Of a stretch of DNA of 64,000 bases, positions 1 through 64,000 are shown in pieces. The DNA is taken from positions 248,001 through 312,000 of the forward strand of contig NW_027590388.1 of assembly GCF_964213995.1 (NCBI RefSeq), in the 5' to 3' direction. The translations under genes were made by a program, and so were the position numbers. Numbering within the stretch: position 1 is the stretch's first letter; each line of letters starts with the position of its first letter. Under the pieces are notes generated by a model that saw only the letters and a program-made list of their open reading frames with translations, had not been told where the DNA came from and made no database searches. The stretch is from Mustelus asterias (taxonomy: Eukaryota).

Positions 1-164
1 CTGAAAACAAAGTTGTGAGACCGGCCAGTCCAGCAGAAAGAAACCCTCCAACCCTCCCACTTCACCAATTGTCAAAATGAACATAGTTCAGTCCCGGATG
101 TGATTAACAGCAGCAATAACAGCAGAATCCAACCACTGTCATCACTTGTGAACTTACTGGTGTC

Positions 165-1415
165 TCAGCAGGTGGGATGACTGAGTGAATCCCTTTGTGA
201 ATCCTTGTGAACTCGCTGGTGTGTCAGCAGGTGGGATGACTGCATGAATCCCTTTCCACACTCAGAGCAGATAAACGGCCTCTCTCCGGTGTGAACTTGC
301 TGGTGACTCTGCAGATAAGATGAAAGAGCGAATCCTTTCCCACACTCAGAGCAGGTGAATGGTCTCTCCCTGGTGTGAACACGTCGGTGTGCCTGCAGGT
401 TAGCTGAACGAGTGAATCCCTTCCCACACTCAGAGCAGGTGAACGGCCTCTCCCCGGTGTGAACTTGCTGGTGATTCTGCAGGTCGGATAACTGAATGAA
501 TCCCCTGCCACACTCGGAACAGGTGAATGGCCTCTCCCTGGTGTGAACCTCCTGGTGTGACACTAGGTGGGATGATTGAATAAAACGCCTCCCACACTCG
601 GAGCAGACGAATGGCCTCTCCCTGCTGTGAACTCCCTGGTGTGACATTAGGTGTGACGATTGGATAAAACGTTTCCCACATTCGGGGCAGCTGAATGGCC
701 TCTCCCTTGTGTGGGTTCCTTGGTGTGTCACTAGGTGTGATAACTGAATAAAACGCTTCCCACACTCGGAGCAGGGGAACGGCCTCTCCCTCCTGTGGAC
801 TCCCTGGTGAGTCACTAGGTGTGATAACTGAATAAAACACTTCCTGCACTCAGAGCAGTTGAAAGGCCTCTCCTTAGTGTGGGCTCGCTGGTGTATCTGC
901 AGGTGAGATGACTGAGTGAAACCCTTTCCACAGTCGGAGCAGGTGAATGGTCGCTTTCCGGTGTGGATTTGTTGGTGATTCAAAAGTTCAGATGAATGAT
1001 TGAATTGCTTCCCACACTCAGAGCAGTTGAACGGTTTTTCCCCAGTGTGAACTTGCTGGTGTGTCAGCAGGTGGGATAACTGAGTGAATCCCTTCCCACA
1101 ATCAGAGCAGGTGTACAGCCTCTCCCTACTGTGAACTGCTTGGTGATTCCACAGGTCGGCTGCCTGGAGAAAACCCTTCCCACACTCGGAGCAGATGAAG
1201 GGCCTCTCCCCAGTGTGGCTGCATTGATGAATCTTCAGGGCAGATGGGGAGCAGTCTCCTTCCCCACACTTGGAGCAGGGGAACAGTCTCTCCCCAGTGT
1301 GAATATGTTGATGAGTTTGCAGTGCAGACGGGATACGGAATTCCTTACCACAATCCTCATCTTTCCCCGGTTTCTCCATGGTGTGGATGTCCTTGTGTCT
1401 TTCCAGGTTTAACAA
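165..1415 (-). CDS. Tandem C2H2 zinc-finger protein Z1 (13 complete fingers plus 1 degenerate; probable ATG at 1379, MEKP...)
   Basis: ORF of CxxC-x12-HxxxH repeats with TGERPF linkers; no KRAB, SCAN or BTB domain visible; acceptor ttttacag near 1715; family-typical 3' UTR follows. Confidence 0.9.
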
Positions 1416-2689
1416 TCAGTTAAATCCTCATCCATTCATAGAGCATGTGTACTGTCTGTCCCCGCTGTAAATGATGTGATATTTTTGCAGTCTGTGTAAC
1501 TGGTCTTTTGACAGTCAGTGTACTGGACACTCTCACTCAGCTCTGTGTTCCTTGGTGCCTTTCCAGTCACACTGATGTGACAGAAAAAACAGATAAATAT
1601 TTCTTCTTCTCGATTCAAAGTCTGATGATATTCAGGTTCTGATAATTTGAGTGACTCTATTAAGCCTTAACATGTTTTGAGATTGCTGGCAGCAAATCTT
1701 CCCCTTATAACTTCCTGTAAAATGAGTTTACAAAAGTCATCACTGTCAGTATCAAACAGAAATTCAGAATAGACAATTCTAGTTTCTGTGGAACATTTCT
1801 TCCTTTCTCGTTCCTCTGGATCTGTACATCTCCATCCCACACCCTATCCCTGTATCCTCACTCTGCTGTCTGTATAATACACCCTTCCAATTCTCCTGAA
1901 GGTGTTGATTCATGCTGATCAACAAATCCATGCTCAGTCCTTCTTCTCCAGCACTGAGATATCTTCATGCAGGTTGCTCGTCTAAATACCTAAATATACT
2001 TAGCGAAGTAAAATGTATGTAACATAGGGGACCAGTTTAATAATTAGAAGTACAGCAAGGCTATGAGATAGAACATTTCAACAGTGAACGTTCTTGAATA
2101 TCAATTTTTTGGCTATGAGGGTGGTGCATTTTGATACATTCAATATTTCAAAATGAAATTAGATGGGCAGTCAAAATAGACTGGCAGGGGAACAGGGATA
2201 CAGACGGGATGAGGAGCATATCAGCCATGATTGAATGGCGGAGTGGACTCGATGGGCCAAATAGCCTAATTATACTCCTATATCTTATGAACTTAAGGGG
2301 GAATGGGACTGACTGGATTGCTCTACAGAGAGTTAGCATGGACTTGAGTTGCTGAATCGACTCCTTGTGTGATACAATAACCCGATTACTGAAAATAAAC
2401 TACTTAGTTACAGTATTAACAAAACTAAAAATAATAAAAAATGAACTTTATTACTGGACCATGCATAATATATCTAATTTGTACCATATTACAAGACTGC
2501 ACACATCTCTGTCCTATATTAATTTACTGCCCCTTAAATTTCAGCTATTTCCTCGGGAAATCATCCCTTTAAATTGTGAACATTAGGAAAGAGACCATCC
2601 TCTTAACCAGACAAATAAATGTGACAAGTTGAGGAAGCAAAGGATGGCAATGTCTTTAAGAGGGAGAGAGATACCTGGGCCAACCTTTC

Positions 2690-3130
2690 CAGAGTCTGCA
2701 GCCTCCCTGAATTCACTTCCTTTCCCTTCAGTTGCTGCAAGTCCCCAATTTAACCCCAGAATGAGAAGAAAAAGGAGAGAAGAAAACAAAGAGTTTTACT
2801 GACAGATGTTGACGACAGGAGGAGGTTTCAGTCTGTCTGAAATCCAATCTGCATTGTCACAAAGCCCGCACTCTGATTGGCTGGAGGACCAGTGTCCTTC
2901 CGGTCCTCCAATTCCTCCCATTGGTCAATGCCCTCATGAAGACAGTGGTGCAGCGGAAGTGAGTGGGAGACACTTTGACCCCGGATCGCTCGAAGTTGTT
3001 GGCCAATGGGAAACGCTATCCTCCGCACATGCGCAGAACTTCTCTGGGTTAATCATGCGCAGTCCCACCCGGCGAAGAGAGCGATTTTCTCAGCGCGGGG
3101 GATTGTGGGAGCTGCGGCTGCCATTACTCG
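2690..3130. promoter_or_regulatory. CpG-rich ZNF promoter and non-coding exon 1 module P1
   Basis: Three CCAAT boxes, ETS cttccgg/cggaag, NRF1-like gcacatgcgca, ZNF143-like ggattgtgggag; minus-strand donor ct|gtcagt near 2800; homologous to 23490-23600 and 63650-63990. Confidence 0.6.
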
Positions 3131-3444
3131 GCCGGAGCCCAGTCTCCAAACACCTGGGACTGCGATGGATGGGATGGGATGGGGAGGAGGCGAAGTGACT
3201 CCATCCGGATATAATGTACATCTGGGTAGTCACTGGAATTGATAGCGAAGCCGCCTTCGCAAAATTCAGGTGTAAAAATTTAGACACCTGGGTGACATAT
3301 TGGGGAGTGGAATAGCTCAATGTGAAACTGAACCCCAGAGTCAGCAGCGTCCTTGGGGGAGAACTGGGGAAAAATAAGGAGGATGGTCAAAAGAATTAGG
3401 CTTACAATTGATAGGGAGGAGGCAGATGTTTAAAGTTTGAAATT

Positions 3445-4735
3445 TGATTAGATTTGATTTATTATTGTCACATGTATTAGTAGACAGTGAGAAGTTTTGT
3501 TTCTTGTACGTTTTACTGACAAAGAGACAAAGAGATGGAGTTTAATGCGGAGAAGTGTGAGGTAATTCACTTTGGTAGGAATAACAGATGTGTTGAGTAT
3601 AGGGCTAACGGGAGGACTTTGAATAGTGTGGAGGAGCAGAGGGATCTAGGTGTATGTGTGCATAGATCCCTGAAAGTTGGGAATCAAGTAGATAAGGTTG
3701 TTAAGAAGGCATATGGTGTCTTGGCGTTTATTGGTAGGGGGATTGAATTTAGGAGTCGTAGCGTTATGTTGCAACTGTACACAACTCTGGTGCGGCCGCA
3801 CTTGGAGTACTGTGTGCAGTTCTGGTCCCCACATTACAGGAAGGATGTGGAGGCTTTGGAGAGGGTGCAGAGGAGGTTTACCAGGATGTTGCCTGGTATG
3901 GAGGGGAGATCCTATGAGGAGAGGCTGAGGGATTTGGGATTGTTTTCGCTGGAAAGGCGGCGGCTAAGAGGGGATCTTATTGAAACATATAAGATGATTA
4001 GAGGTTTAGATAGGGTGGATAGCGATAGCCTTTTTCCTCGGATGGAGAAATCCAGCACGAGGGGGCATGGCTTTAAATTGAGGGGGGGTAGTTATAGAAC
4101 CGATGTCAGGGGTAGGTTCTTTACCCAGAGGGTGGTGAGGGATTGGAATGCCCTGCCAGCATCAGTAGTAAATGCGCCTAGTTTGGGGGCGTTTAAGAGA
4201 TCCGTAGATAGGTTCATGGACGAAAAGAAATTGGTTTAGGTTGGAGGGTCACAGTTTTTTTTTTTTGTTTTTTTTTTTAACTGGTCGGTGCAACATCGTG
4301 GGCCGAAGGGCCTGTTCTGCGCTGTAATGTTCTATGTTCTATGTTCTATGTTCTATGAAAGAGGAGGGTGCAGAATGGAGTATTACAGTCATAGCTAGGA
4401 TATAGAGAAAGATCAAATTAATGTGAGGTAGTTCCATTCAAAAGTTTGATGGCCTCAGGGAAGAAGCTGTTCTCGATTTGGTTATACATGTTCTCAGACC
4501 TTTATATCTTTTTCCCGATGGAAGGAGGTGGAAGAAAGAATGTCCAGGGTGCGTGGGGTCCTTGATTACGCTGGCTGCTTTTCTAAGACAGTGGGAAATG
4601 TAGACAGAGTCAATGGATAGGAGGCTGGTTTGCATGATGGATTAGGTCATTCATGACCCTTTGTAGTTTCTTGTGGTCTTGGACAGAGCAGGAGCAATAT
4701 CAAGTTGTGATACAACCAGAAAGAATGCTTTCCAG
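3445..4735 (-). mobile_element. Rex1/Babar-like LINE 3' fragment, split by a CR1 insertion
   Basis: Minus-strand peptide IKDPTHPGHSFFHLLPSGKRY; 3' end aataaatcaaatc matches the copy at 14555-15000. Confidence 0.65.
3535..4357 (+). mobile_element. Young 5'-truncated CR1 LINE (ORF2 C-terminus open, 3535-4239)
   Basis: LVRPHLEYCVQFWSP, LERRRLRGDLIE and FFTQRVV..WN motifs; (ctatgtt)n 3' tail; aaagag on both sides as a candidate TSD. Confidence 0.92.
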
Positions 4736-4739
4736 AAAG

Positions 4740-4990
4740 GGAGGAGAATGTTACGTGACAACCAGAATATCAGTTTCAAATTTCTATCCTGTGCTTACAT
4801 TCATTGCTTTGATAGATGTTTTTATTTACAAGGGATTAGAATGGAAGGATTTTCAGTCAGAAACATCTTGATTCATTTGGACACGACTATCATCAGCGAT
4901 CAAATGTCAGAGGAACACTGATGCCCTGTTCAAAAAGATTTCAATCATCAGTGCGAATGGAAAAGTTGTGTGATGCACATTCCCAAGAGA
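4740..4990 (+). pseudogene. Remnant of ZNF intron end and leader exon
   Basis: Homologous to 11995-12270 (aatttctatcctgt ... ggattagaatgg ... catcagtg); no fingers follow. Confidence 0.5.
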
Positions 4991-5061
4991 GAGAGAGAGA
5001 TTTCCAGGAAAAGAGACATAAGAATATATGAACAAATGAACTATGAGCAGGCCACTCAGGC

Positions 5062-5819
5062 CGTTTCAGTGCTCAGCGCCGACAACTGCCAGTTTCCAGA
5101 TGCAATTTTACAACTCATCCGCTTCATCCTGGACCACAATGTCTTCACCTTCAACAACCAGTTCTTCATCCAGACACACGGAACAGCTATAGGGACCAAA
5201 TTCGCACCTCAATATGCCAACATCTTCATGCACAGGTTCAAACAAGACATCTTCACCGCACAGGACCTTCAACCGATGCTATACACTAGATACATTGATG
5301 ACATTTTCTTCCTTTGGACTCATGGTGAACAATCACTGAGACAACTATATGATGACATCAACAAGTTCCACCCCACCATCAGACTCACCATGGACTACTC
5401 TCCGGAATCAGTTGCATTCTTGGACACACACATCTCCATTAAGGATGGTCACCTCAGCACCTCACTATACCGCAAGCCCATGGATAACCTCACGATGCTC
5501 CACTTCTCCAGCTTCCACCCTAAACACGTTAAAGAAGCCACCCCCTATGGACAAGCCCTCCGTATACACAGGATCTGCTCAGATGATCGCAACAGACACC
5601 TCCACGCGCTGAAAGATGCCCTCATAAAGAACAGGATATGGCGCTCAACTCATCGATCGACAGTTCCGACGTGCCACAGCGATAAACCGCACCGACCTCC
5701 TCAGAAGACAAACACGGGACATGGTGGACAGAATACCCTTTGTCGTCCAGTACTTCCCCGGAGCGGAGAAGCTACGGCATCTCCTCTGGAGCCTTCAACA
5801 TGTCATTGATGAAGACGAA
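5062..5819 (+). mobile_element. Penelope-like element reverse transcriptase fragment
   Basis: Motifs GTAIGTKFAPQYANIFM, RYIDDIF, FLD, LYRKP, SFHP; frameshifted near the 3' end. Confidence 0.88.
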
Positions 5820-6422
5820 GGTTTGTGACAAATCCCCACATTAACATGGTCAATTCCCCTATATTTCTGTGCTTGTGTCTCCAATTGGGCCCCCAGACTG
5901 CCATCATTTCCATCCACTAATGGAAATGTTCATATATTTGGCATGGTGTGACACCCCTATGGCTGTAAAATGGTAGATCCTCTGGCTCAGTATGAGCTGT
6001 GACTTGGTGGACGGGCTATGAATGTGATATAAATACAGCCTTACAGATGATGCATTTCGTCCAAGTCAACTTGACAGTCAAATGATGAGGGCTGAATGGA
6101 CTCCCCGAACTCTCTCGTTGCATATTGTTCTTATTGAATGGGATCATACCTATCCAAGCAGTGTAAAAAAAAGGAAACAACAGGAAACAAGTAGCCAGAG
6201 TAAATCTTGGTCCAGAGAAAGCTCACTTCAAAAGCAACTAACTTGTGTTAATATTAAAAACATTTGCCACATATTGTTTGACACAAAACTGATTCAGTTT
6301 AATTTTATCCAGAACATTAACACCTATTACCGAGCTGCAGTTTATGAACACCAGCAGAATCGGACCCTAATGAATGTTGTTCAGTCCTGGGTGTGATTAA
6401 CAGCAAACTCTAACTCCTGCCT

Positions 6423-7467
6423 TCACTTATGAATTCGCTGATGCGTCAGCAGGTTGGATTTCCGAGTGAATCCCTTCCCACACTTGGAGCAGGTGAACGG
6501 TCTCTCCCCAGTGTGAATTCGCTGGTGTTCAGTGAGATGGGATGATTGTCTGAATCCAATTGCACAGTGAGAGCATCTGAACGGTCTCTTGTCAGTGTGA
6601 ACATGCTGATGGGATTTCAGTTCTCCAGAACTTTTATAGTAATTCCCAGTCTGGGCACTTGAAAGGTCTCTCTCCAGAGTGAACCCGCTGGTGCACCATG
6701 AGTTGGGATGACCGACTAAATCCCTTCCCACACTCCGTGCAGGTGAATGGCCTTTTCCCAGTGTGAATTCGCTGGTGTTCAGTGAGTTGAGATGATTGCC
6801 TGAACCCAGTCCCGCAGTGAGAGCACCTGAACGGTCTCTCCTCAGTGTGAACACGTTGGTGGTACGTCAGTTCCCAGGAGCTTTTATAGCCCTTTCCACA
6901 TTCTGCACAGTAAAAAGGTCTTTCCTCAGTGTGAACTTGCTGATGGCGTGTCAGTTCCCGGGAACTTTTAAAGCACTTCCCACATGCAGGACATTTAAAA
7001 GGTCTCTTGTCAGTGTGAACTCGCTGGTGTGATAGCAGGTTGCTTGTGTGAATGAATCCCTTCCCACACAGGGAGCAGGTGAATGGCCTCTCCCCGGTGT
7101 GAACTCTCTGGTGTACCAGCAGATTGGAGGACTGAGTGAATCCCTTCCCACATTTGGAGCAGGTGAATGGTCTCTCTCCAGTGTGAACTTGCCGGTGTCT
7201 CAGCAGGTTGAACGACTGAGTGAATCCTTTCCCACACACAGAGCAGGTGAACGGCCTCTCCCCAGCATGAACTCGCTGGTGAATTTCCAGTTCAGATGGG
7301 GAATAGAATCCTTCCTCGCAGTCCCCACATTTCAACGGCTTCTCTTCAGTGTGACTGCACTTGTGGTTCGTGGGGTCAGATGATTCATACACAGAACACG
7401 TGTACAGATTCTCCCCACTGCAATCGATGCTTTTTTCTTCCATGTTCAAAATCCAATAATGATACAA
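6423..7467 (-). pseudogene. ZNF Z2A, frameshifted and three fingers shorter than Z2B; could encode a truncated 8-finger protein (6634-7443)
   Basis: aattcccagtctggg at ~6645 versus aattcccacagtctggg at ~44085 (2-bp deletion); downstream fingers are out of frame. Confidence 0.85.
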
Positions 7468-7704
7468 TGGTTACAATAAATTGGGCGACTCCATCAGATC
7501 CTGATGTGATGTTCGCTTTGTAATTCCCGACTGAAAATCCTCCTCTTCTAAAACCCTGTGAAACTGATTTAAATGGAAAAAAGGCAGTGAGAGAGAACCC
7601 ACAGAAACTCAAAGGCAGGTTGTGAAATTGAGCTGAATGGATCTGGTCATTTGTGGGGCCGGCAGTAGGAAAAAGTGACCATGGAAACTGCCGGATTGTC
7701 ATTG

Positions 7705-7976
7705 GGCGGCACGGTGGCACAGTGATCAGCACTGCTACCTCACAGTGCCAGGGACCCAGGTTCAATTCGCGGCTTGGGTCACTGTCTGTGTGGAGTTTGC
7801 ACGTTCTCCCGGAGTTTGTGTGGGTTTCCTCCGGGTGTTCCGGTTTCCTCCCACAGTCTGAAAGACATGCTGGTTAGGTGCATTGACCCAAACAGGTGCT
7901 GGATTGTGGCAACTAGGGGAATTTCACAGCAACTTCATTGATGTGTTAATGTAAGCCTACTTGTGACTAATAAATT
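7705..7976 (+). mobile_element. HE1/V-SINE-like tRNA SINE, tail type B
   Basis: Head ggcggcacggtggcacagtg...ggttcaattc; central gtggagtttgcacgttctccc...ggtttcctcccacagt; ends gactaataaa. Confidence 0.8.
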
Positions 7977-8269
7977 TTTAACTTTAAAAAAACTCAACTG
8001 ATTCACTAATGTCCTTCAGGGAAGGAAACCTGCTCCCTGGTCAGGGGCGACACAAGACTCTGGACAATCTGGGAGAAGAGATCGAGGGGGAAGAGGCAGT
8101 GAGACAGAAGTAGGAGAGGGTGAGACAGAATTGGGCAGCACAGGAAAAAAGGAATTTCAAATATTTCAAACTCCCACAACCTCCACCACCTCGATGGAGC
8201 AATGAAGCAGGCGTATGGGAACACCATCATCTCCAAGTTCCTTTTCAACTCACACACCATCCTGACATG

Positions 8270-8820
8270 TCTGACATCCAGTACTGGATGAACAGAAACT
8301 TCCCCCAATTGAATATTAAGAACAAAGCCGTTGTCTTCAGTCCTCACAACAGACTCCACTCTCTCTCCGTGGCAACTGTCTGAGGCTGAACCAGACTTCT
8401 CACAACCTCAGTGTCCTGGCTCATCCCAAACTGAGCTTCCAGCCACATATCCTCATCATCACCCAGAATGCCTATTTCCACCTCAGTAACATCGCCCGAG
8501 TCTCAAATCATCTTGTTCAGAAACTCTCATCCATTCCTTTGTTACCTCTGGACTTAACTCTCCCAGAGCACTCTTTGCTGGCCTCCCACATTCAGCCTCC
8601 CTGCAATCCTGAGGTCATCCAAAACTCTGCTGTCTGTGTAATTATTCAAGACTTGTTCACCCATCACCCCTGTGCTCACTGACCTATAAAGGTTCCTGTT
8701 TAAGAACCACTAACATTTTAAAACTCCCGTTCTTGTTTCCAAATTTCTCCATGACTGCGACCACTCCTCCCTCTGTAATATCCTTCAGTCACACAATTCT
8801 CCATCATCGATGCTCTCCCC
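8270..8820 (+). mobile_element. Decayed L2-like LINE ORF2 fragment (related copies at 9770-10230, 23310-23390, 45710-46260, 47210-47453)
   Basis: Peptide SDIQYWMNRNFPQLNI.NKAVVF resembles the L2 RT C-terminal region. Confidence 0.55.
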
Positions 8821-9290
8821 TAATTCCAGCCTCTCTTCAGTGTGAACATATTGATGGGATGTCAGTTCTTGGGAACTTTTATAGCACTTCCCACAGTCTG
8901 GGCATTTAAAAGGTCTCTCGTCAGTGTGAACTCGCTGTTGTGTCACGGATAATGATGACTGAGTGAATCGTTTCCCATATACAGAGCAGGTGAATGACCT
9001 CTCCCCGGAGTGAACCTGCTGGTGTTTCAACAGATTGTTTGACTCATTGAATCCCAACCCACACTCAGAGCCGGTTCACAGCCTCTCCCTTGTGTGACTG
9101 CGTCGCTGAGTCTCCAGTTTAGATGGGTAACTGAAGGCCTTCTCACAGTCCTCATGTTTCCACAGTTTTCCCCGGTGTGATAGTGTCTCGATAGGTTAGA
9201 TGATTGGTTGAAGCCTCATCCACACATAGAACATATGTACGGTTTTTCCCCACTGTGAACAGTGCTTTTTCCTTCAATGTTCAAAATCCC
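8785..9290 (-). pseudogene. ZNF pseudogene Z3A (about 4-5 degenerate fingers, 3'-truncated)
   Basis: Broken fingers (CSVYGK, indels); acceptor changed to ttcatgg near 9372; fused to the L2 fragment. Confidence 0.8.
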
Positions 9291-10496
9291 ATAATTTGGA
9301 CACTCCATCAGATCCTGATGTGAATGTTTGGTTTGAGTTTCCTGACTACATATCCTCCTCTTTCAATATCCCATGAAATTAATTTAAAACAGAGAAAAGG
9401 GAGTGAGAGAGTGCCCACAAAAACACAAAGGCAGGTTATGAAATTGAGCTGAATGAATCTGGTCATCTGTGGGGCCGACCTGAGGAAAAAGTAACCATGG
9501 AAGCTCCTGGATTGTCACAAAAACCCAACTGGTTCACTAATGTCCTTCAGGGAAGGGGACTTACCACCCAGTCTGGGCCTACACAAGACTCTGGCCTCTA
9601 TGGGAGGGGAGAGAGGTGAAAGATGCAGGAACAAAGGAGGTGATTTTCTACTTTGAATTCTAGAACTCTGACAAAATTCTCCAAACCTTCAACTTCCGCA
9701 CCAAGGAGGACCAGGTGTATGCGAACACCATAATCTCCAAATTCCCCTCCAACTCGCACCGTCCTGCCCTGTCGGATATCCAGTACTGAATGAACAGCAA
9801 TGTGCTCCATTTAACTACTGGGAAGAAGAAAACCATTGTTTCTCTTCAGTCCCCGCTACAAACTCCACTCCCAAACTACTGACTCCATCCTTCTCCCTGA
9901 TAACTGTCTGAGACTGAACCGGACTGTTCCCAGCCTCAATAACAGCTTTCACTCTAAACTGAGCTCCTGACCTCATATCTGCATCATCACCAAGACTGCC
10001 AATTTCCATCTCAGTAACATCATCTGTCTCTTTCCTTGATTCTGCTCATCTGCAGCTGGAACTCTCATCCATTCCTTCAATAACTCCAGACTTAACTATC
10101 CGAATGCATTCCCGGCCTCCTACATTCAATCGCCCTGAAGTCTTAAAGTCATCCAAATCTCTGCTGGCCATGTGCTTCCTCACACCAAGTCTTGTTCACT
10201 CATCACCCCCGACCTCACTGACCTGCAAAGGCACTTAGTGTATAACACTTCTTTGAAATGCCGTGGGAAAGTCTATGACATGGAAGACATATAAATACAG
10301 ATTGTTATTATTGACATGTATCAGCGTTCCTTCATCATTACTGGGTGAATAACCTGTAACTCTTACTGAACGAATTGTGGGAGCACCTTCACCACATGGA
10401 CTGCAACGGTTCAAGAAGGTCAAACATCATCTTGCCCACAGGTACCTGGGGATGGGGAATGTTTGCTGCTGGTCTTGTTAGTGAAAGGACACAGTC

Positions 10497-10790
10497 TATT
10501 TATTTATTAGCATCATAAGTAGGCTTACATTCACATTGCAATGAAGTTACTGTGAAAACTCCATAGTCGCCACACTCCGGCACCTGTTCGGGTTTACTGA
10601 GGGAGCATTTAGCATGGCCAATGCACCTAACCAGCACGTCTTTCGGACTGTGGGAGGAAACCAGAGCACCCAGAGGAAACCCACGCAGACACGGAGAGAA
10701 TGTGCAAACTCGACACAGACTCCACAAGGCTGGGAATCGAATCCGGGTCCCTGGCGCTGTGACGCAGCAGTGCTAACCACCGTGCCACCT
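10497..10790 (-). mobile_element. HE1/V-SINE-like SINE, tail type B
   Basis: Reverse complement resembles 7705-7976. Confidence 0.8.
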
Positions 10791-10871
10791 TAATTTTCAC
10801 ATCAAAGCAAAAACAGTGACTTAACTATTTGGGACTTTCAAAGGTGGTGATTTTAACCAACATTCCCCACG

Positions 10872-11455
10872 GTGGTGAATGTTGAGTTTAAAAGTTGGCA
10901 AATTATGTTACAGTCATATAAAATATTGGTTAGGTCACATTTGGAATACTGTGTCCAATTCTGGTCGGCATTCTACCAGAAGGACGTGGTAGCTTTGGAG
11001 GGAGTACAGAAAATGTTTACCAGGATGTTGCATGGTATGGAGGGTATTAGCTATGAGGAAAGATTGAATAAACTGGAAAGATGGAGGCCATGGGGCAACC
11101 TGATAGAAGTTTATAAAATTATGAGGGGCGTAGGTAAGGTAACAGTTGGAAGCTTTCTTCCTGGCAGAAATGACAATCACAAGGGGGCACAATTCAAAGT
11201 AAGGGGGGGGGGGGAAAGTTCAGTGGAGACACGGGGGGAAGTTTTTTTACACAGTGGGTGGTGGGGCCTGGAATGCACTGCCAAGTGAGGTGGTCGAGGC
11301 AGATACATTAGCAACATTTAAAACTTATCTGGATAGAAACATGAACAGACGGTGTATAGAGGGATATAAGCGGTTGGTTTAGATAGGATAACGTGATGGG
11401 CGCAGGCTTGTGGGCCGAAGGGCCTGTTCCTGTGCTGTACTGTTCTTTGTTCTTT
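10872..11455 (+). mobile_element. Decayed CR1 3' fragment
   Basis: LVRSHLEYCVQFWS motif; (gttcttt)n tail. Confidence 0.85.
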
Positions 11456-11459
11456 ATCC

Positions 11460-11800
11460 CCTATCCACACCATAGGGGAACAGTGCGCAGGCGCAGTACC
11501 GAACATGGTAGGGAGCATGCGCGATGTCAGTGATGGCGAAGGGGAGAGAGGATCCTTTTGTCTGATCCGCAGCCGGTAAAGATGTGGAAACGCGCAGGGC
11601 CGATGGAGTCGGCGGGTGAACGGGGAGGGTTTCTAAATACCTGCTGAAAGCCTCAAACCGCGAATACGGACCTGCAGGTTCCGCGTTTGCAGCTCCGGTT
11701 TGTCCTCCCGGGGCGAAGACCCCGGTTACCAGCCGCCATCTTAGTTCAGCGGAGGGCAGAGCGCATGCGCTGGCGTCTTGGTGACGCGCATTGTGACACA
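11460..11800. promoter_or_regulatory. CpG-island candidate bidirectional promoter P2 with minus-facing non-coding exon 1
   Basis: NRF1 gcgcatgcgc and tgcgcaggcgca, YY1 gccgccatctt, tgacg half-site; minus-strand donor cag|gtattt near 11641; lies between divergent ZNF exons. Confidence 0.65.
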
Positions 11801-12306
11801 ACAGAGAGTGGATGGGATTCAGGATTTCTGTTTTTAACTGGGTCCTAGTGCCCGAGGCCACATAAAAGGTTCAGAGACACTGGTCAGAACTTTCTGGTTC
11901 AGTGAGGAAGGTTCCCTTTGGTTTTGTTGATGCTTGGTTGTTGATTTTTGTCTTTCAGTTCGTTTGGACCATATGATTGGAGGGAATAAGAAAGGAAAGA
12001 ATGTTCCATCCAAACTAGAATTGTCTGTTTTGAATTTCTATCCTGTATTTACACTGATAACTTCTGTAAACTCCTTTTACAGGGGATTAGGATGGGAGGA
12101 TTGACAGGTGGGAAACTTAAATCAAACATCACATTGAGATCTGACAGTCATTCGATTCATCAGGACCTGAATATCAATGTGGAAGGAGAAATGTTTATTT
12201 GTTCTGTCTGTGGGAAAAGATTTCAGACATCAGTGTGATTGGAAAAGCACCGAGACACACACACACCCGAGTGAAGGTGTTCCAGTGAACTGACTGTGGA
12301 AAGAGC

Positions 12307-13185
12307 TTGAACCAGTTACACAGCCTGAAAAAACATCACACCATTCACAGCAGGGAGGAACCGTACATGTGCAGTGTGTGTAGTCAACTGATCATCAACC
12401 TGGAGAGACACAAGGATACCGGCACCATGGAGAAACCATGGAAATGTGAGGATTGTGGGAAGGGATTCAAATGGCCATCCCAGCTGGAAATCCATCAGCG
12501 CACTCACACTGGGGAGAGGCCATTCACCTGCTCCATGTGTGGGAAGGGATTCAGAGAGTCATCCAACCTGCTGCAACACCAGCGAGTTCACACTGACCTG
12601 AGACCTTTTAAATGTCCAGACTGCGGGAAGGGCTATAAAAGTTCTGGGGACCTGATGTCCCATCAACGTGTTCACACTGACCAGAGGCCATTTAGGTGCT
12701 CTCACTGCGGGACTGGGTTCAGGAAATCATCTGAATTCACTGTACACCAGCGCACTCACACTGGGGAGAGGCCATTCACCTGCTCCATGTGTGGGAAGGG
12801 GTTCATTAATTCATCCAACCTGTCGAGACACCAGCGCACTCACTCTGATGCAAGAACTTTTAAATGTCCTGACTGTGAGGAGAGCTTTAAAAACAGTGAT
12901 AATCTGCTGAGACATCGACGCACTCACACTGGAGAGAGGCCATTCGCCTGCTCTGAGTGTGGGAAGGGATTCACTCGATCAGCCGCACTGCTGACACACC
13001 GGCGAGTTCACAGCGGAGAGAGGCCGTTCACCTGCTCCGAGTGTGGGAAAAGATTTACTTGTTCATCTCATCTATTGAAACACCAGCGCACTCACACTGT
13101 GGAGAGACCATTCACCTGCTCTGAGTGTGGGAAGGGATTCACTCAATCTTCTAACCTGCTGACACACCAGCAAATTCACAAGTGA
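12307..13185 (+). CDS. C2H2 ZNF Z4A, 9 fingers (probable start accATGg at 12427, MEKPWKC)
   Basis: Intact finger array ending HQQIHK*; acceptor ccttttacag near 12082. Confidence 0.9.
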
Positions 13186-13485
13186 GTGCAGAGGTTGGAG
13201 TTCTCTGTTATTGCTGCTGTTGATCACATTGAGGACTAAATGTGTGGATTAAACCTGAGGTGTGTAAGGAATGTGTCCCAGCTGCTCTCTTCCATGGTTC
13301 AGAGCTCCTCGGCACGGAACAGAGGCTCCTTTACAACTGTGTTTAGAGTCAGGAAGAACAACAGTGAATGCTGGAAACATGCTGTCAAATCAGAGATTGT
13401 TGTAAAACTGGGATCTGTTCCTGAGTGAGAGTGAAACAGCAGGTTTAAGTTTCCTGTCTGGAACTGATTGTGGTAATTATGGTAA

Positions 13486-13862
13486 TCATAGAATCCCTAC
13501 AATGCAGAAGGAGGCCATTTGGCCCATCGAGTCTGTACCGACTCTCTGTCAGAGCATCTTAGAACATAGAACATAGAACATTACAGCGCAGAACAGGCCC
13601 TTCGGCCCACGATGTTGCACCGACCAGTTAAAAAAAAAACTGTGACCCTCCAACCTAAACCAATTTCTTTTCGTCCATGAACCTATCTACGGATCTCTTA
13701 AACGCCCCTTCCCCAGACACACCCCTCCCACGCTAGCCCCATTACCCCACGCATTTACCCCACTAATCCCCCTAACCATAACATCTTGGGACATCTATGG
13801 GGCAATTTAGCATTGGTCAATCTGTCTAACCTGTACATCTTTGCACTGTGGGAGGCAACCAG
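13486..13862 (-). mobile_element. Partial HE1-like SINE interrupted by a CR1 3' tail (13561-13708)
   Basis: Insert matches the reverse complement of ~4186-4345 and is absent from copy B at ~55200. Confidence 0.8.
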
Positions 13863-14554
13863 GGAGCATTTCCGTGGAGATGCTGCTTCTACCCAGAGTG
13901 TAATGGTAATGCTGCTGCACTTTGATACGACTGCTCAGACATCAGACTGTGTCAGCTCTTATTGATAGTGAATAAAATCTAACCACTGTCACCAATAAGG
14001 GCTATTACTGGGAATCATTTCAGAGTTTGGGAAAAGAGAATAAAGGGCTAATGGACACCCCGAATCCCAATTCTATAGATTAAAAGGATGTTCACAATGC
14101 TCTGGGTCCAAATGGTTTCTCTTCAGCTCCTCTGCACCTGTTACTGTGACTCCACACTTTGGGCACATGGACTGAACCCCAGGGGTTCCGTCACCACCTG
14201 CCCCAATCGCCCAGTCTCCTGCCCCGATTGGCTGGAGGCCCATTTCCCAGTCAGTCTTCCAGCACCTTCCTGTCTCTCTATCAGTGCGACGTCCAGGGCA
14301 GTTTCCCAACTGGGGCACAGGCCCCATTATTCTCAGCTAAATTCAGCTCTTAGCTCCGTTGCCTGGCTGGCATTGACACAAGCAATAGAGACAGAAAGGT
14401 GCCCCAGGGTCAAGTGGGAACCTGAAACTTGTAGCTTTCAACAAACTCTTCAACATTTGTGCATTCAATACCTGTTTTTGTATGAGGTTGTTATTTTTCC
14501 ATTGAGGCACTGGAGGCAAAGAATAACTTTCCCTTTCTAACTTTGTATTGTCTG

Positions 14555-15000
14555 TTGTATCAGCCACGGCGCAGTGGATCACAGTCTTCCACAAGAAACT
14601 ACCAAGGGTCATGAACAAAGCCCAGTCCATCTCACAAACCAGCCTCCCATCCATTGACTCTGTCTACACTTCCCGCTGCCTTGGAAAAGCAACCAGCATA
14701 ATTAAGGACCCCACACAACCTGGACATTCGCTCTTCCATCTTCTTCTGTTGGGAAAAAGATACAAAAGTCTGAGGACACGTACCAACCGACTCAAGAACA
14801 GCTTCTTCCCTGCTGCCATCAGACTTTTGAATGGACTTACCTTGCATTAAGTTAATCTTTCTCCACATCCTAGCTATGACTGTAACACTACATTCTGCAC
14901 TCTCTCGTTTCCTTCTCTATAAACGGTATGCTTTGTATAGCGTGCAAGAAACAATACTTTTCACTGTATGTTAATACATGTGACGATAATAAATCAAATC
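14555..15000 (+). mobile_element. Rex1/Babar-like LINE 3' end
   Basis: SRCLGKATSIIKDPTQPGHSLF...RTNRLKNSFFPAAIRLLN; ends aataaatcaaatc. Confidence 0.7.
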
Positions 15001-16589
15001 TTCACTCTGAATCTGAAGATTGTTCTTTCCAATCCAAGTCCATTGACCTGAGGCCAACATTCAAAGTGCCAGCACTGAGGGAGTGCTGCATTATTAGAGC
15101 TGCTGCCTTTAGGATGAGATGTCAACCCAAGTACCCCATCTGCCCCTTTTATCCCCAAAGTGACCATTACCTGACATCAGAGTTGGGCTGATTGTGACGT
15201 GACACTTGGTCAATTTGGTGACCAGATTAATTTAACCGGATCCCCAATTACTGACACCACCTTCTCTCATTATCTTAGACAGGAATACAATTGCACAGTT
15301 TCACACTAACCCTTTATCTGATTCTATACAATCAGGTACTCAGACAATTTCAAATTCTGAGACAAATCAGAGCTTGAAGTTCTCTCTTGAAAATACATTT
15401 ATCATCATTGCACATTCTTCACATACACAGCAATTCAGATTATAATTTTTACAGCAAATAAAACTCAGCTTTTACGATAAGCCGACATGTGACACTAATA
15501 GATAAATTTAAAAACAGTGACTGATTCTTGATTGATTTATTAATTGTAACTCAATTAAATCTCACGACTTCTCCAATCATCTATTGCTGATCGCCAGCTA
15601 ATTAATACAGTAATCTTTAATTAATATACTTGGCTACTACAAGATAGACTAGTTCAGAAAATGTGTGCCACGGAAATGTATACAGCAACATCATGCTGAG
15701 CAGAGCATATAAAAACTGCATTCATCGTGGACCCAAATGTATGGATTTCATTTTTGATGAGACTTTGTAGAAATGGAATTGTTATTTTTAAAAGACAGTT
15801 TGTAGAAAGACAACAGCTTTCTTCCTTACTAATCCTGACCAGACTGAACCTTATTCTTCAGCTGGACTTTGGAAGAATATGATATCCTGTAGCTTATCAA
15901 AATTAGAGAATAATTTCTTCCTTTAAACAATTTCTGCTGGCTCTGCGGTTTCTGGAAACATTTCAGGTGATTCAGTGTTAATATTTTAAAATAAAGATCT
16001 AGCCTTTATGATGTAATTGTCTATTACACTGAGTCACGAACGATATCTTAATCAAGGTTCATTACTGAATCTGTTTCATGACTGGGTTTTAATATAAAAT
16101 CAATTTGTAGCAAATAAAGACAACTGACAGAAGGTGAACAGACTGTTAGAAGCCACATGTTTTGAGTTTAAAATGGCTTCCTTGACCTTGTTACTTATAG
16201 CAATGAACATGGTATGAAAATGATTGAATTTTAAAACTAAATTTGATTACCCAGGCCTGCAGTTTCCTCCATTAGCACAGTCACTACAATTCACAGAACT
16301 TCATTCACTGTATAATGCTTCAGGACAAAGGCAGAGTTCGATAGATTCCAGAGAAACAAGGTGGTGAAAGGTTATCAGGGGGAGGTGGGAATGTGGAGTT
16401 GAGGTTTCAATTAGATCAGCCATGATCGTGTTGAATGGCAGAACAGGCTCCTGATTCACATGTTCATCTGACACCCGGTGGTTGTGAGAGGTGCTACAGA
16501 AATGCAATTTTTTCTTGTTCTCCACAATATTGTATATATTACACTCAGTCCCTGCATCAAAATCATTGTTAAAGGTTGAGTCTAAATTT

Positions 16590-16930
16590 GACACATTTTG
16601 AATGATGGGCTGCTTTTCTCTAGAAAAGAGAAGACTGAAGGGTGACCTGATGGAAGTCTTTAAGGTTATGAAGGGGTTCAATAATCCAATAGGGATTTCA
16701 GTGAGAAACCTCTTTACCAGCGAGTGGTGAGAATGTGGAACTCACTACCACAGCGAGTGGTTGAGGTGAACAGCATGAATACATTGAAGGGGAAGCTGGA
16801 TGAGGGAGGGAGAAAGAAATAGAAGGATATGCTGATGGGGGGAGATGAAGAGGGGTGGGTGGAGGCTCATGTGGAGCATAAATACTGACACAGACCAATT
16901 GAGCCGACTGGCCTGGCCCTGTGCTGTAGA
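16590..16930 (+). mobile_element. Decayed CR1 3' fragment containing the single ancestral 33-bp unit (16718-16761)
   Basis: Remnant RRLKGDLMEVFK and QRVVRMWNSLPQRVVE. Confidence 0.75.
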
Positions 16931-17224
16931 CTCAATGGAACAGAGACTAATGTATTTATTTTAGATCTACCTGTAGTGGTAGGAAAAACACTATTTACTG
17001 TCCAGGATAAAATAAATATCCTTCATCAGTTTTTGTGGATCATTTCAGTGGAAATGTGCCCTCGCTCAAAGAGCATCAGCCCACTGGAGGTAAAGTTGTG
17101 AGACCAGCCAGTCCAGCAGAAAGAAACCCTCCGACCCTCTCACTTCACCAACTGTCAGAATGAACATGCTTCAGTCCTGGATGTGATTAATAGCAGCAAT
17201 AACAGCAGAATTCAGCACCTGTCA

Positions 17225-18166
17225 TCACTTGTGAACTCGCCGGTGTCTCAGCAGCTTTGATGACTGAGTGAATCCTTTCCCACAGTCAGAGCAGGTAAAC
17301 AGTCTCTCCCCAGTGTGAACTCGCTGGTGTGCCCGCAGGTTGGATGAATTACTGAATCCTTTCTCACACTGAGAGCAGGTGAATGGTCTCTCTCCGGTGT
17401 GAACCCGCTGATGTGTCTGCAGGTGGGATGACTGAGTGAATGTTTTCCCACAATTTGGGCAGGTGAATGGTCTCTCCCCAGTGTGCAATCGTCGATGTTT
17501 CTGCAGATTTGATGCATAAGGGAAACGCTTCCCACACTCAGGGCAGATGAACGGCCTCTCCCCAGTGTGAACTCGCTGATGTATCAGCAGATAGGATGAA
17601 TCAGTGAATCCCTTCCCACACTCGGAGCAGCTGAACGGTCTCTCCCTGGTGTGAATTCGCTGGTGTCTCTGCAGGTTGGATGAATTACTGAATCCTTTCC
17701 CACACTCAGAGCAGATGAATGGCCTCTCCCCGGTGTGAACTCGCTCGTGTGTCTGCAGGTGGGATAACTGAGTGAATCCCTTCCCACACTCTGAACACGT
17801 GAACCATTTCTCCCCGGTGTGACCTCGCTGGTGCATCAGCAAGTTGGATGATTCACTGAATCCCTTCCCACAATCGGAACAGGTGAATGGCTTCTCCCCG
17901 CTGTGAACTCGCTTGTGTGTCTGCAGGTGGGATGAACTTGTGAATCCTTTCCCGCACTCAGGGCAGGTGAATGGCCACTCCCCTGTGTGAACTCGTTTGT
18001 GTGTCTGCAGGGAGGATGAATGAGCAAATACCTTCCCACACTCCAAGCAAATGAACGGCCTCTCCCCAGTGTGATTACATCGATGAGTTTCCAGTTGGTG
18101 TGAGAAATTGAATCCTTTACCACAGTCTCCACATTTCCACGGCTTCTCCATGGTGCTGGTGTCCAT
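17225..18166 (-). CDS. C2H2 ZNF Z5A, 11 fingers
   Basis: Intact [15 protein letters not shown]...RVHK*. Confidence 0.9.
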
Positions 18167-18957
18167 GTGTCTCTCCCAGTTTGATAGTCAGCTGAAGCCT
18201 CATCCACAACAAAACACCCGAACGGTCTCACCCCAATGTGACTGGTGCTGTCTTTTCAAGCTGTGTTGGAGTTTTTTTCCACAGTCAGTTCACTGGAACG
18301 CTCTCACTCCGATCTATGTGCGTCCATGCTTTTCCAATCACATTTATGGTTGAAATCTCTTGAAGCAGAAGAACAGACAAATATTTCTCTTTGTAGATGC
18401 CAAAGGCGGATGTTGTCCAGGTCCCGATGAATGGAGTTAATCTGTCAGATCACCATGAGTATTTGTTTTGAGATTTCTGTCTGGAAATCCTCTTCTGATA
18501 TCCTGTAACACAAATTTCCAAAATTCATCACTGTCAGTGCAACTTAGAAATTCAGAAAAGACAATTCCAATTTTTATAGAAAATTCTTTACTTTTTCCCA
18601 CTATACACCCTCCCAATTCTCCTAAAGGTGCCAATTCATGTTGGTTAACCAATCTATGCTCACCACTTCCTGTTCAAATGTGTGTAATATGCAGCACTCA
18701 TTACTTGGTTGGAGATATGGTGGGTGCAGCGAGTGATCATGATCTGGAACTGGGTGCCCACGGATCTGGTGGCATTGAAAGCAATTAAAGATTTCAAACT
18801 GAAATTGGAGGCACACTTGAAGGAAATAATCTTGCAGGAGAATGAGTAGATGGAGGGGCAATGGGTCTGACTGGATTGCTCTATAAGGAGTTGACATGGA
18901 CTCCTTCTCTATTGGAATAACGATGCCTGGAAATATATTAACATAGTTACAATGTTC

Positions 18958-19298
18958 TCATAGAAACCCTACAGTGCAGAAAGAGGCCATTCGGCCCATC
19001 GAGTCTGCACCGACCACAATCCCACCCAGGCCCTACCCCCATATCCCTACATATTTTACCCACTAATCCCTCTAACCTACACATCTCAGGACACTAAGGG
19101 GCAATTTTAGCATGGCCAATCAACCTAACCCGCACACCTTTGGACTGTGGGAGGAAACCGGAGCACCCGGAGGAAACCCATGCAGACACGAGGAGAATGT
19201 GCAAACTCCACACAGACAGTGACTCGAGGCCAGAATTGAACCCAGGTCCCTGGAGCTGTGAAGCAGCAGTGCTAACCACTGTGCTACCGTGCTGCCCC
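18958..19298 (-). mobile_element. Full-length HE1-like V-SINE with CR1-type tail (type A)
   Basis: tRNA-like head, central domain, tail gactcgatgggccgaatggcctc...tttctatg; partial copies at 19320-19490, 34205-34320, 36062-36160, 38535-38733, 39830-39940, 50930-51055, 55127-55350. Confidence 0.85.
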
Positions 19299-19619
19299 AT
19301 TCTATTACAAGACTAGAATTATAGAATCCCTACAGTGCAGAAGGAGGCTATGCATCTCATCCAGTCTGCACTGACCACAATCCCACCCAGACCCTATTCC
19401 CATAACCCCACTTAATGACCCTGCTATTCCCACAGACACTCGGGTCAATTTTACCACGGCCAATCAACCTAACCCGCACATCATTGGACGAACCTGTGTT
19501 GAAGATATTAAAAAGGCCATGTGTTTAACATAAAGTCAATTTATTTGACTATTATCCACAATATTAACATCTATAAATGGACTGTAGTTTATTAACAGCA
19601 ATGGAAACAGACCCATTCG

Positions 19620-21680
19620 AACATAATAATTAGGAACAGAAGGAGGCCACTTGGCCCCTCGAGCCTGTTCCACCATTCAATAAGATCGTGGCTGATCTGA
19701 TTGTAACCTCAACCCCACATTCCTGCCCACTACCCTCACCAATAATCTTCCATCTCCTTGTTAATCAGGAGACCATCTTGCTCTGTCTTCAAAATATTCC
19801 AAGATTCTGCTTCCTCTGCCTTTTGAGGAAGAGAGTTCCAAAGATCCATGATCCTCTGAGAGAAAACACTTCTCCCTATCTCTGTCTGAAACACATTTTT
19901 AAACAGTGTCTCCTTGTTCAAAATTCTCCTGCAAGAGAAAAAACATCCTTTCCACAACAACCCAGTCAATAGCCCTCAGAAACGTAAAAGGTTTCAATCA
20001 AGGCCCCTCTTGTTCTTCTAAACTCCAGTGAACAAGCCCAGATTCTCCAATCTTTCCTCATAAGACAACCTGCCAATTTCTGGTATTAGTCTGGTAGACA
20101 TTCTCTGAACTGCTTCCAATGCATTTACATTTTCCTTAAATAAGGAGTTCAATACTTTAACAACACTCCAGATGTGGTCTCACCAGTGTCCTGTATGACT
20201 GAAACATAAACTCACTCCTTTTGTAACCACTTTCCTCACAATAAACAATGACATTCTATTAACTTTCCTGATTACTTGCTGTACCTGCATTCCAGCCTTT
20301 TGTGATTCATGCACTAGGACACCTCTGAATCTCAGAGCTCTGCAACCTCTCACTATTTAATGTTTTTTGAAATATTTGGCAGGAATTCCTGCCAAAATTG
20401 ATAATTCCACATTTGCCCATGTTATGCTCCATTTGCCAAATATTTGCCCACTAGCTGAACTTTATCTACATCCCTTTGTAGCCTCCTTACATCCTCTTCA
20501 CAACTTACTTTTCTACCTTTGTGTCCTCAGCAAATTTAGCGACCATGCTTGCATCCAAGTCATTTACATAAATTGTTAAAAGTAGAGGTCCCAGTTCTGA
20601 TCGCTTTGGCACACCACTCGTCACATCCTGTCAACCAGATAAAGATCCATGTGTGCCAACTCTGTTTCCCGTTAGCTCGCCAATCGTCTTTCCATGCCAT
20701 ATTACCCCCACACTGTGAGATTCTATTTTCCACATTAAGCTTTGATGTGGCAGCTTATCAAATGCATTTTGGAAATCTAAGTACAGTACATTCACCTTTG
20801 CTGCCCCATTATCCAATATATAAAGGCACCATCTCCCAGATGTCCCCTTGAGAGGGAGAGCTGACTGGTGGTCACTTAACCTGAGGATCATAAATTCATA
20901 AGATATAGGAGCAGAATTAGACCTTCGGCCAATCGCGTCTGTTCCACCATTCTATCATGGCTGATAACCTCCTCATCCCCATTTTCCTGCCTTCTCCCCA
21001 TAACCCTTCAACCCATTACCAATTAAAAATCTGTCCAACTCCTCTTTAAATTTACTCACTGTCCCAGCATCCACCACCCTTTGGGACAGCGAATTCCACA
21101 GATTCACAACCCTTTGGGAGAAGCAGTTTCTCCTCAACTCTGTTTTAACTTTGCTGCCCCTTATCCTAAGGCTATGACCTCTCATCCTAGAATGCCCCAG
21201 AAGAGGAAGCATCCGTTCCACGTCTGCTTTATCCATACCTTTCATCATCTTGGATCACCACACCTCACGTGAGGGGCAAGATTGAGGAGACGGCACCTTC
21301 ATGAATAACCTTGGTTGGCACGAGAATTGAAACTGTGCTGTTGGTGTCGCTGTGCATCACAAACCAGCCACCCGGCCAACTGAGCGAACCGACCCCCTTT
21401 ATCCAAAGTATATGTGACTCCTTCAAAGAACTCCAATAAATAGGTCGAATATGATTTCCCTTTCTCAAACCATGCTGACTCTCTCTGGTTGTCTGAATTT
21501 TTCTCATTCTCATGATATCTTTAATAAAGATATTTTCCCTACATCAGGTTTTATATTAAGTGGTCTTTAGTTTCCTTTTTGCCTCCCTCCTTTTTTTGAA
21601 TAAAGGAGTTACATTTGCTACTTTGCAATCTACTGGAATCTTCCTCAAATCTCGCGACTGTTAGATAATTAAAACGGTGC
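19620..21680 (-). mobile_element. Nested stack: old CR1, then a tRNA SINE (20830-20890 plus 21252-21395), then a younger CR1 (20891-21251)
   Basis: YLDFQNAFDKLPH and FSQRVVNLWNSL motifs; ggatca duplicated at 20885 and 21252. Confidence 0.7.
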
Positions 21681-21915
21681 TATTTCCTTCCCTGTTCAAA
21701 ATTCTCTGCTGTTCAGGTTACGATACATTGTGCAATTCCATCCAATCCTGATCTGATGTTTTGTGCAAGTTTCCTGACCCCAAATCCTCCCCTTCGAAGA
21801 CCAATTATATCAACACCTATAACAGAGCTGGAGTCACTTTTCAATTCAGCAGAAACAGACCCAAAGGTACATGATTCAGTCTGAACACGAAAACAGCAAA
21901 ATCCAATCACAACAG

Positions 21916-22791
21916 TTACTTGTGAACTCGCTGGTGTCTCAGCAGATTGGATGACTGACTGAATCCCTTTCCACACTTGGAACAAGTGAACGGCTTCTCC
22001 CCGGTGTGAATTCGCTGGTGTGTCAGCAGAGTGGATGAGTGAGCAAATCCATTCCCACACTGGGAGCAGGTGAACGGTCTCTCCCCAGTGTGAGTGCGCT
22101 GGTGTACAGTGAGTTGAGATGATTGCTTGAACCCAGTCCCACAGTGAGAGCACCTGAATGGTTTCTCATCAGTGTGAACACGTTGATGGTAGTGCAGATT
22201 TACAGAATTTTTAAAGCATTTCCCACAGTCTGGACATTTAAAAGGTCTCTCATCAGTGTGAATCCGCTGGTGTGTGGAGAGGGTGGCTGACTGAGCAAAT
22301 CTCTTCCCACACTGGGAGCAAGTGAATGGCCTCTCCCCAGTGTGAATTCGCTGGTGTAATGCGAGGTTGGAAGACTGAGCGAATCCCTTCCCACACTGGG
22401 AGCAGGTGAACGGCCTTTCCCCAGTGTGGATTCGCCGATGTTTCAGCAGATGGGATGAGGCAGTGAATCCTTTCCCACACTGGGAGCAGTTGAATGGTCT
22501 CTCGTCAGTGTGAGTTCTCTGGTGTATGTGTAAGCTGTTTGACTGAGTGAATCCCCTCCCACACTGGGAGCAGGTGAATGGTCTCTCCCCACTGTGACTG
22601 CGCCGATGAATCTCCAGCTGGGAAGGGTAATCGAATCCCTTCCCACAGTCCCCACATTTCCACAGCTTCTCCCTGTTGCGACTGCAATTATGTTCCGAAA
22701 GGCTGGATGATTGGTTAAAGTCTTGTCCACACACAGAACACGTGTACAGTTTCTCTTCACTGTGAACGGTGCTATTTCCTTCCATGTTCAA
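21916..22791 (-). CDS. C2H2 ZNF Z6, 9 complete fingers plus 1 degenerate (probable ATG 22785)
   Basis: Intact array ending HQRVHK*; acceptor aatttcacag near 22895. Confidence 0.9.
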
Positions 22792-23489
22792 AACACAATG
22801 ATATTCAGGTTACAATAAATTGGCTAACTCCATCAGGTTTTGATATAATATTTGGTTTCAGTTTCCCAACTGCAAATCCTCTTCTTCTAAAACCCTGTGA
22901 AATTGATTTAAAACAGAAAAAAGGAAGTGAGAGAGAACCCACAAAAACACAAAGGCAGTTTGTGAAATTGAGCTGAATGAATCTGGTCATTTGTGGGGCT
23001 GGCACTCGGAAAAAGTGATCATGAAAACTGCTGGATTGTCATAAAAACCCAGCGGGTTCACTGATATCCTTCAGGGCAGGAAATCTGCCACACGGTCTGG
23101 ACACAAGACTCTGGACACTGAGAGAAGACAGAAAGAAGTAGGAGAAGTCGGGGTGAAGGAGAGGGATTTTGTACATTGACAACTCAATGAGAACTTTGAC
23201 AGAAAGTTTCCCAAACCCTCAACCTCCACCCACCTAGAAGGACCAGGGTAGCAAATAGATGGGAACACCATCACCTTCAAGTTCCTCTCCAACTCACACA
23301 CCATCCTGACTTATCTGACATCCAGTACTAAAAGAACAGAAATTTCTTTCATATAAACACTGGGAAGACAACCCATTGTCTTCAGTGTCAAAGTGAGGGA
23401 GCGAAAGGATGTCAATGTCTTTGAGCGAGAAAGAAAAAGAGACCTGGGCCGAGTCTTGCTCCTAATTCCGATGTTGTCTGTTTCCTTTC

Positions 23490-23930
23490 CAGAGTCTGCA
23501 CCCTCCCTGGATTCACTTCCTTTCCCTTCAGTTGTTGCAAGTCCCCAATTTCCCCCAGAATGAGAAAAGAAACATTGATTTCCTCCCAGATGTTGTCCAG
23601 AAGAGGAAGTTTCAATCTGAACATCGTTGGCCAACTTCCGCATTGAGACGTCACAATGGAACCGAGCCTGAATTAGCCAATAGGAATAAGTCTGTACCGA
23701 TGTGACGTCCTGGAGTTCCAGTGTGCAGGCCCGGGCGTGCAGACATGGGAGCCCCGCCCCCTCCCATTGATTCCCCCGCCCCCTGCCATCTCCTCGAGCC
23801 AAGGTTTCCAGGCAACCGGCTGGCGGCTCCGGCCAGAGCGAGAAGCCGCTCGGTGATCTCCCCCTCCCCCCTCTCTCTCCGGCGGCTGCTCCAAAAAGAG
23901 ATCGAGAGCGACCGCTGGCGCCAGCCGCAC
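23490..23930. promoter_or_regulatory. CpG-rich promoter module P3
   Basis: Homologous to the P1 exon-1 region; acttccgc (ETS), tgacgtc/gacgtca (CRE-like), agccaat, ccccgcccc (GC box), X-box-like gtttccaggcaac. Confidence 0.6.
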
Positions 23931-24167
23931 TGCGCCTGCTCCGGACAGCTCGGCTCAGCAGCGCTCTCTGCGCCTGCTCCGGACAACTCGGCTCAGCAGC
24001 GCTCTCTGCGCCTGCTCCGGACAGCTCGGCTCAGCAGCGCTCTCTGCGCCTGCTCCGGACAGCTCGGCTCAGCAGCGCTCTCTGCGCCTGCTCCGGACAG
24101 CTCGGCTCAGCAGCGCTCTCTGCGCCTGCTCCGGACAACTCGGCTCAGCAGCGCTCTCTGCGCCTGC
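23930..24167. repeat. 38-bp tandem repeat, 6 units plus 10 bp
   Basis: Unit ctgcgcctgctccggacagctcggctcagcagcgctct. Confidence 0.95.
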
Positions 24168-24277
24168 GTGCTGGGCTGCCAGCTGAGGGAGTGGGGGAGG
24201 GGACTTTGCAAAATCTTCCCACCATTTTCTTCCAAGTCCCGCAGTTTGATTTGAAACAGAACAGCTTCTGTTTGTAG

Positions 24278-24665
24278 CTTCACCACAGACTCAAACTTCA
24301 CCACAGACTCAAACTTCACCACAGACTCAAACTTCACCACAGACTCAAACTTCACCACAGACTCAAACTTCACCACAGACTCAAACTTCACCACAGACTC
24401 AAACTTCACCACAGACTCAAACTTCACCACAGACTCAAACTTCACACACAGACTCAAACTTCACCACAGACTCAAACTTCACACACAGACTCAAACTTCA
24501 CCACAGACTCAAACTTCACACACAGACTCAAACTTCACACACAGACTCAAACTTCACCACAGACTCAAACTTCACACACAGACTCAAACTTCACCACAGA
24601 CTCAAACTTCACACACAGACTCAAACTTCACACAGACTCCAACTTCACCACAGACTCAAACTTCA
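24278..24665. repeat. 18-bp minisatellite with 17- and 19-bp variants, about 21 units
   Basis: Unit cttcaccacagactcaaa. Confidence 0.95.
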
Positions 24666-25117
24666 TCCTCTGGACAACATCTGTGAGGAAAACACTTTCT
24701 TTCTGCCCCTGGGAAATACAGAGACAGAGAAATTCTCTGGAACTGGAATTAGAGTCAAATATACTGAGGGAGAAATGTTTGTGATTTTGTGGAACCTGTT
24801 TTTATTGTCTGAGCTTTTTAAAGTGTAATTTATCCTGTCTATTCAAATACTGTTTCTTAATGCATGATTCAGTGATGTTAATTTTAGATTAATTTTTAAA
24901 GTAAAATTGTTTTAAAATGAAACATTGTCTTTGTTTATTCGATTGGGATTTGTGAGAATTTGTTTATTATAAGGTGACCATGAGGATCGTAACAACATTG
25001 ATATGTCTGGTGTTGTTATATGGTGTGGAGATGCCGGCGTTGGACTGGGGGAAACACAGTAAGAAGTTTAACAACACCAGGTTAAAGTCCAACAGGTTTA
25101 TTTGGTAGCAAAAGCCA

Positions 25118-25154
25118 CACAAGCTTTCGGAGCTCTAAGCCCCTTCTTCAGGTG
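25118..25154 (-). ncRNA. Minimal hammerhead ribozyme motif (PLE-associated)
   Basis: Reverse complement of 25981-26017. Confidence 0.7.
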
Positions 25155-25980
25155 AGTGGGAATTCTGTTCACAAACAGAGCACATAAAGACACAGACTCA
25201 ATTTACATGAATAATGGTTGGAATGCGAATACTTACAACTAATCAAGTCTTTAAGAAACAAAACAATGTGAGTGGAGAGAGCATCAAGACAGGCTAAAGA
25301 GATGTGTATTGTCTCCAGACAAGACAGCCAGTGAAACTCTGCAGGTCCACGCAACTGTGGGAGTTACAAATAGTGTGACATGAACCCAATATCCCGGTTG
25401 AGGCCATCGTCGTGTGTGCAGAACTTGGCTATCAGTTTCTGCTCAGCGACTCTGCGCTGTCGTGTGTCGCGAAGGCCGCCTTGGAGAACGCTTACCCGAA
25501 TATCAGAGGCCGAATGCCCGTGACCGCTGAAGTGCTCCCCAACAGGAAGAGAACAGTCTCGACAATCACCAGGCAAGACTGTTCTCTTCCTGTTGGGGAA
25601 CACTTCAGCGGTCACGGGCATTCGGCCTCTGATATTCGGGTAAGCGTTCTCCAAGGCGGCCTTCGCGACACACGACAGCGCAGAGTCGCTGAGCAGAAAC
25701 TGATAGCCAAGTTCCGCACACACGAGGACAGCCTCAACCGGGATATTGGGTTCATGTCACACGATTTGTAACTCCCACAGTTGCGTGGACCTGCAGAGTT
25801 TCACTGGCTGTCTTGTCTGGAGACAATACACATCTTTTTAGCCTGTCTTGATGCTCTCTCCACTCACATTGTTTTGTTTCTTAAAGACTTGATTAGTTGT
25901 AAGTATTCGCATTCCAACCATTATTCATGTAAATTGAGTCTGTGTCTTTATATGCTCTGTTTGTGAACAGAATTCCCACT

Positions 25981-26017
25981 CACCTGAAGAAGGGGCTTAG
26001 AGCTCCGAAAGCTTGTG
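25981..26017 (+). ncRNA. Minimal hammerhead ribozyme motif (PLE-associated)
   Basis: cac-CUGAAGA-a-ggggc/uuaga/gcucc-GAA-AGCU-U-gug. Confidence 0.75.
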
Positions 26018-26092
26018 TGGCTTTTGCTACCAAATAAACCTGTTGGACTTTAACCTGGTGTTGTTAAACTTCTTACGTTGTTATATGGTGCA

Positions 26093-26296
26093 CATGATGT
26101 AGAGATGCCGGTGTTGGACTGGGGTGGGCACAGTAAGAAGTCTCACAACACCTGGTTAAAGTCCAATGGGTTTATTTGGAATCACGAGCTTTCAGAGCGC
26201 TGCTCCTTCTCACCTGATGAAGGAGCAGCGCTCTGAAAGCTTGTGATTCCAAATAAACCTGTTGGACTTTAACCTGGTGTTGTGAGACTTCTTACT
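26093..26296. mobile_element. 204-bp non-coding hairpin derivative of the Penelope-like element
   Basis: Same catgatgt..gatgccgg terminus as the element at 48200; ~77-bp inverted arms; degenerate TSD at(a/g)tggtgca. Confidence 0.8.
26211..26245 (+). ncRNA. Minimal hammerhead ribozyme motif
   Basis: cac-CUGAUGA-a-ggagc/agc/gcucu-GAA-AGCU-U-gug. Confidence 0.7.
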
Positions 26297-26899
26297 ATGT
26301 GGTGCATAATGGGTATATTATTTATGGATTTGTATTACAGTTGATGTTGTTTAATTCCAGAATAGTATTGTAACTACTCTGTATATTTTCCAGTCAAAGA
26401 GTCATCAGAGCACAAGATAAATCAATTCAGCAGCTTGAGTCCGTGCCAAGTCTCTGTCGGGGAATCCACTCAGTGCCATTTTTCCTCGATATCCCTGTTC
26501 CCCAGTACGTTTCATTCCTTCAAGTGCCCGACCAATTTTATTTTGAAATCACTGGTCGTCTCCACTTCCACCACTCTCATCGTCAGCGAGTTCCAGAACA
26601 TGATTGCTTGCTCCCTAAGTCAAGTTCTTCCGCACCCACCTGTATCTCTAATCATGTAATAGAGTTCTGAATATTGCATACATTTTTAGTTCACTAAATA
26701 TGCAAATTTTTTATATGCTTAGACACGAGCCTGTGTGAAGATTTCAGGAATATGTGTCCTGTACATGAAACAGTCAGCACGGATCTGTCGATTAGGATGA
26801 ATCAGCACCCTCAGGACAATGTCTCTTTCAGGTCCAGCAAAGTGAGAATGGAGGGAGAGTGTTTGGGATGGAGATTTACAAATTTTCAAGAATGAGACG

Positions 26900-27270
26900 A
26901 AAGAATGTTCCACAGAAACGAGAATTGTCTGTTCTGAGTTTTTATCCTGTACTGACAGCAATGATTTTTGTGAATTTCTTTCACAGCCTATTAGAAGGGG
27001 AGAATTTACAGACACAAATCTCTGACGTTAGAATCTGACAGAGTCACACAATTATTCAGGATCTGAATACCATCGGCATTTGAAACTAGAATGGGAAATG
27101 TTTGTCTGTTCCTTCAAAGTGTTTAAACATCAGTGTGACTGGAAAATCACTGAGACACATCCACTCGAGTGAGAGTATTCCAGTGAACTGACTGTGGAAA
27201 GAGCTTTAACCAGTTACACAGTCTGGAAAAGATCGAAGGATTCACAGTGAGGAGAGTGGCCATGTATGTG
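26900..27270 (+). pseudogene. ZNF leader exon remnant (two dead fingers, body lost)
   Basis: Homologous to 11995-12370; acceptor tttcacag near 26987. Confidence 0.65.
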
Positions 27271-27488
27271 TTACCTGTTATTATGTTTGAGATATTAAAA
27301 AGAGTCAACACAATGTGTGAGTTTGACGCAAAGCTGATTTATTTGACTTTTAGTGAGAATATTAGCCCCTAAAGTGGCTGGGGTTTATTACCAGTGTAAA
27401 CGGACCCTAATGAAGATGGTTCAATCCTGAATGTGAAGAACAGCAACATCCAATCACTGTCGTTACTTGTGAACTCACTGGAGTCTCA

Positions 27489-28578
<1,090 letters not shown>

Positions 28579-28640
28579 GTTCCAAATCTGATGATATCAA
28601 AGTTACGATAAATTGAGCCACTCCGTCAGCTTCCCAACGG

Positions 28641-29406
28641 CAAACTCTCCCCTTCTAACACCCTGTAAAACTGATTTAAAACAGGAGACACGGAGTGAGA
28701 AAGAGAGAGCCCACAGAAACACACAGGCAGCTTGTCAAACTCTCCCCTTCTAACACCCTGTAAAACTGATTTAAAACAGGAGACACGGAGTGAGAGAGAG
28801 AGAGCCCACACAAACACACAGGCAGCTTGTCAAACTCTCCCATTCTAACACCCTGTAAAACTGATTTAAAACAGGAGACACGGAGTGAGAGAGAGAGAGC
28901 CCACAGAAACACACAGGCAGCTTGTCAAACTCTCCCCTTCTAACACCCTGTAAAACTGATTGAAAACAGGAGACACAGAGTGAGAGAGAGAGAGCCCACA
29001 CAAACACACAGGCAGCTTGTCAAACTCTCCCATTCTAACACCCTGTAAAACTGATTTAAAACAGGAGACACGGAGTGAGAGAGAGAGAGCCCACAGAAAC
29101 ACACAGGCAGCTTGTCAAACTCTCCCCTTCTAACACCCTGTAAAACTGATTTAAAACAGGAGACACGGAGTGAGAGAGAGAGAGCCCACAGAAACACACA
29201 GGCAGCTTGTCAAACTCTCCCCTTCTAACACCCTGTAAAACTGATTTAAAACAGGAGACACGGAGTGAGAGAGAGAGAGCCCACAGAAACACACAGGTAG
29301 CTTGTCAAACTCTCCCCTTCTAACACCCTGTAAAACTGATTTAAAACAGGAGACTCGGAGTGAGAGAGAGAGAGCCCACACAAACACACAGGCAGCTTGT
29401 CAAACT
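28641..29406. repeat. 95-bp tandem repeat, 8 units plus 6 bp, each carrying the Z7 splice acceptor on the minus strand
   Basis: caaact recurs every 95 bp from 28641 to 29401; minus strand reads ...gttttaaatcagttttacag|ggtgttagaa. Confidence 0.93.
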
Positions 29407-29869
29407 GATCTGAATGAATCTGGGAATTTGTGGGGCCGGCGCTGAGAAACATTGACCATGAAAACTGCCGGATTGTCACAAAAACCCAACTGGCCTCAAT
29501 GGGAGGAGAGAGAAGGAGGTGAAGGAGAGGGATTTTGTATTTCTACAAGACATATTAAGAGAGTAATTAGCAAAGCAAATTTGACCCCGAGCTTCATAAA
29601 GTGTGATATTGGTCTATAAACAGGGAAGTTATTCTGAATATTTATAAAGCTCTGGTCACCGCTCTTCAGGAAGGATATAAAGATCCTTGAGAAGGTGCAG
29701 AGGAGATTTACCAGAATGGTTCCAGTAAAGGAGGTTGAGGGGAGATTTGATTCAGGTACACAAGATTCTGACAGGTTTCGATCAGGTGGATAAAGAAAAT
29801 CTGTTTCCATTTGCTGATCGTACAAGGGCCAGGGGGACAGATTTAAGGTTTTGGGTAAAACCTTGATTG

Positions 29870-32009
29870 AACATAAGAACATAAGAAATAGGAGCAGGAG
29901 TAGGCCATCTCGCCCCTCGAGCCTGCCCCGCCATTCAATAAGATCATGGCTGATCTGACGTGGATCAGTTCCACTTACCCGCCTGATCCCCATAACCCTT
30001 AATTCCCTTACCGATCAGGAATCCATCCATCCGCGCTTTAAACATATTCAGCGAGGTAGCCTCCACCACCTCAGTGGGCAGAGAATTCCAGAGATTCACC
30101 ACCCTCTGGGAGAAGAAGTTCCTCCTCAACTCTGTCTTAAACCGACCCCCCTTTATTTTGAGGCTGTGTCCTCTAGTTTTAACTTCCTTACTAAGTGGAA
30201 AGAATCTCTCCGCCTCCACCCTATCCAGCCCCCGCATTATCTTATAAGTCTCCATAAGATCCCCCCTCATCCTTCTAAACTCCAACGAGTACAAACCCAA
30301 TCTCCTCAGCCTCTCCTCATAATCCAAACCCCTCATCTCCGGTATCAACCTGGTGAACCTTCTCTGCACTCCCTCCAATGCCAATATATCCTTCCTCATA
30401 TAAGGGGACCAATACTGCACACAGTATTCCAGCTGCGGCCTCACCAATGCCCTGTACAGGTGCATCAAGACATCCCTGCTTTTATATTCTATCGTAAGAA
30501 GTTTAACAACACCAGGTTAAAGTCCAACAGGTTTATTTGGTAGCAAAAGCCACACAAGCTTTCGAGGCTCTGAGCCCCTTCTTCAGGTGAGTGGGAATTC
30601 TGTTCACAAACAGAACTTATAAGACACAGACTCAATTTACATGAATAATGGTTGGAATTGCGTCTCATTTTGCGTTTTCCAATCAACCGGCACTACCCCA
30701 GAATGCAACGAGTTTTGATAAATAATCACTAACGCATCCACTATTACCTCTGACATTTCTTTCAATACCTTGGGATGCATTCCATCCGGACCCGGGGACT
30801 TGTCTACCCAGCACTGCCTCTCTGGTAACATTATATTCTATCCCCCTCGCAATATAGGCCAACATCCCATTTGCCTTCTTGATCACCTGTTGTACCTGCA
30901 GACTGGGCTTTTGCGTCTCATGCACAAGCACCCCCAGGTCCCTTTGCACGGTAGCATGTTTTAATTTGTATCCATTGAGATAGTAATCCCATTTGTTATT
31001 ATTTCCTCCAAAGTGTATAACCTCGCATTTATCAACGTTATACTCCATTTGCCATATCCTCGCCCACTCACTCAGCCTGTCCAAATCTCTCTGCAGATCT
31101 TCTCCGTCCTCCACACGATTCACTTTTCCACTTATCTTTGTGTCGTCTGCAAACTTTGTTACCCTACACTCCGTCCCCTCCTCCAGATCATCTATATAAA
31201 TGGTAAATAGTTGCGGCCCGAGTACCGATCCCTGCGGCACGCCACTAGTTACCTTCCTCCAACCGGAAAAACACCCATTTATTCCGACTCTTTGCTTCCT
31301 GTCGGATAGCCAGTCCCCAATCCACTTTAACACACTATCCCCAACTCCGTGTGCCCTAATCGTCTTCAGCAGCCTTTTATGGGGCACCCTATCAAACGCC
31401 TTTTGGAAATCCAAAAACACCGCATCCACCGGTTCTCCTCCATCAACCGCCCTAGTCACATCTTCATAAAAATCCAACATGTTCGTCAAGCACGACTTTC
31501 CCCTCATGAATCCATGCTGCGTCTGATTGATCGAACCATTTCTATCCAGATGCCCTGCTATCTCCTCTTTAATAATGGATTCCAGCATTTTCCCTACTAC
31601 AGACGTTAAGCTGACCGGCCTATAGTTACCCGCCTTTTGTCTCCTTCCTTTTTTAAACAGCGGCGTAACATTAGCCGTTTTCCAATCAACCGGCACTACC
31701 CCAGAATGCAACGAGTTTTGATAAATAATCACTAACGCATCCACTATTACCTCTGACATTTCTTTCAATACCTTGGGATGCATTCCATCCGGACCCGGGG
31801 ACTTGTCTACCCAGCACTGCCTCTCTGGTAACATTAATTGTATTAAGTATTTCTCCTGCTGCCAACCCTCTATCGTTAATATTTGGCAAACTATTTGTGT
31901 CCTCCACCGTGAAGACCGACACAAAAAATTTATTTAAAGACTCAGCCATATCCTCATTTCCCACTATTAACTCCCCCCTCTCGTCCTCCAAGGGTCCAAC
32001 ATTCACTCT
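29870..32009 (-). mobile_element. Young CR1 LINE ORF2 with RT domain, interrupted at 30494-30830
   Basis: NYRPVSLTS, FLDFQKAFD, GVPQGSVLGP, FADDTK motifs; (ttcttatg)n tail. Confidence 0.93.
30494..30657 (-). mobile_element. Penelope-like 3' fragment with hammerhead motif (30553-30589)
   Basis: Near-identical to 25059-25222; TSD ttatattctatc at 30482 and 30831 flanks a composite insert. Confidence 0.82.
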
Positions 32010-32378
32010 ACCATTCACCATACAAGATCCTGAGGGGACTTGACAGGGTGGATGTGGAAAGGACATTTCCTCTTGTGGGAGAATTTTAAACTCGGCACCA
32101 CAAACTAAGGGGTCACCCGTCTAAATTAGAGATGAGGATTTTTTTTCTCAAAGGATTGTGAGACTTTGGAATATTCTTCCTGCAAAGGTGGTTGAGGCAG
32201 AGTCCTGAATATCTTACAGCAGAGGTGGATAGGTTCTTGATAAGCAAGGAGGTGGAAGGTTATCGGGAGTAGGCAGGAACGTGAAGTTGAGATTAAAATG
32301 AGATCAGCCACAATCTTACTGAATGGGAGAGCGGGGCCGAGTGGCCGACTGCTGCTCCTAATTTGTATGTAAACAGTT

Positions 32379-32445
32379 GTTTCTGTCGTGTTATCACGTT
32401 CGCTTCACACGCGAAATGTGCCCGGTTCGAAATCGGGCCGAAACA
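32379..32445 (+). tRNA. tRNA-Val(CAC) pseudogene
   Basis: Matches the vertebrate Val-CAC sequence (ttatcacgttcgc.tcacacgcgaaa...ccggttcgaaa.cgggc.gaaaca) but lacks ~6 nt of the D arm/A box and has stem mismatches. Confidence 0.8.
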
Positions 32446-32537
32446 CTGTTGGATCTTTCTCATTAAACATGAGCAAAGTCTACATGATTGCTCAACATTT
32501 TGCGAATCTCAATGTTACATCAACTCAAATGCTTCTT

Positions 32538-33290
32538 TACAGTAAATGGCAGAACCCTTAAGGGTATTGATAGGCAGAGGGATCTGGGTGTACAGGCACA
32601 CAGGTTACTGAAAGTGGCAACGCAGGTGGAGAAGGTAGTCAAGAAGGCAAATAGCGTGCTTGTCTTCATCGGCTGGGGCATTGAGATTAAAAATTGGCAA
32701 GTAATATTGCAGCTATATAGAACCTTGGTTAGGCCACACTTGGAATATAGTGTTAAATTCTGGTCGCCACACTACCAGAAGGATGTGGAGGCTTTGGAGA
32801 AGGTACAGAAAAGATTTATCAGGATGTTGCCTGGTATGGAGGGCATTAGCTATGAGGAGGGGTTGAAGAAACTTGGTTTATTCTCACTGGAACGACGGAG
32901 GTTGAGGGATGACCCGATACAAGTCTACAAGATTATGAGGGGCATGGATAGAGTGGATAATCAGAAGCTTTTTCCCAGGGTGGAAGAGTCAATTATTAGG
33001 GGTCACAGGTTTAGGTGCGAGGGGCAAGTTTTAAAGGAAATGTACGAGGCAAGTTTTTTTACACAGAGGGTGGTGGGTGCTTGGAACTCACTGCCGGGTG
33101 AGGTAGTGGAAGCAGATCTGATAGTGACTTTTAAGGGGTGTCTTGACAAATACATGAATAGGATGGGAATAGCGGGATATGGTCCCTGGAAGGGTAGGGG
33201 GTTTTAGTTCAGTCAGGCAGCAAGGTGATGCAGGCTTGGAGGGCCAAAGGGCCTGTTCCTGCACTATAATTTTCTTTGTTCTTTGTTTTG
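32538..33290 (+). mobile_element. CR1 3' fragment (older CR1 pieces at 32010-32370 and 33300-33540)
   Basis: LVRPHLEYSVKFWSP and FFTQRVVGAWNSLP; (tctttgt)n tail. Confidence 0.88.
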
Positions 33291-33679
33291 TTCTTTAGTA
33301 CAGGAGATGTGAGGAAGAGTGTTTTTAGACAGTGAGTGCGAATGACCCAAAACTTGCTGCCCATGATTGGGGTGGAAATGGACATGATGAATAATTTCAA
33401 AAGGAAATTGGATAGACATTGGAGGAAAAGAAATCTGCAAAGATATGAGGATAGAGCAGGGGAATGGGACTGGATTGCTCTAGGCAGATGACATGGACTC
33501 AATGGGCCAAATGGCCTCCTCTGTGCTATAATGACTTCCTGTAATCTCACCTTGTGATTTAACCTGGGGAGTTCAAATATCACTCAGGCAAATCTGTGCT
33601 ACACTCCCTCCAAAGCCATTCTGTCCTTCCTAAGGTATGTTGCTCAGAACCAAGCACAGTTCTCCAGGATTTGTGAATC

Positions 33680-33920
33680 TCAGGGCTTTTCCAGTCACAC
33701 TGAGACCTGAAATCTTCTCTCTCAGACAGAATCGACAAACCTGTTACCTTCCACATTCAGAAGCTGCTGATATCCAGGTCCTGATTTTTTCGAGTGACTC
33801 CGTCAGATCACGATGTGATGTTTGATTTGTGTTTCGCGTCTGTCAAGTCTCCACTTCCAGCACCCTGTAAATTTACAGAAACCATCACTGTCTGTCCAGG
33901 ATAGAAATTCACAACATTCT
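33680..33920 (-). pseudogene. ZNF leader exon remnant
   Basis: gtcagatc..gatgtgatgtttga and ccctgtaaa...ccaggatagaaattc are homologous to the other ZNF acceptor regions. Confidence 0.55.
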
Positions 33921-34814
33921 CTACTCCATAATCGCCAACTGTGATTAAATGTATTCCTGGAGGTTTTATCACATCTTTTATGTTGCCCCCATCCTCCAAC
34001 CTCATTCCACACTGCCTTCCTAGGCCAATTGGAAAGCAAAAAGACTCATCACGTTACAGGACGATTGATGGTCAACCAAACAACTTTTATCTTTTGTCAA
34101 TATTTTAATACCCAGTGAAGAGAAATATTCAAACGAAATTACAAAAAAGTATATTTTTTAATGTCCAGACAATTTTCCAGAGATGCAGGTTTGAATCCCA
34201 CAGTTCAAAGATGTGTAGATTAGGTGGATTAGCTATGCTAAATGTACAGGGTTACAGGGATAGGGCTGGATGGTGGGCCAAATGGCTTCCTTCTGCACTG
34301 TGGGGATTCTATGATCCTATGGTACGGTGAATTTTGAATATAATTAAAATCTGGAACTAAAAGCCTACTGATAACCATGAAACCATTGTTCGTTGTTGTA
34401 AAAACCCATCTAGTTCACTAATGTCTTTGAGGGAAGGTAATCTGCTCTCCTTACCTGGTCTGGCTTATATGTGACTCCAGATCCACAGCAATGTGGTTGA
34501 CTCTTAAAACGTCCTCTGAAACTTAGTTCAAGGACAAATAGGAATGGGTGATGAATGCTGGCCCAGCCAGGGACACCCACAGTGTGAATGAATTAGGAAA
34601 AATATCTGCCATCCTTACCCGGTCTGGTCTAACTATATATCAAGAGCAATGTGGTTGACTCTTAAAATGCCCTGAGATGGCCAAGCAAACCACTCAGTTC
34701 AAGGACAATTAGGGATAGACAATAAATGTTGGCCTAGTCAGCAATTTCCACATTCCCTGGACAAATAAAAAATTCCTGGAGACTTCAGTCCAATCCGGGA
34801 GAGTTGGTAACCGG

Positions 34815-35190
34815 TCCAGGCTCATAGCGCATGCGCCCTGCTGCACATTGTTCCTGTAAAGATGGCGGCCGCTAACCCGGGCCTGGAGTCGCTCAGCTCC
34901 GACTCTATTCGGTACCGATTGAAGCGATACCGGGAACATGTTATCTGAATTAAGGCATCCACTAGGTATTTATGAAGCCTCCCAGCCCACTCCGCTGCTT
35001 CTGTCCCTCCCCGGTCACCCAGCGGCTCCATTACTGAACCTCACTCCATTGTTTCTTTCCGGCTCCTCGCAGCTCCAGTCACAGTCCGGACTGCGCATGC
35101 TCCGGTCAGAGCCAGGTCCTGCGCTTGCGCAATAATTGCAGTAATGTGGATAGGGCACAGTCTCACCCGCAGAGAATGTTGGGTAATCAC
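34815..35190. promoter_or_regulatory. CpG promoter module P4, homologue of P2 in the opposite orientation
   Basis: gcgcatgcgc, YY1 aagatggcggc, donor tag|gtattt near 34965, NRF1 pair tgcgcatgctc...tgcgcttgcgc, ZNF143-like gaatgttgggtaa. Confidence 0.65.
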
Positions 35191-35799
35191 CTCACCATTC
35201 AAACCCATATTGTTCAATAGAAAATACGATTTGCGATCTGATTATGATTGGTACCATTGGGCCAAGGTTCAAATGTGTTACTTCAATTCATTTGGCAACT
35301 AAGCAGCATAGGCCTTCCAGCACATTTCTGTCCTGGGTGTGATTGACAACATAACAATCACCTGCATTTAGATGTGAACTCGCTGGGGTGAACAAGTGAT
35401 TTGTGCCCTCTTGGACAGAACAGTTAAACTATCCCTCGCCAATAAGAGGGGTAGTTAAAATGCTTTGAGCTTTTAAAGTTATAGATTGTTAACCACTGAG
35501 GAAATCCCTTTGCGAACGTTAAGTGTTTGAGTGGTCTTCCTCTGGTGTAATTGTGCTGTTCTATCGGTAAATGGGATGACTGAGTCAATTTTCACATTCA
35601 GCTGGGAAATAATTTGTTGATGGTGGGATTTAATCCAAAGGTTTACAGCTTGGACGGGAATCTCAAAAATTGGGCAAAAAATGCTGGTCTTGCCAGCAAT
35701 GCCCACACCCCACGAATTATTATTATTTTTAAACAGTTCCTTTTGAAGTGCTCTCCATCTCCCTGTCTCCTTCTTCCTCAAAGCATCAAACTTAAGGGA

Positions 35800-36692
35800 A
35801 AAGCATATAGCTACACAGAGGTGAGTGACAGGTCAGATGATTGGCTGGAATATAAAGAACAGTAGAGAATTACTAAAAGGTTAATTGGAAGAAAAATATT
35901 AGAGTATGAGAGGAAGTTAGCTGTTAAAGTAAAAATGAATAGCAAGAGTTTCTAGAGGTATTCGAAAAGGAAAAGAGGAATAAGGTGAGTGTTGGCTCTC
36001 TGGAGAATGAGAATGGGGAGTAATAATAGATAATAAATGGCCAATGAAATAAACAAATCTTTCATAGAAATCATAGAAACCCTACAGTACAGAAAGAGGC
36101 CATTCGGCCCATCGAGTCTGCACCGACCACAATCCCACCCAGGCCCTACCCCCATATCCCTGTTTCTGTCTTCACTATAGAAAATACAAAACCAGCCAGT
36201 CCTCGCTGTAAATCAGGAGGTGGAAGGGGGAGAGGAACTAGGAGAAATTACAATGACGTGGGAAGCTGTACTGAGCAAACTGATGGAGCTGCGGCTGACA
36301 AGTCTCTGGGTCACGATGGAATTCATCCTAGCATCTTAAGAAGGTGGTTAATGAGATAGTGACAGTAGATTTGTTGGTGTTAATTTTCCAAAGTTCCCTA
36401 GATTCTGGAGAGGTTCCATCAGACTGGAAAGTAGCAAATATAAGCCCTCCAATTCAAGAACGGATGGTGGCATAAGACAGGAAATCTAGGCCAGTTCGTT
36501 AGACATTTGTTGTGGGGAAGATGTTAGAATCAATCATTAAGAACCTAAGAACATAAGAAATAGGAGCAGGAGTAGGCCATCTAGCCCCTCGAGCCTGCCC
36601 CGCCATTCAATAAGATCATGGCTGATCTGAAGTGGATCAGTTCCACTTACCCCCCTGATCCCTATAACCCCTAATTCCCTTACCGATCAGGA
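35800..36692. mobile_element. Decayed CR1 ORF2 (+) with an inserted SINE tail, followed by a CR1 3' tail (-, 36541-36692)
   Basis: Remnant NSKSF.RY...KR and DKSLGHDGIHP motifs; tail nearly identical to 29870-30022. Confidence 0.65.
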
Positions 36693-36873
36693 ATTCACAC
36701 AGGTGAGAGGCCATTTCAATGTTCTGACTGTAAGAAGAGCTTTAAAACCAGGACAAATTTGAGAAAACACCAGCGAGTCCATTCTGGGGAGAAGCCGTTC
36801 ACCTGCCCTGTGTGTGGCAAAGGATTCAATCGTCCATCCAGCCGTCTGTCACACCAGAGAGTTCACATGTGAT
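36692..36873 (+). pseudogene. ZNF 3' remnant (two fingers, 5' part lost)
   Basis: [58 protein letters not shown], followed by the family 3' UTR. Confidence 0.78.
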
Positions 36874-37111
36874 TACCGAGGTTGGATTCTGCTGTTATTG
36901 CACCCAGGACTGAACCATGTTCATTCTGACAGTTCAGGTTTATTTCAGTTGATATTAAACTCCAGTCCAGTTAAAGAGATGAATAGAATGAATATGATTG
37001 CGTTAAATACAGTGTATGTGTCCTTGATTTTTCCATGATAAGAGGAGACTGACTGATGTCCTGTTATCGACTGTCCCATTGTTGGGTATTTTCTCCTTTG
37101 TTAATGGAAAA

Positions 37112-37600
37112 CTTGTATTAATATAGCGCCTTTTGCAACTTCAGGGTGTCCCGAAGTGCTTTACAGCCAATGAAGTTCTTTTGAAGTGGAGTGCCTGCTG
37201 TAATGTCGGAAATGTAGCAGCCAGATTGTATACAACAGGCTCCAACAAACACAACTAAGATGCTGGAAACACTCAGCAGGTCAGGCAAACATCTGTGGGG
37301 AGAGAGAGAGAGAAATTTCAAAACAGAACTATGATTCTGACCAGATAGTCTGAGTGCTGATCACTGAGGGCTACGTATTGAGCAGTTCACCCGAAAGAAC
37401 TTCCCTCTTCAAAATATCATAATGGGAACTTTTACCTCCTGCAGGAGCAGATGGGTTATAATTGAAGGTTTCCTCTGAAGGACAGCAGAGTATTCCCTCA
37501 GGAATGCACCAAAATACCAGCTGCATTTTATGATCAGGTTTTTGGAGGTGAAGTTGAATCCACATCCTCCTGACTCAGAATGGGAATGTAACACTAACAC
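37112..37600 (-). mobile_element. Decayed Deu-domain SINE (SacSINE1/AmnSINE1-like)
   Basis: Minus strand cattacagcag..cacttcaaaagaacttcattggctgtaaagcacttcggga...aaggcgctatat. Confidence 0.6.
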
Positions 37601-38031
37601 CTCATCATTAACTTCTGGATTATTTCAGCTCTCACATCTTTGGTTGGTCTCCTGAACACATTAACCCACTGGGCTCTTTGACAAAGCTAAGTGGATTCTT
37701 TGAGTTTTTATTAAGCAAATGGTGATGGTTTCCACGGTCACTTTGGTGGTGATATCACAGCAAGAGACCGAGAATTGTTTTAATGAATTCAAGAACTGAC
37801 ATCAAACGTCACAACATGGTGACAATTTGAATTAAAGGCTTTGCTTTTCAAAGACTGAGTCTTAACCATTCAGGCCACTTGTTGTCTTTCAAGGTAAAGT
37901 GCTTGAGATCAGGAGACATGGAAGTTACCTCCAAAATGATTGCAAACACTTCTCACTCTGATACAAAAGCACAATTTTAAAACCAACAAATCTGGGCATA
38001 ATTGTGATTGAAATTGATGAAATAAAGTGAA

Positions 38032-38373
38032 GGGGAGGAGATAGTATCGTGGTATTATAGCTAGACTATTAATCCAGACACTCAGCTAATGCTCTGGGGA
38101 CCCGGGTTCGAATCCCGCCACTGCAGGTGGTGGAATTTGAATTCAATATAAAAAAATCAGGAATTAAGAGTCTGCTGATGATTGTGAAACCATTGTCGAT
38201 TGTCAGAAAAACCCATGTGGTTCACTAATGTCCTTTAGGGAAGGAAATCTGCCATCATTACCTGGTCTGGCCTACATGTGACTCCAGAGCCACAGCAACT
38301 GCTCTCGGGCAACTAGGGATGGACAATAAATGCTGGCCATCCAGCGACACCCGTGTCCCACCAATAAATAAAA
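38032..38373 (+). mobile_element. tRNA-derived SINE (related copy ~34180-34775)
   Basis: B box ggttcgaatcc; body ggttcactaatgtcctttagggaaggaaatctgcc; tail agggatggacaataaatgctggcc. Confidence 0.75.
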
Positions 38374-39316
38374 ACAAGTTGCTATTTCACACATCCAAAG
38401 GGAGATTTCACTGAAGTTTGGGGGATTGTCAAATTTTCAAAACACAAACTGGCAACAAACAAGCTTGGATATTGGAAAAAAAGGTTTCCATTGGGGAAAT
38501 AAATTGCAGATTAAGGAAACCTGTCATAACACTGGGAGTCCAAAGATGTGCGGGTTAGGTTGATTGGCCATGCTAAAATTGCCCCTTCGTGTCCTGGAAT
38601 GCGTAGATTAGAGGGATTAGCGGGTAAAATATGTAGGGATATGGGAGCAGGGCCTGGGTGGGATTGTGGTCGGTGCAGACTCGATGGGCCGAATGGCCTC
38701 TTTCTGTGCTGTAGGGTTTCTATGATTCTATGAGTTGAATTTGAGCTAATATTGAAATTTACAAAAAAAGTGGGTGACTTTTATATAAAACTATCTAAAA
38801 TAACAAACAAATTGTGTTGCCACCTGGAATCAAATTGGCATGTTTGATTCCTGTTTTAAAGATATTACGAGAGTTGGACAGAAAAGTTTCTCCAGGCCAC
38901 ATGAATGAGATGGGATGGTAACTAATGGGATGTTCAAATGAGAGCAAGTGATTGAGGGTGAGAAATAGAGTGACGGGAAAATAACACACCACTGATTGGG
39001 AATTGAAATAACCCAATGTGGGTGCTGTTCAATGGAATATGGCAATGAGGTATTGATGTATATTTTAGTAAAGGGAAAGTCTAGATGCGACTAATAAAAT
39101 GATGGCTCTCTTGGGGATGTTTATATCCTTGTGCATGAACTTTCACAGAGAATTGCATTTGATAAACTGGCCACTGCCAAAGATGTTGAAGAATGCATGG
39201 GAAGACAAGCAAAGATCCTTACAGACATCTAGTGTGACTAGGTAGTAAGTTTCAGAAGAAATTATTCATATTCAGACCAGTTACATTTTATGTTTACTTA
39301 AGTAAACTTTACTTTT

Positions 39317-39625
39317 GGGGTGGTACGGTGGCACAGTGGTTATCATTGCTGCCTCATAGCGCCAGGGATCCATGTTCGATTCTGGCCTTGGGTGACTGTG
39401 TAGAGTTTGCACATTCTCCCCGTGTCTGTGTGGGTTTGCGGTTTCCTCCCACAATCCAAAGATGTGCGGGTTAGGTTGATTGGCTATGCTAAATTGCCCC
39501 TTAGTGTCAGGGGGATTAGCAGAGTAAATATGTGGAGTTACAGGGATAGGGCTCAGGTGTGATTGTTGTCAGCGCAGGCTCGATGGGCCAGATGGCCTCC
39601 TTCTGCCCTGTAGGAATTCAGTGAT
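39317..39625 (+). mobile_element. HE1-like V-SINE, type A
   Basis: Head, central domain and CR1-type tail all present. Confidence 0.8.
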
Positions 39626-39649
39626 CCTGAAAAAGACATTTAGTGTCCA

Positions 39650-40600
39650 GTGATTAACCATTTGTATTAATCAGTGAACTGTATTAATTAGTCACCAGTC
39701 AGAAACAAATTATCAAAAAAAAGTGAGCCTCAATTAATTATCATTGAAAACTTAATGATCTATTAATAGTTTTTCAGTTAAATGTTAGTTTCAAAATGGC
39801 TTCATTGATCTTGTTAGCTTACTTCATAGAATAGAATCATAGAAGCCCTACATGCAGGAGGCCATTCAGCCCATCGAGGTTGCACTGACAACAATCCCAC
39901 CTGTGCCCTATCCCCATAGCCCTATCCCTGTAACCACAATATTAATAGTTATATTAAAAGCCTGGTATATTCTTATAATTCTGTAAGCCAGTTTTAAATT
40001 GCATACCACAATTTCTGTAAGAAGGAATGTGTGATCTGATGAGATGATTAACAACGAGTCCTTTGCGGCCTGGGTTAAACTGATTTGGAGCCGAAAGGTT
40101 ACACAATGAATAGAAGGCTTGCCCAGGATCAGATAGGAGGGATGCACTGAACAGTCCCATTCTATCTCTATCTGAGACAGTTAACCAAATCATTCAAAAT
40201 CACTTGAATCGATTCAATAATGAAATCAACCAACCATTGCATTCTACCCAGTTTATTCGAGTTGAGGTAAGAGCCATTGAAGGATTTAAATCTTGAGGAT
40301 TCGAATTTTTAAATCCCTCGAGTTGCTGGCCAAGGACTGGAAGCCCCAAAGCACGATTCTCATCAGAATTGTTGTCAATCAAGGGGTACACAAGGAATTA
40401 TGCTTTTACAGTCTGATCAACCAAGAGAAATGGTAAAAGTCTGTTCTGTATTGATAAATGTATCTTTTTCCTTCTGTATTGATAAGTATTTGCCTTTTAA
40501 ATAAATTTATTTCAATTTACCATCTGAGATTCTTGTCTTACCCAGTGGTTAAGTCTTGTTCAAACTAAAACAATTGAATGAACAATTGACAAGCTCTGAT
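39650..40600 (+). mobile_element. Unclassified old repeat, possibly a solo LTR; related to 57430-58250 (-) and 15150-15650 (-)
   Basis: Shared blocks actgtattaattag..cagtcag.aacaaat and aataaa.ttattt..aatttacc...gattc.tg...tggtta. Confidence 0.35.
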
Positions 40601-40639
40601 GGATTGGGTTGATTGTCACTCGCCTTAAATAAATTATAA

Positions 40640-41072
40640 GCTGGACACCATCCAGGACAAAGCAGCCCCGCTGGCATCCCATCCACAAACATTCACCCCC
40701 TTCACCATCGATGAACAGTGGTAGCAGTGTGTACCATCCGTAAGATGCACTGCAGTAACTCATCAAGGTTCCTTAGGCAGCACCTTCCAACCCACTACCA
40801 TTTAGAAGGACAAGAGCAGCAGAAACATGAGAACACCACCACCTAGAAGTTCCCCTCCAAGTCACTCACCATCCTGACTTGGAAATATATCACTATTCCT
40901 TCACTGTCGCTGGGTCAAAATCCTGCAATTCCCTCCCTAACAGCACTGTGGGGGTACCTACACCTCAGGGACTGCAGCAATTCAACAAGGTAGCTCACTA
41001 TTACCTTCTAAACGGCATCTAAGGATGGACAATAAATGCTGGCCGAGCCACATCACATGAATAAAAAAAAAA
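40640..41072 (+). mobile_element. Old LINE 3' end (CR1/L2 group) sharing its tail with the 38032 SINE
   Basis: LDTIQDKAA remnant; tail ggatggacaataaatgctggcc...atgaataaaaaa. Confidence 0.6.
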
Positions 41073-41654
41073 GAAATTGTTAACGTGAAAAGTAATTTTT
41101 TTAAAAAATCATCAATGTGTTGACACTTACTCCACAGAGAAACTGACTTTAAAACACCCAGGACGGAACTAAAATCATTGGTTCTGGTCAACAGGAGTAA
41201 AATTGAAATAAAGGAATTGAGTTTGGACAACTGGAGACTAGGAATAAATAATCCTGAATGAGAATTATCCTCAAGATAGATACAGGTGAAGGGAGAGCTG
41301 GTGAATTTTTAAAGTCCAAGCATGATCTGTCACTTTAATGGTATGTATTTATTTGCTAATAATTTAGAATTAACGGCACTCCTGAGGATAAGGAAAATCA
41401 GAGAGTGTTGTGCGGAGTGCCAATCTCCACACAAAATGACCATCTTTGAAAAAGTTAAAAACAGGCTCCTGAGAGGGAAAAAAATACTCTGGAATTTTTT
41501 TTTAAGTGATCCACACTGCGTGGCCTCTGTCAGGCAGGAGACAACCTGGGAAGAATTTCCTAACACTTCAATTCAGAAGGAGCTGGCTCTGCCAACCATC
41601 AACAACAGAAACAATCACTCATCCTGTCGGATCAGGAAACCAGAGTAGAAATGT

Positions 41655-41935
41655 CAGTTACCAGGGGACATAGGTTTAAGGTAAAGGGGGGAAAGTTTAA
41701 AGGAGATGTGAGAGGCAAGTGTTTCACACAGAGGATGTAAATGCCTGGAATGCGCTACCAGAGGAGGTGGTAGACGCAGAATGTTTAATAGGCATCTTGA
41801 CAGATTCATGAATAGGCAGGGAATAGAAGGGTATGGACCACATAGAGGCAAAGGGTCTTTAGTTCAGGAAGGCATCATGTGTCAGCATAGGCTAAGTGGG
41901 CCAAAGGCCTGTTCCTGTGCTGTAATGTTCTTTGC
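41655..41935 (+). mobile_element. CR1 3' fragment
   Basis: TRGHRFKV..KFKGDVRG remnant; CR1 tail. Confidence 0.75.
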
Positions 41936-42174
41936 TCTCCTTTCACAGCTCGTATGTTTCTGCTGATCTATTTTGTTCATACATGATATTTAAACGGCTG
42001 CCTCTTCATAAACTACTTTAAAATTATGTCAGCGTAATCTCCCTTATCCCCCACCTCACTTTGTGGATAACCTGTGACTCCCAAAACCAAACCTTAACAG
42101 TTCCAGCTCTTGATAACTTCCAGAGTGTCTCTTTGAGCCTTGGTATTCAGGGATGGTATTAGTAACAATGGCCT

Positions 42175-42666
42175 TGGGAGTGTTTGATGGGGTCATATAT
42201 GTATAGAAGAGGATTTATTCTGTATCTAACTCCGTGCTGTATATTTCCTGGGGATATTTGGGGAAGAGAGTGTAAGGGGAGCTTTACTCTGTATCTAACC
42301 TTGTGCTGTATCTGTCCTGGGAGTGTTTGATGGGGACAGTACAACGGGAGCTTTATTCTGCAACCCCGTGCTGTACCTATCTGGGAGTGTTTCATGGGGA
42401 CAGTGTAGCGGGAGCTTTACTCTGTATCTAACCCCATGCTGTACCTGTCCTGTGAGTGTTTGATGGAAACAGTGTAGAGGGAACTTTTCTCTGTATCTTA
42501 CTCCATGCTGTCCTGGGAATGTTTGATGGGGACAGTGTAAAAGGAGCTTTATTCTGTATCTAACCCCATGCTGTACGTGCCCTGGCAGTTTTGATGGAGT
42601 CAGTGTAGAAAGGGATTTAATCAGTATCTAACCCCGTGCTGTATGTTTCCTGGGATTGTTTGATGG
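42175..42666. repeat. Degenerate ~69-bp tandem repeat, about 7 units
   Basis: Consensus ctgggagtgtttgatggggacagtgtagagggagctttactctgtatctaaccccgtgctgtacctgtc. Confidence 0.88.
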
Positions 42667-42679
42667 CCCCGCAAAATGA

Positions 42680-42780
42680 CACTGCGCATGCTTCTGATCG
42701 AATCCAGTTCTGCGCATGTTCACTGCTCTCTTGTAGCATGAATAGGGCATATTCATATCCGCACGGCATGGTGGGTAACA
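42680..42780. promoter_or_regulatory. Orphan fragment of the promoter module (NRF1 pair plus ZNF143-like site)
   Basis: tgcgcatgct...tgcgcatgtt...atagggca...gcatggtgggtaa, homologous to 35090-35190. Confidence 0.5.
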
Positions 42781-43609
42781 GCAGCGCCATTGTGACTTGA
42801 AACTGGGAATAGGAATCCCAAAAGAACAGGGAGCAGTGATTATAAAAACCAGGGAATTAACAGAAAAGTCCCAGGAAGACTGAAGTCAAAGAGACAAAAG
42901 GAACTGGAAACTGAGCAATGTACTTACTGTTCCCTGAAGTTAAAGACAAAGAGAAAGGCTCCCAGTTAAAGTCAGAGCTGACAGGTGCAGACTTGGTGAA
43001 GTTGACTCGGGAGAAGCCAGATATCTGAAGCAATCCTAAGGTTGATGATATCTTAATACAGCCTGTGAAGCAGTGATCTTCCGTTAGCATGGCTGAATGA
43101 TTGTGTGGAAGCTTGATTGCACGTGGCAATCCAAGGCATGTCTTTTCGAGTGTTGAGTTTGCAAACATTTGTTTGGAAGCTGCAGTTCCAATGAAACCAG
43201 TTGGCTCACAATGTGATCATCATCTGGGGGAAATTCAATGAGAAATCCACAGAAGATGTATTTGGTGGTGTCTGCCACTTGGTATGAGAGTGTGATGTAT
43301 CTGACCACAGTCAGAGCTCACAGGTGCAGACTTGGTGAAGTCTATCCAAGCTTTGTAAAAAAAGGAAACAAGTAGCCAGAGTAAATCTTGGTCCCTTAGC
43401 CAGAGGAAGCTCACTTCAAAAGCAACTAACTTGTGTGAAGAAATATTAAAAACATTTGCCACATTTTGTTTCACACAAAACGGATTTAGTTTAATTTTAT
43501 CCAGAACAGTAACACCTATTTCCGAGCTGCAGTTTATGAACACCAGCAGAATGGAACCCCAATGAATGTTGTTCTGGGTGTGATTAACAGCAAACTTTAA
43601 CTCCTGCCT

Positions 43610-44908
43610 TCACTTATGAATTCGCTGATGCGTCAGCAGGTTGGATTTCCGAGTAAATCCCTTCCCACACTTGGAGCAGGTGAATGGTTTCTCCCCAGTG
43701 TGAACTCGCTGGTGTTCAATTAGTATCGACGATCGACTGAACCCAGTCCCACATTGAGAGCACATGAATGGCCTCTCGTCAGTGTGAACACGTTGGTGGG
43801 ACCTCAGATCTCCAGATCGTTTGTAGCACTTCCCACAGTCTGGGCATTTGAAAGGTCTCTCCTCAGTGTGAACCCGCTGGTGAGCCATGAGTTGGGAGGA
43901 CTGAGTGAATCCCTTCCCACAATTGGAGCAGGTGAACGGTCTCTCCCCAGTGTGAATTCGCTGGTGTTCAGTGAGATGGGATGATTGCCTGAATCCAATT
44001 GCACAGTGAGAGCACCTGAACGGTCTCTTGTCAGTGTGAACATGCTGATGGGATTTCAGTTCTCCAGAACTTTTATAGTAATTCCCACAGTCTGGGCACT
44101 TGAAAGGTCTCTCTCCAGAGTGAACCCGCTGGTGCACCATGAGTTGGGATGACCGACTAAATCCCTTCCCACACTCCGTGCAGGTGAATGGCCTTTTCCC
44201 AGTGTGAATTCGCTGGTGTACAGTGAGTTGAGATGATTGCCTGAACCCAGTCCCGCAGTGAGAGCACCTGAACGGTCTCTCCTCAGTGTGAACGCGTTGG
44301 TGGTACGTCAGTTCCCAGGAGCTTTTATAGCCCTTTCCACATTCTGAACAGTAAAAAGGTCGTTCCTCAGTGTGAACTTGCTGATGGCGTGTCAGTTCCC
44401 GGGAACTTTTAAAGCACTTCCCACATGCTGGACATTTAAAAGGTCTCTTGTCAGTGTGAACTCGCTGGTGTGATAGCAGGTTGCTTGTGTGAATGAATCC
44501 CTTCCCACACTGGGAGCAGGTGAATGGCCTCTCCCCGGTGTGAACTCTCTGGTGTACCAGCAGATTGGATGACTGAGTGAATCCCTTCCCACATTTGGAG
44601 CAGGTGAATGGTCTCTCTCCAGTGTGAACTTGCCGGTGTCTCAGCAGGTTGAACGACTGAGTGAATCCTTTCCCACACACAGAGCAGGTGAACGGCCTCT
44701 CCCCAGCATGAACTCGCTGGTGAATTTCCAGTTCAGATGGGGAATAGAATCCTTCCTCGCAGTCCCCACATTTCAACGGCTTCTCTTCAGTGTGACGGCA
44801 CTTGTGGTTCGTGGGGTCAGATGATTCATACACAGAACACGCGTACAGATTCTCCCCACTGCAATCGATGCTTTTTTCTTCCATGTTCAAAATCCAATCA
44901 TGATACAA
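43610..44908 (-). CDS. C2H2 ZNF Z2B, 14 fingers (probable ATG 44884)
   Basis: Intact ORF; paralogue of the frameshifted Z2A. Confidence 0.92.
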
Positions 44909-45144
44909 TGGTCACAATAAATTGGGCGACTCCATCAGATCCTGATGTGATGTTCGCTTTGTGTTTCCCGACTGAAAATCCTCCTCTTCTAAAACCCTGT
45001 GAAACTGATTTAAATGGAAAAAAGGCAGTGAGCGCGAACCCACAGAAACACAAAGGCAGGTTGTGAAATTGAGCTGAATGAATCTGGTCATTTGTGGGGC
45101 CGGCACTGGGAAAAAGTTACCATGGAAACTGCCGGATTGTCATT

Positions 45145-45415
45145 GGGCGGCACGGGGGCACAGTGATCAGCTCTGCTGCCTCACAGCGCCAGGGACCCGT
45201 GTTTGATTCCCAGCTTGGGTCACTGTCTGTGTGGAGTTTGTACGCTCTCCCTGTGTCTGCGTGGGTTTCCTCCGGGTGCTCTGGTTTCCTCCCACAGTCC
45301 GAAAGACATGCTGCTTAGTTGCATTGACCCGAACAGGTGCTGGATTGTGGCAACTAGGGGAATTTCACAGCAACTTCATTGATGTGTTAATGTAAGCCTA
45401 CTTGTGACTAATAAA
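45145..45415 (+). mobile_element. V-SINE-like SINE type B (paralogue of 7705)
   Basis: Same position and sequence as in copy A. Confidence 0.8.
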
Positions 45416-46225
45416 TTTTTAACTTTAAAAAAACCCACCTGATTCACTAATGTCCTTCAGGGAAGGAAACCTGCTCCCTGGTCAGGGGCGACACAAGACT
45501 CTGGACAATCTGGGAGAAGAGATCGAGGGGGAAGAGGCAGAGAGACAGAAGTAGGAGAGGGTGAGACAGAATTGGGCAGCACAGGAAAAAAGGAATTTCA
45601 AATATTTCAAACTCCCACAACCTCCACCACCTCGATGGAGCAATGAAGCAGGCGTATGGGAACACCATCATCTCCAAGTTCCTTTTCAACTCACACACCA
45701 TCCTGACGTGTCTGACATCCAGTACTGGATGAACAGAAACTTCCTCCAATTGAATATTAAGAACAAAGCCGTTGTCTTCAGTCCTCACAACAGACTCCAC
45801 TCTCTCTCCCTGGCAACTGTCTGAGGCTGAACCAGACTTCTCACAACCTCAGTGTCCTGTCTCACCCCAAACTGAGCTTCCAGCCACATATCCTCACCAT
45901 CACCCAGAATGTCTATTTCCACCTCAGTAACATCGCCCGAGTCTCAAATCATCTTGTTCAGAAACTCTCATCCATTCCTTTGTTACCTCTGGACTTAACT
46001 ATCCCAGAGCACTCTTTGCTGGCCTCCCACATTCAGCCTCCCTGCAATCCTGAGGTCATCCAAAACTCTGCTGTCTGTGTAATTATTCAAGACTTGTTCA
46101 CCCATCACCCCTGTGCTCACTGACCTATAAAGGTTCCTGTTTAAGAACCACTAACATTTTAAAACTCCCGTTCTTGTTTCCAAATTTCTCCATGACTGCG
46201 ACCACTCCTCTCTCTGTAATATCCT

Positions 46226-46730
46226 TCAGTCACACAATTCTCCATCATCGATGCTCTCCCCTAATTCCAGCCTCTCTTCAGTGTGAACATATTGATGGGA
46301 TGTCAGTTCCTGGGAACTTTTATAGCACTTCCCACAGTCTGGGCATTTAAAAGGTCTCTCGTCAGTGTGAACTCGCTGTTGTGTCATGGGTAATGATGAC
46401 TGAGTGAATTGTTTCCCACATACAGAGCAGGTGAATGGCCTCTCCCCCAGGTGAAGCTGCTGGTGTTTCAACAGGTTGTTTGACTTATTGAATCACAACC
46501 CACACTCAGAGCCAGTTCACAGCCTCTCCCTTGTGTGACTGCGTTGCTGAGTTTCCAGTTTAGACGGTAACTGAAGGCCTTCTCACAGTCCTCATGTTTC
46601 CACAGTTTTCCCCGGTGTGATAGTGTCTCGACAGGTTAGATGATTGGTTGAAGCCTCATCCACACATAGAACATATGTACGGTTTTTCCCCACTGTGAAC
46701 AGTGCTTTTTCCTTCAATGTTCAAAATCCC
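46226..46730 (-). pseudogene. ZNF pseudogene Z3B
   Basis: Degenerate fingers and the same truncation as Z3A. Confidence 0.8.
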
Positions 46731-47453
46731 ATAATTTGGACAACTCCATCTGATGTGAATGTTTGGTTTGAGTTTCCTGACTACATATCCTCCTCTTTCA
46801 ATACCTCATGAAATTAATTTAAAACAGAGAAAAGGGAGTGAGAGAGTGCCCACAAAAACACAAAGGCAGGTTATGAAATTGAGCTGAATGAATCTGGTAA
46901 TCTGTGGGGTCGACACGAGGAAAAAGTGACCATGGAAGCTCCTGGATTGTCACAAAAACCCAACTGGTTCACTAATGTCCTTTAGGGAAGGGAACTTACC
47001 ACCCAGTCTGGGCCTACACAAGACTCTGGCCTCTATAGGAGGGGAGAGAGGTGAAAGAGGCAGGAACAAAGGAGGTGATTTTCTACTTTGAATTCTAAAA
47101 CTTTGACAAAATTCTCCAAACCTTCAACTTCCACACCAAGGAGGACCAGGTGTATGCGAACAGCATAATCTCCAAATTCCCCTCCAACTCGCACACTGTC
47201 CTGCCCTGTCCGATATCCAGTACTGAATGAACAGCAATGTGCTCCATTTAACTACTGGGAAGAAGAAAACCATTGTTTCTCTTCAGTCCCCGCTACAAAC
47301 TCCACTCCCAAACTACTGACTCCATCCTTTTCCCTGACAACTGTCTGAGACTGAACCGGACTGTTCCCAGCCTCAATAACAGCTTTCACTCTAAACTGAG
47401 CTCCTGACCTCATATCTGAATAATCACCAAGACTGCCAATTTCCATCTCAGTA

Positions 47454-48165
47454 CAAAGATCAAAGAACAAAGAACATTACAACACAGGGACAGGCCCTTC
47501 GGCCCTCCAAGCCTGCACCAACCATGCTGCCCGACTGAACTAAAACCCCCTACCCTTCTGGGGACCATATCCCTCTATTCCCATCCTATTCATGTACTTG
47601 TCAAGATGCCCCTTAAAAGTCACTACCGCTTCCACTACCTCCCCTGGCAACGAGTTCCAGGCACCCACTACTCTCTGTGTAAAAAGTCTGCCTCGTACAT
47701 CTCCCTTAAACCTCGCCCCTCGCACCTTAAACCTATGCCCCCCAGTAATTGACTCTTCCATCCTGGGAAAAAGCTTCTGACTATCCACTCTGTCCATGCT
47801 TCTCATAATCTTGTGGACTTCTATCAGGTCTCCCCTCAACCTCCTTCGCTCCAGTGAGAACAAACCAAGTTTCTCCAACCTCTCCTCATAGCTAATGCCC
47901 TCCATACCAGGCAACATCCTGGTAAATCTTTTCTGTACCCTCTCCAAAGCCTCCACATCCTTCTGGTAATGTGGCGATCAGAATTGAACACTATATTCCA
48001 AGTGCGGCCTAACTAAGGTTCTATAAAGCATCAACATGAGTTGCCAATTTTTAAACTCAATGCCCCGGCCGATGAAGGCAAGCATGTCATATGCCTTCTT
48101 GACTAGTTTCTCCACCTCCATTGCCACTTTCAGAGACCTGTGTACCTGATGTGACCTGTGTACCT
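47454..48165 (-). mobile_element. CR1 3' fragment specific to copy B
   Basis: ORF 47540-47956; absent from copy A at ~10014. Confidence 0.88.
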
Positions 48166-48295
48166 GACCTGAGTAACATCACCTGACTCTGTCCTTAGAC
48201 ATGATGTGTAGTTGCCGGCGTTGGACTGGGGTGAACACAGTAAGAAGTCTCACAACACCAGGTTAAAGTCCAACAGGTTTATTTGGTAGCAAATA

Positions 48296-48332
48296 CCTTT
48301 AGCTTTCGGAGCGCTGCTCCTTCGTCAGATGG
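48296..48332 (-). ncRNA. Minimal hammerhead ribozyme motif
   Basis: ccau-CUGACGA-a-ggagc/agc/gcucc-GAA-AGCU-A-aagg (one helix I mismatch). Confidence 0.62.
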
Positions 48333-48640
48333 AGTGGAAATGTGCTCTCAAACAGGGCACAGAGACACAAAAAACAAGTTACAGAATACTGATTAGAATG
48401 CGAATCCCTACAACCAGCCAGATCTTAAAGATACAGACAATGTGGGTGGAGGGAGCATTAAGCACAGGTTAAAGAGATGTGTATTGTCTCCAGACAGGAC
48501 AGCTAGTGAGATTCTGCAAGTCCAGGAGGCAAGCTGTGGGGGTTACTGATAATGTGACATAAATCCAACGTCCCGGTTTAGGCCGTCCTCATGTGTGCGG
48601 AACTTGGCTATCAGTTTCTGCTCAGCGATTCTGCGCTGTC

Positions 48641-49935
48641 ATGGATTCATGAGGGGAAAGTCGTGCTTGACGAACATGTTGGATTTTTATGAAGATGTGA
48701 CTAGGGCGGTTGATGGAGGAGAACCGGTGGATGCGGTGTTTTTGGATTTCCAAAAGGCGTTTGATAAGGTGCCCCATAAAAGGCTGCTGAAGAAGATTAG
48801 GGCACACGGAGTTGGGGGTAATGTGTTAAAGTGGATTGGGGACTGGCTATCCGACAGGAAGCAAAGAGTCGGAATAAATGGGTGTTTTTCCGGTTGGAGG
48901 AAGGTAACTAGTGGCGTGCCGCAGGGATCGGTACTCGGGCCGCAACTGTTTACCATTTATATAGATGATCTGGAGGAGGGGACGGAGTGTAGGGTAACGA
49001 AGTTTGCAGACGACACAAAGATAAGTGGAAAAGTGAATCGTGTGGAGGACGGAGAAGATCTGCAGAGAGATTTGGACAGGCTGAGTGAGTGGGCGAGGAT
49101 ATGGCAAATGGAGTATAACGTTGAGAAATGCGAGGTTATACACTTTGGAGGAAATAATAACAAATGGGATTACTATCTCAATGGAAACAAATTAAAACAT
49201 GCTACCGTGCAAAGGGACCTGGGGGTCCTTGTGCATGAGACGCAAAAGCCCAGTCTGCAGGTACAACAGGTGATCAAGAAGGCAAATGGGATGTTGGCCT
49301 ATATTGCGAAGGGGATAGAATATAAAAGCAGGGATGTCTTGATGCACCTGTACAGGGCATTGGTGAGGCCGCAGCTGGAATACTGTGTGCAGTATTGGTC
49401 CCCTTATATGAGGAAGGATATATTGGCATTGGAGGGAGTGCAGAGAAGGTTCACCAGGTTGATACCGGAGATGAGGGGTTTGGATTATGAGGAGAGGCTG
49501 AGGAGATTGGGTTTGTACTCGTTGGAGTTTAGAAGGATGAGGGGGGATCTTATGGAGACTTATAAGATAATGCGGGGGCTGGATAGGGTGGAGGCGGAGA
49601 GATTCTTTCCACTTAGTAAGGAAGTTAAAACTAGAGGACACAGCCTCAAAATAAAGGGGGGTCGGTTTAAGACAGAGTTGAGGAGGAACTTCTTCTCCCA
49701 GAGGGTGGTGAATCTCTGGAATTCTCTGTCCACTGAGGTGGTGGAGGCTACCTCGCTGAATATGTTTAAAGCGCGGATGGATGGATTCCTGATCGGTAAG
49801 GGAATTAAGGGTTATGGGGATCAGGCGGGTAAGTGGTACTGATCCACGTCAGATCAGCCATGATCTTATTGAATGGCGGGGCAGGCTCGAGGGGCTAGAT
49901 GGCCTACTCCTGCTCCTATTTCTTATGTTCTTATG
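48641..49935 (+). mobile_element. Young CR1 (RT domain to 3' end, frame open to 49842) nested in the PLE
   Basis: HGFMRGKSCLTN, FADDTK; (ttcttatg)n tail; short tgtc duplication. Confidence 0.93.
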
Positions 49936-50824
49936 TCGTGTGTCGTGAAGGCCGCCTTGGAGAACGCTTACCTGAAGATCCAAGGCTGAATGCCCACGAC
50001 TGCTGAAGTGCTCCCCCACAGGAAGAGAACAGTCTTGCCTGGTGATTGTCGAGCGGTGTTCATTCATCCGTTGTCGTAGCATCTGCATGGTTTCCCCAAT
50101 GTACCATGCTTCGGGACATCCTTTCCTGCAGCGTATCAGGTAGACAACGTTGGCCGAGTTGCAAGAGTAGGTACCGTGTACCTAGTAGGCGGTGTTCTCA
50201 CGTGAGATGATGGCATCCGCGTCGATGATCCGGCACGTCTTGCAGAGGTTGCTGTGGCAGGGTTGTGTGGTGTCGTGGTCACTGTTCTCCTGAAGGCTGG
50301 GTAGTTTGCTGCGGACAATGGTCTGTTTGAGGTTGCGCAGTTGTTTGAAGACAAGAAGTGGGTGTGTGGGGATGGCCTTGGCGAGATGTTCGTCTTCATC
50401 AATGACACCGCTCGACAATCACCAGGCAAGACTGTTCTCTTCCTGTGGGGGAGCATTTCAGCAGTCACGGGCATTCAGCCTCTGATCTTCAGGTAAGCGT
50501 TCTCCAAGACGGCCTTCACGACACACCACAACGCAGAGTCGCTGAGCAGAAACTGATAGCCAAGTTCCGCACACATGAGGATGGCCTAAACCGGGATGTT
50601 GGATTTACGTCACATTATCAGTAACCCCCACAGCTTGCCTCCTGGACTTGCAGGCCGTTCTGTCTGGAGACAATACACATCTCTTTAACCTGTGCTTAAT
50701 GCTCCCTCCACCCACATTGTCTGTATCTTTAAGATCTGGCTGGCTGTCGGGATTCGCATTCTAATCAGTATTCTGTAACTTGATTTGTGTGTTTCTGTGC
50801 CCTGTTTGAGAGCACATTTCCACT

Positions 50825-50861
50825 CCATCTGACGAAGGAGAAGCGCTCCGAAAGCTAATGG
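50825..50861 (+). ncRNA. Minimal hammerhead ribozyme motif
   Basis: ccau-CUGACGA-a-ggag/aagcg/cucc-GAA-AGCU-A-augg. Confidence 0.72.
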
Positions 50862-51517
50862 TATTTGCTACCAAATAAACCTATTGGACTTTAACCTGGT
50901 GTTGTTAAAACTCTTACTCTGTCCTTAGAAACATAGAAATCCTACAGTGCAGAAAGAGGCCATTCGGCTCATCGAGTCTGCACCGACCACAATCCCACCC
51001 AGGCCCTATCACCATATCCCTACATATTTTACCCGCTAATCCCTCTAACCTACGCTTGATTCTGTTCGTCTGCAGCTGGAACTCTCGTCCATTCCTTCAA
51101 TAACTCCAGACTTAACTATCCGAATGCATTCCCGGCCTCCTACATTCAATCTCCCTGAAGTCTTGAAGTCATCCAAATCTCTGCTGGCCATGTGCTTACT
51201 CACATCAAGTCTTGTTCATCATCACCCCCGAGCTCACTGACCTGCAAAGGCATTTAGTGTGAAAAACACTTCTTTGAAATGCCCTGGGAAAGTCTATGAC
51301 ATGGAAGACACATAAATACAGATTGTTATTATTGACATGTATCATTGTTCCTTCATCATCACTGGGTGAATAACCTGTAACTCTTACCTAATGCATTGTG
51401 GGAGCACCTTCACCACATGGACTGCAACGGTTCAAGAAGGTCAAACATCATCTTGCCCACAGGTACCCGAGGATGGGGAATGTTTGCTGCTGGTCTTGTT
51501 AGTGAAAGGACACAGTC

Positions 51518-51811
51518 TATTTATTTATTAGCATCATAAGTAGGCTTACATTCACATTGCAATGAAGTTACTGTGAAAACCCCATAGTCGCCACACTCCG
51601 GCGCCTGTTCGGGTTCACTGAGGGAGAATTCAGCATGGCCAATGTACCTAACCAGCACGTCTTTCGGACTGTGGGAGGAAACCAGAGCACCCAGAGGGAA
51701 CTCACGCAGATACGAAGAGAACGTGCAAACTCCACACAGACTCCACAAGGCTGGGAATCGAATCCAGTGTCCCTGGCGCTGTGAGGCAGCAGTGCTAACC
51801 ACCGTGCCACC
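51518..51811 (-). mobile_element. V-SINE-like SINE type B (paralogue of 10497)
   Basis: Collinear with copy A. Confidence 0.8.
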
Positions 51812-51893
51812 TTAATGTTCACATCAAAGCAAAAACAGTGACTTAACTATTTGGGACTTTCAAAGGTGGTGATTTTAACCAACATCCCCCACG

Positions 51894-52478
51894 GTGGTGA
51901 ATGTTGAGTATAAAAGTTGGCAAATTATGTTACAGTCATATCAAATATTGGTTAGGTCACATTTGGAATACTGTGTCCAATTCTGGTCGGCATTCTACCA
52001 GAAGGACGTGGTGGCTTTGGAGGGAGTACAGAAAATGTTTACCAGGATGTTGCATGGTATGGAGGGTATTAGCTATGAGGAAAGATTGAATAAACTGGAA
52101 AGATGGAGACCATGGGACAACCTGATAGAAGTTTATAAAATTATGAGGGGCGTAGGTAAGGTAACAGTTGGAAGCTTTCTTCCTGGACAGAAATGACAAT
52201 CACAAGGGGGCACAATTCAAAGTAAGGGGGGGAAAAGTTCAGTGGAGACACGGGGGGGGACGTTTTTTTTACACAGTGGGTGGTGGGGCCTGGAATGCAC
52301 TGCCAAGTGAGGTGGTCGAGGCAGATACATTAGCAACATTTAAAACTTATCTGGATAGAAACATGAACAGACGGTGTATAGAGGGATATAAGCGGTTGGT
52401 TTAGATAGGACAACGTGATGGGCGCAGGCTTGTGGGCTGAAGGGCCTGTTCTTGTGCTGTACTGTTCTTTGTTCTTTA
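51894..52478 (+). mobile_element. Decayed CR1 3' fragment (paralogue of 10872)
   Basis: LVRSHLEYCVQFWS. Confidence 0.85.
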
Positions 52479-52481
52479 TCC

Positions 52482-52822
52482 CCTATCCACACCATAGGGG
52501 AACAGTGCGCAGGCGCAGTACCGAACATGGTCGGGAGCATGCGCGATGTCAGTGATGGCGAAGGGGAGAGAGGATCCTTTTGTCTGATCCGCAGCCGGTG
52601 AAGGTGTGGAAACGCGCAGGGCCGATGGAGTCGGCGGGTGAACGGGGAGGGTTTCTAAATACCTGCTGAAAGCCTCAAACCGCGAATACGGACCTGCAGG
52701 TTCCGCGTTTGCAGCTCCGGTTTGTCCTCCTGGGGCGAAGACCCCGGTTACCAGCCGCCATCTTAGTTCAGCGGAGGGCAGAGCGCATGCGCTGACGTCT
52801 TGGTGACGCCCATTGTCACACA
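52482..52822. promoter_or_regulatory. Promoter module, copy B of P2
   Basis: NRF1, YY1 and tgacgt motifs; minus-strand donor cag|gtattt near 52663. Confidence 0.65.
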
Positions 52823-53325
52823 ACAGAGAGTGGACGGGATTCAGGATTTCTGTTTTTAACTGGGTCCTAGTGCCCGAGTCACATAAAAGGATCAGTCACA
52901 CTGGTCAGAACTTTCTGGTTCAGTTCGGAAGGTTCCCTTTGGTTTTGTTGATGCTTGGTTGTTGATTTTTGTCTTTCAGTTCGTTTGGACCATATGATTG
53001 GAGGGAATAAGAAAGGAAAGAATGTTCCATCCGAACTAGAATTGTCTGTTCTGAATTTCTATCCTGTATTTACACTGATAACTTCTGTAAACTCCTTTTA
53101 CAGGGGATTAGGATGGGAGGATTGACAGGTGGGAAACTTAAATCAAACATCACATTGAGATCTGACAGTCATTCGATTCATCAGGACCTGAATATCAATG
53201 TGGAAGGAGAAATGTTTGTTTGTTCTGTCTGTGGGAAAAGATTTCAAACATCAGTGTGACTGGAAAAGCAGCGAGACACACACACCCGAGTGACAGCGTT
53301 CCAGTGAACTGACTGTGAAAAGAGC

Positions 53326-54829
53326 TTGAACCAGTTACACAGCCTGAAAAAACATCACACCATTCACAGCAGGGAGGAACCGTACATGTGCAGTGTGTGT
53401 AGTCAACTGATCATCAACCTGGAGAGACACAAGGATACTGGCACCATGGAGAAACCATGGAAATGTGAGGAACATAGAACAGTACAGCACAGAACAGGCC
53501 CTTCGGCCCACGATGTTGTGCCGAGCTTTATCTGGAACCAAGATCAAGCTGTCCCACTCCCTATCATCCTGGTGTGCTCCATGTGCCTATCCAATAACTT
53601 CTTAAATGTTTCTAAAGTGTCTGACTCCACTATCACTGCAGGCAGTCCATTCCACACCCCAACCACTCTCTGCATGAAGAACCTACCTCTGATATCCGTC
53701 CTGTATCTCCCACCACGAACCCTATAGTTATGCCCCCTTGTAATAGCTCCATCCACCCGAGGAAATAGTCTTTGAACGTTCACTCTATCTATCCCCTTCA
53801 TCATTTTATACACCTCTATTAAGTCTCCCCTCAGCCTCCTCCGCTCCAGAGAGAACAGCCCTAGCTCCCTCAACCTTTCCTCATATGACCTACCCTCCAA
53901 ACCAGGCAGCATCCTGGTAAATCTCCTCTGCACTCTTTCCAGCGCTTCCACATCCTTCTTATAGTGAGGTGACCAGAACTGCACACAATATTCCAAATGT
54001 GGTCTCACCGAGGTCCTGTACAGTTGCAGCATAACCCCACGGCTCTTAAACTCCAACCCCCTGTTAATAAAAGCTAACACACTATAGGCCTTCTTCACAG
54101 CTCTATCCACTTGACTGGCCATCCCAGCTGGAAATCCATCAGCGCACTCACACTGGGGAGAGGCCATTCACCTGCTCCATGTGTGGGAAGGGATTCAGAG
54201 AGTCATCCAACCTGCTGCAACACCAGCGAGTTCACACTGACCTGAGACCTTTTAAATGCCCAGACTGCGGGAAGGGCTATAAAAGTTCTGGGGACCTGAT
54301 GTCCCATCAACGTGTTCACACTGACCAGAGGCCATTCAGGTGCTTTCACTGCGGGACTGGGTTCAGGAAATCATCTGAATTCACTGTACATCAGCGCACT
54401 CACACTGGGGAGAGGCCGTTCACCTGCTCCATGTGTGGGAAGGGGTTCATTAATTCATCCAACCTGCTGAGACACCAGCGCACTCACTCTGATGCAAGAA
54501 CTTTCAAATGTCCTGACTGTGAGGAGAGCTTTAAAAACAGTGATAATCTGCTGAGACATCGACGCACTCACACTGGAGAGAGGCCGTTCACCTGCTCTGA
54601 GTGTGGGAAGGGATTCACTCGATCAGCCGCACTGCTGACACACCGGCGAGTTCACAGCGGAGAGCGGCCATTCGCCTGCTCGGAGTGTGGGAAGAGATTT
54701 ACTTATTCATCTCATCTATTGAAACACCAGCGCACTCACACTGTGGAGAGACCATTCACCTGCTCCATGTGTGGGAAGGGATTCACTCAATCTTCTAACC
54801 TGCTGACACACCAGCAAATTCACAAGTGA
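53326..54829 (+). pseudogene. ZNF Z4B disrupted by a CR1 in finger 1; residual ORF 54179-54829
   Basis: MEKPWKCE, then the CR1, then WPSQLEIHQ; ~19 nt of target sequence deleted. Confidence 0.88.
53472..54115 (-). mobile_element. Young CR1 3' fragment
   Basis: ORF 53544-54167 with CR1 C-terminal motifs; gttctatgttc tail. Confidence 0.92.
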
Positions 54830-56040
54830 GTGCAGAGGTTGGAGTTCTCTGTATTGCTGCTGTTGATCACATTGAGGACTAAATGTGTGGATTAAACCTG
54901 AGGTGTGTAAGAAATGTGTCCCAGCTGCTCTTCCATGGTTCAGAGCTCCTCGGCACGGAACAGAGGCTCCTTTACAACTGTGTTTAGAGTCAGGAAGAAC
55001 AACAGTGAATGCTGGAAACATGCCGTCAAATCAGAGATTGGTGTAAAACTGGGATCTGTTCCTGAGTGAGAGTGAAACAGCAGGTTTAAGTTTCCTGTCT
55101 GGAACTGATTGTGGTAATTATGGTAATCATAGAATCCCAACAGTGCAGAAGGAGGCCATTTGGCCCATCGAGTCTGCACCGACTCTCTGTCAGAGCATCT
55201 TCCCCAGACACACCCCTCCCACGCTAGCCCCATTACCCCACGCATTTACCCCACTAATTCCCCGAACCATAACATCTTGGGACATCTATGGGGCAATTTA
55301 GCATTGGTCAATCTGCCTAACCTGTACATCTTTGGACTGTGGCAGGCAACCAGGGAGCATTTCCATGGAGATGCTGCTTCGACCCAGAGTGTAATGGTAA
55401 TGCTGCTGCACTTTGATACGACTGCTCAGACATTAGACTGTGTCAGCTCTTATTGATACTGAATAAAATCTAACCACTGTCACCAATAAGGGTTATCACT
55501 GGCAATCATTTCAGAGTTTGGGGAAAGAGAATAAAGGGCTAATGGACACCCCGAATCCCAATTCTATAGAATAAAAGGATGTTCACAATACTCTGGGCCC
55601 AAATGGTTTCTCTTCAGCTCCTCTGCACCCTGTTACTGTGACTCCACACTTTGGGCACATGGACTGAACCCCAGGGGTTCCATCACCATCTGCCCCAATC
55701 GCCCCGTCTCCTGCCCCAATTGGCTGGAGGCCCATTTCCCAGTCAGTCCTCCAGCACCTTCCTGTCTCTCTATCAGTGCAACGCCCAGGGCAGCTTCCCA
55801 ATTGAGGCTCAGGCCCTGTTATTCTCAGCGAAATTCAGCTCTCAACTCCGTCACCTGGCTGTCACTAACATGAGCAACAGAGAGAGAAAGGTGCCCCAGG
55901 CTGAAATGGGAACTTGAAACTTGTGGCTCCAAACAAACTCTTCAACATTTGTGCATTCAATACCTGTTTTTGTATGAGGTTGTTATTTTGACATTGAGGC
56001 ACTGGAGGCGAAGAATAACTTTCCCTTTCCAACTTTGAAT

Positions 56041-56519
56041 TAGAACCATAGAACCATAGAAAATTACAGCTCAGAAACAGGCCTTTTGGCCCTTCTTGTC
56101 TGTGCCGAACCATTTTTTGCCTAGTCCCACTGATCTGCACTTGGACCATATCCCTCCACACCCCTCTCATCCATGAACCCGTTCCAAGTTTTTCTTAAAT
56201 GTTAAAAGTGACCCTGCATTTACCACTTTATCCGGCAGCTCATTCCACACTCCCACCGCTCTCTGCGTGAAGAAGCCCCCCCTAATATTCCCTTTAAACT
56301 TTTCTCCTTTCACCCTTAACCCATGCCCTCTGGTTTTTTTCTCCCCGAGCCTCAGCGGAAAAATCCTGCTTGCATTCACTCTATCTATACCCATCAAAAT
56401 CTTATACACCTCTATCAAATCTCCCCTCAATCTTCTACGCTCCAGGGAATAAAGTCCCAACTGAATCAATCTCTCTCTGTAACTCAGTTTCTCAAGTCCC
56501 GGCAACATCCTTGTGAACC
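56041..56519 (-). mobile_element. CR1 3' fragment specific to copy B
   Basis: ORF 56167-56508; (ttctatgg)n tail. Confidence 0.88.
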
Positions 56520-56534
56520 TGTCTATTGTCTATT

Positions 56535-56963
56535 GTATCAGCCACGGAGCAGTGGATCCACACGCTTCCACAAGAAACTGCAAAGGGTGGTGAACGTACC
56601 CAGTCCATCACACAAACCAGCCTCCCATCCATTGCCTCTGTCTACACTTCCAGCTGCTTTGGAAAAACAGCCAGCATAATCACGGACCCTACACAGCCCA
56701 GACATTCTCCCTTCCACCTTCTTCCGTTGGGAAAAAGATACAAAAGTCTGAGGACACGTACCAACTGACTTCCCTGCTGCCATCAGACTTTTGAATGGAC
56801 CTACCTCATATTAAGTTGATCTTTCTCTACATTCTAGCTGTGACTGTAGCACTACATTCTGCACTCTCTCCTTTCCTTCTCTATGTATGGCATGCTTTGT
56901 ATCGCGTGCAAGAAACAATATTTTTCACTGTACACTAATACATGTGATGATAATAAATCAAAT
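56535..56963 (+). mobile_element. Rex1/Babar-like 3' end (paralogue of 14555)
   Basis: Collinear; same peptide remnants. Confidence 0.68.
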
Positions 56964-56964
56964 C

Positions 56965-57372
56965 TTCACTCCGAATCTGAAGATTGTTCTTTCCAATCCC
57001 AGTCCATTGACCTGAGGCCAACATTCAAAGTGCCAGCACTGAGGGAGTGCTGCATTATTAGAGCTGCTGCCTTTAGGATGAGATGCCAACCCAAGTACCC
57101 CATCTGCCCCTTCAAGGACATAGATGTTACCATGGATATGATTTTGAAGAAGAGCAGGGGGGGGCTATCCCCAGAGTCCTGACCAATATTTATCAATCAA
57201 CATCACTACAGATCATCTGCTCGTGATCATGTTGCTGCTTTTGGGATCTTGCTGTGTACACATTAGCTGCCACATTTCCTGCATTACAACAATGACCACA
57301 CTTCAAAGCTGCTTCATTGGTTGGAAAGTGCATTGGGACATCCTGTGGTCCTGAACGATGCTAAATGCAAGT
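56965..57372 (+). mobile_element. Deu-domain SINE (SacSINE1/AmnSINE1-like); copy A keeps only 15003-15148
   Basis: ggatgagatg..aacc, gaagaagagcagggg, cattacaaca.tgac.acacttcaaa, taaatgcaagt. Confidence 0.65.
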
Positions 57373-59173
57373 TTTTAATTTCAGATTTGTGTTCCCTGAT
57401 CTTGATATCTGAATTTTAATTGATTTCAGCCACCCCCCAACTTGCCATTTAACAAATTCACCTTGGATCGAAGAATATTTTAACCAATTAAGGCAACAGC
57501 AGGAATCTACGGTGGGTAAATTTTAAAAATAAGTTTATTCGACAAGAAATGTTTACTTCAAACATTGGCTTTTACAGCTTGATGTGGGTGATCAGTCTGT
57601 CGAAGGTTAACCCTCTCTGGCTCCTTCTTTGACAGGAATTCTTGTGGATTTCAACCTCAGAAGTCTGGTTCCTTCTTTGACAATAATTTACCTGGAACTC
57701 GACCCTGTGAATATTCAGTACTTGGCTGGCAGGGAAGATGTTGGGAATCTCTACTTTTATCCCCAAAGTGACCATTACCTGACATCAGAGTTGGGCTGAT
57801 TGTGACGTGACACTTGGTCAATTTGGTTACCAGATTAATTTAACCGGATCCCCAATTACTGACACCACCTTCTCTCATTATCTTAGACAGGAAAACAATT
57901 GCACAGTTTCATACTAACCCTTTATCTGATTCTATACAATCAGGTATTCAGACAATTTCAAATTCTGAGACAAATCAGAGCTTGAAGGTCTCTCTTACCA
58001 GTACATTTATCATCATTGCACATTCTTCACATACACAGCAATTCAGATGATATGTTTTTACAGCAAATAAAACTCAGCCTTTTACTATAAGCCGACTTGT
58101 GACACTAATAGATAAACAAAAAAATGACATTCTTTATCGATTTATTAACTGTAACTCAATTAAATCTCACTACTTCTCCAGTTATTTGTTACTGACTGCG
58201 AGCTAATTAATACAGTAATCTTTAGTTAATAAACTTGGTTCCTACAAGATAGACTGGTTCAAAAAGACAGTTTGTCGAAAGACAACAGCTTTCTTCCTTA
58301 CTAATCCTGACCAGACTGAACAATTAACCTTATTCTTCAGCTGGACTTTGGAAGAATATGATATCCTGTAGCTTATCAAAATTATAAAATAATTTCTTTC
58401 TTTAAACAACTTCTGCCGGCTCTGCAGTTTCTGGAAACATTTCAGGTTATTCAGTGTTAATATTTTAAAATAAAGATCTACCCTTTATATAATTGTCTAT
58501 TACACTGAGTCACTGATGATAGCTTATTCAAGGTTCATTACTGAATAACCATATGTTACATATAAAATCAATTTGTAGCTAATAAAGCCAGTGACAGAAG
58601 GTGAACAGACTGTTAGAAGCCACATGTTCGATTTTAAAATGGTTTCCTTGACCTTGTTACTTATAGCAATGAATATGGTATGAAAGTGATTGAATTTTAA
58701 AACTAAATTTGATGACTCAGGCCTGCAATTTCCTCCATTACAACAGTCACTACAATTCACAGAACTTCATTCACTGTATAATGTTTCAGGACAATGGCAA
58801 AGATAGATAGAGAAACAAGGTGGTGAAAGGTTATCAGGGGGAGGTGGGAATGTGGAGTTGAGGTTTCAATTAGATCAGCCATGATTATGTTGAATGGCAG
58901 AACAGGCTCCTGATTCACATGTTCATCTGACACCCTGTGGTTGTGAGAGGTGCTATAGAAATGCAATTTTTTTTTGTTTCCCCACAATGTTGGATAATTA
59001 CACTCAGTCCCTGCATCAAAATCATTGTTAAAGGTTGAGTCTAAATTTGACACATTTTGAATGCTGGGGTGGTTTTCTCCAAAGAGAAGACGAAGAAGTG
59101 ATCTGATGGAAGTCTTTAAGATTATGAAGGGGTTCAATAATCCAACGGGGATTTAATGAGAAACCTCTTTACC

Positions 59174-61395
59174 CAGCGAGTGGTGAGACTGTGGAACTCA
59201 CTATCACAGCGAGTGGTGAGACTGTGGAACTCACTATCACAGCGAGTAGTGAGACTGTGGAACTCACTATCACAGCGAGTGGTGAGACTGTGGAACTCAC
59301 TATCACAGCGAGTGGTGAGACTGTGGAACTCACTATCACAGCGAGTGGTGAGACTGTAGAACTCATGACCACAGCGAGTGGTGAGAATGTGGAACTCACC
59401 ATCACAGCGAGTGGTGAGAATGTGGAACTCACCATCACAGCGAGTGGTGAGAATGTGGAACTCACCATCACAGCGAGTGGTGAGAATGTGGAACTCACTG
59501 TCACAGCGAGTGATGAGAATGTGGAACTCACCATCACAGCGAGTGGTGAGACTGTGGAACTCACTATCACAGCGAGTGGTGAGAATGTGGAACTCACTAT
59601 CACAGCGAGTGGTGAGAATGTGGAACTCACTATCACAGCGAGTGGTGAGACTGTAGAACTCATGACCACAGCGAGTGGTGAGAATGTGGAACTCACCATC
59701 ACAGCGAGTGGTGAGAATGTGGAACTCACTATCACAGCGAGTGGTGAGACTGTAGAACTCATGACCACAGCGAGTGGTGAGACTGTGGAACTCACTATCA
59801 CAGTGAGTGGTGAGACTGTGGAACTCACTATCACAGCGAGTGGTGAGACTGTGGAACTCACTATCACAGCGAGTGGTGAGACTGTGGAACTCACTATCAC
59901 AGCGAGTAGTGAGACTGTGGAACTCACTATCACAGTGAGTGGTGAGACTGTGGAACTCACTATCACAGCGAGTGGTGAGACTGTGGAACTCACTATCACA
60001 GCGAGTGGTGAGACTGTGGAACTCACTATCACAGCGAGTGGTGAGACTGTAGAACTCATGACCACAGCGAGTGGTGAGAATGTGGAACTCACCATCACAG
60101 CGAGTGGTGGGAATGTGGAACTCACCATCACAGCGAGTGGTGAGAATGTGGAACTCACCATCACAGCGAGTGGTGAGAATGTGGAACTCACTATCACAGC
60201 GAGTGGTGAGACTGTAGAACTCATGACCACAGCGAGTGGTGAGAATGTGGAACTCACCATCACAGCGAGTGGTGAGAATGTGGAACTCACTATCACAGCG
60301 AGTGGTGAGACTGTAGAACTCATGACCACAGCGAGTGGTGAGAATGTGGAACTCACTGTCACAGCGAGTGATGAGAATGTGGAACTCACCATCACAGCGA
60401 GTGGTGAGACTGTGGAACTCACTATCACAGCGAGTGGTGAGAATGTGGAACTCACTATCACAGTGAGTGGTGAGACTGTGGAACTCACTATCACAGCGAG
60501 TGGTGAGACTGTGGAACTCATGACCACAGCGAGTGGTGAGAATGTGGAACTCACCATCACAGCGAGTGGTGAGAATGTGGAACTCACTATCACAGCGAGT
60601 GATGAGACTGTAGAACTCATGACCACAGCGAGTGGTGAGACTGTGGAACTCACTATCACAGTGAGTGGTGAGACTGTGGAACTCACTATCACAGCGAGTG
60701 GTGAGACTGTGGAACTCACTATCACAGCGAGTAGTGAGACTGTGGAACTCACTATCACAGCGAGTAGTGAGACTGTGGAACTCACTATCACAGCGAGTGG
60801 TGAGACTGTGGAACTCACTATCACAGCGAGTGGTGAGAATGTGGAACTCACTATCACAGCGAGTGGTGAGACTGTGGAACTCATGACCACAGCGAGTGGT
60901 GAGACTGTAGAACTCATGACCACAGCGAGTGGTGAGAATGTGGAACTCACTATCACAGCGAGTGGTGAGACTGTGGAACTCACTATCACAGCGAGTGGTG
61001 AGACTGTGGAACTCATGACCACAGCGAGTGGTGAGACTGTAGAACTCATGACCACAGCGAGTGGTGAGAATGTGGAACTCACCATCACAGCGAGTGGTGA
61101 GAATGTGGAACTCACCATCACAGCGAGTGGTGAGAATGTGGAACTCACCATCACAGCGAGTGGTGAGACTGTGGAACTCACCATCACAGCGAGTGGTGAG
61201 AATGTGGAACTCACCATCACAGCGAGTGGTGAGACTGTGGAACTCACCATCACAGCGAGTGGTGAGAATGTGGAACTCACCATCACAGCGAGTGGTGAGA
61301 ATGTGGAACTCACCATCACAGCGAGTGGTGAGACTGTGGAACTCACTATCACAGCGAGTGGTGAGAATGTGGAACTCACTGTCACAGCGAGTGGT
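59174..61395. repeat. 33-bp minisatellite, 67 units plus 11 bp, derived from CR1 ORF2
   Basis: Unit cagcgagtggtgaga(c/a)tgtggaactcac(t/c)atca; a single unit is present in the paralogue at 16718-16761. Confidence 0.97.
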
Positions 61396-61833
61396 TGAGG
61401 TGAACAGCGTGAATACATTGAAGGGGAAGCGAGATACATACATGAGGGAGAAAGGAATAGAAGGATACGCTGATGGGGGGAGATGAAGAGGGGTGGGTGG
61501 AAACTTATGTGGAGTATAAATAGTGACACAGACTGATTGAGCCGACTGGCCTGGCCCTGTGCTGTCGACTCAATGGAACAGAGACAAATGTATTTTAGAT
61601 CTACCTGGAGTGCTATTAAAAGCACTATTTACTATCCAAGATAAAATAAATGTCCTTCATCAGCTTTTGTGGGTCATTTCAGTAGAAATGTGCTCTCCCA
61701 GGCTCAAAGTGCATCAACCCACTGGAATCAACATCGAGAGACCAGCCAGTCCAACAGAAAGAAACTTCACCAAAATGATTCAGTCCTGGACATGATGAAC
61801 AGCAGCAATAACAGCAGAATCCAACCCCTGTCA

Positions 61834-63027
61834 TCATTTGTGAACTTGCTGATGTCTCAGCAGCTGTGATGACTGAGTGAATACCTTCCCGCACACAGAG
61901 CAGGTAAACTGTTTCTTCCCAGTGTGAACCCGTTGGTGTGCCCACAGGTTGGATGAATTACTGAATCCCTTCCCACACTGAGAGCAGGTGAATGGTCTCT
62001 CTCCAGTGTGAACTCGCTGGTGTGTCTGCAGGTGGGATGACTGAGTAAATGCTTTCCCACAATCAGAGCAAGTGAATGGTCTCTCCCCAGTGTGCACTCG
62101 TCGGTGTTTCTGCAGATTGGATGCATCTGGGAATCCCTTCCCACAATCGGGGCAGGTGAACGGTCTCTCCCCAGTGTGAACTCGCTGGTGTATCAACAGA
62201 TGCGATGAATCAGTGAATCCCCTCCCACATTCGGGGCAGGTGAATGGCCTCTCCCCAGTGTGAATTCGCTGGTGCATCAACAGATGGGATGAGCGACTAA
62301 ATCCCTTCCCACAGGTAGAGCAGGTGAATGGTTTCTCTCCAGTGTGAACTCGTTGGTGCATCAGCAGACTGAATGAATCACTGAATCTCATCCCACACAT
62401 TGAGCAGGGGAATGGTCTCTCTCTGGTATGAACCCTCTGGTGCATCAGCAGGTTGGATGAATCAGTAAATCCCTTCCCACACTCGGAGCAGGCGAACGGC
62501 CTCTCCCCAGTGTGAACTCGCTGGTGCCTCAACAGGTTGGATGAATCACTGAATGCCTTCCCACACTCAGAGCAGCTGAATGGTCTCTCCCCGGTGTGAA
62601 TGCGCTCGTGTGACTGGAGGTGGGATAACTGAGTGAATTCCTTCCCGCACTCCGAGCAGGTGAACCGCCTCTCCCTGGTGTGAACTCGCTGGTGCATCAA
62701 CAGGTTGGATGAATCACTGAATCCCTTTCCACAATCGGAGCAGGTGAATGGCCTCTCCCCAGTGTGAACTCGCTTGTGTGTCTGCAGGTGGGATGAACTT
62801 GTGAATCCTTTCCCACACTCAGGGCAGGTGAATCGCCTCTCCCCTGTGTGAACTCGTTTGTGTGTCTGCAGGGAGGATGAATGAGCGAATCCCTTCCCAC
62901 ACTCCAAGCAAGTGAACGGCCTCTCCCCAGTGTGACTGCGTCGATGAGTTTCCAGCTGATATGGGAAATTGAATCCTTTACCACAGTCTCCACATTTCCA
63001 TGGTTTCTCCATGGTGTAGGTGTCCAT
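61834..63027 (-). CDS. C2H2 ZNF Z5B, 14 fingers
   Basis: Intact [15 protein letters not shown]...HQQVHK*; acceptor ttttacag near 63343. Confidence 0.92.
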
Positions 63028-63649
63028 GTGTCTCTCCCAGTTTGACAGTCAGTTGAAGCCTTGTCCATACATAAAAAACCTGAATAGTGACTAGTGATGT
63101 CTTTTCAAGCTGTGTAACTGGTTGAAGCTTTATTCCACAGTCAGTGCACAGGAACACCCACTCATGTCTGTGTCTCCACGTTTTCCAATCACACTTATGG
63201 TTGAAATCTCTTGAAGCAGACAGAACAGAGAAATATTTCTCTTTATAGATTCCAAAGGCTGATGTTGTTCAGGTCCCGATTTATCAAGTTAATCTGGCAG
63301 ATCACCACGAGTATTTGTTTTGAGAAGTCCAATTCTGATATTCTGTAAAATGAGTTCCAAAATTCATCACTGTCAGTGCAACTTAGAAATTCAGAAAAGA
63401 CAATTCTAGTTTTTATAGAAAATTCTTTACTTTCTCCCGCCATTCTTACCCTGCATCTAATACACATCATAGAACAACACTCGACATATCCCTGTCCTGT
63501 ATTAATTTACTGTCTCCTTAATATCAGCTATCTCCTGGGGATCCACCCCTTTAATTGTGACCATTACGAATATAGACCATCCTTTTAGCCAGACAAATAA
63601 ATGTATTAAGCTGAGGGAGCTAAAGAATGTTAATGTCTTTAAAAGAGAA

Positions 63650-64000
63650 AGACTTGGGGCAACCTTTCCAGAGTCTGCAGCCTCCCTGGATTCACTTCCT
63701 TTCCCTTCAGTTGCTGCAAGTCCCCAATTTCCCCCAGAATGAGAAAAGAAATGGAAAGGGGGAGAAAAGAAAGTGTTTTACTCACAGAGGTTGGAGAGAC
63801 AGAAGAACGTTTCTGTCTGCATGAAGCTCAATCTGCATTGTCACAAAGACAGCATTCTGATTGGCTGGAGGACCAGAGGGCTTCCGGTCCTCCAACTATT
63901 CTCATTGGTGAATGTCTCACGCGACATAATGGTGGGTGGGACCTCCTCCGTACATGCGCACCTTCCCTCTCCCCTGGACATGCGCATTCGGGGTCGCCTG
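63650..64000 (-). promoter_or_regulatory. Promoter and non-coding exon 1 of Z5B (P1 type)
   Basis: Consensus donor ct|gtgagt near 63785; gattggct, cttccggt, cattggt, catgcgca twice. Confidence 0.68.

Follow-up and report, generated by a model that had tools for sequence, protein, structure and literature searches.

The window, meaning the whole 64,000-nt stretch analyzed (Mustelus asterias GCF_964213995.1, contig NW_027590388.1, 248,001–312,000, forward strand), contains C2H2 ZNF genes and pieces of one retroelement. A finger exon with a Pfam zf-C2H2 match (27523–28670) is joined to a minus-strand GT-AG intron with splice signals (28671–33747); the splice joint 28670>33748 was found in RNA runs X19 and X1 and may derive from a paralogue. 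Four insertions were delimited. E1 (25024–26076) consists of two 5'-truncated element ends placed head to head, with 507-bp arms that are 98% identical and each comprise a GIY-YIG C-terminus, a 3' UTR and a hammerhead; a long tail is present in the left arm only, and the 12-bp target duplication (25012–25023, 26077–26088) falls within CTG-N16-CAT. At its right border, E2 (26094–26295) is a fold-back stub of about 200 bp with a target duplication of about 11 bp. E3 (30494–30658, minus strand) is a 165-bp 3' stub within a CR1-type LINE fragment, located in sense in the ZNF intron. E4 (48200–50917) is an inverted pair whose left arm is interrupted by a 1.3-kb CR1-type LINE (about 48640–49936), again with a 12-bp target duplication (48188–48199, 50918–50929) within CTG-N16-CAT. 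An internal reverse transcriptase fragment of the same element, devoid of a hammerhead, was identified at 5024–5840 on the plus strand. No empty sites for E1, E2 or E4 were found among the sequence retrieved.

A first-pass annotation of this DNA had listed six minimal hammerhead motifs, and all six were confirmed in position and strand. The arms of E1 carry two subfamily A motifs, at 25118–25154 (minus) and 25981–26017 (plus), with H17 being U at 25121 and 26014, respectively. The subfamily D motif at 26211–26245 (plus; U at 26242) has a G10.1-U11.1 wobble, and a seventh motif, 5'-truncated and lacking CUGA, lies at about 26180–26209 (minus) in the left arm of E2. The lone copy at 30553–30589 (minus; U at 30556) belongs to subfamily A with a GGGGC/GCCUC helix II. 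Two subfamily B motifs, at 48296–48332 (minus; A at 48300) and 50825–50861 (plus; A at 50857), show an A-A mismatch in helix I and a broken fifth pair of helix II, respectively. The H17 positions are cut sites predicted from sequence. Motifs 25981 and 26211 lie 230 nt apart on one strand and have AGCU in common. The proposed origin in at least two subfamilies was thus borne out; the motifs are real, but they represent only four insertions, two of them inverted pairs, rather than six independent events, and five of the six sit in inverted repeats.

The core CUGANGA / GAAA / UH and the palindrome AGCU at 15.2-16.2 were present in 6/6 motifs, and helix III is absent. A descriptor combining the core, a 4-bp helix II and the palindrome matched six times in the window vs. 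once in total over 100 shuffled windows. A separate, strict pattern gave five matches within the 64-kb window and at least 120,596 in the genome, with none in the reversed control. With this many intact motifs genome-wide, the count in the window is unremarkable (2.1 expected, P=0.06). An Rfam search at gathering scores returned no hit, and at E≤10 over 25000–26400 the matches were confined to hairpin (microRNA) models scoring under their cut-offs, with no hammerhead family among them; the lack of helix III would lead one to expect this silence. It is the one point in favor of a chance resemblance to the hammerhead, which these controls, together with the fixed place of the motif in the element's end repeat and its covariation (see below), refute to the point of being negligible. 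A second hammerhead family, with an ACGU palindrome, had 3,768 genome matches vs. 91 in the control; it is absent from the window, and no link to a Penelope-like element (PLE) ORF was found.

Full-length copies of the parent element have a period of 3,021 nt and consist of a hammerhead, 99 nt, an ATG, an 892-aa RT/GIY-YIG ORF, a 3' UTR and a further hammerhead, which places the motif in a PLE end repeat (pLTR). The ORF matched RVT_1 (E=2.4e-9) and carries YIDD at aa 533, a C-x4-C-xx-C linker at aa 754–763 and YIGET at aa 806; the Pfam GIY-YIG model gave no match, and the endonuclease domain was recognized by the YIGET motif. Partial tandems, an inverted 5' copy, a one-sided tail and a target duplication were all seen among the insertions. 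Location, element anatomy and motif features agree with the earlier attribution to Penelope-like minimal hammerheads. Judged by the linker motif, and not by a tree, the element is a Neptune-type PLE; a C-x2-5-C-xx-C linker also occurs in Nematis (PMC8557442).

Hammerheads in such elements are an already described feature. The motifs share with the minimal hammerheads of PLEs (Cervera and De la Pena 2014, PMC4209133) the type I layout without helix III, the pLTR location, an extra nucleotide between A9 and 10.1, G10.1-C11.1 and the palindromic 15.2-16.2, as well as thousands of dispersed truncated copies and opposite-strand pairs 100–700 bp apart. The extra A after A9 noted earlier is therefore present but not peculiar to these copies. 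What differs is the count, at least 120,596 here vs. 4,000 in the coelacanth and 9,000 in Xenopus, and the host lineage, no shark term occurring in the searchable supplement file of that study. The Poseidon element of Anolis carolinensis (Frangieh et al. 2024, PMC11167929) likewise has tandem units, a hammerhead near the pLTR–ORF junction and a tail defined by two 3' end points; however, the ATG follows the cut by 99 nt here, while in Poseidon the cut is 26 nt after the ATG, and the protein described here has a Neptune-type Cys linker. With the Neptune clade (Craig et al. 2021, PMC8557442), the element shares the RT, the C-x2-5-C-xx-C linker, the C-terminal GIY-YIG, 5' truncation, the inverted 5' copy and a one-sided tail of 30–40 bp. 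Non-LTR retrozymes (PMC7229834; bioRxiv 10.64898/2026.07.22.740005) also carry type I hammerheads, are PLE-related and reach a similar count in the axolotl (126,247), the density here being about 7-fold higher. They form short head-to-tail arrays with canonical motifs, whereas the copies here are ends of a coding element, either single or paired head to head; a retrozyme identity was rejected, as copies in the window occur singly or as inverted pairs and include ORF ends.

The compensatory changes reported for the helices held between subfamilies, while three window copies carry single defects that had gone unreported. In the subfamily comparison, 99.1% of 230 cells were paired and 6/10 pairs had changed on both sides. 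One helix I pair was C-G in 62,974 and U-A in 35,328 copies genome-wide vs. C-A in 3,046 and U-G in 2,576, counts that go back to about one ancestral change, multiplied over many copies; the covariation thus rests on few independent events. Covariation of both helices and of the palindrome between subfamilies indicates that the hammerhead structure was maintained in master elements. Across four subfamilies, none of the 11 core bases has been lost, whereas variation is seen at N7, H17 and loop 2; the extra A occurs in 126/126 placed copies, its position having itself been used in placement. Between subfamilies, the core had changed at 0/11 positions vs. 54/209 in the 3' UTR (p 0.04–0.07). This test does not single out catalysis, since the tail beside the hammerhead is equally conserved (2/47 changed, 19 of those 47 being the anchor).

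That tail would fit a motif kept in the masters as a structural RNA element or a signal for protein binding near the reverse-transcription start, with catalysis vestigial. In most copies the sequence continues across the cut site, Naiad elements do well with no canonical hammerheads (PMC8557442), and in Anolis cleavage is dispensable for insertion in vitro, with no RNA-seq ends at the site (PMC11167929). We nevertheless regard a vestigial ribozyme as unlikely, given the persistence of the core beside the varying N7, H17 and loop 2, the swap of the palindrome from AGCU to ACGU in the second family, the protein-assisted cleavage by the anole motif (PMC11167929) and a slight excess of copies starting at the predicted cut, an indirect and weak genomic footprint. 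A pile of ends 29–45 nt before the cut is partly an artefact of ungapped extension.

Our preferred reading, to which we give a probability of roughly 85%, is that these are type I minimal hammerheads of an abundant Neptune-type PLE that probably cut only as dimers, in full-length tandem transcripts, and are probably inert in the four truncated insertions. PLE minimal hammerheads are inactive as monomers and weak as dimers (PMC4209133). Helix III would be built by AGCU pairing of two same-strand hammerheads, probably aided by the element's protein. By nearest-neighbor energies, the active dimer lies far above competing dimers, which counts against this reading, although the comparison is uninformative. 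Cleavage would not be required for insertion, since copies continue for 60–100 nt beyond the cut site, which is read through in most of them. In inverted pairs, the antisense arm is transcribed first from either strand, and the ribozyme is therefore predicted to be born into a duplex.

Inserted copies in the tested subfamily decay neutrally and the core is not spared, a result compatible with selection on a few copies. At one CpG of this subfamily, a harmless change was seen in 2,199 copies and the core-destroying G12A in 2,268 (p=0.31); G8A copies numbered 1,557. Private changes affected 25/1386 core positions (1.8%), 25/1260 in helix II and 12/596 in the linker (2.0% each). An excess of core conservation over flanks appeared only against the pooled flanks (25/1386 vs. 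74/2234, fewer in the core, p=0.006), and was discounted, since copies could be placed only if the motif was near-intact and since lineage variants occur in the 13-nt flank. Though discounted, this deficit points against neutral decay. The 10^5 copies thereby provide a clean internal test in which inserted motifs are neither kept nor purged, and this limits ideas of ribozyme-based host regulation.

The claim that the copies are themselves selected, lie in ZNF introns and could cut pre-mRNA fared less well. Only 30553 is supported as lying in a spliced ZNF intron, in sense; three motifs are outside introns on present evidence. One ZNF gene has four polyA signals; E1 and E2 lie 3' of these and before the promoter of the next gene, and motifs 25981 and 26211 are antisense to both adjoining ZNF genes. 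The exon structure around 48–51 kb is a prediction, and 48296 would be in sense provided that the minus-strand ZNF gene is driven from the CpG island at 52.5 kb. The RNA data listing had none covering 26300–29400, and RNA pieces reaching 26216 were set aside because contigs cannot show ends or strand. Predicted folding paired 37/37, 37/37 and 28/35 motif bases outside the motif; for five motifs, pairing with the antisense arm of the same insertion is either predicted or suggested by their placement, and 30553 has no dimer partner. Cutting of host pre-mRNA by these copies is hence unlikely. That they are host-selected ribozymes regulating the ZNF genes draws on the sense placement of 30553, the putative one of 48296 and the same-strand spacing of 25981 and 26211, yet we consider it very improbable, since CpG decay is symmetric, three of six copies are already damaged, the antisense arm comes first, motif density is ordinary, E1/E2 lie between genes' polyA signals and promoter with their plus-strand motifs antisense, and monomers are inactive (PMC4209133). 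Domestication of an intronic hammerhead by the host would call for selection on single copies; what we found was neutral decay across the family and damage in three of six copies.

The 12-bp target duplications are centered in CTG-N16-CAG, which was perfect at 23/70 sites (random expectation 0.36%); CAG occurred at offset 14–20 in 112 of 200 cases vs. 28–38. Targets mimicking the element's own tail were rejected, the pLTR lacking CTG-N16-CAG. As this target is a spaced palindrome with a centered 12-bp duplication, it suggests a dimeric nuclease and priming from both strands. On both strands, the endonuclease would nick two bases 5' of the CAG, and the pair of 3' ends so produced would prime cDNA at the two tail sites, yielding head-to-head arms, a one-sided tail and the 12-bp duplication. 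In Anolis, both strands are cut and extended, with two RT starts and a predicted dimer (PMC11167929). We tentatively propose, at slightly less than even odds, that this Neptune family is sequence-guided, with a dimeric GIY-YIG acting on CTG-N16-CAG, 12-nt 3' overhangs and two-strand priming at two fixed RNA sites; that such twin priming accounts for the arms standing head to head and the tail on one side only, both typical of PLE insertions, and auto-silences the inserted ribozyme; and that a few per cent of copies record in vivo cuts. No published description of the CTG-N16-CAG target was found. With this motif, a precisely defined substrate and cut geometry become testable for retroelements studied in vitro whose integration mechanism is largely open. 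It differs from the AT-rich ATT targets of Anolis Poseidon (PMC11167929), and from the microsatellite bias that is the target preference mentioned for Neptune (PMC8557442).

All six minimal hammerhead motifs proposed by the first-pass annotation were present, at 25118-25154(-), 25981-26017(+), 26211-26245(+), 30553-30589(-), 48296-48332(-) and 50825-50861(+), with predicted cut positions (H17 in standard hammerhead numbering) at 25121, 26014, 26242, 30556, 48300 and 50857, respectively. A structure descriptor gave six matches in the window vs. one in total over 100 shuffles. Three defects that had gone unmentioned were also detected: a G-U as first helix II pair in the 26211 motif, an A-A inside helix I of the 48296 motif and a broken fifth helix II pair in the 50825 motif. 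A seventh copy, lacking CUGA, was located at approximately 26180-26209(-). The extra A has a precedent in a viroid hammerhead, and an Rfam search returned no family matching these motifs. The 34-nt segment that follows every motif is identical across motifs and has 157,190 exact matches in the genome, while a strict core plus helix II pattern was matched 120,596 times (reversed control, 0). The latter count predicts 2.1 strict matches in 64 kb. The window has five, which are not independent of one another (P = 0.06), the sixth motif falling outside the strict pattern. The motifs are genuine and of a known kind; as a local cluster, they are ordinary.

To characterize the parent element, 20 loci were taken around long reverse transcriptase frames, three of which (L113-L115) contained the full unit, with a period of 3,021 nt: hammerhead, 99 nt, ATG, an 892-aa ORF, 3' UTR and hammerhead. 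RVT_1 was detected in the ORF, together with YIDD, a C-x4-C-xx-C linker and YIGET, which we take to be a GIY-YIG-type motif; the Pfam GIY-YIG model itself had no match there. The label Neptune-type is used for the element from its linker motif rather than from a tree. In PMC8557442, linkers of this type are assigned to Neptune and Nematis.

The motif-bearing window copies align to the 3' end of this unit with 81-98% identity and group into four insertions: E1 (25024-26076), an inverted pair with 507-bp arms; E2 (26094-26295), a 200-bp fold-back; E3 (30494-30658(-)), a 165-bp stub within a LINE; and E4 (48200-50917), an inverted pair whose left arm is split by a LINE, both LINEs being presumably of CR1 type. 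E1/E2 is duplicated at three other places as segmental copies with 99-100% identity. Independent copies occupy one shared position of CR1-type LINEs at window 30493 and at three other genomic loci (L114, L053 and L059). The LINE inside E4 is 98-99% identical and element copies lie inside LINEs, so both families have been recently active.

Most of the interest lies in the motif at the target sites and in the test for neutral decay. Exact duplications of at least 8 bp (mode, 12 bp) flanked 78 of 106 arm pairs, an arm being one element copy of a head-to-head inverted pair, and 70 target sites remained after removal of near-duplicates. In these 70 paired insertions, from genomic loci L003-L232 and window E1 and E4, the 12-bp duplication was centred in CTG-N16-CAG, two bases inside each arm of the motif, with strong spacer specificity. 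Perfect matches occurred in 23 of the 70 rebuilt sites vs. 0-3 at spacers 12-15 and 17-21 (random, 0.36%); when a single mismatch was allowed, the count rose to 47 of 70 vs. 1-18 at other spacers (random, 5.5%). The E1 and E4 targets match five of six arm positions, and about one third of sites do not fit the motif. We infer nicks 5' of NNCAG on each strand, with priming from both ends. PMC11167929 describes an anole protein that cuts and extends both strands, with two RNA start sites and a predicted dimer. Our literature search, which did not reach subscription papers or Repbase/Dfam entries, found no published report of CTG-N16-CAG.

With regard to selection on the structure in the master elements, the core was intact in 106 of 158 tail-anchored copies. 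Once 32 truncated or rearranged copies were dropped, the remaining 126 could be placed in four subfamilies, differing at N7, H17, loop 2, helix I and helix II, with 0 of 11 core positions variable, which bears out the earlier proposal of at least two subfamilies. Among subfamilies A-C, 0 of 11 core positions differed vs. 54 of 209 in the 3' UTR; the tail adjoining the core is conserved as strongly as the core, and the invariance of the core relative to the 3' UTR is only suggestive. The compensatory changes claimed for helices I and II were also recovered: over 23 chosen variants, whose relatedness inflates the score, 99.1% of 230 cells were paired, with six of ten pairs altered on both sides, vs. 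27-47% pairing in a slid-partner control. Genome-wide, the first helix I pair was C-G in 62,974 copies, U-A in 35,328, C-A in 3,046 and U-G in 2,576, as from about one ancestral change that was then amplified. A second family, with helix II GGGUC/GACUC and palindrome ACGU, gave 3,768 matches vs. 91 for the control with a pattern that fixes the core and leaves the helices free. This family (L133-L152) has at least 3,768 copies, which start mostly just 5' of helix I.

Selection on the individual copies, as the annotation had it, was not borne out. C11.1-G12 is a CpG in subfamily B. Its decay to UG leaves a wobble, and its decay to CA abolishes G12, a base essential to the hammerhead. Tolerated and core-destroying decay were equally frequent (2,199 vs. 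2,268; p = 0.31), suggesting that no selection acts on individual copies. G8A occurred 1,557 times genome-wide, set against roughly seven occurrences of the harmless C7U among the first 100 matches listed. Private changes per site amounted to 1.8% in the core, 2.0% in helix II, 2.0% in the linker, 3.8% in the distal flank and 4.8% in helix I. When the flanking sites are pooled, the core emerges as the less changed (p = 0.006-0.014), which runs counter to a neutral reading; however, the filter used for placement, variants among lineages and truncation all confound this comparison, which was therefore given little weight.

Cutting in vivo was approached through the 5' starts of 241 arms. By hand count, with two degenerate rows excluded, eight arms from six insertions start at -1 to +1 of the cut, and the 27 positions that follow together account for about 31 arms; the excess at the predicted site, about twofold, is no more than suggestive. 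Element sequence starts at or within one base of it at L085, L060, L096, L101, L112 and L151. Most copies read through the cut site and every copy ends 60-100 nt past it; therefore, the template was mostly uncut or religated.

The proposal that the motifs lie in ZNF introns is supported for E3, has no indication in its favour for E1/E2 and is only probable for E4. A CT..AC joint, 28670>33748, in sequence runs X19 and X1 corresponds to a minus-strand GT-AG intron with confirmed splice signals, although both runs lack an RNA label on record and paralogues are a possible source of the joint. E3 sits alone and in sense orientation inside this intron (28671-33747(-)), the nearest same-strand motif being 5.4 kb off, past the finger exon. 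E1/E2 is flanked on one side by the stop (27523) of the ZNF gene that contains this intron, with polyA signals at 27389, 27343, 26542 and 26355, and on the other by a CpG island (23.7-24.3 kb) belonging to the neighbouring ZNF gene, an arrangement that gives no sign of an intron. If the 52.5-kb island is bidirectional, E4 would probably fall within intron 1 of a ZNF gene on the minus strand. In head-to-head pairs, the antisense arm is transcribed first from either strand. Predicted folding, which covered E1-E3, paired 12 of 37 motif bases outside the motif in E3 vs. 37 of 37, 37 of 37 and 28 of 35 in the E1 and E2 motifs. Past the 3' side of the hammerhead, the conserved sequence carries AATAAA and then a GU-rich stretch (26031-26037 and equivalents). 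This is a candidate polyadenylation signal, whose effect on host transcripts could exceed that of the ribozyme.

Several further features accompany these genes. A divergent ZNF gene pair lies in a segmental duplication of about 10 kb (6430-16541 and 43869-59000; 89-97% identity), the second copy of which gained nested insertions at 47453-51055. A 95-bp tandem repeat at 28641-29406 (about eight copies) carries a ZNF splice acceptor in each copy, the last being the one used in RNA contigs. Next to a ZNF promoter island, the interval 23930-24665 contains an array of 18-bp repeats together with GC-rich repeats of 38 bp that include NRF1-like words. Finally, 59042-61600 is occupied by a minisatellite with a 33-bp unit in about 70 copies; it derives from LINE-like sequence and is open in several frames.

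What the first reader, a model, noticed from the sequence alone, without database searches (positions are those of the whole stretch)
26093..26296. 204-bp non-coding hairpin mini-element folded exactly at the ribozyme
Seen: a ~38-nt PLE terminal tail plus ~77-bp inverted arms whose centre (tcacctgat) is the 5' edge of the hammerhead, so only one arm has a complete core; it has its own degenerate TSD. Inference: a non-autonomous, retrozyme- or MITE-like unit reduced to ribozyme plus 3' terminus and mobilised by the PLE enzyme. It would define the minimal cis sequence and could yield hairpin small RNAs.
Basis: partly seen in the sequence, partly recalled or inferred. Interest (0 to 1): 0.72.

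Follow-up and report, generated by a model that had tools for sequence, protein, structure and literature searches.

The report
Penelope hairpin stub marking RNA start
This small hairpin is one dead insertion of a very abundant Penelope-like jumping gene, not a separate mini-family; such stubs keep ending at one spot just ahead of the built-in ribozyme, which likely marks where the element's RNA begins, and some appear to be built from two different RNA molecules.

Summary
The hairpin is real: 201 bp (26095-26295), a 38-nt tail, 77-bp arms (73/77 paired), a 14-bp TSD, and a minimal hammerhead complete only in the tail-less arm. It is not a self-propagating family. All 30 best genome matches share its flanks (paralogs of one insertion beside a C2H2 zinc-finger gene). 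In 99 independent copies of its subfamily, 52 are compact hairpins with 52 different junctions (137-241 bp). The ends are not random, though: 51 of 74 tailed arms stop within about 5 nt of one A, 7 nt upstream of CUGAUGA. That A fits an Inr with TATA near -31, and stops there are mostly followed by an extra C (69/100), as expected from a copied cap. A TATA-less subfamily with the same ribozyme lacks the pile-up (5/49). Several TSD-bounded hairpins carry different subfamily markers in the two arms. Best reading: both DNA ends prime reverse transcription near the start codon, run off the RNA 5' end, and are joined head to head. The architecture is known for Penelope-like elements. Earlier notes of this scan reported similar stubs and a similar start-site reading on other DNA.

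The parts
26082..26095 (.). Left target-site duplication (14 bp; its last T is also the first base of the tail)
   Evidence: ancestral form TATATGGTGCATAT on the left in 20 of 30 paralogs
26095..26132 (-). 38-nt PLE tail (outer reverse-transcription start; in related subfamilies it ends at the ORF start codon)
   Evidence: same terminus in most sampled copies; L320 and L366 show tail followed by ATG and shared further sequence; loose contig ends at this terminus in other runs
26133..26209 (-). Tailed arm: pLTR piece reaching reference position 115; its hammerhead lacks CUGAU and the 5' strand of stem I
26210..26295 (+). Tail-less arm: pLTR piece from 1-2 nt short of the predicted transcription start to the inner reverse-transcription start; 26210-26218 is the unpaired centre
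   Evidence: tail-less arms begin near reference position 38-39
26210..26246 (+). Minimal type I hammerhead, predicted cut after 26242; decayed at C11.1 and C17; sequestered by the other arm in any transcript of the whole element
   Evidence: sequence read against PMC4209133; folds; no Rfam hammerhead hit
26296..26309 (.). Right target-site duplication
25026..26076 (.). Neighbouring younger 1.05-kb PLE palindrome (another subfamily, with the C-terminal end of the ORF in both arms), inserted into the mini-element's left TSD region with its own 14-bp TSD (25012-25025 / 26077-26090)
   Evidence: (507-nt arms, 98%); present in only 5 of 30 paralogs
27523..28596 (-). Host C2H2 zinc-finger ORF; the hairpin lies about 1.2 kb beyond its stop codon and was multiplied with this segment
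   Evidence: ORF; PF00096, E 3.8e-70; shared flanks

Best explanation
This is a single, short, dead insertion of an endonuclease-bearing Penelope-like retrotransposon, likely made when both ends of the cut target DNA primed reverse transcription near the 5' end of the element's RNA and the two short cDNAs were joined head to head. Shown: architecture, TSD, family with RT and GIY-YIG-like ORF, junction heterogeneity, pile-up of ends, extra C, discordant arms in some copies, spread of this copy by segmental duplication. Inferred steps: (1) the RNA starts, capped, at the A of TCC-A-CT, 7 nt upstream of the hammerhead core; (2) one end primes at the outer start (tail end, at the start codon) and the other 38 nt further in, so only one arm has the tail; (3) with only about 126 nt of RNA ahead, the enzyme runs off the 5' end, often copying the cap; (4) the cDNA ends are trimmed and joined through short homologies (here the tailed arm lost about 11 nt and the other 1-2 nt); (5) the two arms usually come from the same source sequence but sometimes from RNAs of different loci. 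The product has no promoter and its ribozyme would be trapped in the hairpin, so it is predicted not to move again by itself.
For: (n = 99): 71 have an inverted arm; 87 of 123 arms that reach position 122 end at 122-131 (7.1% per nt against 0.3-1.9% in the seven other bins); the commonest single end is 126, the Inr-like A; a TATA-like motif starts at -29 to -35 in 31 of 40 read-through arms of the GGTGAGT type, and in 0 of 55 arms of subfamily B; stops in that window are 51 of 74 (A) against 5 of 49 (B), Fisher p = 7e-11, although B has the same kind of hammerhead; 3,557 genome sites leave the consensus right after 126; the first 100 are C 69, A 20, T 11; 40 of 41 such sites inspected are true stops, 32 of 40 with C; 18 of 26 after removing by eye those the other arm could explain (p = 9e-6 against an assumed 0.27). 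Control one base further: C 21, T 12, A 67 of 100. Subfamily C shows the same C bias, 61 of 100; contigs of two other coded organisms leave the element at the same base, with a loose consensus starting with C (15 and 219 contigs). Against simple fold-back: the tail-less arm is the longer one in 20 of 60 close junctions and in this copy; TSD-bounded hairpins with different subfamily markers in the two arms are L071, L243, L250, L060, L162, L258, L330 and L336. In vitro, an anole PLE cuts and extends both strands and starts at two internal sites that bound the tail (PMC11167929). Long copies encode RT (PF00078, E 3.3e-10) and a GIY-YIG-like end (E 0.014, below cut-off).
Against: The transcription start is predicted from sequence only; no RNA 5' ends were available. 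Subfamily C has the TATA box too, yet only 1,237 sites stop at +1 against 36,201 that go on, so TATA alone does not set the size of the pile-up. The position-128 control is confounded by a probable subfamily variant (many A), and the C:T contrast is only p = 0.01. Most hairpins have concordant arms: 64 AAT/AAT pairs among 164, and 7 of 7 family-C hairpins agree in a variable loop (by eye). Two templates are therefore a minority. In this copy neither arm reaches position 126, so the cap base is not seen here. The sample is the first 100 of 2,905 sites, all on contig C1, and the search pattern required the tailed arm to reach position 91.
Confidence: 0.72

Rival explanations
1. A non-autonomous hairpin mini-element (retrozyme-, SINE- or MITE-like) that is transcribed and re-inserted as a unit by the PLE enzyme.
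For: Compact hairpins are very common: 52 of 99 sampled copies and 1,409 genome sites with exact 13-nt arms and a gap of 30 or less. Lengths cluster near 200 bp. 118 sites share the exact centre. Non-autonomous PLE derivatives exist (retrozymes, 10.64898/2026.07.22.740005; Chlamys, PMC8557442).
Against: 52 of 52 junctions differ. 30 of 30 best hits, and 18 of the 30 same-centre loci examined, share this locus's flanks (one of the 18 judged by eye from its left flank). The other 12 come from at least five subfamily marker types, and in one the tail sits on the other arm. There is no promoter, no tandem array and no free ribozyme.
Confidence: 0.05
2. Self-primed fold-back: one cDNA stalls, snaps back on itself and is copied, so the second arm is a copy of the first (self-priming is proposed in PMC3846280).
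For: Most hairpins have concordant arms. Some junctions hold small local palindromes or templated inserts. The tailed arm is the longer one in 27 of 60 close junctions.
Against: The tail-less arm is longer in 20 of 60 and in this copy, so it holds sequence the tailed cDNA no longer has (trimming after copying is possible). Arms with multi-site or indel subfamily differences occur inside one TSD. Both arm types end at the same 5' site with the same extra base (8 of 11 and 6 of 7). Unrelated inserts of 100-600 nt lie between the arms within one TSD.
Confidence: 0.13
3. Twin-ended insertion as above, but the pile-up reflects the reverse transcriptase pausing at the hammerhead fold, or a fixed short processivity, rather than an RNA 5' end.
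For: The site is the 5' edge of stem I. The stop rate already rises inside the ribozyme (0.9-1.5% per nt at 102-121). Subfamily C has TATA but few stops.
Against: Subfamily B has an equivalent hammerhead and no pile-up there. Stops peak after the structure has been passed, on an Inr-like A, with a cap-like extra base.
Confidence: 0.1

Closest known systems
Insertions of endonuclease-positive Penelope-like elements with an inverted 5'-truncated pLTR, one-sided 30-40-bp tail and TSD (PMC3846280, PMC8557442, PMC8969392, PMC2377424; passages read)
   Same: [quoted passage not shown]
   Different: Reduced to about 200 bp with no ORF. In this subfamily about half of the sampled copies are such stubs, and their ends pile up at a predicted transcription start with a cap-like base. 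I did not find this described (searches).
PAc (Poseidon of Anolis) in vitro mechanism (PMC11167929; main text, parts 1-2 of 4, read)
   Same: Two internal reverse-transcription starts that bound the tail, both DNA strands cut and extended, and a hammerhead near the start codon that is not needed for insertion.
   Different: PAc starts lie about 111-118 nt inside the ORF, whereas here the outer start is at the start codon. The parts read do not explain inverted copies or report run-off at the RNA 5' end. The linker of a long copy here has a Cys cluster as described for Neptune/Nematis; no tree was built.
Minimal hammerheads of metazoan PLE pLTRs (PMC4209133; parts 1-2 of 4 read)
   Same: Short stem I, an extra base before stem II, palindromic AGCU in place of stem III; that paper also notes opposite-strand pairs 100-700 bp apart.
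   Different: Here the fold point removes half of one core, and the other core is decayed and base-paired to its complement.
L1 twin priming and cap-derived untemplated G (PMC4859970; passages read)
   Same: Two primed cDNAs joined with small indels; an extra G at the 5' end of copies that reach the RNA start.
   Different: L1 twin priming copies two different parts of one RNA and gives an inversion without duplication. Here nearly the same stretch is copied twice, giving a palindrome, sometimes from different source loci.
Non-LTR retrozymes (10.64898/2026.07.22.740005, part 1 of 5 and passages read; PMC7229834, search listing only)
   Same: Short, non-coding, derived from a PLE pLTR, carries a type I hammerhead.
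   Different: Retrozymes are head-to-tail tandem repeats with a complete ribozyme in consecutive units. This is a single inverted unit with one decayed core and no fixed unit length.

Membership tests
EN+ Penelope-like element insertion | [quoted passage not shown] | tested here: met
   L273 (same tail and arm core, subfamily B): RVT_1 E 3.3e-10; GIY-YIG E 0.014, below the Pfam cut-off, motif visible by eye. The neighbouring 1-kb copy carries the same ORF end.
EN+ Penelope-like element insertion | Inverted truncated pLTR with a 30-40-nt tail on one side | tested here: met
   38-nt tail, 77-bp arms; 71 of 99 copies have an inverted arm
EN+ Penelope-like element insertion | Target-site duplication | tested here: met
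   14 bp; ancestral form on the left in 20 and on the right in 18 of 30 paralogs
EN+ Penelope-like element insertion | Neptune clade placement | tested here: inconclusive
   A Cys cluster between RT and EN in L273 fits the description in PMC8557442; no phylogeny was run
Minimal type I hammerhead (PLE) | CUGANGA and GAAA-UH boxes, stems I and II, palindromic 15.2-16.2 | tested here: met
   26210-26246 on +; stems I and II form in the isolated fold; the conserved G10.1-C11.1 pair is G-U here; Rfam models do not detect it
Minimal type I hammerhead (PLE) | Self-cleavage (as a dimer or protein-assisted) | not testable with these tools
   needs a cleavage assay; in a transcript of the whole element the motif is fully paired with the other arm
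Non-LTR retrozyme | Tandem head-to-tail units, each with a complete hammerhead | tested here: not met
   single inverted unit, one partial core
Non-LTR retrozyme | Circular RNA accumulation | not testable with these tools
   no raw-read RNA run was offered
Non-autonomous family (SINE- or MITE-like) | Many independent insertions of one fixed structure | tested here: not met
   52 distinct junctions in 52 hairpins; near-identical copies share flanks
MITE | Terminal inverted repeats of a DNA transposon with a short fixed TSD | tested here: not met
   the ends are asymmetric (tail), the TSDs are about 9-17 bp and variable, and the sequence is a retroelement pLTR

The most novel reading that the evidence does not exclude
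The thousands of short PLE hairpins in this genome are a fossil run-off assay. Each records two reverse transcriptions primed from the two ends of one cut, starting at the two tail-bounding sites and ending at the capped RNA 5' end, sometimes on RNAs from two different loci. This would explain the inverted pLTR plus one-sided tail of PLEs as a two-template, double-ended priming reaction, and would map the PLE transcription start in vivo from DNA alone.
Probability: 0.6. Interest if true: 0.55.

Novelty: new member of a known kind. Interest (0 to 1): 0.33.

Why it matters
The element itself is ordinary debris. Its family statistics bear on an open question named in PMC8557442: how PLEs form their inverted repeats and tails. 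The data favour priming from both DNA ends over self-priming, give a testable transcription start 7 nt upstream of the ribozyme, and show mixed-template insertions. Separately, this one hairpin was multiplied about a hundredfold with a zinc-finger gene segment; if the transcripts read through it, it would be a ready source of double-stranded RNA (untested).

Tried and rejected
Rfam: no hammerhead hit; the mir-1597, MIR845 and mir-247 matches are below their gathering scores and reflect the hairpin shape. Pfam on the short ORF end in the window: 0 families. Expression: no RNA holder listed with raw reads; the four runs laid were contigs, which cannot show starts or levels. TSD search for the non-inverted copies was mostly inconclusive: about 9 of 28 gave a plausible TSD within 20 nt of the stop. 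A regular expression for the family-C loop marker matched nothing, so that comparison rests on 7 hairpins read by eye. 'TATA present means large pile-up' was rejected by subfamily C. 'Folded at the cleavage site' was rejected for this copy: the centre is about 30 nt upstream of the cut, and 1 of 99 tailed arms ends at the cut. Counting the 97-100% identical genome hits as a young family was rejected because they share flanks. Literature searches found no paper on such stubs in sharks, or on cap-marked run-off or two-template priming in PLEs; the library lacks most subscription journals and Repbase, and no supplements were read (those of the bioRxiv retrozyme preprint are closed and might list such units).

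Full report
Observation. The element spans 26095-26295 (201 bp): a 38-nt tail (26095-26132), an arm (26133-26209), a 9-nt centre and the mirror arm (26219-26295), with 73 of 77 positions complementary. It folds at -152.6 kcal/mol, z = -20.7. The TSD is decayed here but is the same 14-mer on the left in 20 and on the right in 18 of 30 paralogous loci. The + strand at 26210-26246 matches, by eye, the minimal hammerhead of PLEs described in PMC4209133 (parts 1-2 of 4 read); Rfam does not detect it. The tailed arm lacks CUGAU. The other core has U at C11.1 and C17 and is fully paired in any transcript of the whole element. The centre is the ribozyme's 5' edge, not its cut site.

What family. The termini belong to a very abundant PLE (2,905, 4,056 and over 36,000 exact-pattern sites for three subfamilies called A, B and C here). 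A long copy encodes RT (PF00078, E 3.3e-10) and a GIY-YIG-like C-terminus (E 0.014, below cut-off). An inverted truncated pLTR, a one-sided 30-40-nt tail and a TSD are the described PLE insertion pattern (PMC3846280, PMC8557442, PMC8969392, PMC2377424; passages read). Earlier scan notes call the host a shark; I did not test that.

Is it a mini-family? No. The 30 best genome hits (97-100%, the window included) all share both flanks: one old insertion multiplied with a segment that here carries a C2H2 zinc-finger ORF. Five of the 30 later received the adjacent 1.05-kb PLE palindrome. The exact centre occurs 118 times. Of 30 examined, 18 are paralogs (17 by script, one by its left flank) and 12 are independent; these carry at least five different subfamily markers, and in one the tail is on the other arm. 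For an unbiased view I took the first 100 of 2,905 tail-anchored sites of subfamily A (all on contig C1), dropped one tandem duplicate (n = 99) and four doubtful second-arm calls. 71 have an inverted arm, and 52 are compact hairpins of 137-241 bp with 52 different junctions. Both arms reach the full core in 17, neither in 10.

The ends are not random. Counting from the tail, 87 of 123 arms that reach position 122 end at 122-131 (7.1% per nt, against 0.3-1.9% in the other bins), with the mode at 126. Position 126 is the A of TCC-A-CT, which fits the Inr consensus BBCA+1BW (PMC5287114, abstract read), 7 nt upstream of CUGAUGA. A TATA-like motif starts at -29 to -35 in 31 of 40 read-through arms of this type and in 0 of 55 arms of subfamily B. 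B has an equivalent hammerhead but no pile-up: 5 of 49 against 51 of 74 tailed arms, p = 7e-11 (64 of 70 B places kept for having a real tail, one more dropped as a tandem duplicate). Sites that leave the consensus right after 126 number 3,557; the first 100 continue with C 69, A 20, T 11. 40 of 41 inspected are true stops, 32 with C; 18 of 26 remain C after removing, by eye, those the opposite arm could supply (p = 9e-6 against an assumed 0.27). An untemplated G on the sense strand is the accepted sign of a copied cap in L1 and SVA (PMC4859970, passages read). Contigs from two other coded organisms leave the element at the same base with a loose consensus starting with C (run X6, the same sample as X3, lists its loose end one base further). 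Against: the one-base-further control has C 21, T 12, A 67 and is confounded by a probable variant (C:T contrast p = 0.01). Subfamily C has TATA and the C bias (61 of 100) but only 1,237 stops against 36,201 read-throughs. No RNA 5' ends were available.

How the mirror arm arises. Tail-less arms begin near position 38-39, matching the two internal starts that bound the tail in the anole PLE, which also cuts and extends both DNA strands in vitro (PMC11167929, parts 1-2 of 4 read). Among 60 close junctions the tail-less arm is longer in 20, the tailed arm in 27, equal in 13; in this copy the centre belongs to the tail-less arm. Among 164 arm pairs from all loci (paralogs L001-L030 excluded) most agree at subfamily markers (64 AAT/AAT), as do 7 of 7 family-C hairpins at a variable loop. 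But some TSD-bounded hairpins disagree at two-base, linked or indel markers: L071, L243, L250, L060, L162, L258, L330, L336. In the set chosen for AAT in the tailed arm, 3 of about 64 informative second arms carry the two-base TAG form, far more than decay would give. A copy of the first cDNA cannot do this; two RNAs can. The ancestral form of this very insertion may itself be mixed: in 24 of 30 paralogs the arms differ at a site where a recurrent variant occurs in 11 of 147 arms, which is weak evidence.

Mechanism. Shown: structure, TSD, family, junction diversity, pile-up, C bias, discordant arms, segmental spread. Inferred: capped RNA starting at position 126; priming from both target ends at the two starts beside the start codon; run-off after about 126 and 88 nt; trimming and joining; no promoter in the product, so no further movement. 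Confidence 0.72. Self-primed fold-back (proposed in PMC3846280) 0.13; a structural pause instead of an RNA end 0.10; a true mini-family 0.05.

Side result. Prompted by an earlier scan note, I checked the ribozyme cut site. In subfamily B, 5 of 100 arm ends fall exactly on it against 4 in the next ten positions, and 784 genome sites diverge there against 215 one base further. The script called 18 of 30 such sites stops; by eye about 15, since two read through, one is ambiguous and two are duplicates. A local palindrome at that spot could favour joins, and subfamily A shows no such peak (1 of 99).

Verdict. An ordinary kind of PLE insertion, useful as one datum in a family-wide record of where copying starts and stops. 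I wrote the run-off and twin-priming reading in my notes before opening the scan's earlier findings, which report similar stubs and readings in this and other genomes; they are unchecked notes and not counted as support. Searches found no paper describing the cap-marked pile-up or mixed-template arms in PLEs; subscription journals, Repbase and supplements were not covered.

Noticed in passing
window 25026-26076: A younger 1.05-kb PLE palindrome (507-nt arms, 98%) inserted with a 14-bp TSD that overlaps the mini-element's left TSD; present in 5 of 30 paralogs, so it dates a sub-clade of the segmental duplication.
   Followed up: partly
L296-L325, L170, L184, L268 (subfamily B): Arm ends are enriched exactly at the predicted hammerhead cut (5 of 100 ends; 784 against 215 genome sites), a possible trace of cleavage in vivo; a local palindrome is a confounder.
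   Followed up: partly
L052, L083, L087, L092, L110: Two short arms ending near the predicted start enclose 100-630 nt of other sequence within one TSD; in L052, L083 and L087 it looks by eye like PLE RT-coding sequence, suggesting template jumps after run-off.
   Followed up: no
L053, L143, L230, L252, L253, L358, L367: A recurrent junction (GAGTC or GACTC core) would follow if two cap-extended cDNA ends anneal through a 5-nt near-palindrome that includes the cap-derived base.
   Followed up: no
G000 contigs C71 and higher; window 27523-28596: 88 of the 100 listed same-centre sites lie on contigs C71 and higher; those examined are paralogs of this locus, which sits 1.2 kb beyond a C2H2 zinc-finger ORF. 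The window holds many more long ORFs and inverted repeats of similar segments.
   Followed up: partly
left flanks of L048, L049, L052, L053, L056, L057, L065, L070: Many flanks end in the same four bases before the tail, which read on the sense strand as the continuation of a start codon; the true start of copying may lie a few bases further into the ORF or use microhomology with the target.
   Followed up: no
window 26210-26218, - strand; also subfamily C: The antisense strand at the ribozyme's 5' edge reads as a near-perfect splice donor (CAG/GTGAGT in full copies; a GTAAGT variant exists), and the arm end plus tail resembles a branch point and acceptor on the sense strand. Untested, may be chance.
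   Followed up: no
window 59042-61600: A 33-bp tandem array of about 70 units with open frames of 750-820 codons on both strands.
   Followed up: no
window 29871-31516 and 48640-49936: Inverted duplicate blocks of 620-690 bp at 99-100% identity, 17-19 kb apart; further PLE pieces at 30491-30658, 48199-48643 and 50411-50924.
   Followed up: no

Follow-up and report, generated by a model that had tools for sequence, protein, structure and literature searches.

The tandem array at 28641-29406 in the window (the whole 64,000-nucleotide stretch of Mustelus asterias DNA that was analysed) is a minisatellite in which every unit ends, on the minus strand, with the start of a C2H2 zinc-finger (ZNF) exon and probably carries a real splice acceptor of that gene family. 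We give an even chance to the reading, built on analogy with human precedents, that it is a young and near-neutral minisatellite from which one dominant, exon-adjacent acceptor would yield near-normal mRNA of the adjoining gene, Z7, and not an evolved switch. By the same analogy, it would be of the F7 IVS7 and CBS 844ins68 type in an acceptor-side, multi-copy form, and it probably amounts to an accident confined to one gene and one lineage, in a zinc-finger cluster with fast turnover.

Tandem Repeats Finder describes the array with a period of 95, 8.1 copies, 97% matches and 0% indels. It consists of eight units, every one exactly 95 bp, plus a 6-bp CAAACT overhang, and this short direct repeat thereby stands at both array boundaries (28641..28646 on the left, exon side, and 29401..29406 on the right, intron side); a preliminary description of this DNA had proposed both the eight 95-bp units and their amplification between CAAACT microhomologies, and was correct as to the units and the hexamers. 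Head-to-tail units of 10-100 bp are characteristic of minisatellites, and 8 x 95 bp is within that range. On the minus strand, each unit comprises 73 nt of intron end, with a branch-point motif and ACAG, followed by 22 nt of exon start. The eight units carry ten substitutions spread over seven columns. Assemblies can get the number of copies in a tandem array wrong, and this array is seen in one sequence only; an assembly artefact is nevertheless very improbable, as the units differ by substitutions only, in a shared dimer pattern, and show no indels even in a dinucleotide run. As the array is known from one haplotype, the label "VNTR" would be an assumption.

The 3' splice site of unit 1, which adjoins the full exon, lies at 28663..28699 on the minus strand, its role as an acceptor being assigned from paralogs and database gene models. 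A CTCAC branch motif (A at 28696) is followed by TCAG ending at 28671 and ACAG ending at 28663, and the first exon base is 28662. Seven more copies are present as sequence features of units 2-8 (28758..29364, minus strand), with first exon bases at 28757, 28852, 28947, 29042, 29137, 29232, and 29327, the series 28662+95n. Branch motif and AG are retained in 8/8 units and, with acceptor strength judged from consensus features only, all eight copies look like usable acceptors. Each unit also has a second AG (TCAG) 8 nt upstream, such that the array may hold 16 candidate acceptor sites, and unit 8 has a third AG at -28, between branch motif and acceptor. The pyrimidine tract pointed out in the preliminary description is visible in the unit, although the pyrimidine fraction at -23 to -4 is only modest (0.65-0.70). 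The AG is directly followed by GGGG or GGG in every unit. Each unit contains 11 GT dinucleotides, none of which matches the donor consensus (judged by eye), and the junction is AG|GG rather than AG|GT. Therefore, the array is not expected to provide a new intron, a cassette exon, or a recursive site, and interpretation as a cassette-exon array or as recursive splice sites was rejected. The array shares duplication across a splice-like motif with intron gains in which an AG|GT site is duplicated in tandem, as these appear in the accessible part of the source (PMC3265369), but differs from them in this junction and in having no donor.

The window contains a cluster of C2H2 zinc-finger genes amid retroelement pieces, and the junction in the array recurs among them. 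An 18-mer across the junction has eight exact matches in the array and seven matches with 2-3 mismatches elsewhere in the window (7546, 22885, 44987, 1705, 12075, 33855, and 53096), whereas shuffled sequence gives a mean of 0.04. The matches at 7546, 22885, and 44987 agree with an earlier proposal that the unit is the intron/exon boundary of the family, found singly near 7556, 22895, and 44996. The family junction has 13 copies in the window: eight before long finger arrays with an ATG (including that of Z7), one before an interrupted gene, and four in remnants. Only the Z7 copy is amplified, the 12 others each being carried once. CAG is present at 11 of the 13 junctions, a count that is partly circular because the junctions were chosen by motif likeness, and the two without CAG precede one-finger remnants. 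A YTNAY branch motif is located at -31 to -34 in 12/13 junctions, across two otherwise different intron types. Support from other sharks comes from predicted gene models rather than cDNAs: in five predicted shark proteins, the peptide of the family exon start begins no more than three codons from the AG in 6/6 instances, four of which switch cleanly to unrelated upstream sequence, while another would agree with read-through or with use of the AG located 8 nt farther upstream, and the last is ambiguous. The exon-start peptide was found in two proteins among the 150 representatives listed, and none of 52 candidates was a longer protein bearing it.

At all family junctions (e.g. 7555, 22894, and 44996), the portion of the ZNF exon that forms 5' UTR is coding sequence that has decayed; shark gene models translate it in either of two frames, and a broken finger persists there in paralogs of the second intron type. 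Upstream of the ZNF exon, two remnant paralogs (~9540-9590 and 46975-47025, minus strand) have a 33-nt segment with an acceptor and a GTAAGT donor. This micro-exon is deleted or altered in intact paralogs; it was considered as an upstream exon of Z7 and dropped, being deleted there.

The array units have a mean pairwise difference of 2.3%, compared to ~80% identity with paralogs, and the array is therefore young. At the sites of the two CAAACT copies, paralogs have AATTTC and GATTTG-like sequences, and the exact hexamer is absent. Three other locus-specific arrays in the window have short-repeat overhangs of 10-11 bp, and the array of 33 bp x 67 has a paralog near 16714-16760 that is unamplified and in which the copies of an 11-bp direct repeat are still 33 bp apart. 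Together with these overhangs, the 6-bp overhang of the Z7 array fits an origin by microhomology-mediated tandem duplication, which Haber and Louis reportedly described in 1998 as a source of minisatellites. In the portion of a study on microhomology-mediated duplications that is available (PMC13167724), most evolve neutrally; the Z7 array, bounded by a short direct repeat, is like them in essentials, but its unit contains a functional signal. Within the array, G76C is found in units 2 and 4 and then C12A in units 3 and 5. Because units 2-3 and 4-5 share this variant pair, the simplest account is that the upstream ATG (uATG) of the array had a single origin and was then copied in one step within a 190-bp dimer. 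None of the seven variable columns falls on the eight core acceptor positions (P=0.53, a comparison of low power with seven columns), and the array acceptors show no sign of selection.

The position of the acceptor determines what precedes the Z7 start codon. After unit 1, the ZNF exon continues for 84 nt (28579..28662, minus strand), a segment with a ~26-nt deletion relative to paralogs and no ATG. As each of its three frames is closed by a stop ahead of the main ATG (28578), this segment is 5' UTR, and an N-terminal extension of Z7 via the array is ruled out by the in-frame stops. Choosing unit k would add 95(k-1) nt to the 5' UTR. C>A variants at 28842 and 29032 produce minus-strand ATGs at 28843 and 29033, both of which open upstream open reading frames (uORFs) of 55 codons. 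That of unit 3 (28676..28843, minus strand) would be included only if unit 3 or higher were used, and it terminates 97 nt ahead of the main ATG; that of unit 5 (28866..29033, minus strand) would require unit 5 or higher and terminates 287 nt ahead of the main ATG. The uORFs start within AGAATGG, a strong context by virtue of its A at -3 and its G at +4. Acceptors of units 1-2 would give no uORF, those of units 3-4 one, and those of units 5-8 two. At the level of sequence, these observations bear out what the preliminary description had predicted, namely upstream ATGs at 28843 and 29033 and acceptor choices that shift the 5' UTR by 95-nt steps with or without uORFs. Its suggestion of nonsense-mediated decay (NMD) is weakened. 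Junction-dependent NMD acts on stops more than ~50 nt upstream of an exon junction, and the uORF stops (28676 and 28866) are inside an exon that runs to AATAAA hexamers, with no downstream exon junction in sight. As this is apparently the last exon, junction-dependent NMD is not expected, a 3' UTR intron being possible. Upstream ATGs are also common in the family: each of the 7/7 other intact paralogs has 1-5 between acceptor and main ATG, and in the paralog at 12083 one is at the same +9 position as those of the Z7 array.

Human minisatellites that repeat a donor are described in the accessible part of one report (PMC1557585) for F7 IVS7 (37 bp, 5-9 copies), CBS intron 13 (31 bp), IFI6/6-16 intron 2, LMNB2 (100 bp), and PDGF intron 4 (81 bp). 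The Z7 array is similar to these in having a splice site in every unit, in unit sizes and copy numbers, and in the near-identity of the extra sites to the original one. According to the same part of that report, only the exon-adjacent donor is used in F7, a choice that is unchanged from 1 to 12 units and was explained by 5'-to-3' scanning; LMNB2 and PDGF use the authentic donor only, and IFI6 and CBS intron 13 use two extra donors. In all five, however, the first transcribed site is the original, whereas the Z7 array repeats an acceptor with its branch motif and the first transcribed copy is the farthest from the exon. Furthermore, choice alters the reading frame in the human arrays and the 5' UTR in Z7, and the polymorphism demonstrated for the former contrasts with the single haplotype of the latter. 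On the acceptor side, CBS 844ins68 is a duplicated intron/exon junction at which the distal site is used (PMC2630376), with G runs between the two sites promoting distal use (PMC1802585), as stated in the available portions of the two reports. Like the Z7 array, it has a tandem duplicate of 3' splice site and exon start, with G runs between copies; unlike it, CBS 844ins68 has two copies, in a coding exon, and a linked point mutation in the first copy, compared to eight copies before a start codon.

In the near-neutral reading, a tandem duplication between two 6-bp microhomologies would by accident have taken in the complete 3' splice site of the last Z7 exon, and slippage or unequal exchange would have extended it to eight units. 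To judge from the human precedents, one acceptor would be dominant, most likely that of unit 1, which is the only unit with a complete exon after it. The other seven would be spliced out within the intron as silent or minor pseudo-sites, the Z7 mRNA and protein would be near normal, and the uATGs would be passengers. Single-site use in F7, LMNB2, and PDGF and distal use with G runs in CBS 844ins68 favour this outcome. Several points weigh against it: two extra sites are used in IFI6 and CBS intron 13, all precedents are human, and the chance of an array covering the full acceptor stretch is low (~0.017 that one of the window's five arrays would cover branch point to AG, or 0.046 for the AG alone, both figures being post hoc and from one window). 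In addition, 5'-to-3' scanning, if transferred to acceptors, predicts the use of unit 8 and not of unit 1.

If acceptors were indeed taken as they are transcribed, unit 8 or 7 would be used, and the array would become 5' UTR (up to 749 nt) and expose the two strong-context uORFs together with stacked hairpins, amounting to a damaging mutation that lowers the amount of Z7 protein. Such an outcome is consistent with the oriented scanning shown for F7 donors in the part of the report that is available (PMC1557585), with the branch motif and AG kept in all eight units, with the stable predicted fold of three units (below), and with the frequency of decay in the cluster, which has four remnants, one frameshifted paralog, and one interrupted paralog. 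It is unlikely, however, given that CBS 844ins68, the one duplicated acceptor found described, uses the distal site in the accessible parts of its two reports (PMC2630376, PMC1802585). Moreover, the upstream units have just 22 nt of exon before intron sequence follows, unit 8 has its extra AG between branch motif and acceptor, and the uATGs in 7/7 intact paralogs indicate that uORFs need not silence.

The preliminary description had instead regarded the array as a copy-number control, in which several acceptors of a polymorphic array are used and unit number or type tunes Z7 translation or mRNA level. Near-identical sites make mixed use possible, the resulting isoforms would differ by 0, 1, or 2 uORFs, and published work, in the parts available, describes both the use of two extra sites in the IFI6 and CBS intron 13 arrays (PMC1557585) and the commonness in humans of tandem repeats linked to splicing variation (PMC10078293). 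Nevertheless, in published splice-site minisatellites, use is limited to a single site or to the two or three closest ones, and site choice in F7 is constant irrespective of unit number in the part of that report available (PMC1557585). The lack of a selection signal, the single origin of the uATG, the uATGs in all seven paralogs, uORF stops in an apparent last exon with no downstream junction complex, and the unamplified state of all 12 other family junctions likewise leave the proposed mechanism unsupported. Tuning of this kind is thus rather doubtful, and the stricter version, in which the array is polymorphic, several acceptors are used, and unit number and the position of ATG units together set the Z7 5' UTR length and uORF load, is more doubtful still. 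If true, an acceptor-side repeat would be a heritable dial on the translation of a transcription factor, and shark ZNF clusters, being rich in minisatellites and near-identical junctions, may make such dials repeatedly.

RNA folding does not distinguish among the acceptors. Each array unit is predicted to fold as a hairpin that pairs a CU run and the branch motif with the exon start. Fold z-scores, which are inflated by blockwise pyrimidine and purine content, are -1.8 to -3.7 for this hairpin as RNA in 8/8 units, compared to -1.7 to +0.8 in 11/11 paralogous junctions, and three units together fold at -103 kcal/mol (z -4.9). Given the values for the paralogous junctions, the hairpin was rejected as a conserved family feature; a DNA hairpin as the cause of duplication was also rejected, as the DNA fold is not significant (z -1.7 to +0.2). 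The predicted hairpin covers the branch point and AG of unit 1 as much as those of other units and so does not favour unit 1; it could weaken every array acceptor, yet it selects none among them. No Rfam match was found at E<=0.1 in 26500-36000.

Whether any acceptor matters depends on the state of Z7. Its coding sequence (27523..28578, minus strand) encodes 351 aa with 11 intact C2H2 fingers, all of which retain their Cys/His ligands, and no KRAB or other domain was found. A 10-bp deletion near 27627 has replaced the last two fingers by a short out-of-frame tail. Relative to one paralog, this dead tail of 165 nt has two further frameshifts and one 6-bp insertion, in comparison to no frameshift in the 951 nt upstream; the chance of indels being confined to the tail is ~0.02 by hand arithmetic when the two frameshifts alone are counted and 0.003 when all three indels are. 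Intact fingers beside a dead tail that gathers indels fit a gene that stayed translated, and this suggests that selection on Z7 continued after truncation, not necessarily after array formation. The main ATG context is intact, as are two AATAAA hexamers that are candidate poly(A) signals (27384-27389 and 27338-27343, minus strand), and the ZNF exon looks terminal. The closest named relatives of Z7 residues 1-60 are from Scyliorhinus torazame (72%) and Cetorhinus maximus (68%), the only two matches, and residues 225-351 have 126 matches, the best at 65% among the 120 listed; no ortholog of Z7 is among the matches to residues 1-60 or those listed for residues 225-351. The exact Z7 protein is absent from the protein collection searched, but because two intact paralogs are absent as well, this says little.

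Upstream of the array, single-copy intron sequence common to paralogs (29407..29540, minus strand) is followed by retroelement pieces (29869..31933, minus strand) with a reverse-transcriptase open reading frame at 30686-31933. These are 98.5-99.5% identical to 48640-49936, and the insertion is therefore young. A further exon of the family has left a decayed start, with a donor-like GAAG|GTAACA (33748..33864, minus strand), that is a possible upstream exon of Z7, and a basking-shark gene model joins the same two exon types. The only candidate promoter seen for Z7 is a CpG-rich segment with a donor-like GGA|GTGAGG at 35044 (34820..35150, minus strand), which has homology to sequence preceding the paralog at 12083; it belongs to a decayed neighbour and is 5.4 kb from the array.

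These surroundings raise the alternative that Z7 is no longer transcribed or spliced and that the array is without consequence. Sequence homologous to the regions upstream of type-A paralogs extends only to near 29540, where it gives way to retroelement pieces, the sole candidate promoter is that of the decayed neighbour, the tail of the open reading frame is frameshifted, neither the exact protein nor a close ortholog was found (the latter among the matches listed), and the predicted hairpin, specific to Z7, would hide all acceptors. A dead locus is also unlikely, however: the finger ligands, the frame of the 951 nt, the start context, and the poly(A) hexamers are all preserved, intact paralogs are likewise missing from the protein collection, and the basking-shark model offers a parallel for the proposed exon joining.

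The homologous CpG segments at 34820-35150 and 11457-11770 contain GCGCATGCGC and AAGATGGCGG motifs, which we take to be NRF1 and YY1 motifs, arranged as if bidirectional. A plus-strand ZNF fragment is located nearby, at 36690-36870.

The acceptor array mirrors the donor arrays that helped to test 5' splice-site choice. Because the original acceptor is here not the first to be transcribed, first-come scanning and exon definition make opposing predictions for the array, and it can separate first-site-transcribed from full-exon-adjacent models where donor arrays cannot. In this exon, the two models give 5' UTRs of 84 and 749 nt with 0 and 2 uORFs, respectively, and the unit variants, with A12, C76, G37, T88, and T50 on the plus strand, are natural barcodes. 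Neither a multi-copy acceptor minisatellite nor minisatellites of shark ZNF clusters were found in the literature searched, the coverage of which is incomplete and excludes most subscription journals. A human VNTR study from 2023 is said to have included splice-site repeats, and an earlier precedent for a multi-copy acceptor repeat is therefore likely.

Other repeats and duplications were observed in the window. A 38-bp x 6.3 array (23930-24167) lies inside the CpG island that precedes the ZNF gene at 21916-22809 and multiplies a GCGC-type motif, presumably NRF1-like, that recurs in other CpG segments; here, as in Z7, a minisatellite has amplified what is likely a functional element. Three reading frames of 756-819 aa run open through the 33-bp x 67 array (59174-61395), in all likelihood by coincidence. 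Two more minisatellites are present at 24278-24665 and 42214-42666 (18 bp x 21 and 69 bp x 6.7). A near-perfect palindrome of ~1 kb (25053-26082), 96.9% identical to its own reverse complement, consists of two repeat-end copies placed head to head. Finally, 6430-13560 and 43869-55201 form a segmental duplication (96-97%) with three ZNF loci, the fates of which differ: one copy has a frameshift near 6630, and in the other, acceptor and finger array are separated by a piece inserted near 53500-54100.

Follow-up and report, generated by a model that had tools for sequence, protein, structure and literature searches.

A 33-bp minisatellite within a CR1 remnant of Mustelus asterias and its single-unit paralogue in a zinc-finger gene cluster

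We analyzed a 64,000-nucleotide stretch of the Mustelus asterias genome (the window), in which C2H2 zinc-finger genes form a cluster interspersed with LINE fragments. In one copy of a segmental duplication within this cluster (copy B) the remnant of a CR1-type LINE carries a 2.2-kb array of 33-bp units, and the paralogous remnant (copy A) carries one unit. With high confidence we interpret the array as a real CR1-derived minisatellite of the Haber-Louis type that expanded in copy B. In this model (Genomics 1998), as outlined in parts of PMC6947457 and PMC3389668, slippage or unequal crossing-over duplicates a motif that lies between short direct repeats, and amplification follows. The features on which this reading is based are collected in Table 1.

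Table 1. Location in the window of the array, its CR1 host, the paralogous copy and neighboring features
Feature	Position	Strand	Remark
Minisatellite, 67 x 33 bp, 12 unit types	59174..61384	+	TRF and unit comparison
Incomplete terminal unit, 11 bp (second copy of the seed direct repeat)	61385..61395	+	
Putative pre-expansion seed, one 33-bp unit and 11-bp direct repeat	16718..16761	+	
CR1 ORF2 3' remnant left of the array	59064..59173	+	tblastn E 7e-10, alignment
CR1 ORF2 terminus and 3' end on the right side of the array	61396..61570	+	tblastn E 5e-15; right boundary approximate
Paralogous CR1 remnant (copy A), unexpanded	16605..16935	+	tblastn E 2e-12; right boundary approximate
Control CR1 end, same motif, unexpanded; 11-bp exact repeat (15-bp with one mismatch), 33-bp spacing	21076..21119	-	
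Segmental duplication, copy A, three zinc-finger genes	6430..18599	.	
Segmental duplication, copy B, containing the array and insertions	43869..63438	.	
C2H2 zinc-finger ORF, copy A (Z5A), 11 zf-C2H2 matches	17225..18187	-	
C2H2 zinc-finger ORF, copy B (Z5B), 14 zf-C2H2 matches	61834..63048	-	
AATAAA, copy A, 265 nt after the stop	16955..16960	-	removed by a 4-bp gap in B
AGTAAA variant poly(A) hexamer, retained in B 201 nt beyond the stop	61628..61633	-	in A at 16994-16999
AATACA variant hexamer, still present in B where AATAAA was lost	61589..61594	-	
Open frame, 756 codons, antisense to Z5B, first ATG 59365	59128..61398	+	
Open frame, 811 codons, first ATG 61443	59134..61569	-	
Open frame, 819 codons, first ATG 61439	59169..61628	-	

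The array consists of exactly 67 full units without a single indel, the number already counted in the earlier note, and is closed by an exact 11-bp tail, CAGCGAGTGGT. TRF describes it by a period of 33, 67.3 copies, 93% matches and 0% indels. The units fall into 12 types with 10 segregating sites and differ from each other by 7.2% on average. With head-to-tail units of 33 bp and a total of 2.2 kb, the array lies within the usual range of minisatellites (units of 10-100 bp, arrays of up to a few kb), and it is derived from a transposable element (TE) in that its unit is homologous to the element and the whole array is embedded in a copy of it. DNA of two units folds weakly (-7.7 and -8.1 kcal/mol, calculated without a shuffle control), and no hairpin mechanism is claimed. 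An Rfam scan of positions 56000-64000 returned no matches. The array has no evident job and is described here as a neutral transposon-derived minisatellite.

Both flanks of the array match the C-terminus of an RVT_1-bearing ORF found elsewhere in the window, which served as the tblastn query for the CR1 remnants, in agreement with the proposal that the array arose within such a remnant. We take the host element to be a CR1, a name that is based on general knowledge and the earlier note together with the ORF2 C-terminal motif shared with window elements ending in short tandem tails; the remnant around the array is without an RT domain. Copy A has a single unit at 16718-16750 followed by the identical 11 bp at 16751-16761 and reads QRVVRMWNSLPQRVV, as had been noticed before. 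By blastn, the copy A remnant is 88-90% identical to the flanks of the array in copy B. The 5' truncation and an internal deletion of the CR1 are common to A and B, as are the flanks; since truncation and deletion are the same, the two remnants represent one insertion that was later duplicated. The element lies antisense to the zinc-finger gene Z5B, and the array lies 438 bp beyond its stop codon (61834-61836), close to the roughly 440 bp given earlier.

The unexpanded state appears to be ancestral by the state of the CR1 family and by a third homologue. Sixteen unexpanded CR1 ends of the window were scored, including copy A, and each has one motif. In the database, 118 of the 120 matches listed (623 matches among 8000 scored candidates) have no array; the query was built from the array-bearing ENA record P0067 and ranks arrays first, so that the remaining 2 of 120 are no frequency, and one of the 120 records is without the motif. 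The third homologue, ENA record P0061, contains one unit, and its match to the locus extends from the CR1 across the flank as far as the stop of the zinc-finger gene (tblastn E 7e-54 for A and 3e-34 for B). Among 165 residues compared, 92 are common to all three sequences, 21 side with A, 16 side with B (9 of them around a frameshift in A), 11 are different in all three and 8 are gapped. Since the remaining 17 residues differ from both A and B, P0061 is a third copy, neither A nor B. The three sequences form a near-trichotomy in which P0061 is unrooted, and a search among 15 candidates of 90-289 aa found no further homologue of P0061 besides itself.

The 11 residues encoded by the unit of copy A are identical to those of P0061. 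In B, every one of the 67 units deviates from the copy A unit: the number of differing bases is one in 9 units, two in 33, three in 16, four in 8 and five in a single unit. Only one sub-lineage, comprising 12 units, retains the ancestral base at unit position 31. Judged from these sequences, the unit of A looks ancestral to all 12 variants in B. The earlier claim that the pre-expansion state is preserved in the paralogue and that the expansion took place in B is supported by the single motif of the CR1 family, by P0061 and by this ancestral-looking unit.

It is improbable, although with some points in its favor, that the array predates the duplication (or the last homogenization between A and B) and that copy A collapsed to one unit by a deletion between the first and the last 11-mer. 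Such a deletion would leave exactly one unit and 11 bp, the A/B history is mosaic, and the average divergence of the B units from the unit of A (7.2%) is similar to that of the local flanks (5.5-6.7%). However, a collapse requires two events, a gain and an exact loss; P0061 must have lost the array as well or have branched earlier; and the unit of A matches no unit in B and shares CR1-like residues with P0061. We regard as still less probable that the array was delivered ready-made by an array-bearing CR1 subfamily or was made in reverse transcription at insertion. Two other records, P0067 and P0152, have arrays at this motif, and excerpts of PMC3389668 suggest that some TE-derived repeats start at retrotransposition. 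Yet A and B derive from the same insertion and A has a single unit, the arrays of P0067 and P0152 differ in period (36-nt) and sequence, and the 11-residue unit of B was found in no other array among the best 150 of 2234 matches, which are mostly unrelated repetitive proteins.

Expansion in copy B left a characteristic pattern of unit variants. Among the 67 units, variant gtagaactcatgacc is present in nine, agtagt and cagtgagt in four each, and gtgatg in three. Words of three consecutive units are repeated 13 times compared with a shuffle mean of 4.0 (p=1e-4), and words of four units five times compared with 0.54 in shuffles (p=0.0015); the longest exact block comprises five units and is not significant alone (p=0.059). 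When units 1-27 are aligned with gaps to units 21-53, the score of 29.2 beats 1000 of 1000 shuffles (maximum 24.0), which indicates a degenerate block duplication of 20-26 units. The shuffles and the block alignment bear out the statement of the earlier note that the named variants recur in multi-unit blocks and reflect higher-order duplication. Four-gamete violations among the units point to exchange inside units or to recurrent change. The array combines interspersed variants, block duplication and inter-unit exchange, as expected of a minisatellite, and no clear polarity of diversity was found along its thirds (6.5%, 8.4% and 7.0%). The pattern of growth is read from one allele and covers slippage, unequal exchange or conversion alike.

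Tandem arrays are often mis-sized in assemblies, and the array or its length could in principle be an artefact. We consider this highly improbable given the 12 unit types, the ten segregating sites and the mosaic units, which are unlike a duplicated or collapsed read, and given that the blocks are degenerate rather than identical, indels are lacking and the flanks on both sides are unique and clean.

The divergence between copies A and B is not uniform. Mismatches amount to 3.0% in the left part of the duplication (209/7072), 6.0% in the middle (153/2566) and 11.4% in the right part (72/634); this heterogeneity is highly significant (chi-square p=3e-28), as is the middle-to-right difference taken by itself (p=8e-6). 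The last step, to 11%, lies just to the right of the CR1 remnant. The stepped divergence suggests conversion or a mosaic duplicate. Since it ranges over 3-11% along the duplication, there is no single clock, and since the units have diverged about as much as the local flanks, the array has roughly the age of the local split and is not newborn; it could be as old as the duplication itself. The earlier proposal of a datable birth is therefore not supported, and only a relative upper bound on its age would follow from these sequences.

The following scenario would account for these observations. The two copies themselves display its first stages, which are the insertion of a 5'-truncated CR1-type LINE in antisense orientation about 0.3 kb beyond the zinc-finger stop, with an 11-bp repeat 33 bp apart at the end of its ORF2, and the duplication of the region with the CR1 already inserted. 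The repeat at this spacing is due to the protein motif, in which QRVV recurs 11 residues later. The two 11-mers in B would then have undergone slippage or unequal exchange, doubling the 33 bp between them, and a duplication of this kind would leave an incomplete last unit. Once at least two units were present, their longer homology would have allowed duplication of single units and of blocks of about 20-26 units; the pattern of such growth is visible in the array, and its molecular route is presumed. Exchange within units and repeated rounds of duplication would have brought the array to 67 units, with about ten substitutions emerging and spreading in the meantime.

The locus shows both the direct repeat bounding the unexpanded unit (11 bp in A) and the partial terminal unit (the tail in B) of the Haber-Louis scheme, in which arrays likewise close with a partial unit. 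It differs in that its repeat of 11 bp is at the top of the 5-10 bp quoted in the excerpts on that model, that the repeat originates from a protein-coding motif, and that the unexpanded state is preserved 42 kb away. Because it fits this microhomology model, the locus is a further case of a known route of minisatellite origin.

The same CR1 motif may have seeded arrays elsewhere. In 113 single-motif records, repetition 11 positions on is seen for the third residue of QRVV in 81 records, for the fourth in 57, for the first in 28 and for all four in 2. At the DNA level, an exact run of at least 7 bp at 33-bp spacing was found in 5 of 16 CR1 ends of the window, an enrichment over the 242 of 20000 random 81-bp windows; after exclusion of copy A and of one member of each of two near-identical pairs the count is 3 of 13. 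Exact repeats of 11 bp are less common than is normal in the family (2/113), and the one at the array locus may reflect an earlier homogenization there. Another CR1 end in the window has an equal repeat and is unexpanded (Table 1), thus the 11-bp repeat permits but does not force the birth of an array.

ENA records P0067 and P0152 contain 8 and 9 tandem motifs, respectively, at the same ORF2 position with a 12-residue (36-nt) period, and in P0067 CR1 ORF2 sequence is present on both sides (E 2e-12 upstream). The flanks of the two records agree at 12 of 25 and 12 of 20 residues, and their arrays are probably separate events; by their different period and sequence, both would also be separate in origin from the 33-bp array. 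P0018 and P0115, with 11-residue repeats resembling the motif, were not counted, since a CR1 flank is not shown (best E for P0115 0.13-0.74), and five records flagged at 24-residue spacing were dropped because the signal was a downstream Trp and not an array. We tentatively propose, at slightly less than even confidence, that the C-terminal motif of CR1 ORF2, with two VV pairs 11 residues apart, is a recurring minisatellite seed across animal lineages; as part of this proposal, the motif would hard-wire 33- and 36-bp-spaced microhomology into CR1 copies.

The array would matter more if it changed the 3' end of a zinc-finger mRNA. The earlier note pointed out that copy B is without the AATAAA of copy A, which is confirmed by the 4-bp gap, and that the 3' UTR of Z5B might consequently run into the array. 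The second part stands only partly: AGTAAA and AATACA of B are both located between the Z5B stop and the array, thus the loss of AATAAA does not imply read-through, and partial read-through is possible, judged from the hexamers. In its strong form, this reading holds that the loss of AATAAA leads to read-through of Z5B with a 2.7-kb repeat-filled 3' UTR and perhaps a translated repeat ORF starting at ATG 61443 or 61439. We consider it unlikely. It agrees with the absence of the scanned hexamers from the array (the next canonical one for Z5B is ATTAAA at 59152, past the array), with two ATG-starting sense-strand frames of 769 and 756 codons, with the intact 14-finger ORF and splice- and promoter-like sequence of Z5B, and with residues of P0061 at the AATAAA site that would be compatible with an intact signal. 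Against it, the two retained hexamers lie upstream of the array, and both are listed as significant vertebrate poly(A) signals in excerpts of PMC6616101, where AAUACA is cited as rescuing the loss of AAUAAA in Xenopus. Furthermore, the repeat ORFs are downstream of the main stop and behind five other ATGs, and their frames are open at the chance rate.

Three frames across the array, counted stop to stop, are open (Table 1), with lengths close to the 735-818 codons reported before, while the CR1 frame itself is broken by stops. These open frames follow from the unit length: in 3000 column permutations that kept the variant pattern, 2.5 of 6 frames were open on average, and three or more were open with a probability of 0.50. 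The ORFs are therefore no longer than expected by chance, and codon-level constraint is not seen at low power: synonymous changes make up 3, 2 and 3 of 11 variants in the open frames, compared with 25, 22 and 29 of 99 possible changes, shares as random and without a synonymous excess. Relatives were sought for the plus-strand and CR1 frames, and the two minus-strand frames were scanned with Pfam only. For the plus-strand frame, a profile search gave 0 of 7999 candidates at E<=0.001 and the best score in the Atlas search (0.88, with 148 shared features) was below the lead threshold. Pfam listed 36, 2 and 0 families for the three frames; these were rejected as summed weak matches to the repeat, and no single stretch in the rows shown passes alone. 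The suggestion that the array is raw material for a de novo ORF is thus not sustained by frame length, codon pattern or plus-strand relatives.

Several further observations concern the surrounding cluster. Upstream of Z5B, similarity to copy A extends no further than 63438. The intron of Z5B and its exon-1-like region (63455-63914) instead match 2472-2930 at 81%, and a stretch of 89 bp (63663-63751) matches 23484-23572 at 98%. From these matches, the 5' end of Z5B may derive from another paralogue. The paralogous zinc-finger ORFs at 6634-7470 and 43610-44911 are about 97% identical; the copy A member is shorter than its copy B partner (278 vs 433 codons) and its end is out of the finger frame, which suggests a frameshift. 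A pair of young CR1 copies in opposite orientation (29965-31933, minus strand; 48553-49842, plus strand) is 98.5% identical over 686 bp, and both hold long ORF2 pieces with RVT_1. Another RT fragment at 4922-5809 (weak RVT_1, E 2e-6) presumably resembles a Penelope-like element.

TRF detected four other non-coding arrays in the window. The 95-bp x 8 array (28641-29406), with a 6-bp partial last unit, is located upstream of the minus-strand zinc-finger ORF 27523-28596. Each of its units holds what looks like the splice acceptor of this exon, so that the acceptor is present eight times, and the array may be of more functional interest than the 33-bp array. It has five single-unit paralogues (22873-22967, 7540-7627, 44981-45068, 9355-9443 and 46790-46878), including two pairs that are the segmental duplication's own copies. 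The 18/37-bp array (24278-24665) directly precedes a plus-strand donor-like site and would be placed in a 5' UTR; the single-copy sequence to which it aligns is found in the exon-1-like part of Z5B (minus strand, about 63790-63830) and at 2780-2940. The 38-bp x 6 array (23930-24167), with a 10-bp partial last unit, lies in promoter-like DNA rich in GC and CpG (62% GC, CpG o/e 0.73) and has no single-unit relative in the window. The degenerate 69-bp array (42214-42666, 76% matches) is one that we take to be a common repeat of cartilaginous fishes. By these alignments, the birth of an array with a preserved paralogue is not rare in this window, as two further arrays have single-unit paralogues. 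Shorter shark chromosomes have more simple tandem repeats, according to excerpts of PMC10620051.

TE-derived minisatellites are known from several genomes. In the portions of PMC3389668 available, 23% of human minisatellites are TE-derived, 300 of 7,276 are flanked by 5-20 bp repeats, AluS and LTR12 contain internal hotspots, and only 6% of the TE-derived repeats are assigned to known routes; other examples in the excerpts at hand are Alu-derived arrays (Jurka and Gentles 2006) and mouse arrays derived from B1 and MaLR. The present array is similar to these in that part of a TE copy was amplified in place, and differs in its CR1 ORF2 seed and in its 67 units, compared with an Alu mean of about 2.3-2.4 (PMC3389668, same portions). 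In the supplement table of that paper, the labels 'CR1' and 'L3b' have 0 entries, L2a 36 and L2b 37, a count that does not cover the bare label 'L3'.

CR1-related satellites of chicken include the HinfI repeat and Cen2, 3, 4, 7 and 11 (PMC6947457, PMC9659126, in part). They resemble the present array as tandem repeats derived from CR1, and HinfI includes part of ORF2 and the 3' UTR; in the parts of these papers available, however, CR1 pieces are contained in a larger monomer, whereas the array described here is a single-locus 33-bp unit within ORF2. P0067 and P0152 are tandem arrays at the same ORF2 C-terminal motif with CR1 on both sides, although their period is 12 residues, their sequence is different, and they are compared here at the protein level. 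We found no report of arrays from this CR1 ORF2 motif in the open-access literature; repeat-library annotations may record them.

The initiation of minisatellites is hard to observe, since the unexpanded state is usually lost; at this locus the seed and the product are kept together, and the window also supplies an unexpanded control (21076-21119) of equal repeat length. Such births appear common in this zinc-finger cluster, and one of them multiplies a putative splice acceptor eight times. Alone, the locus is a textbook illustration, and it would matter more if the CR1 motif proves to be a general hotspot. If so, a CR1-rich genome would hold thousands of replicate seeds of graded repeat length, and the probability of birth could be measured against microhomology length and chromosomal setting, which would be a direct test of how minisatellites start.
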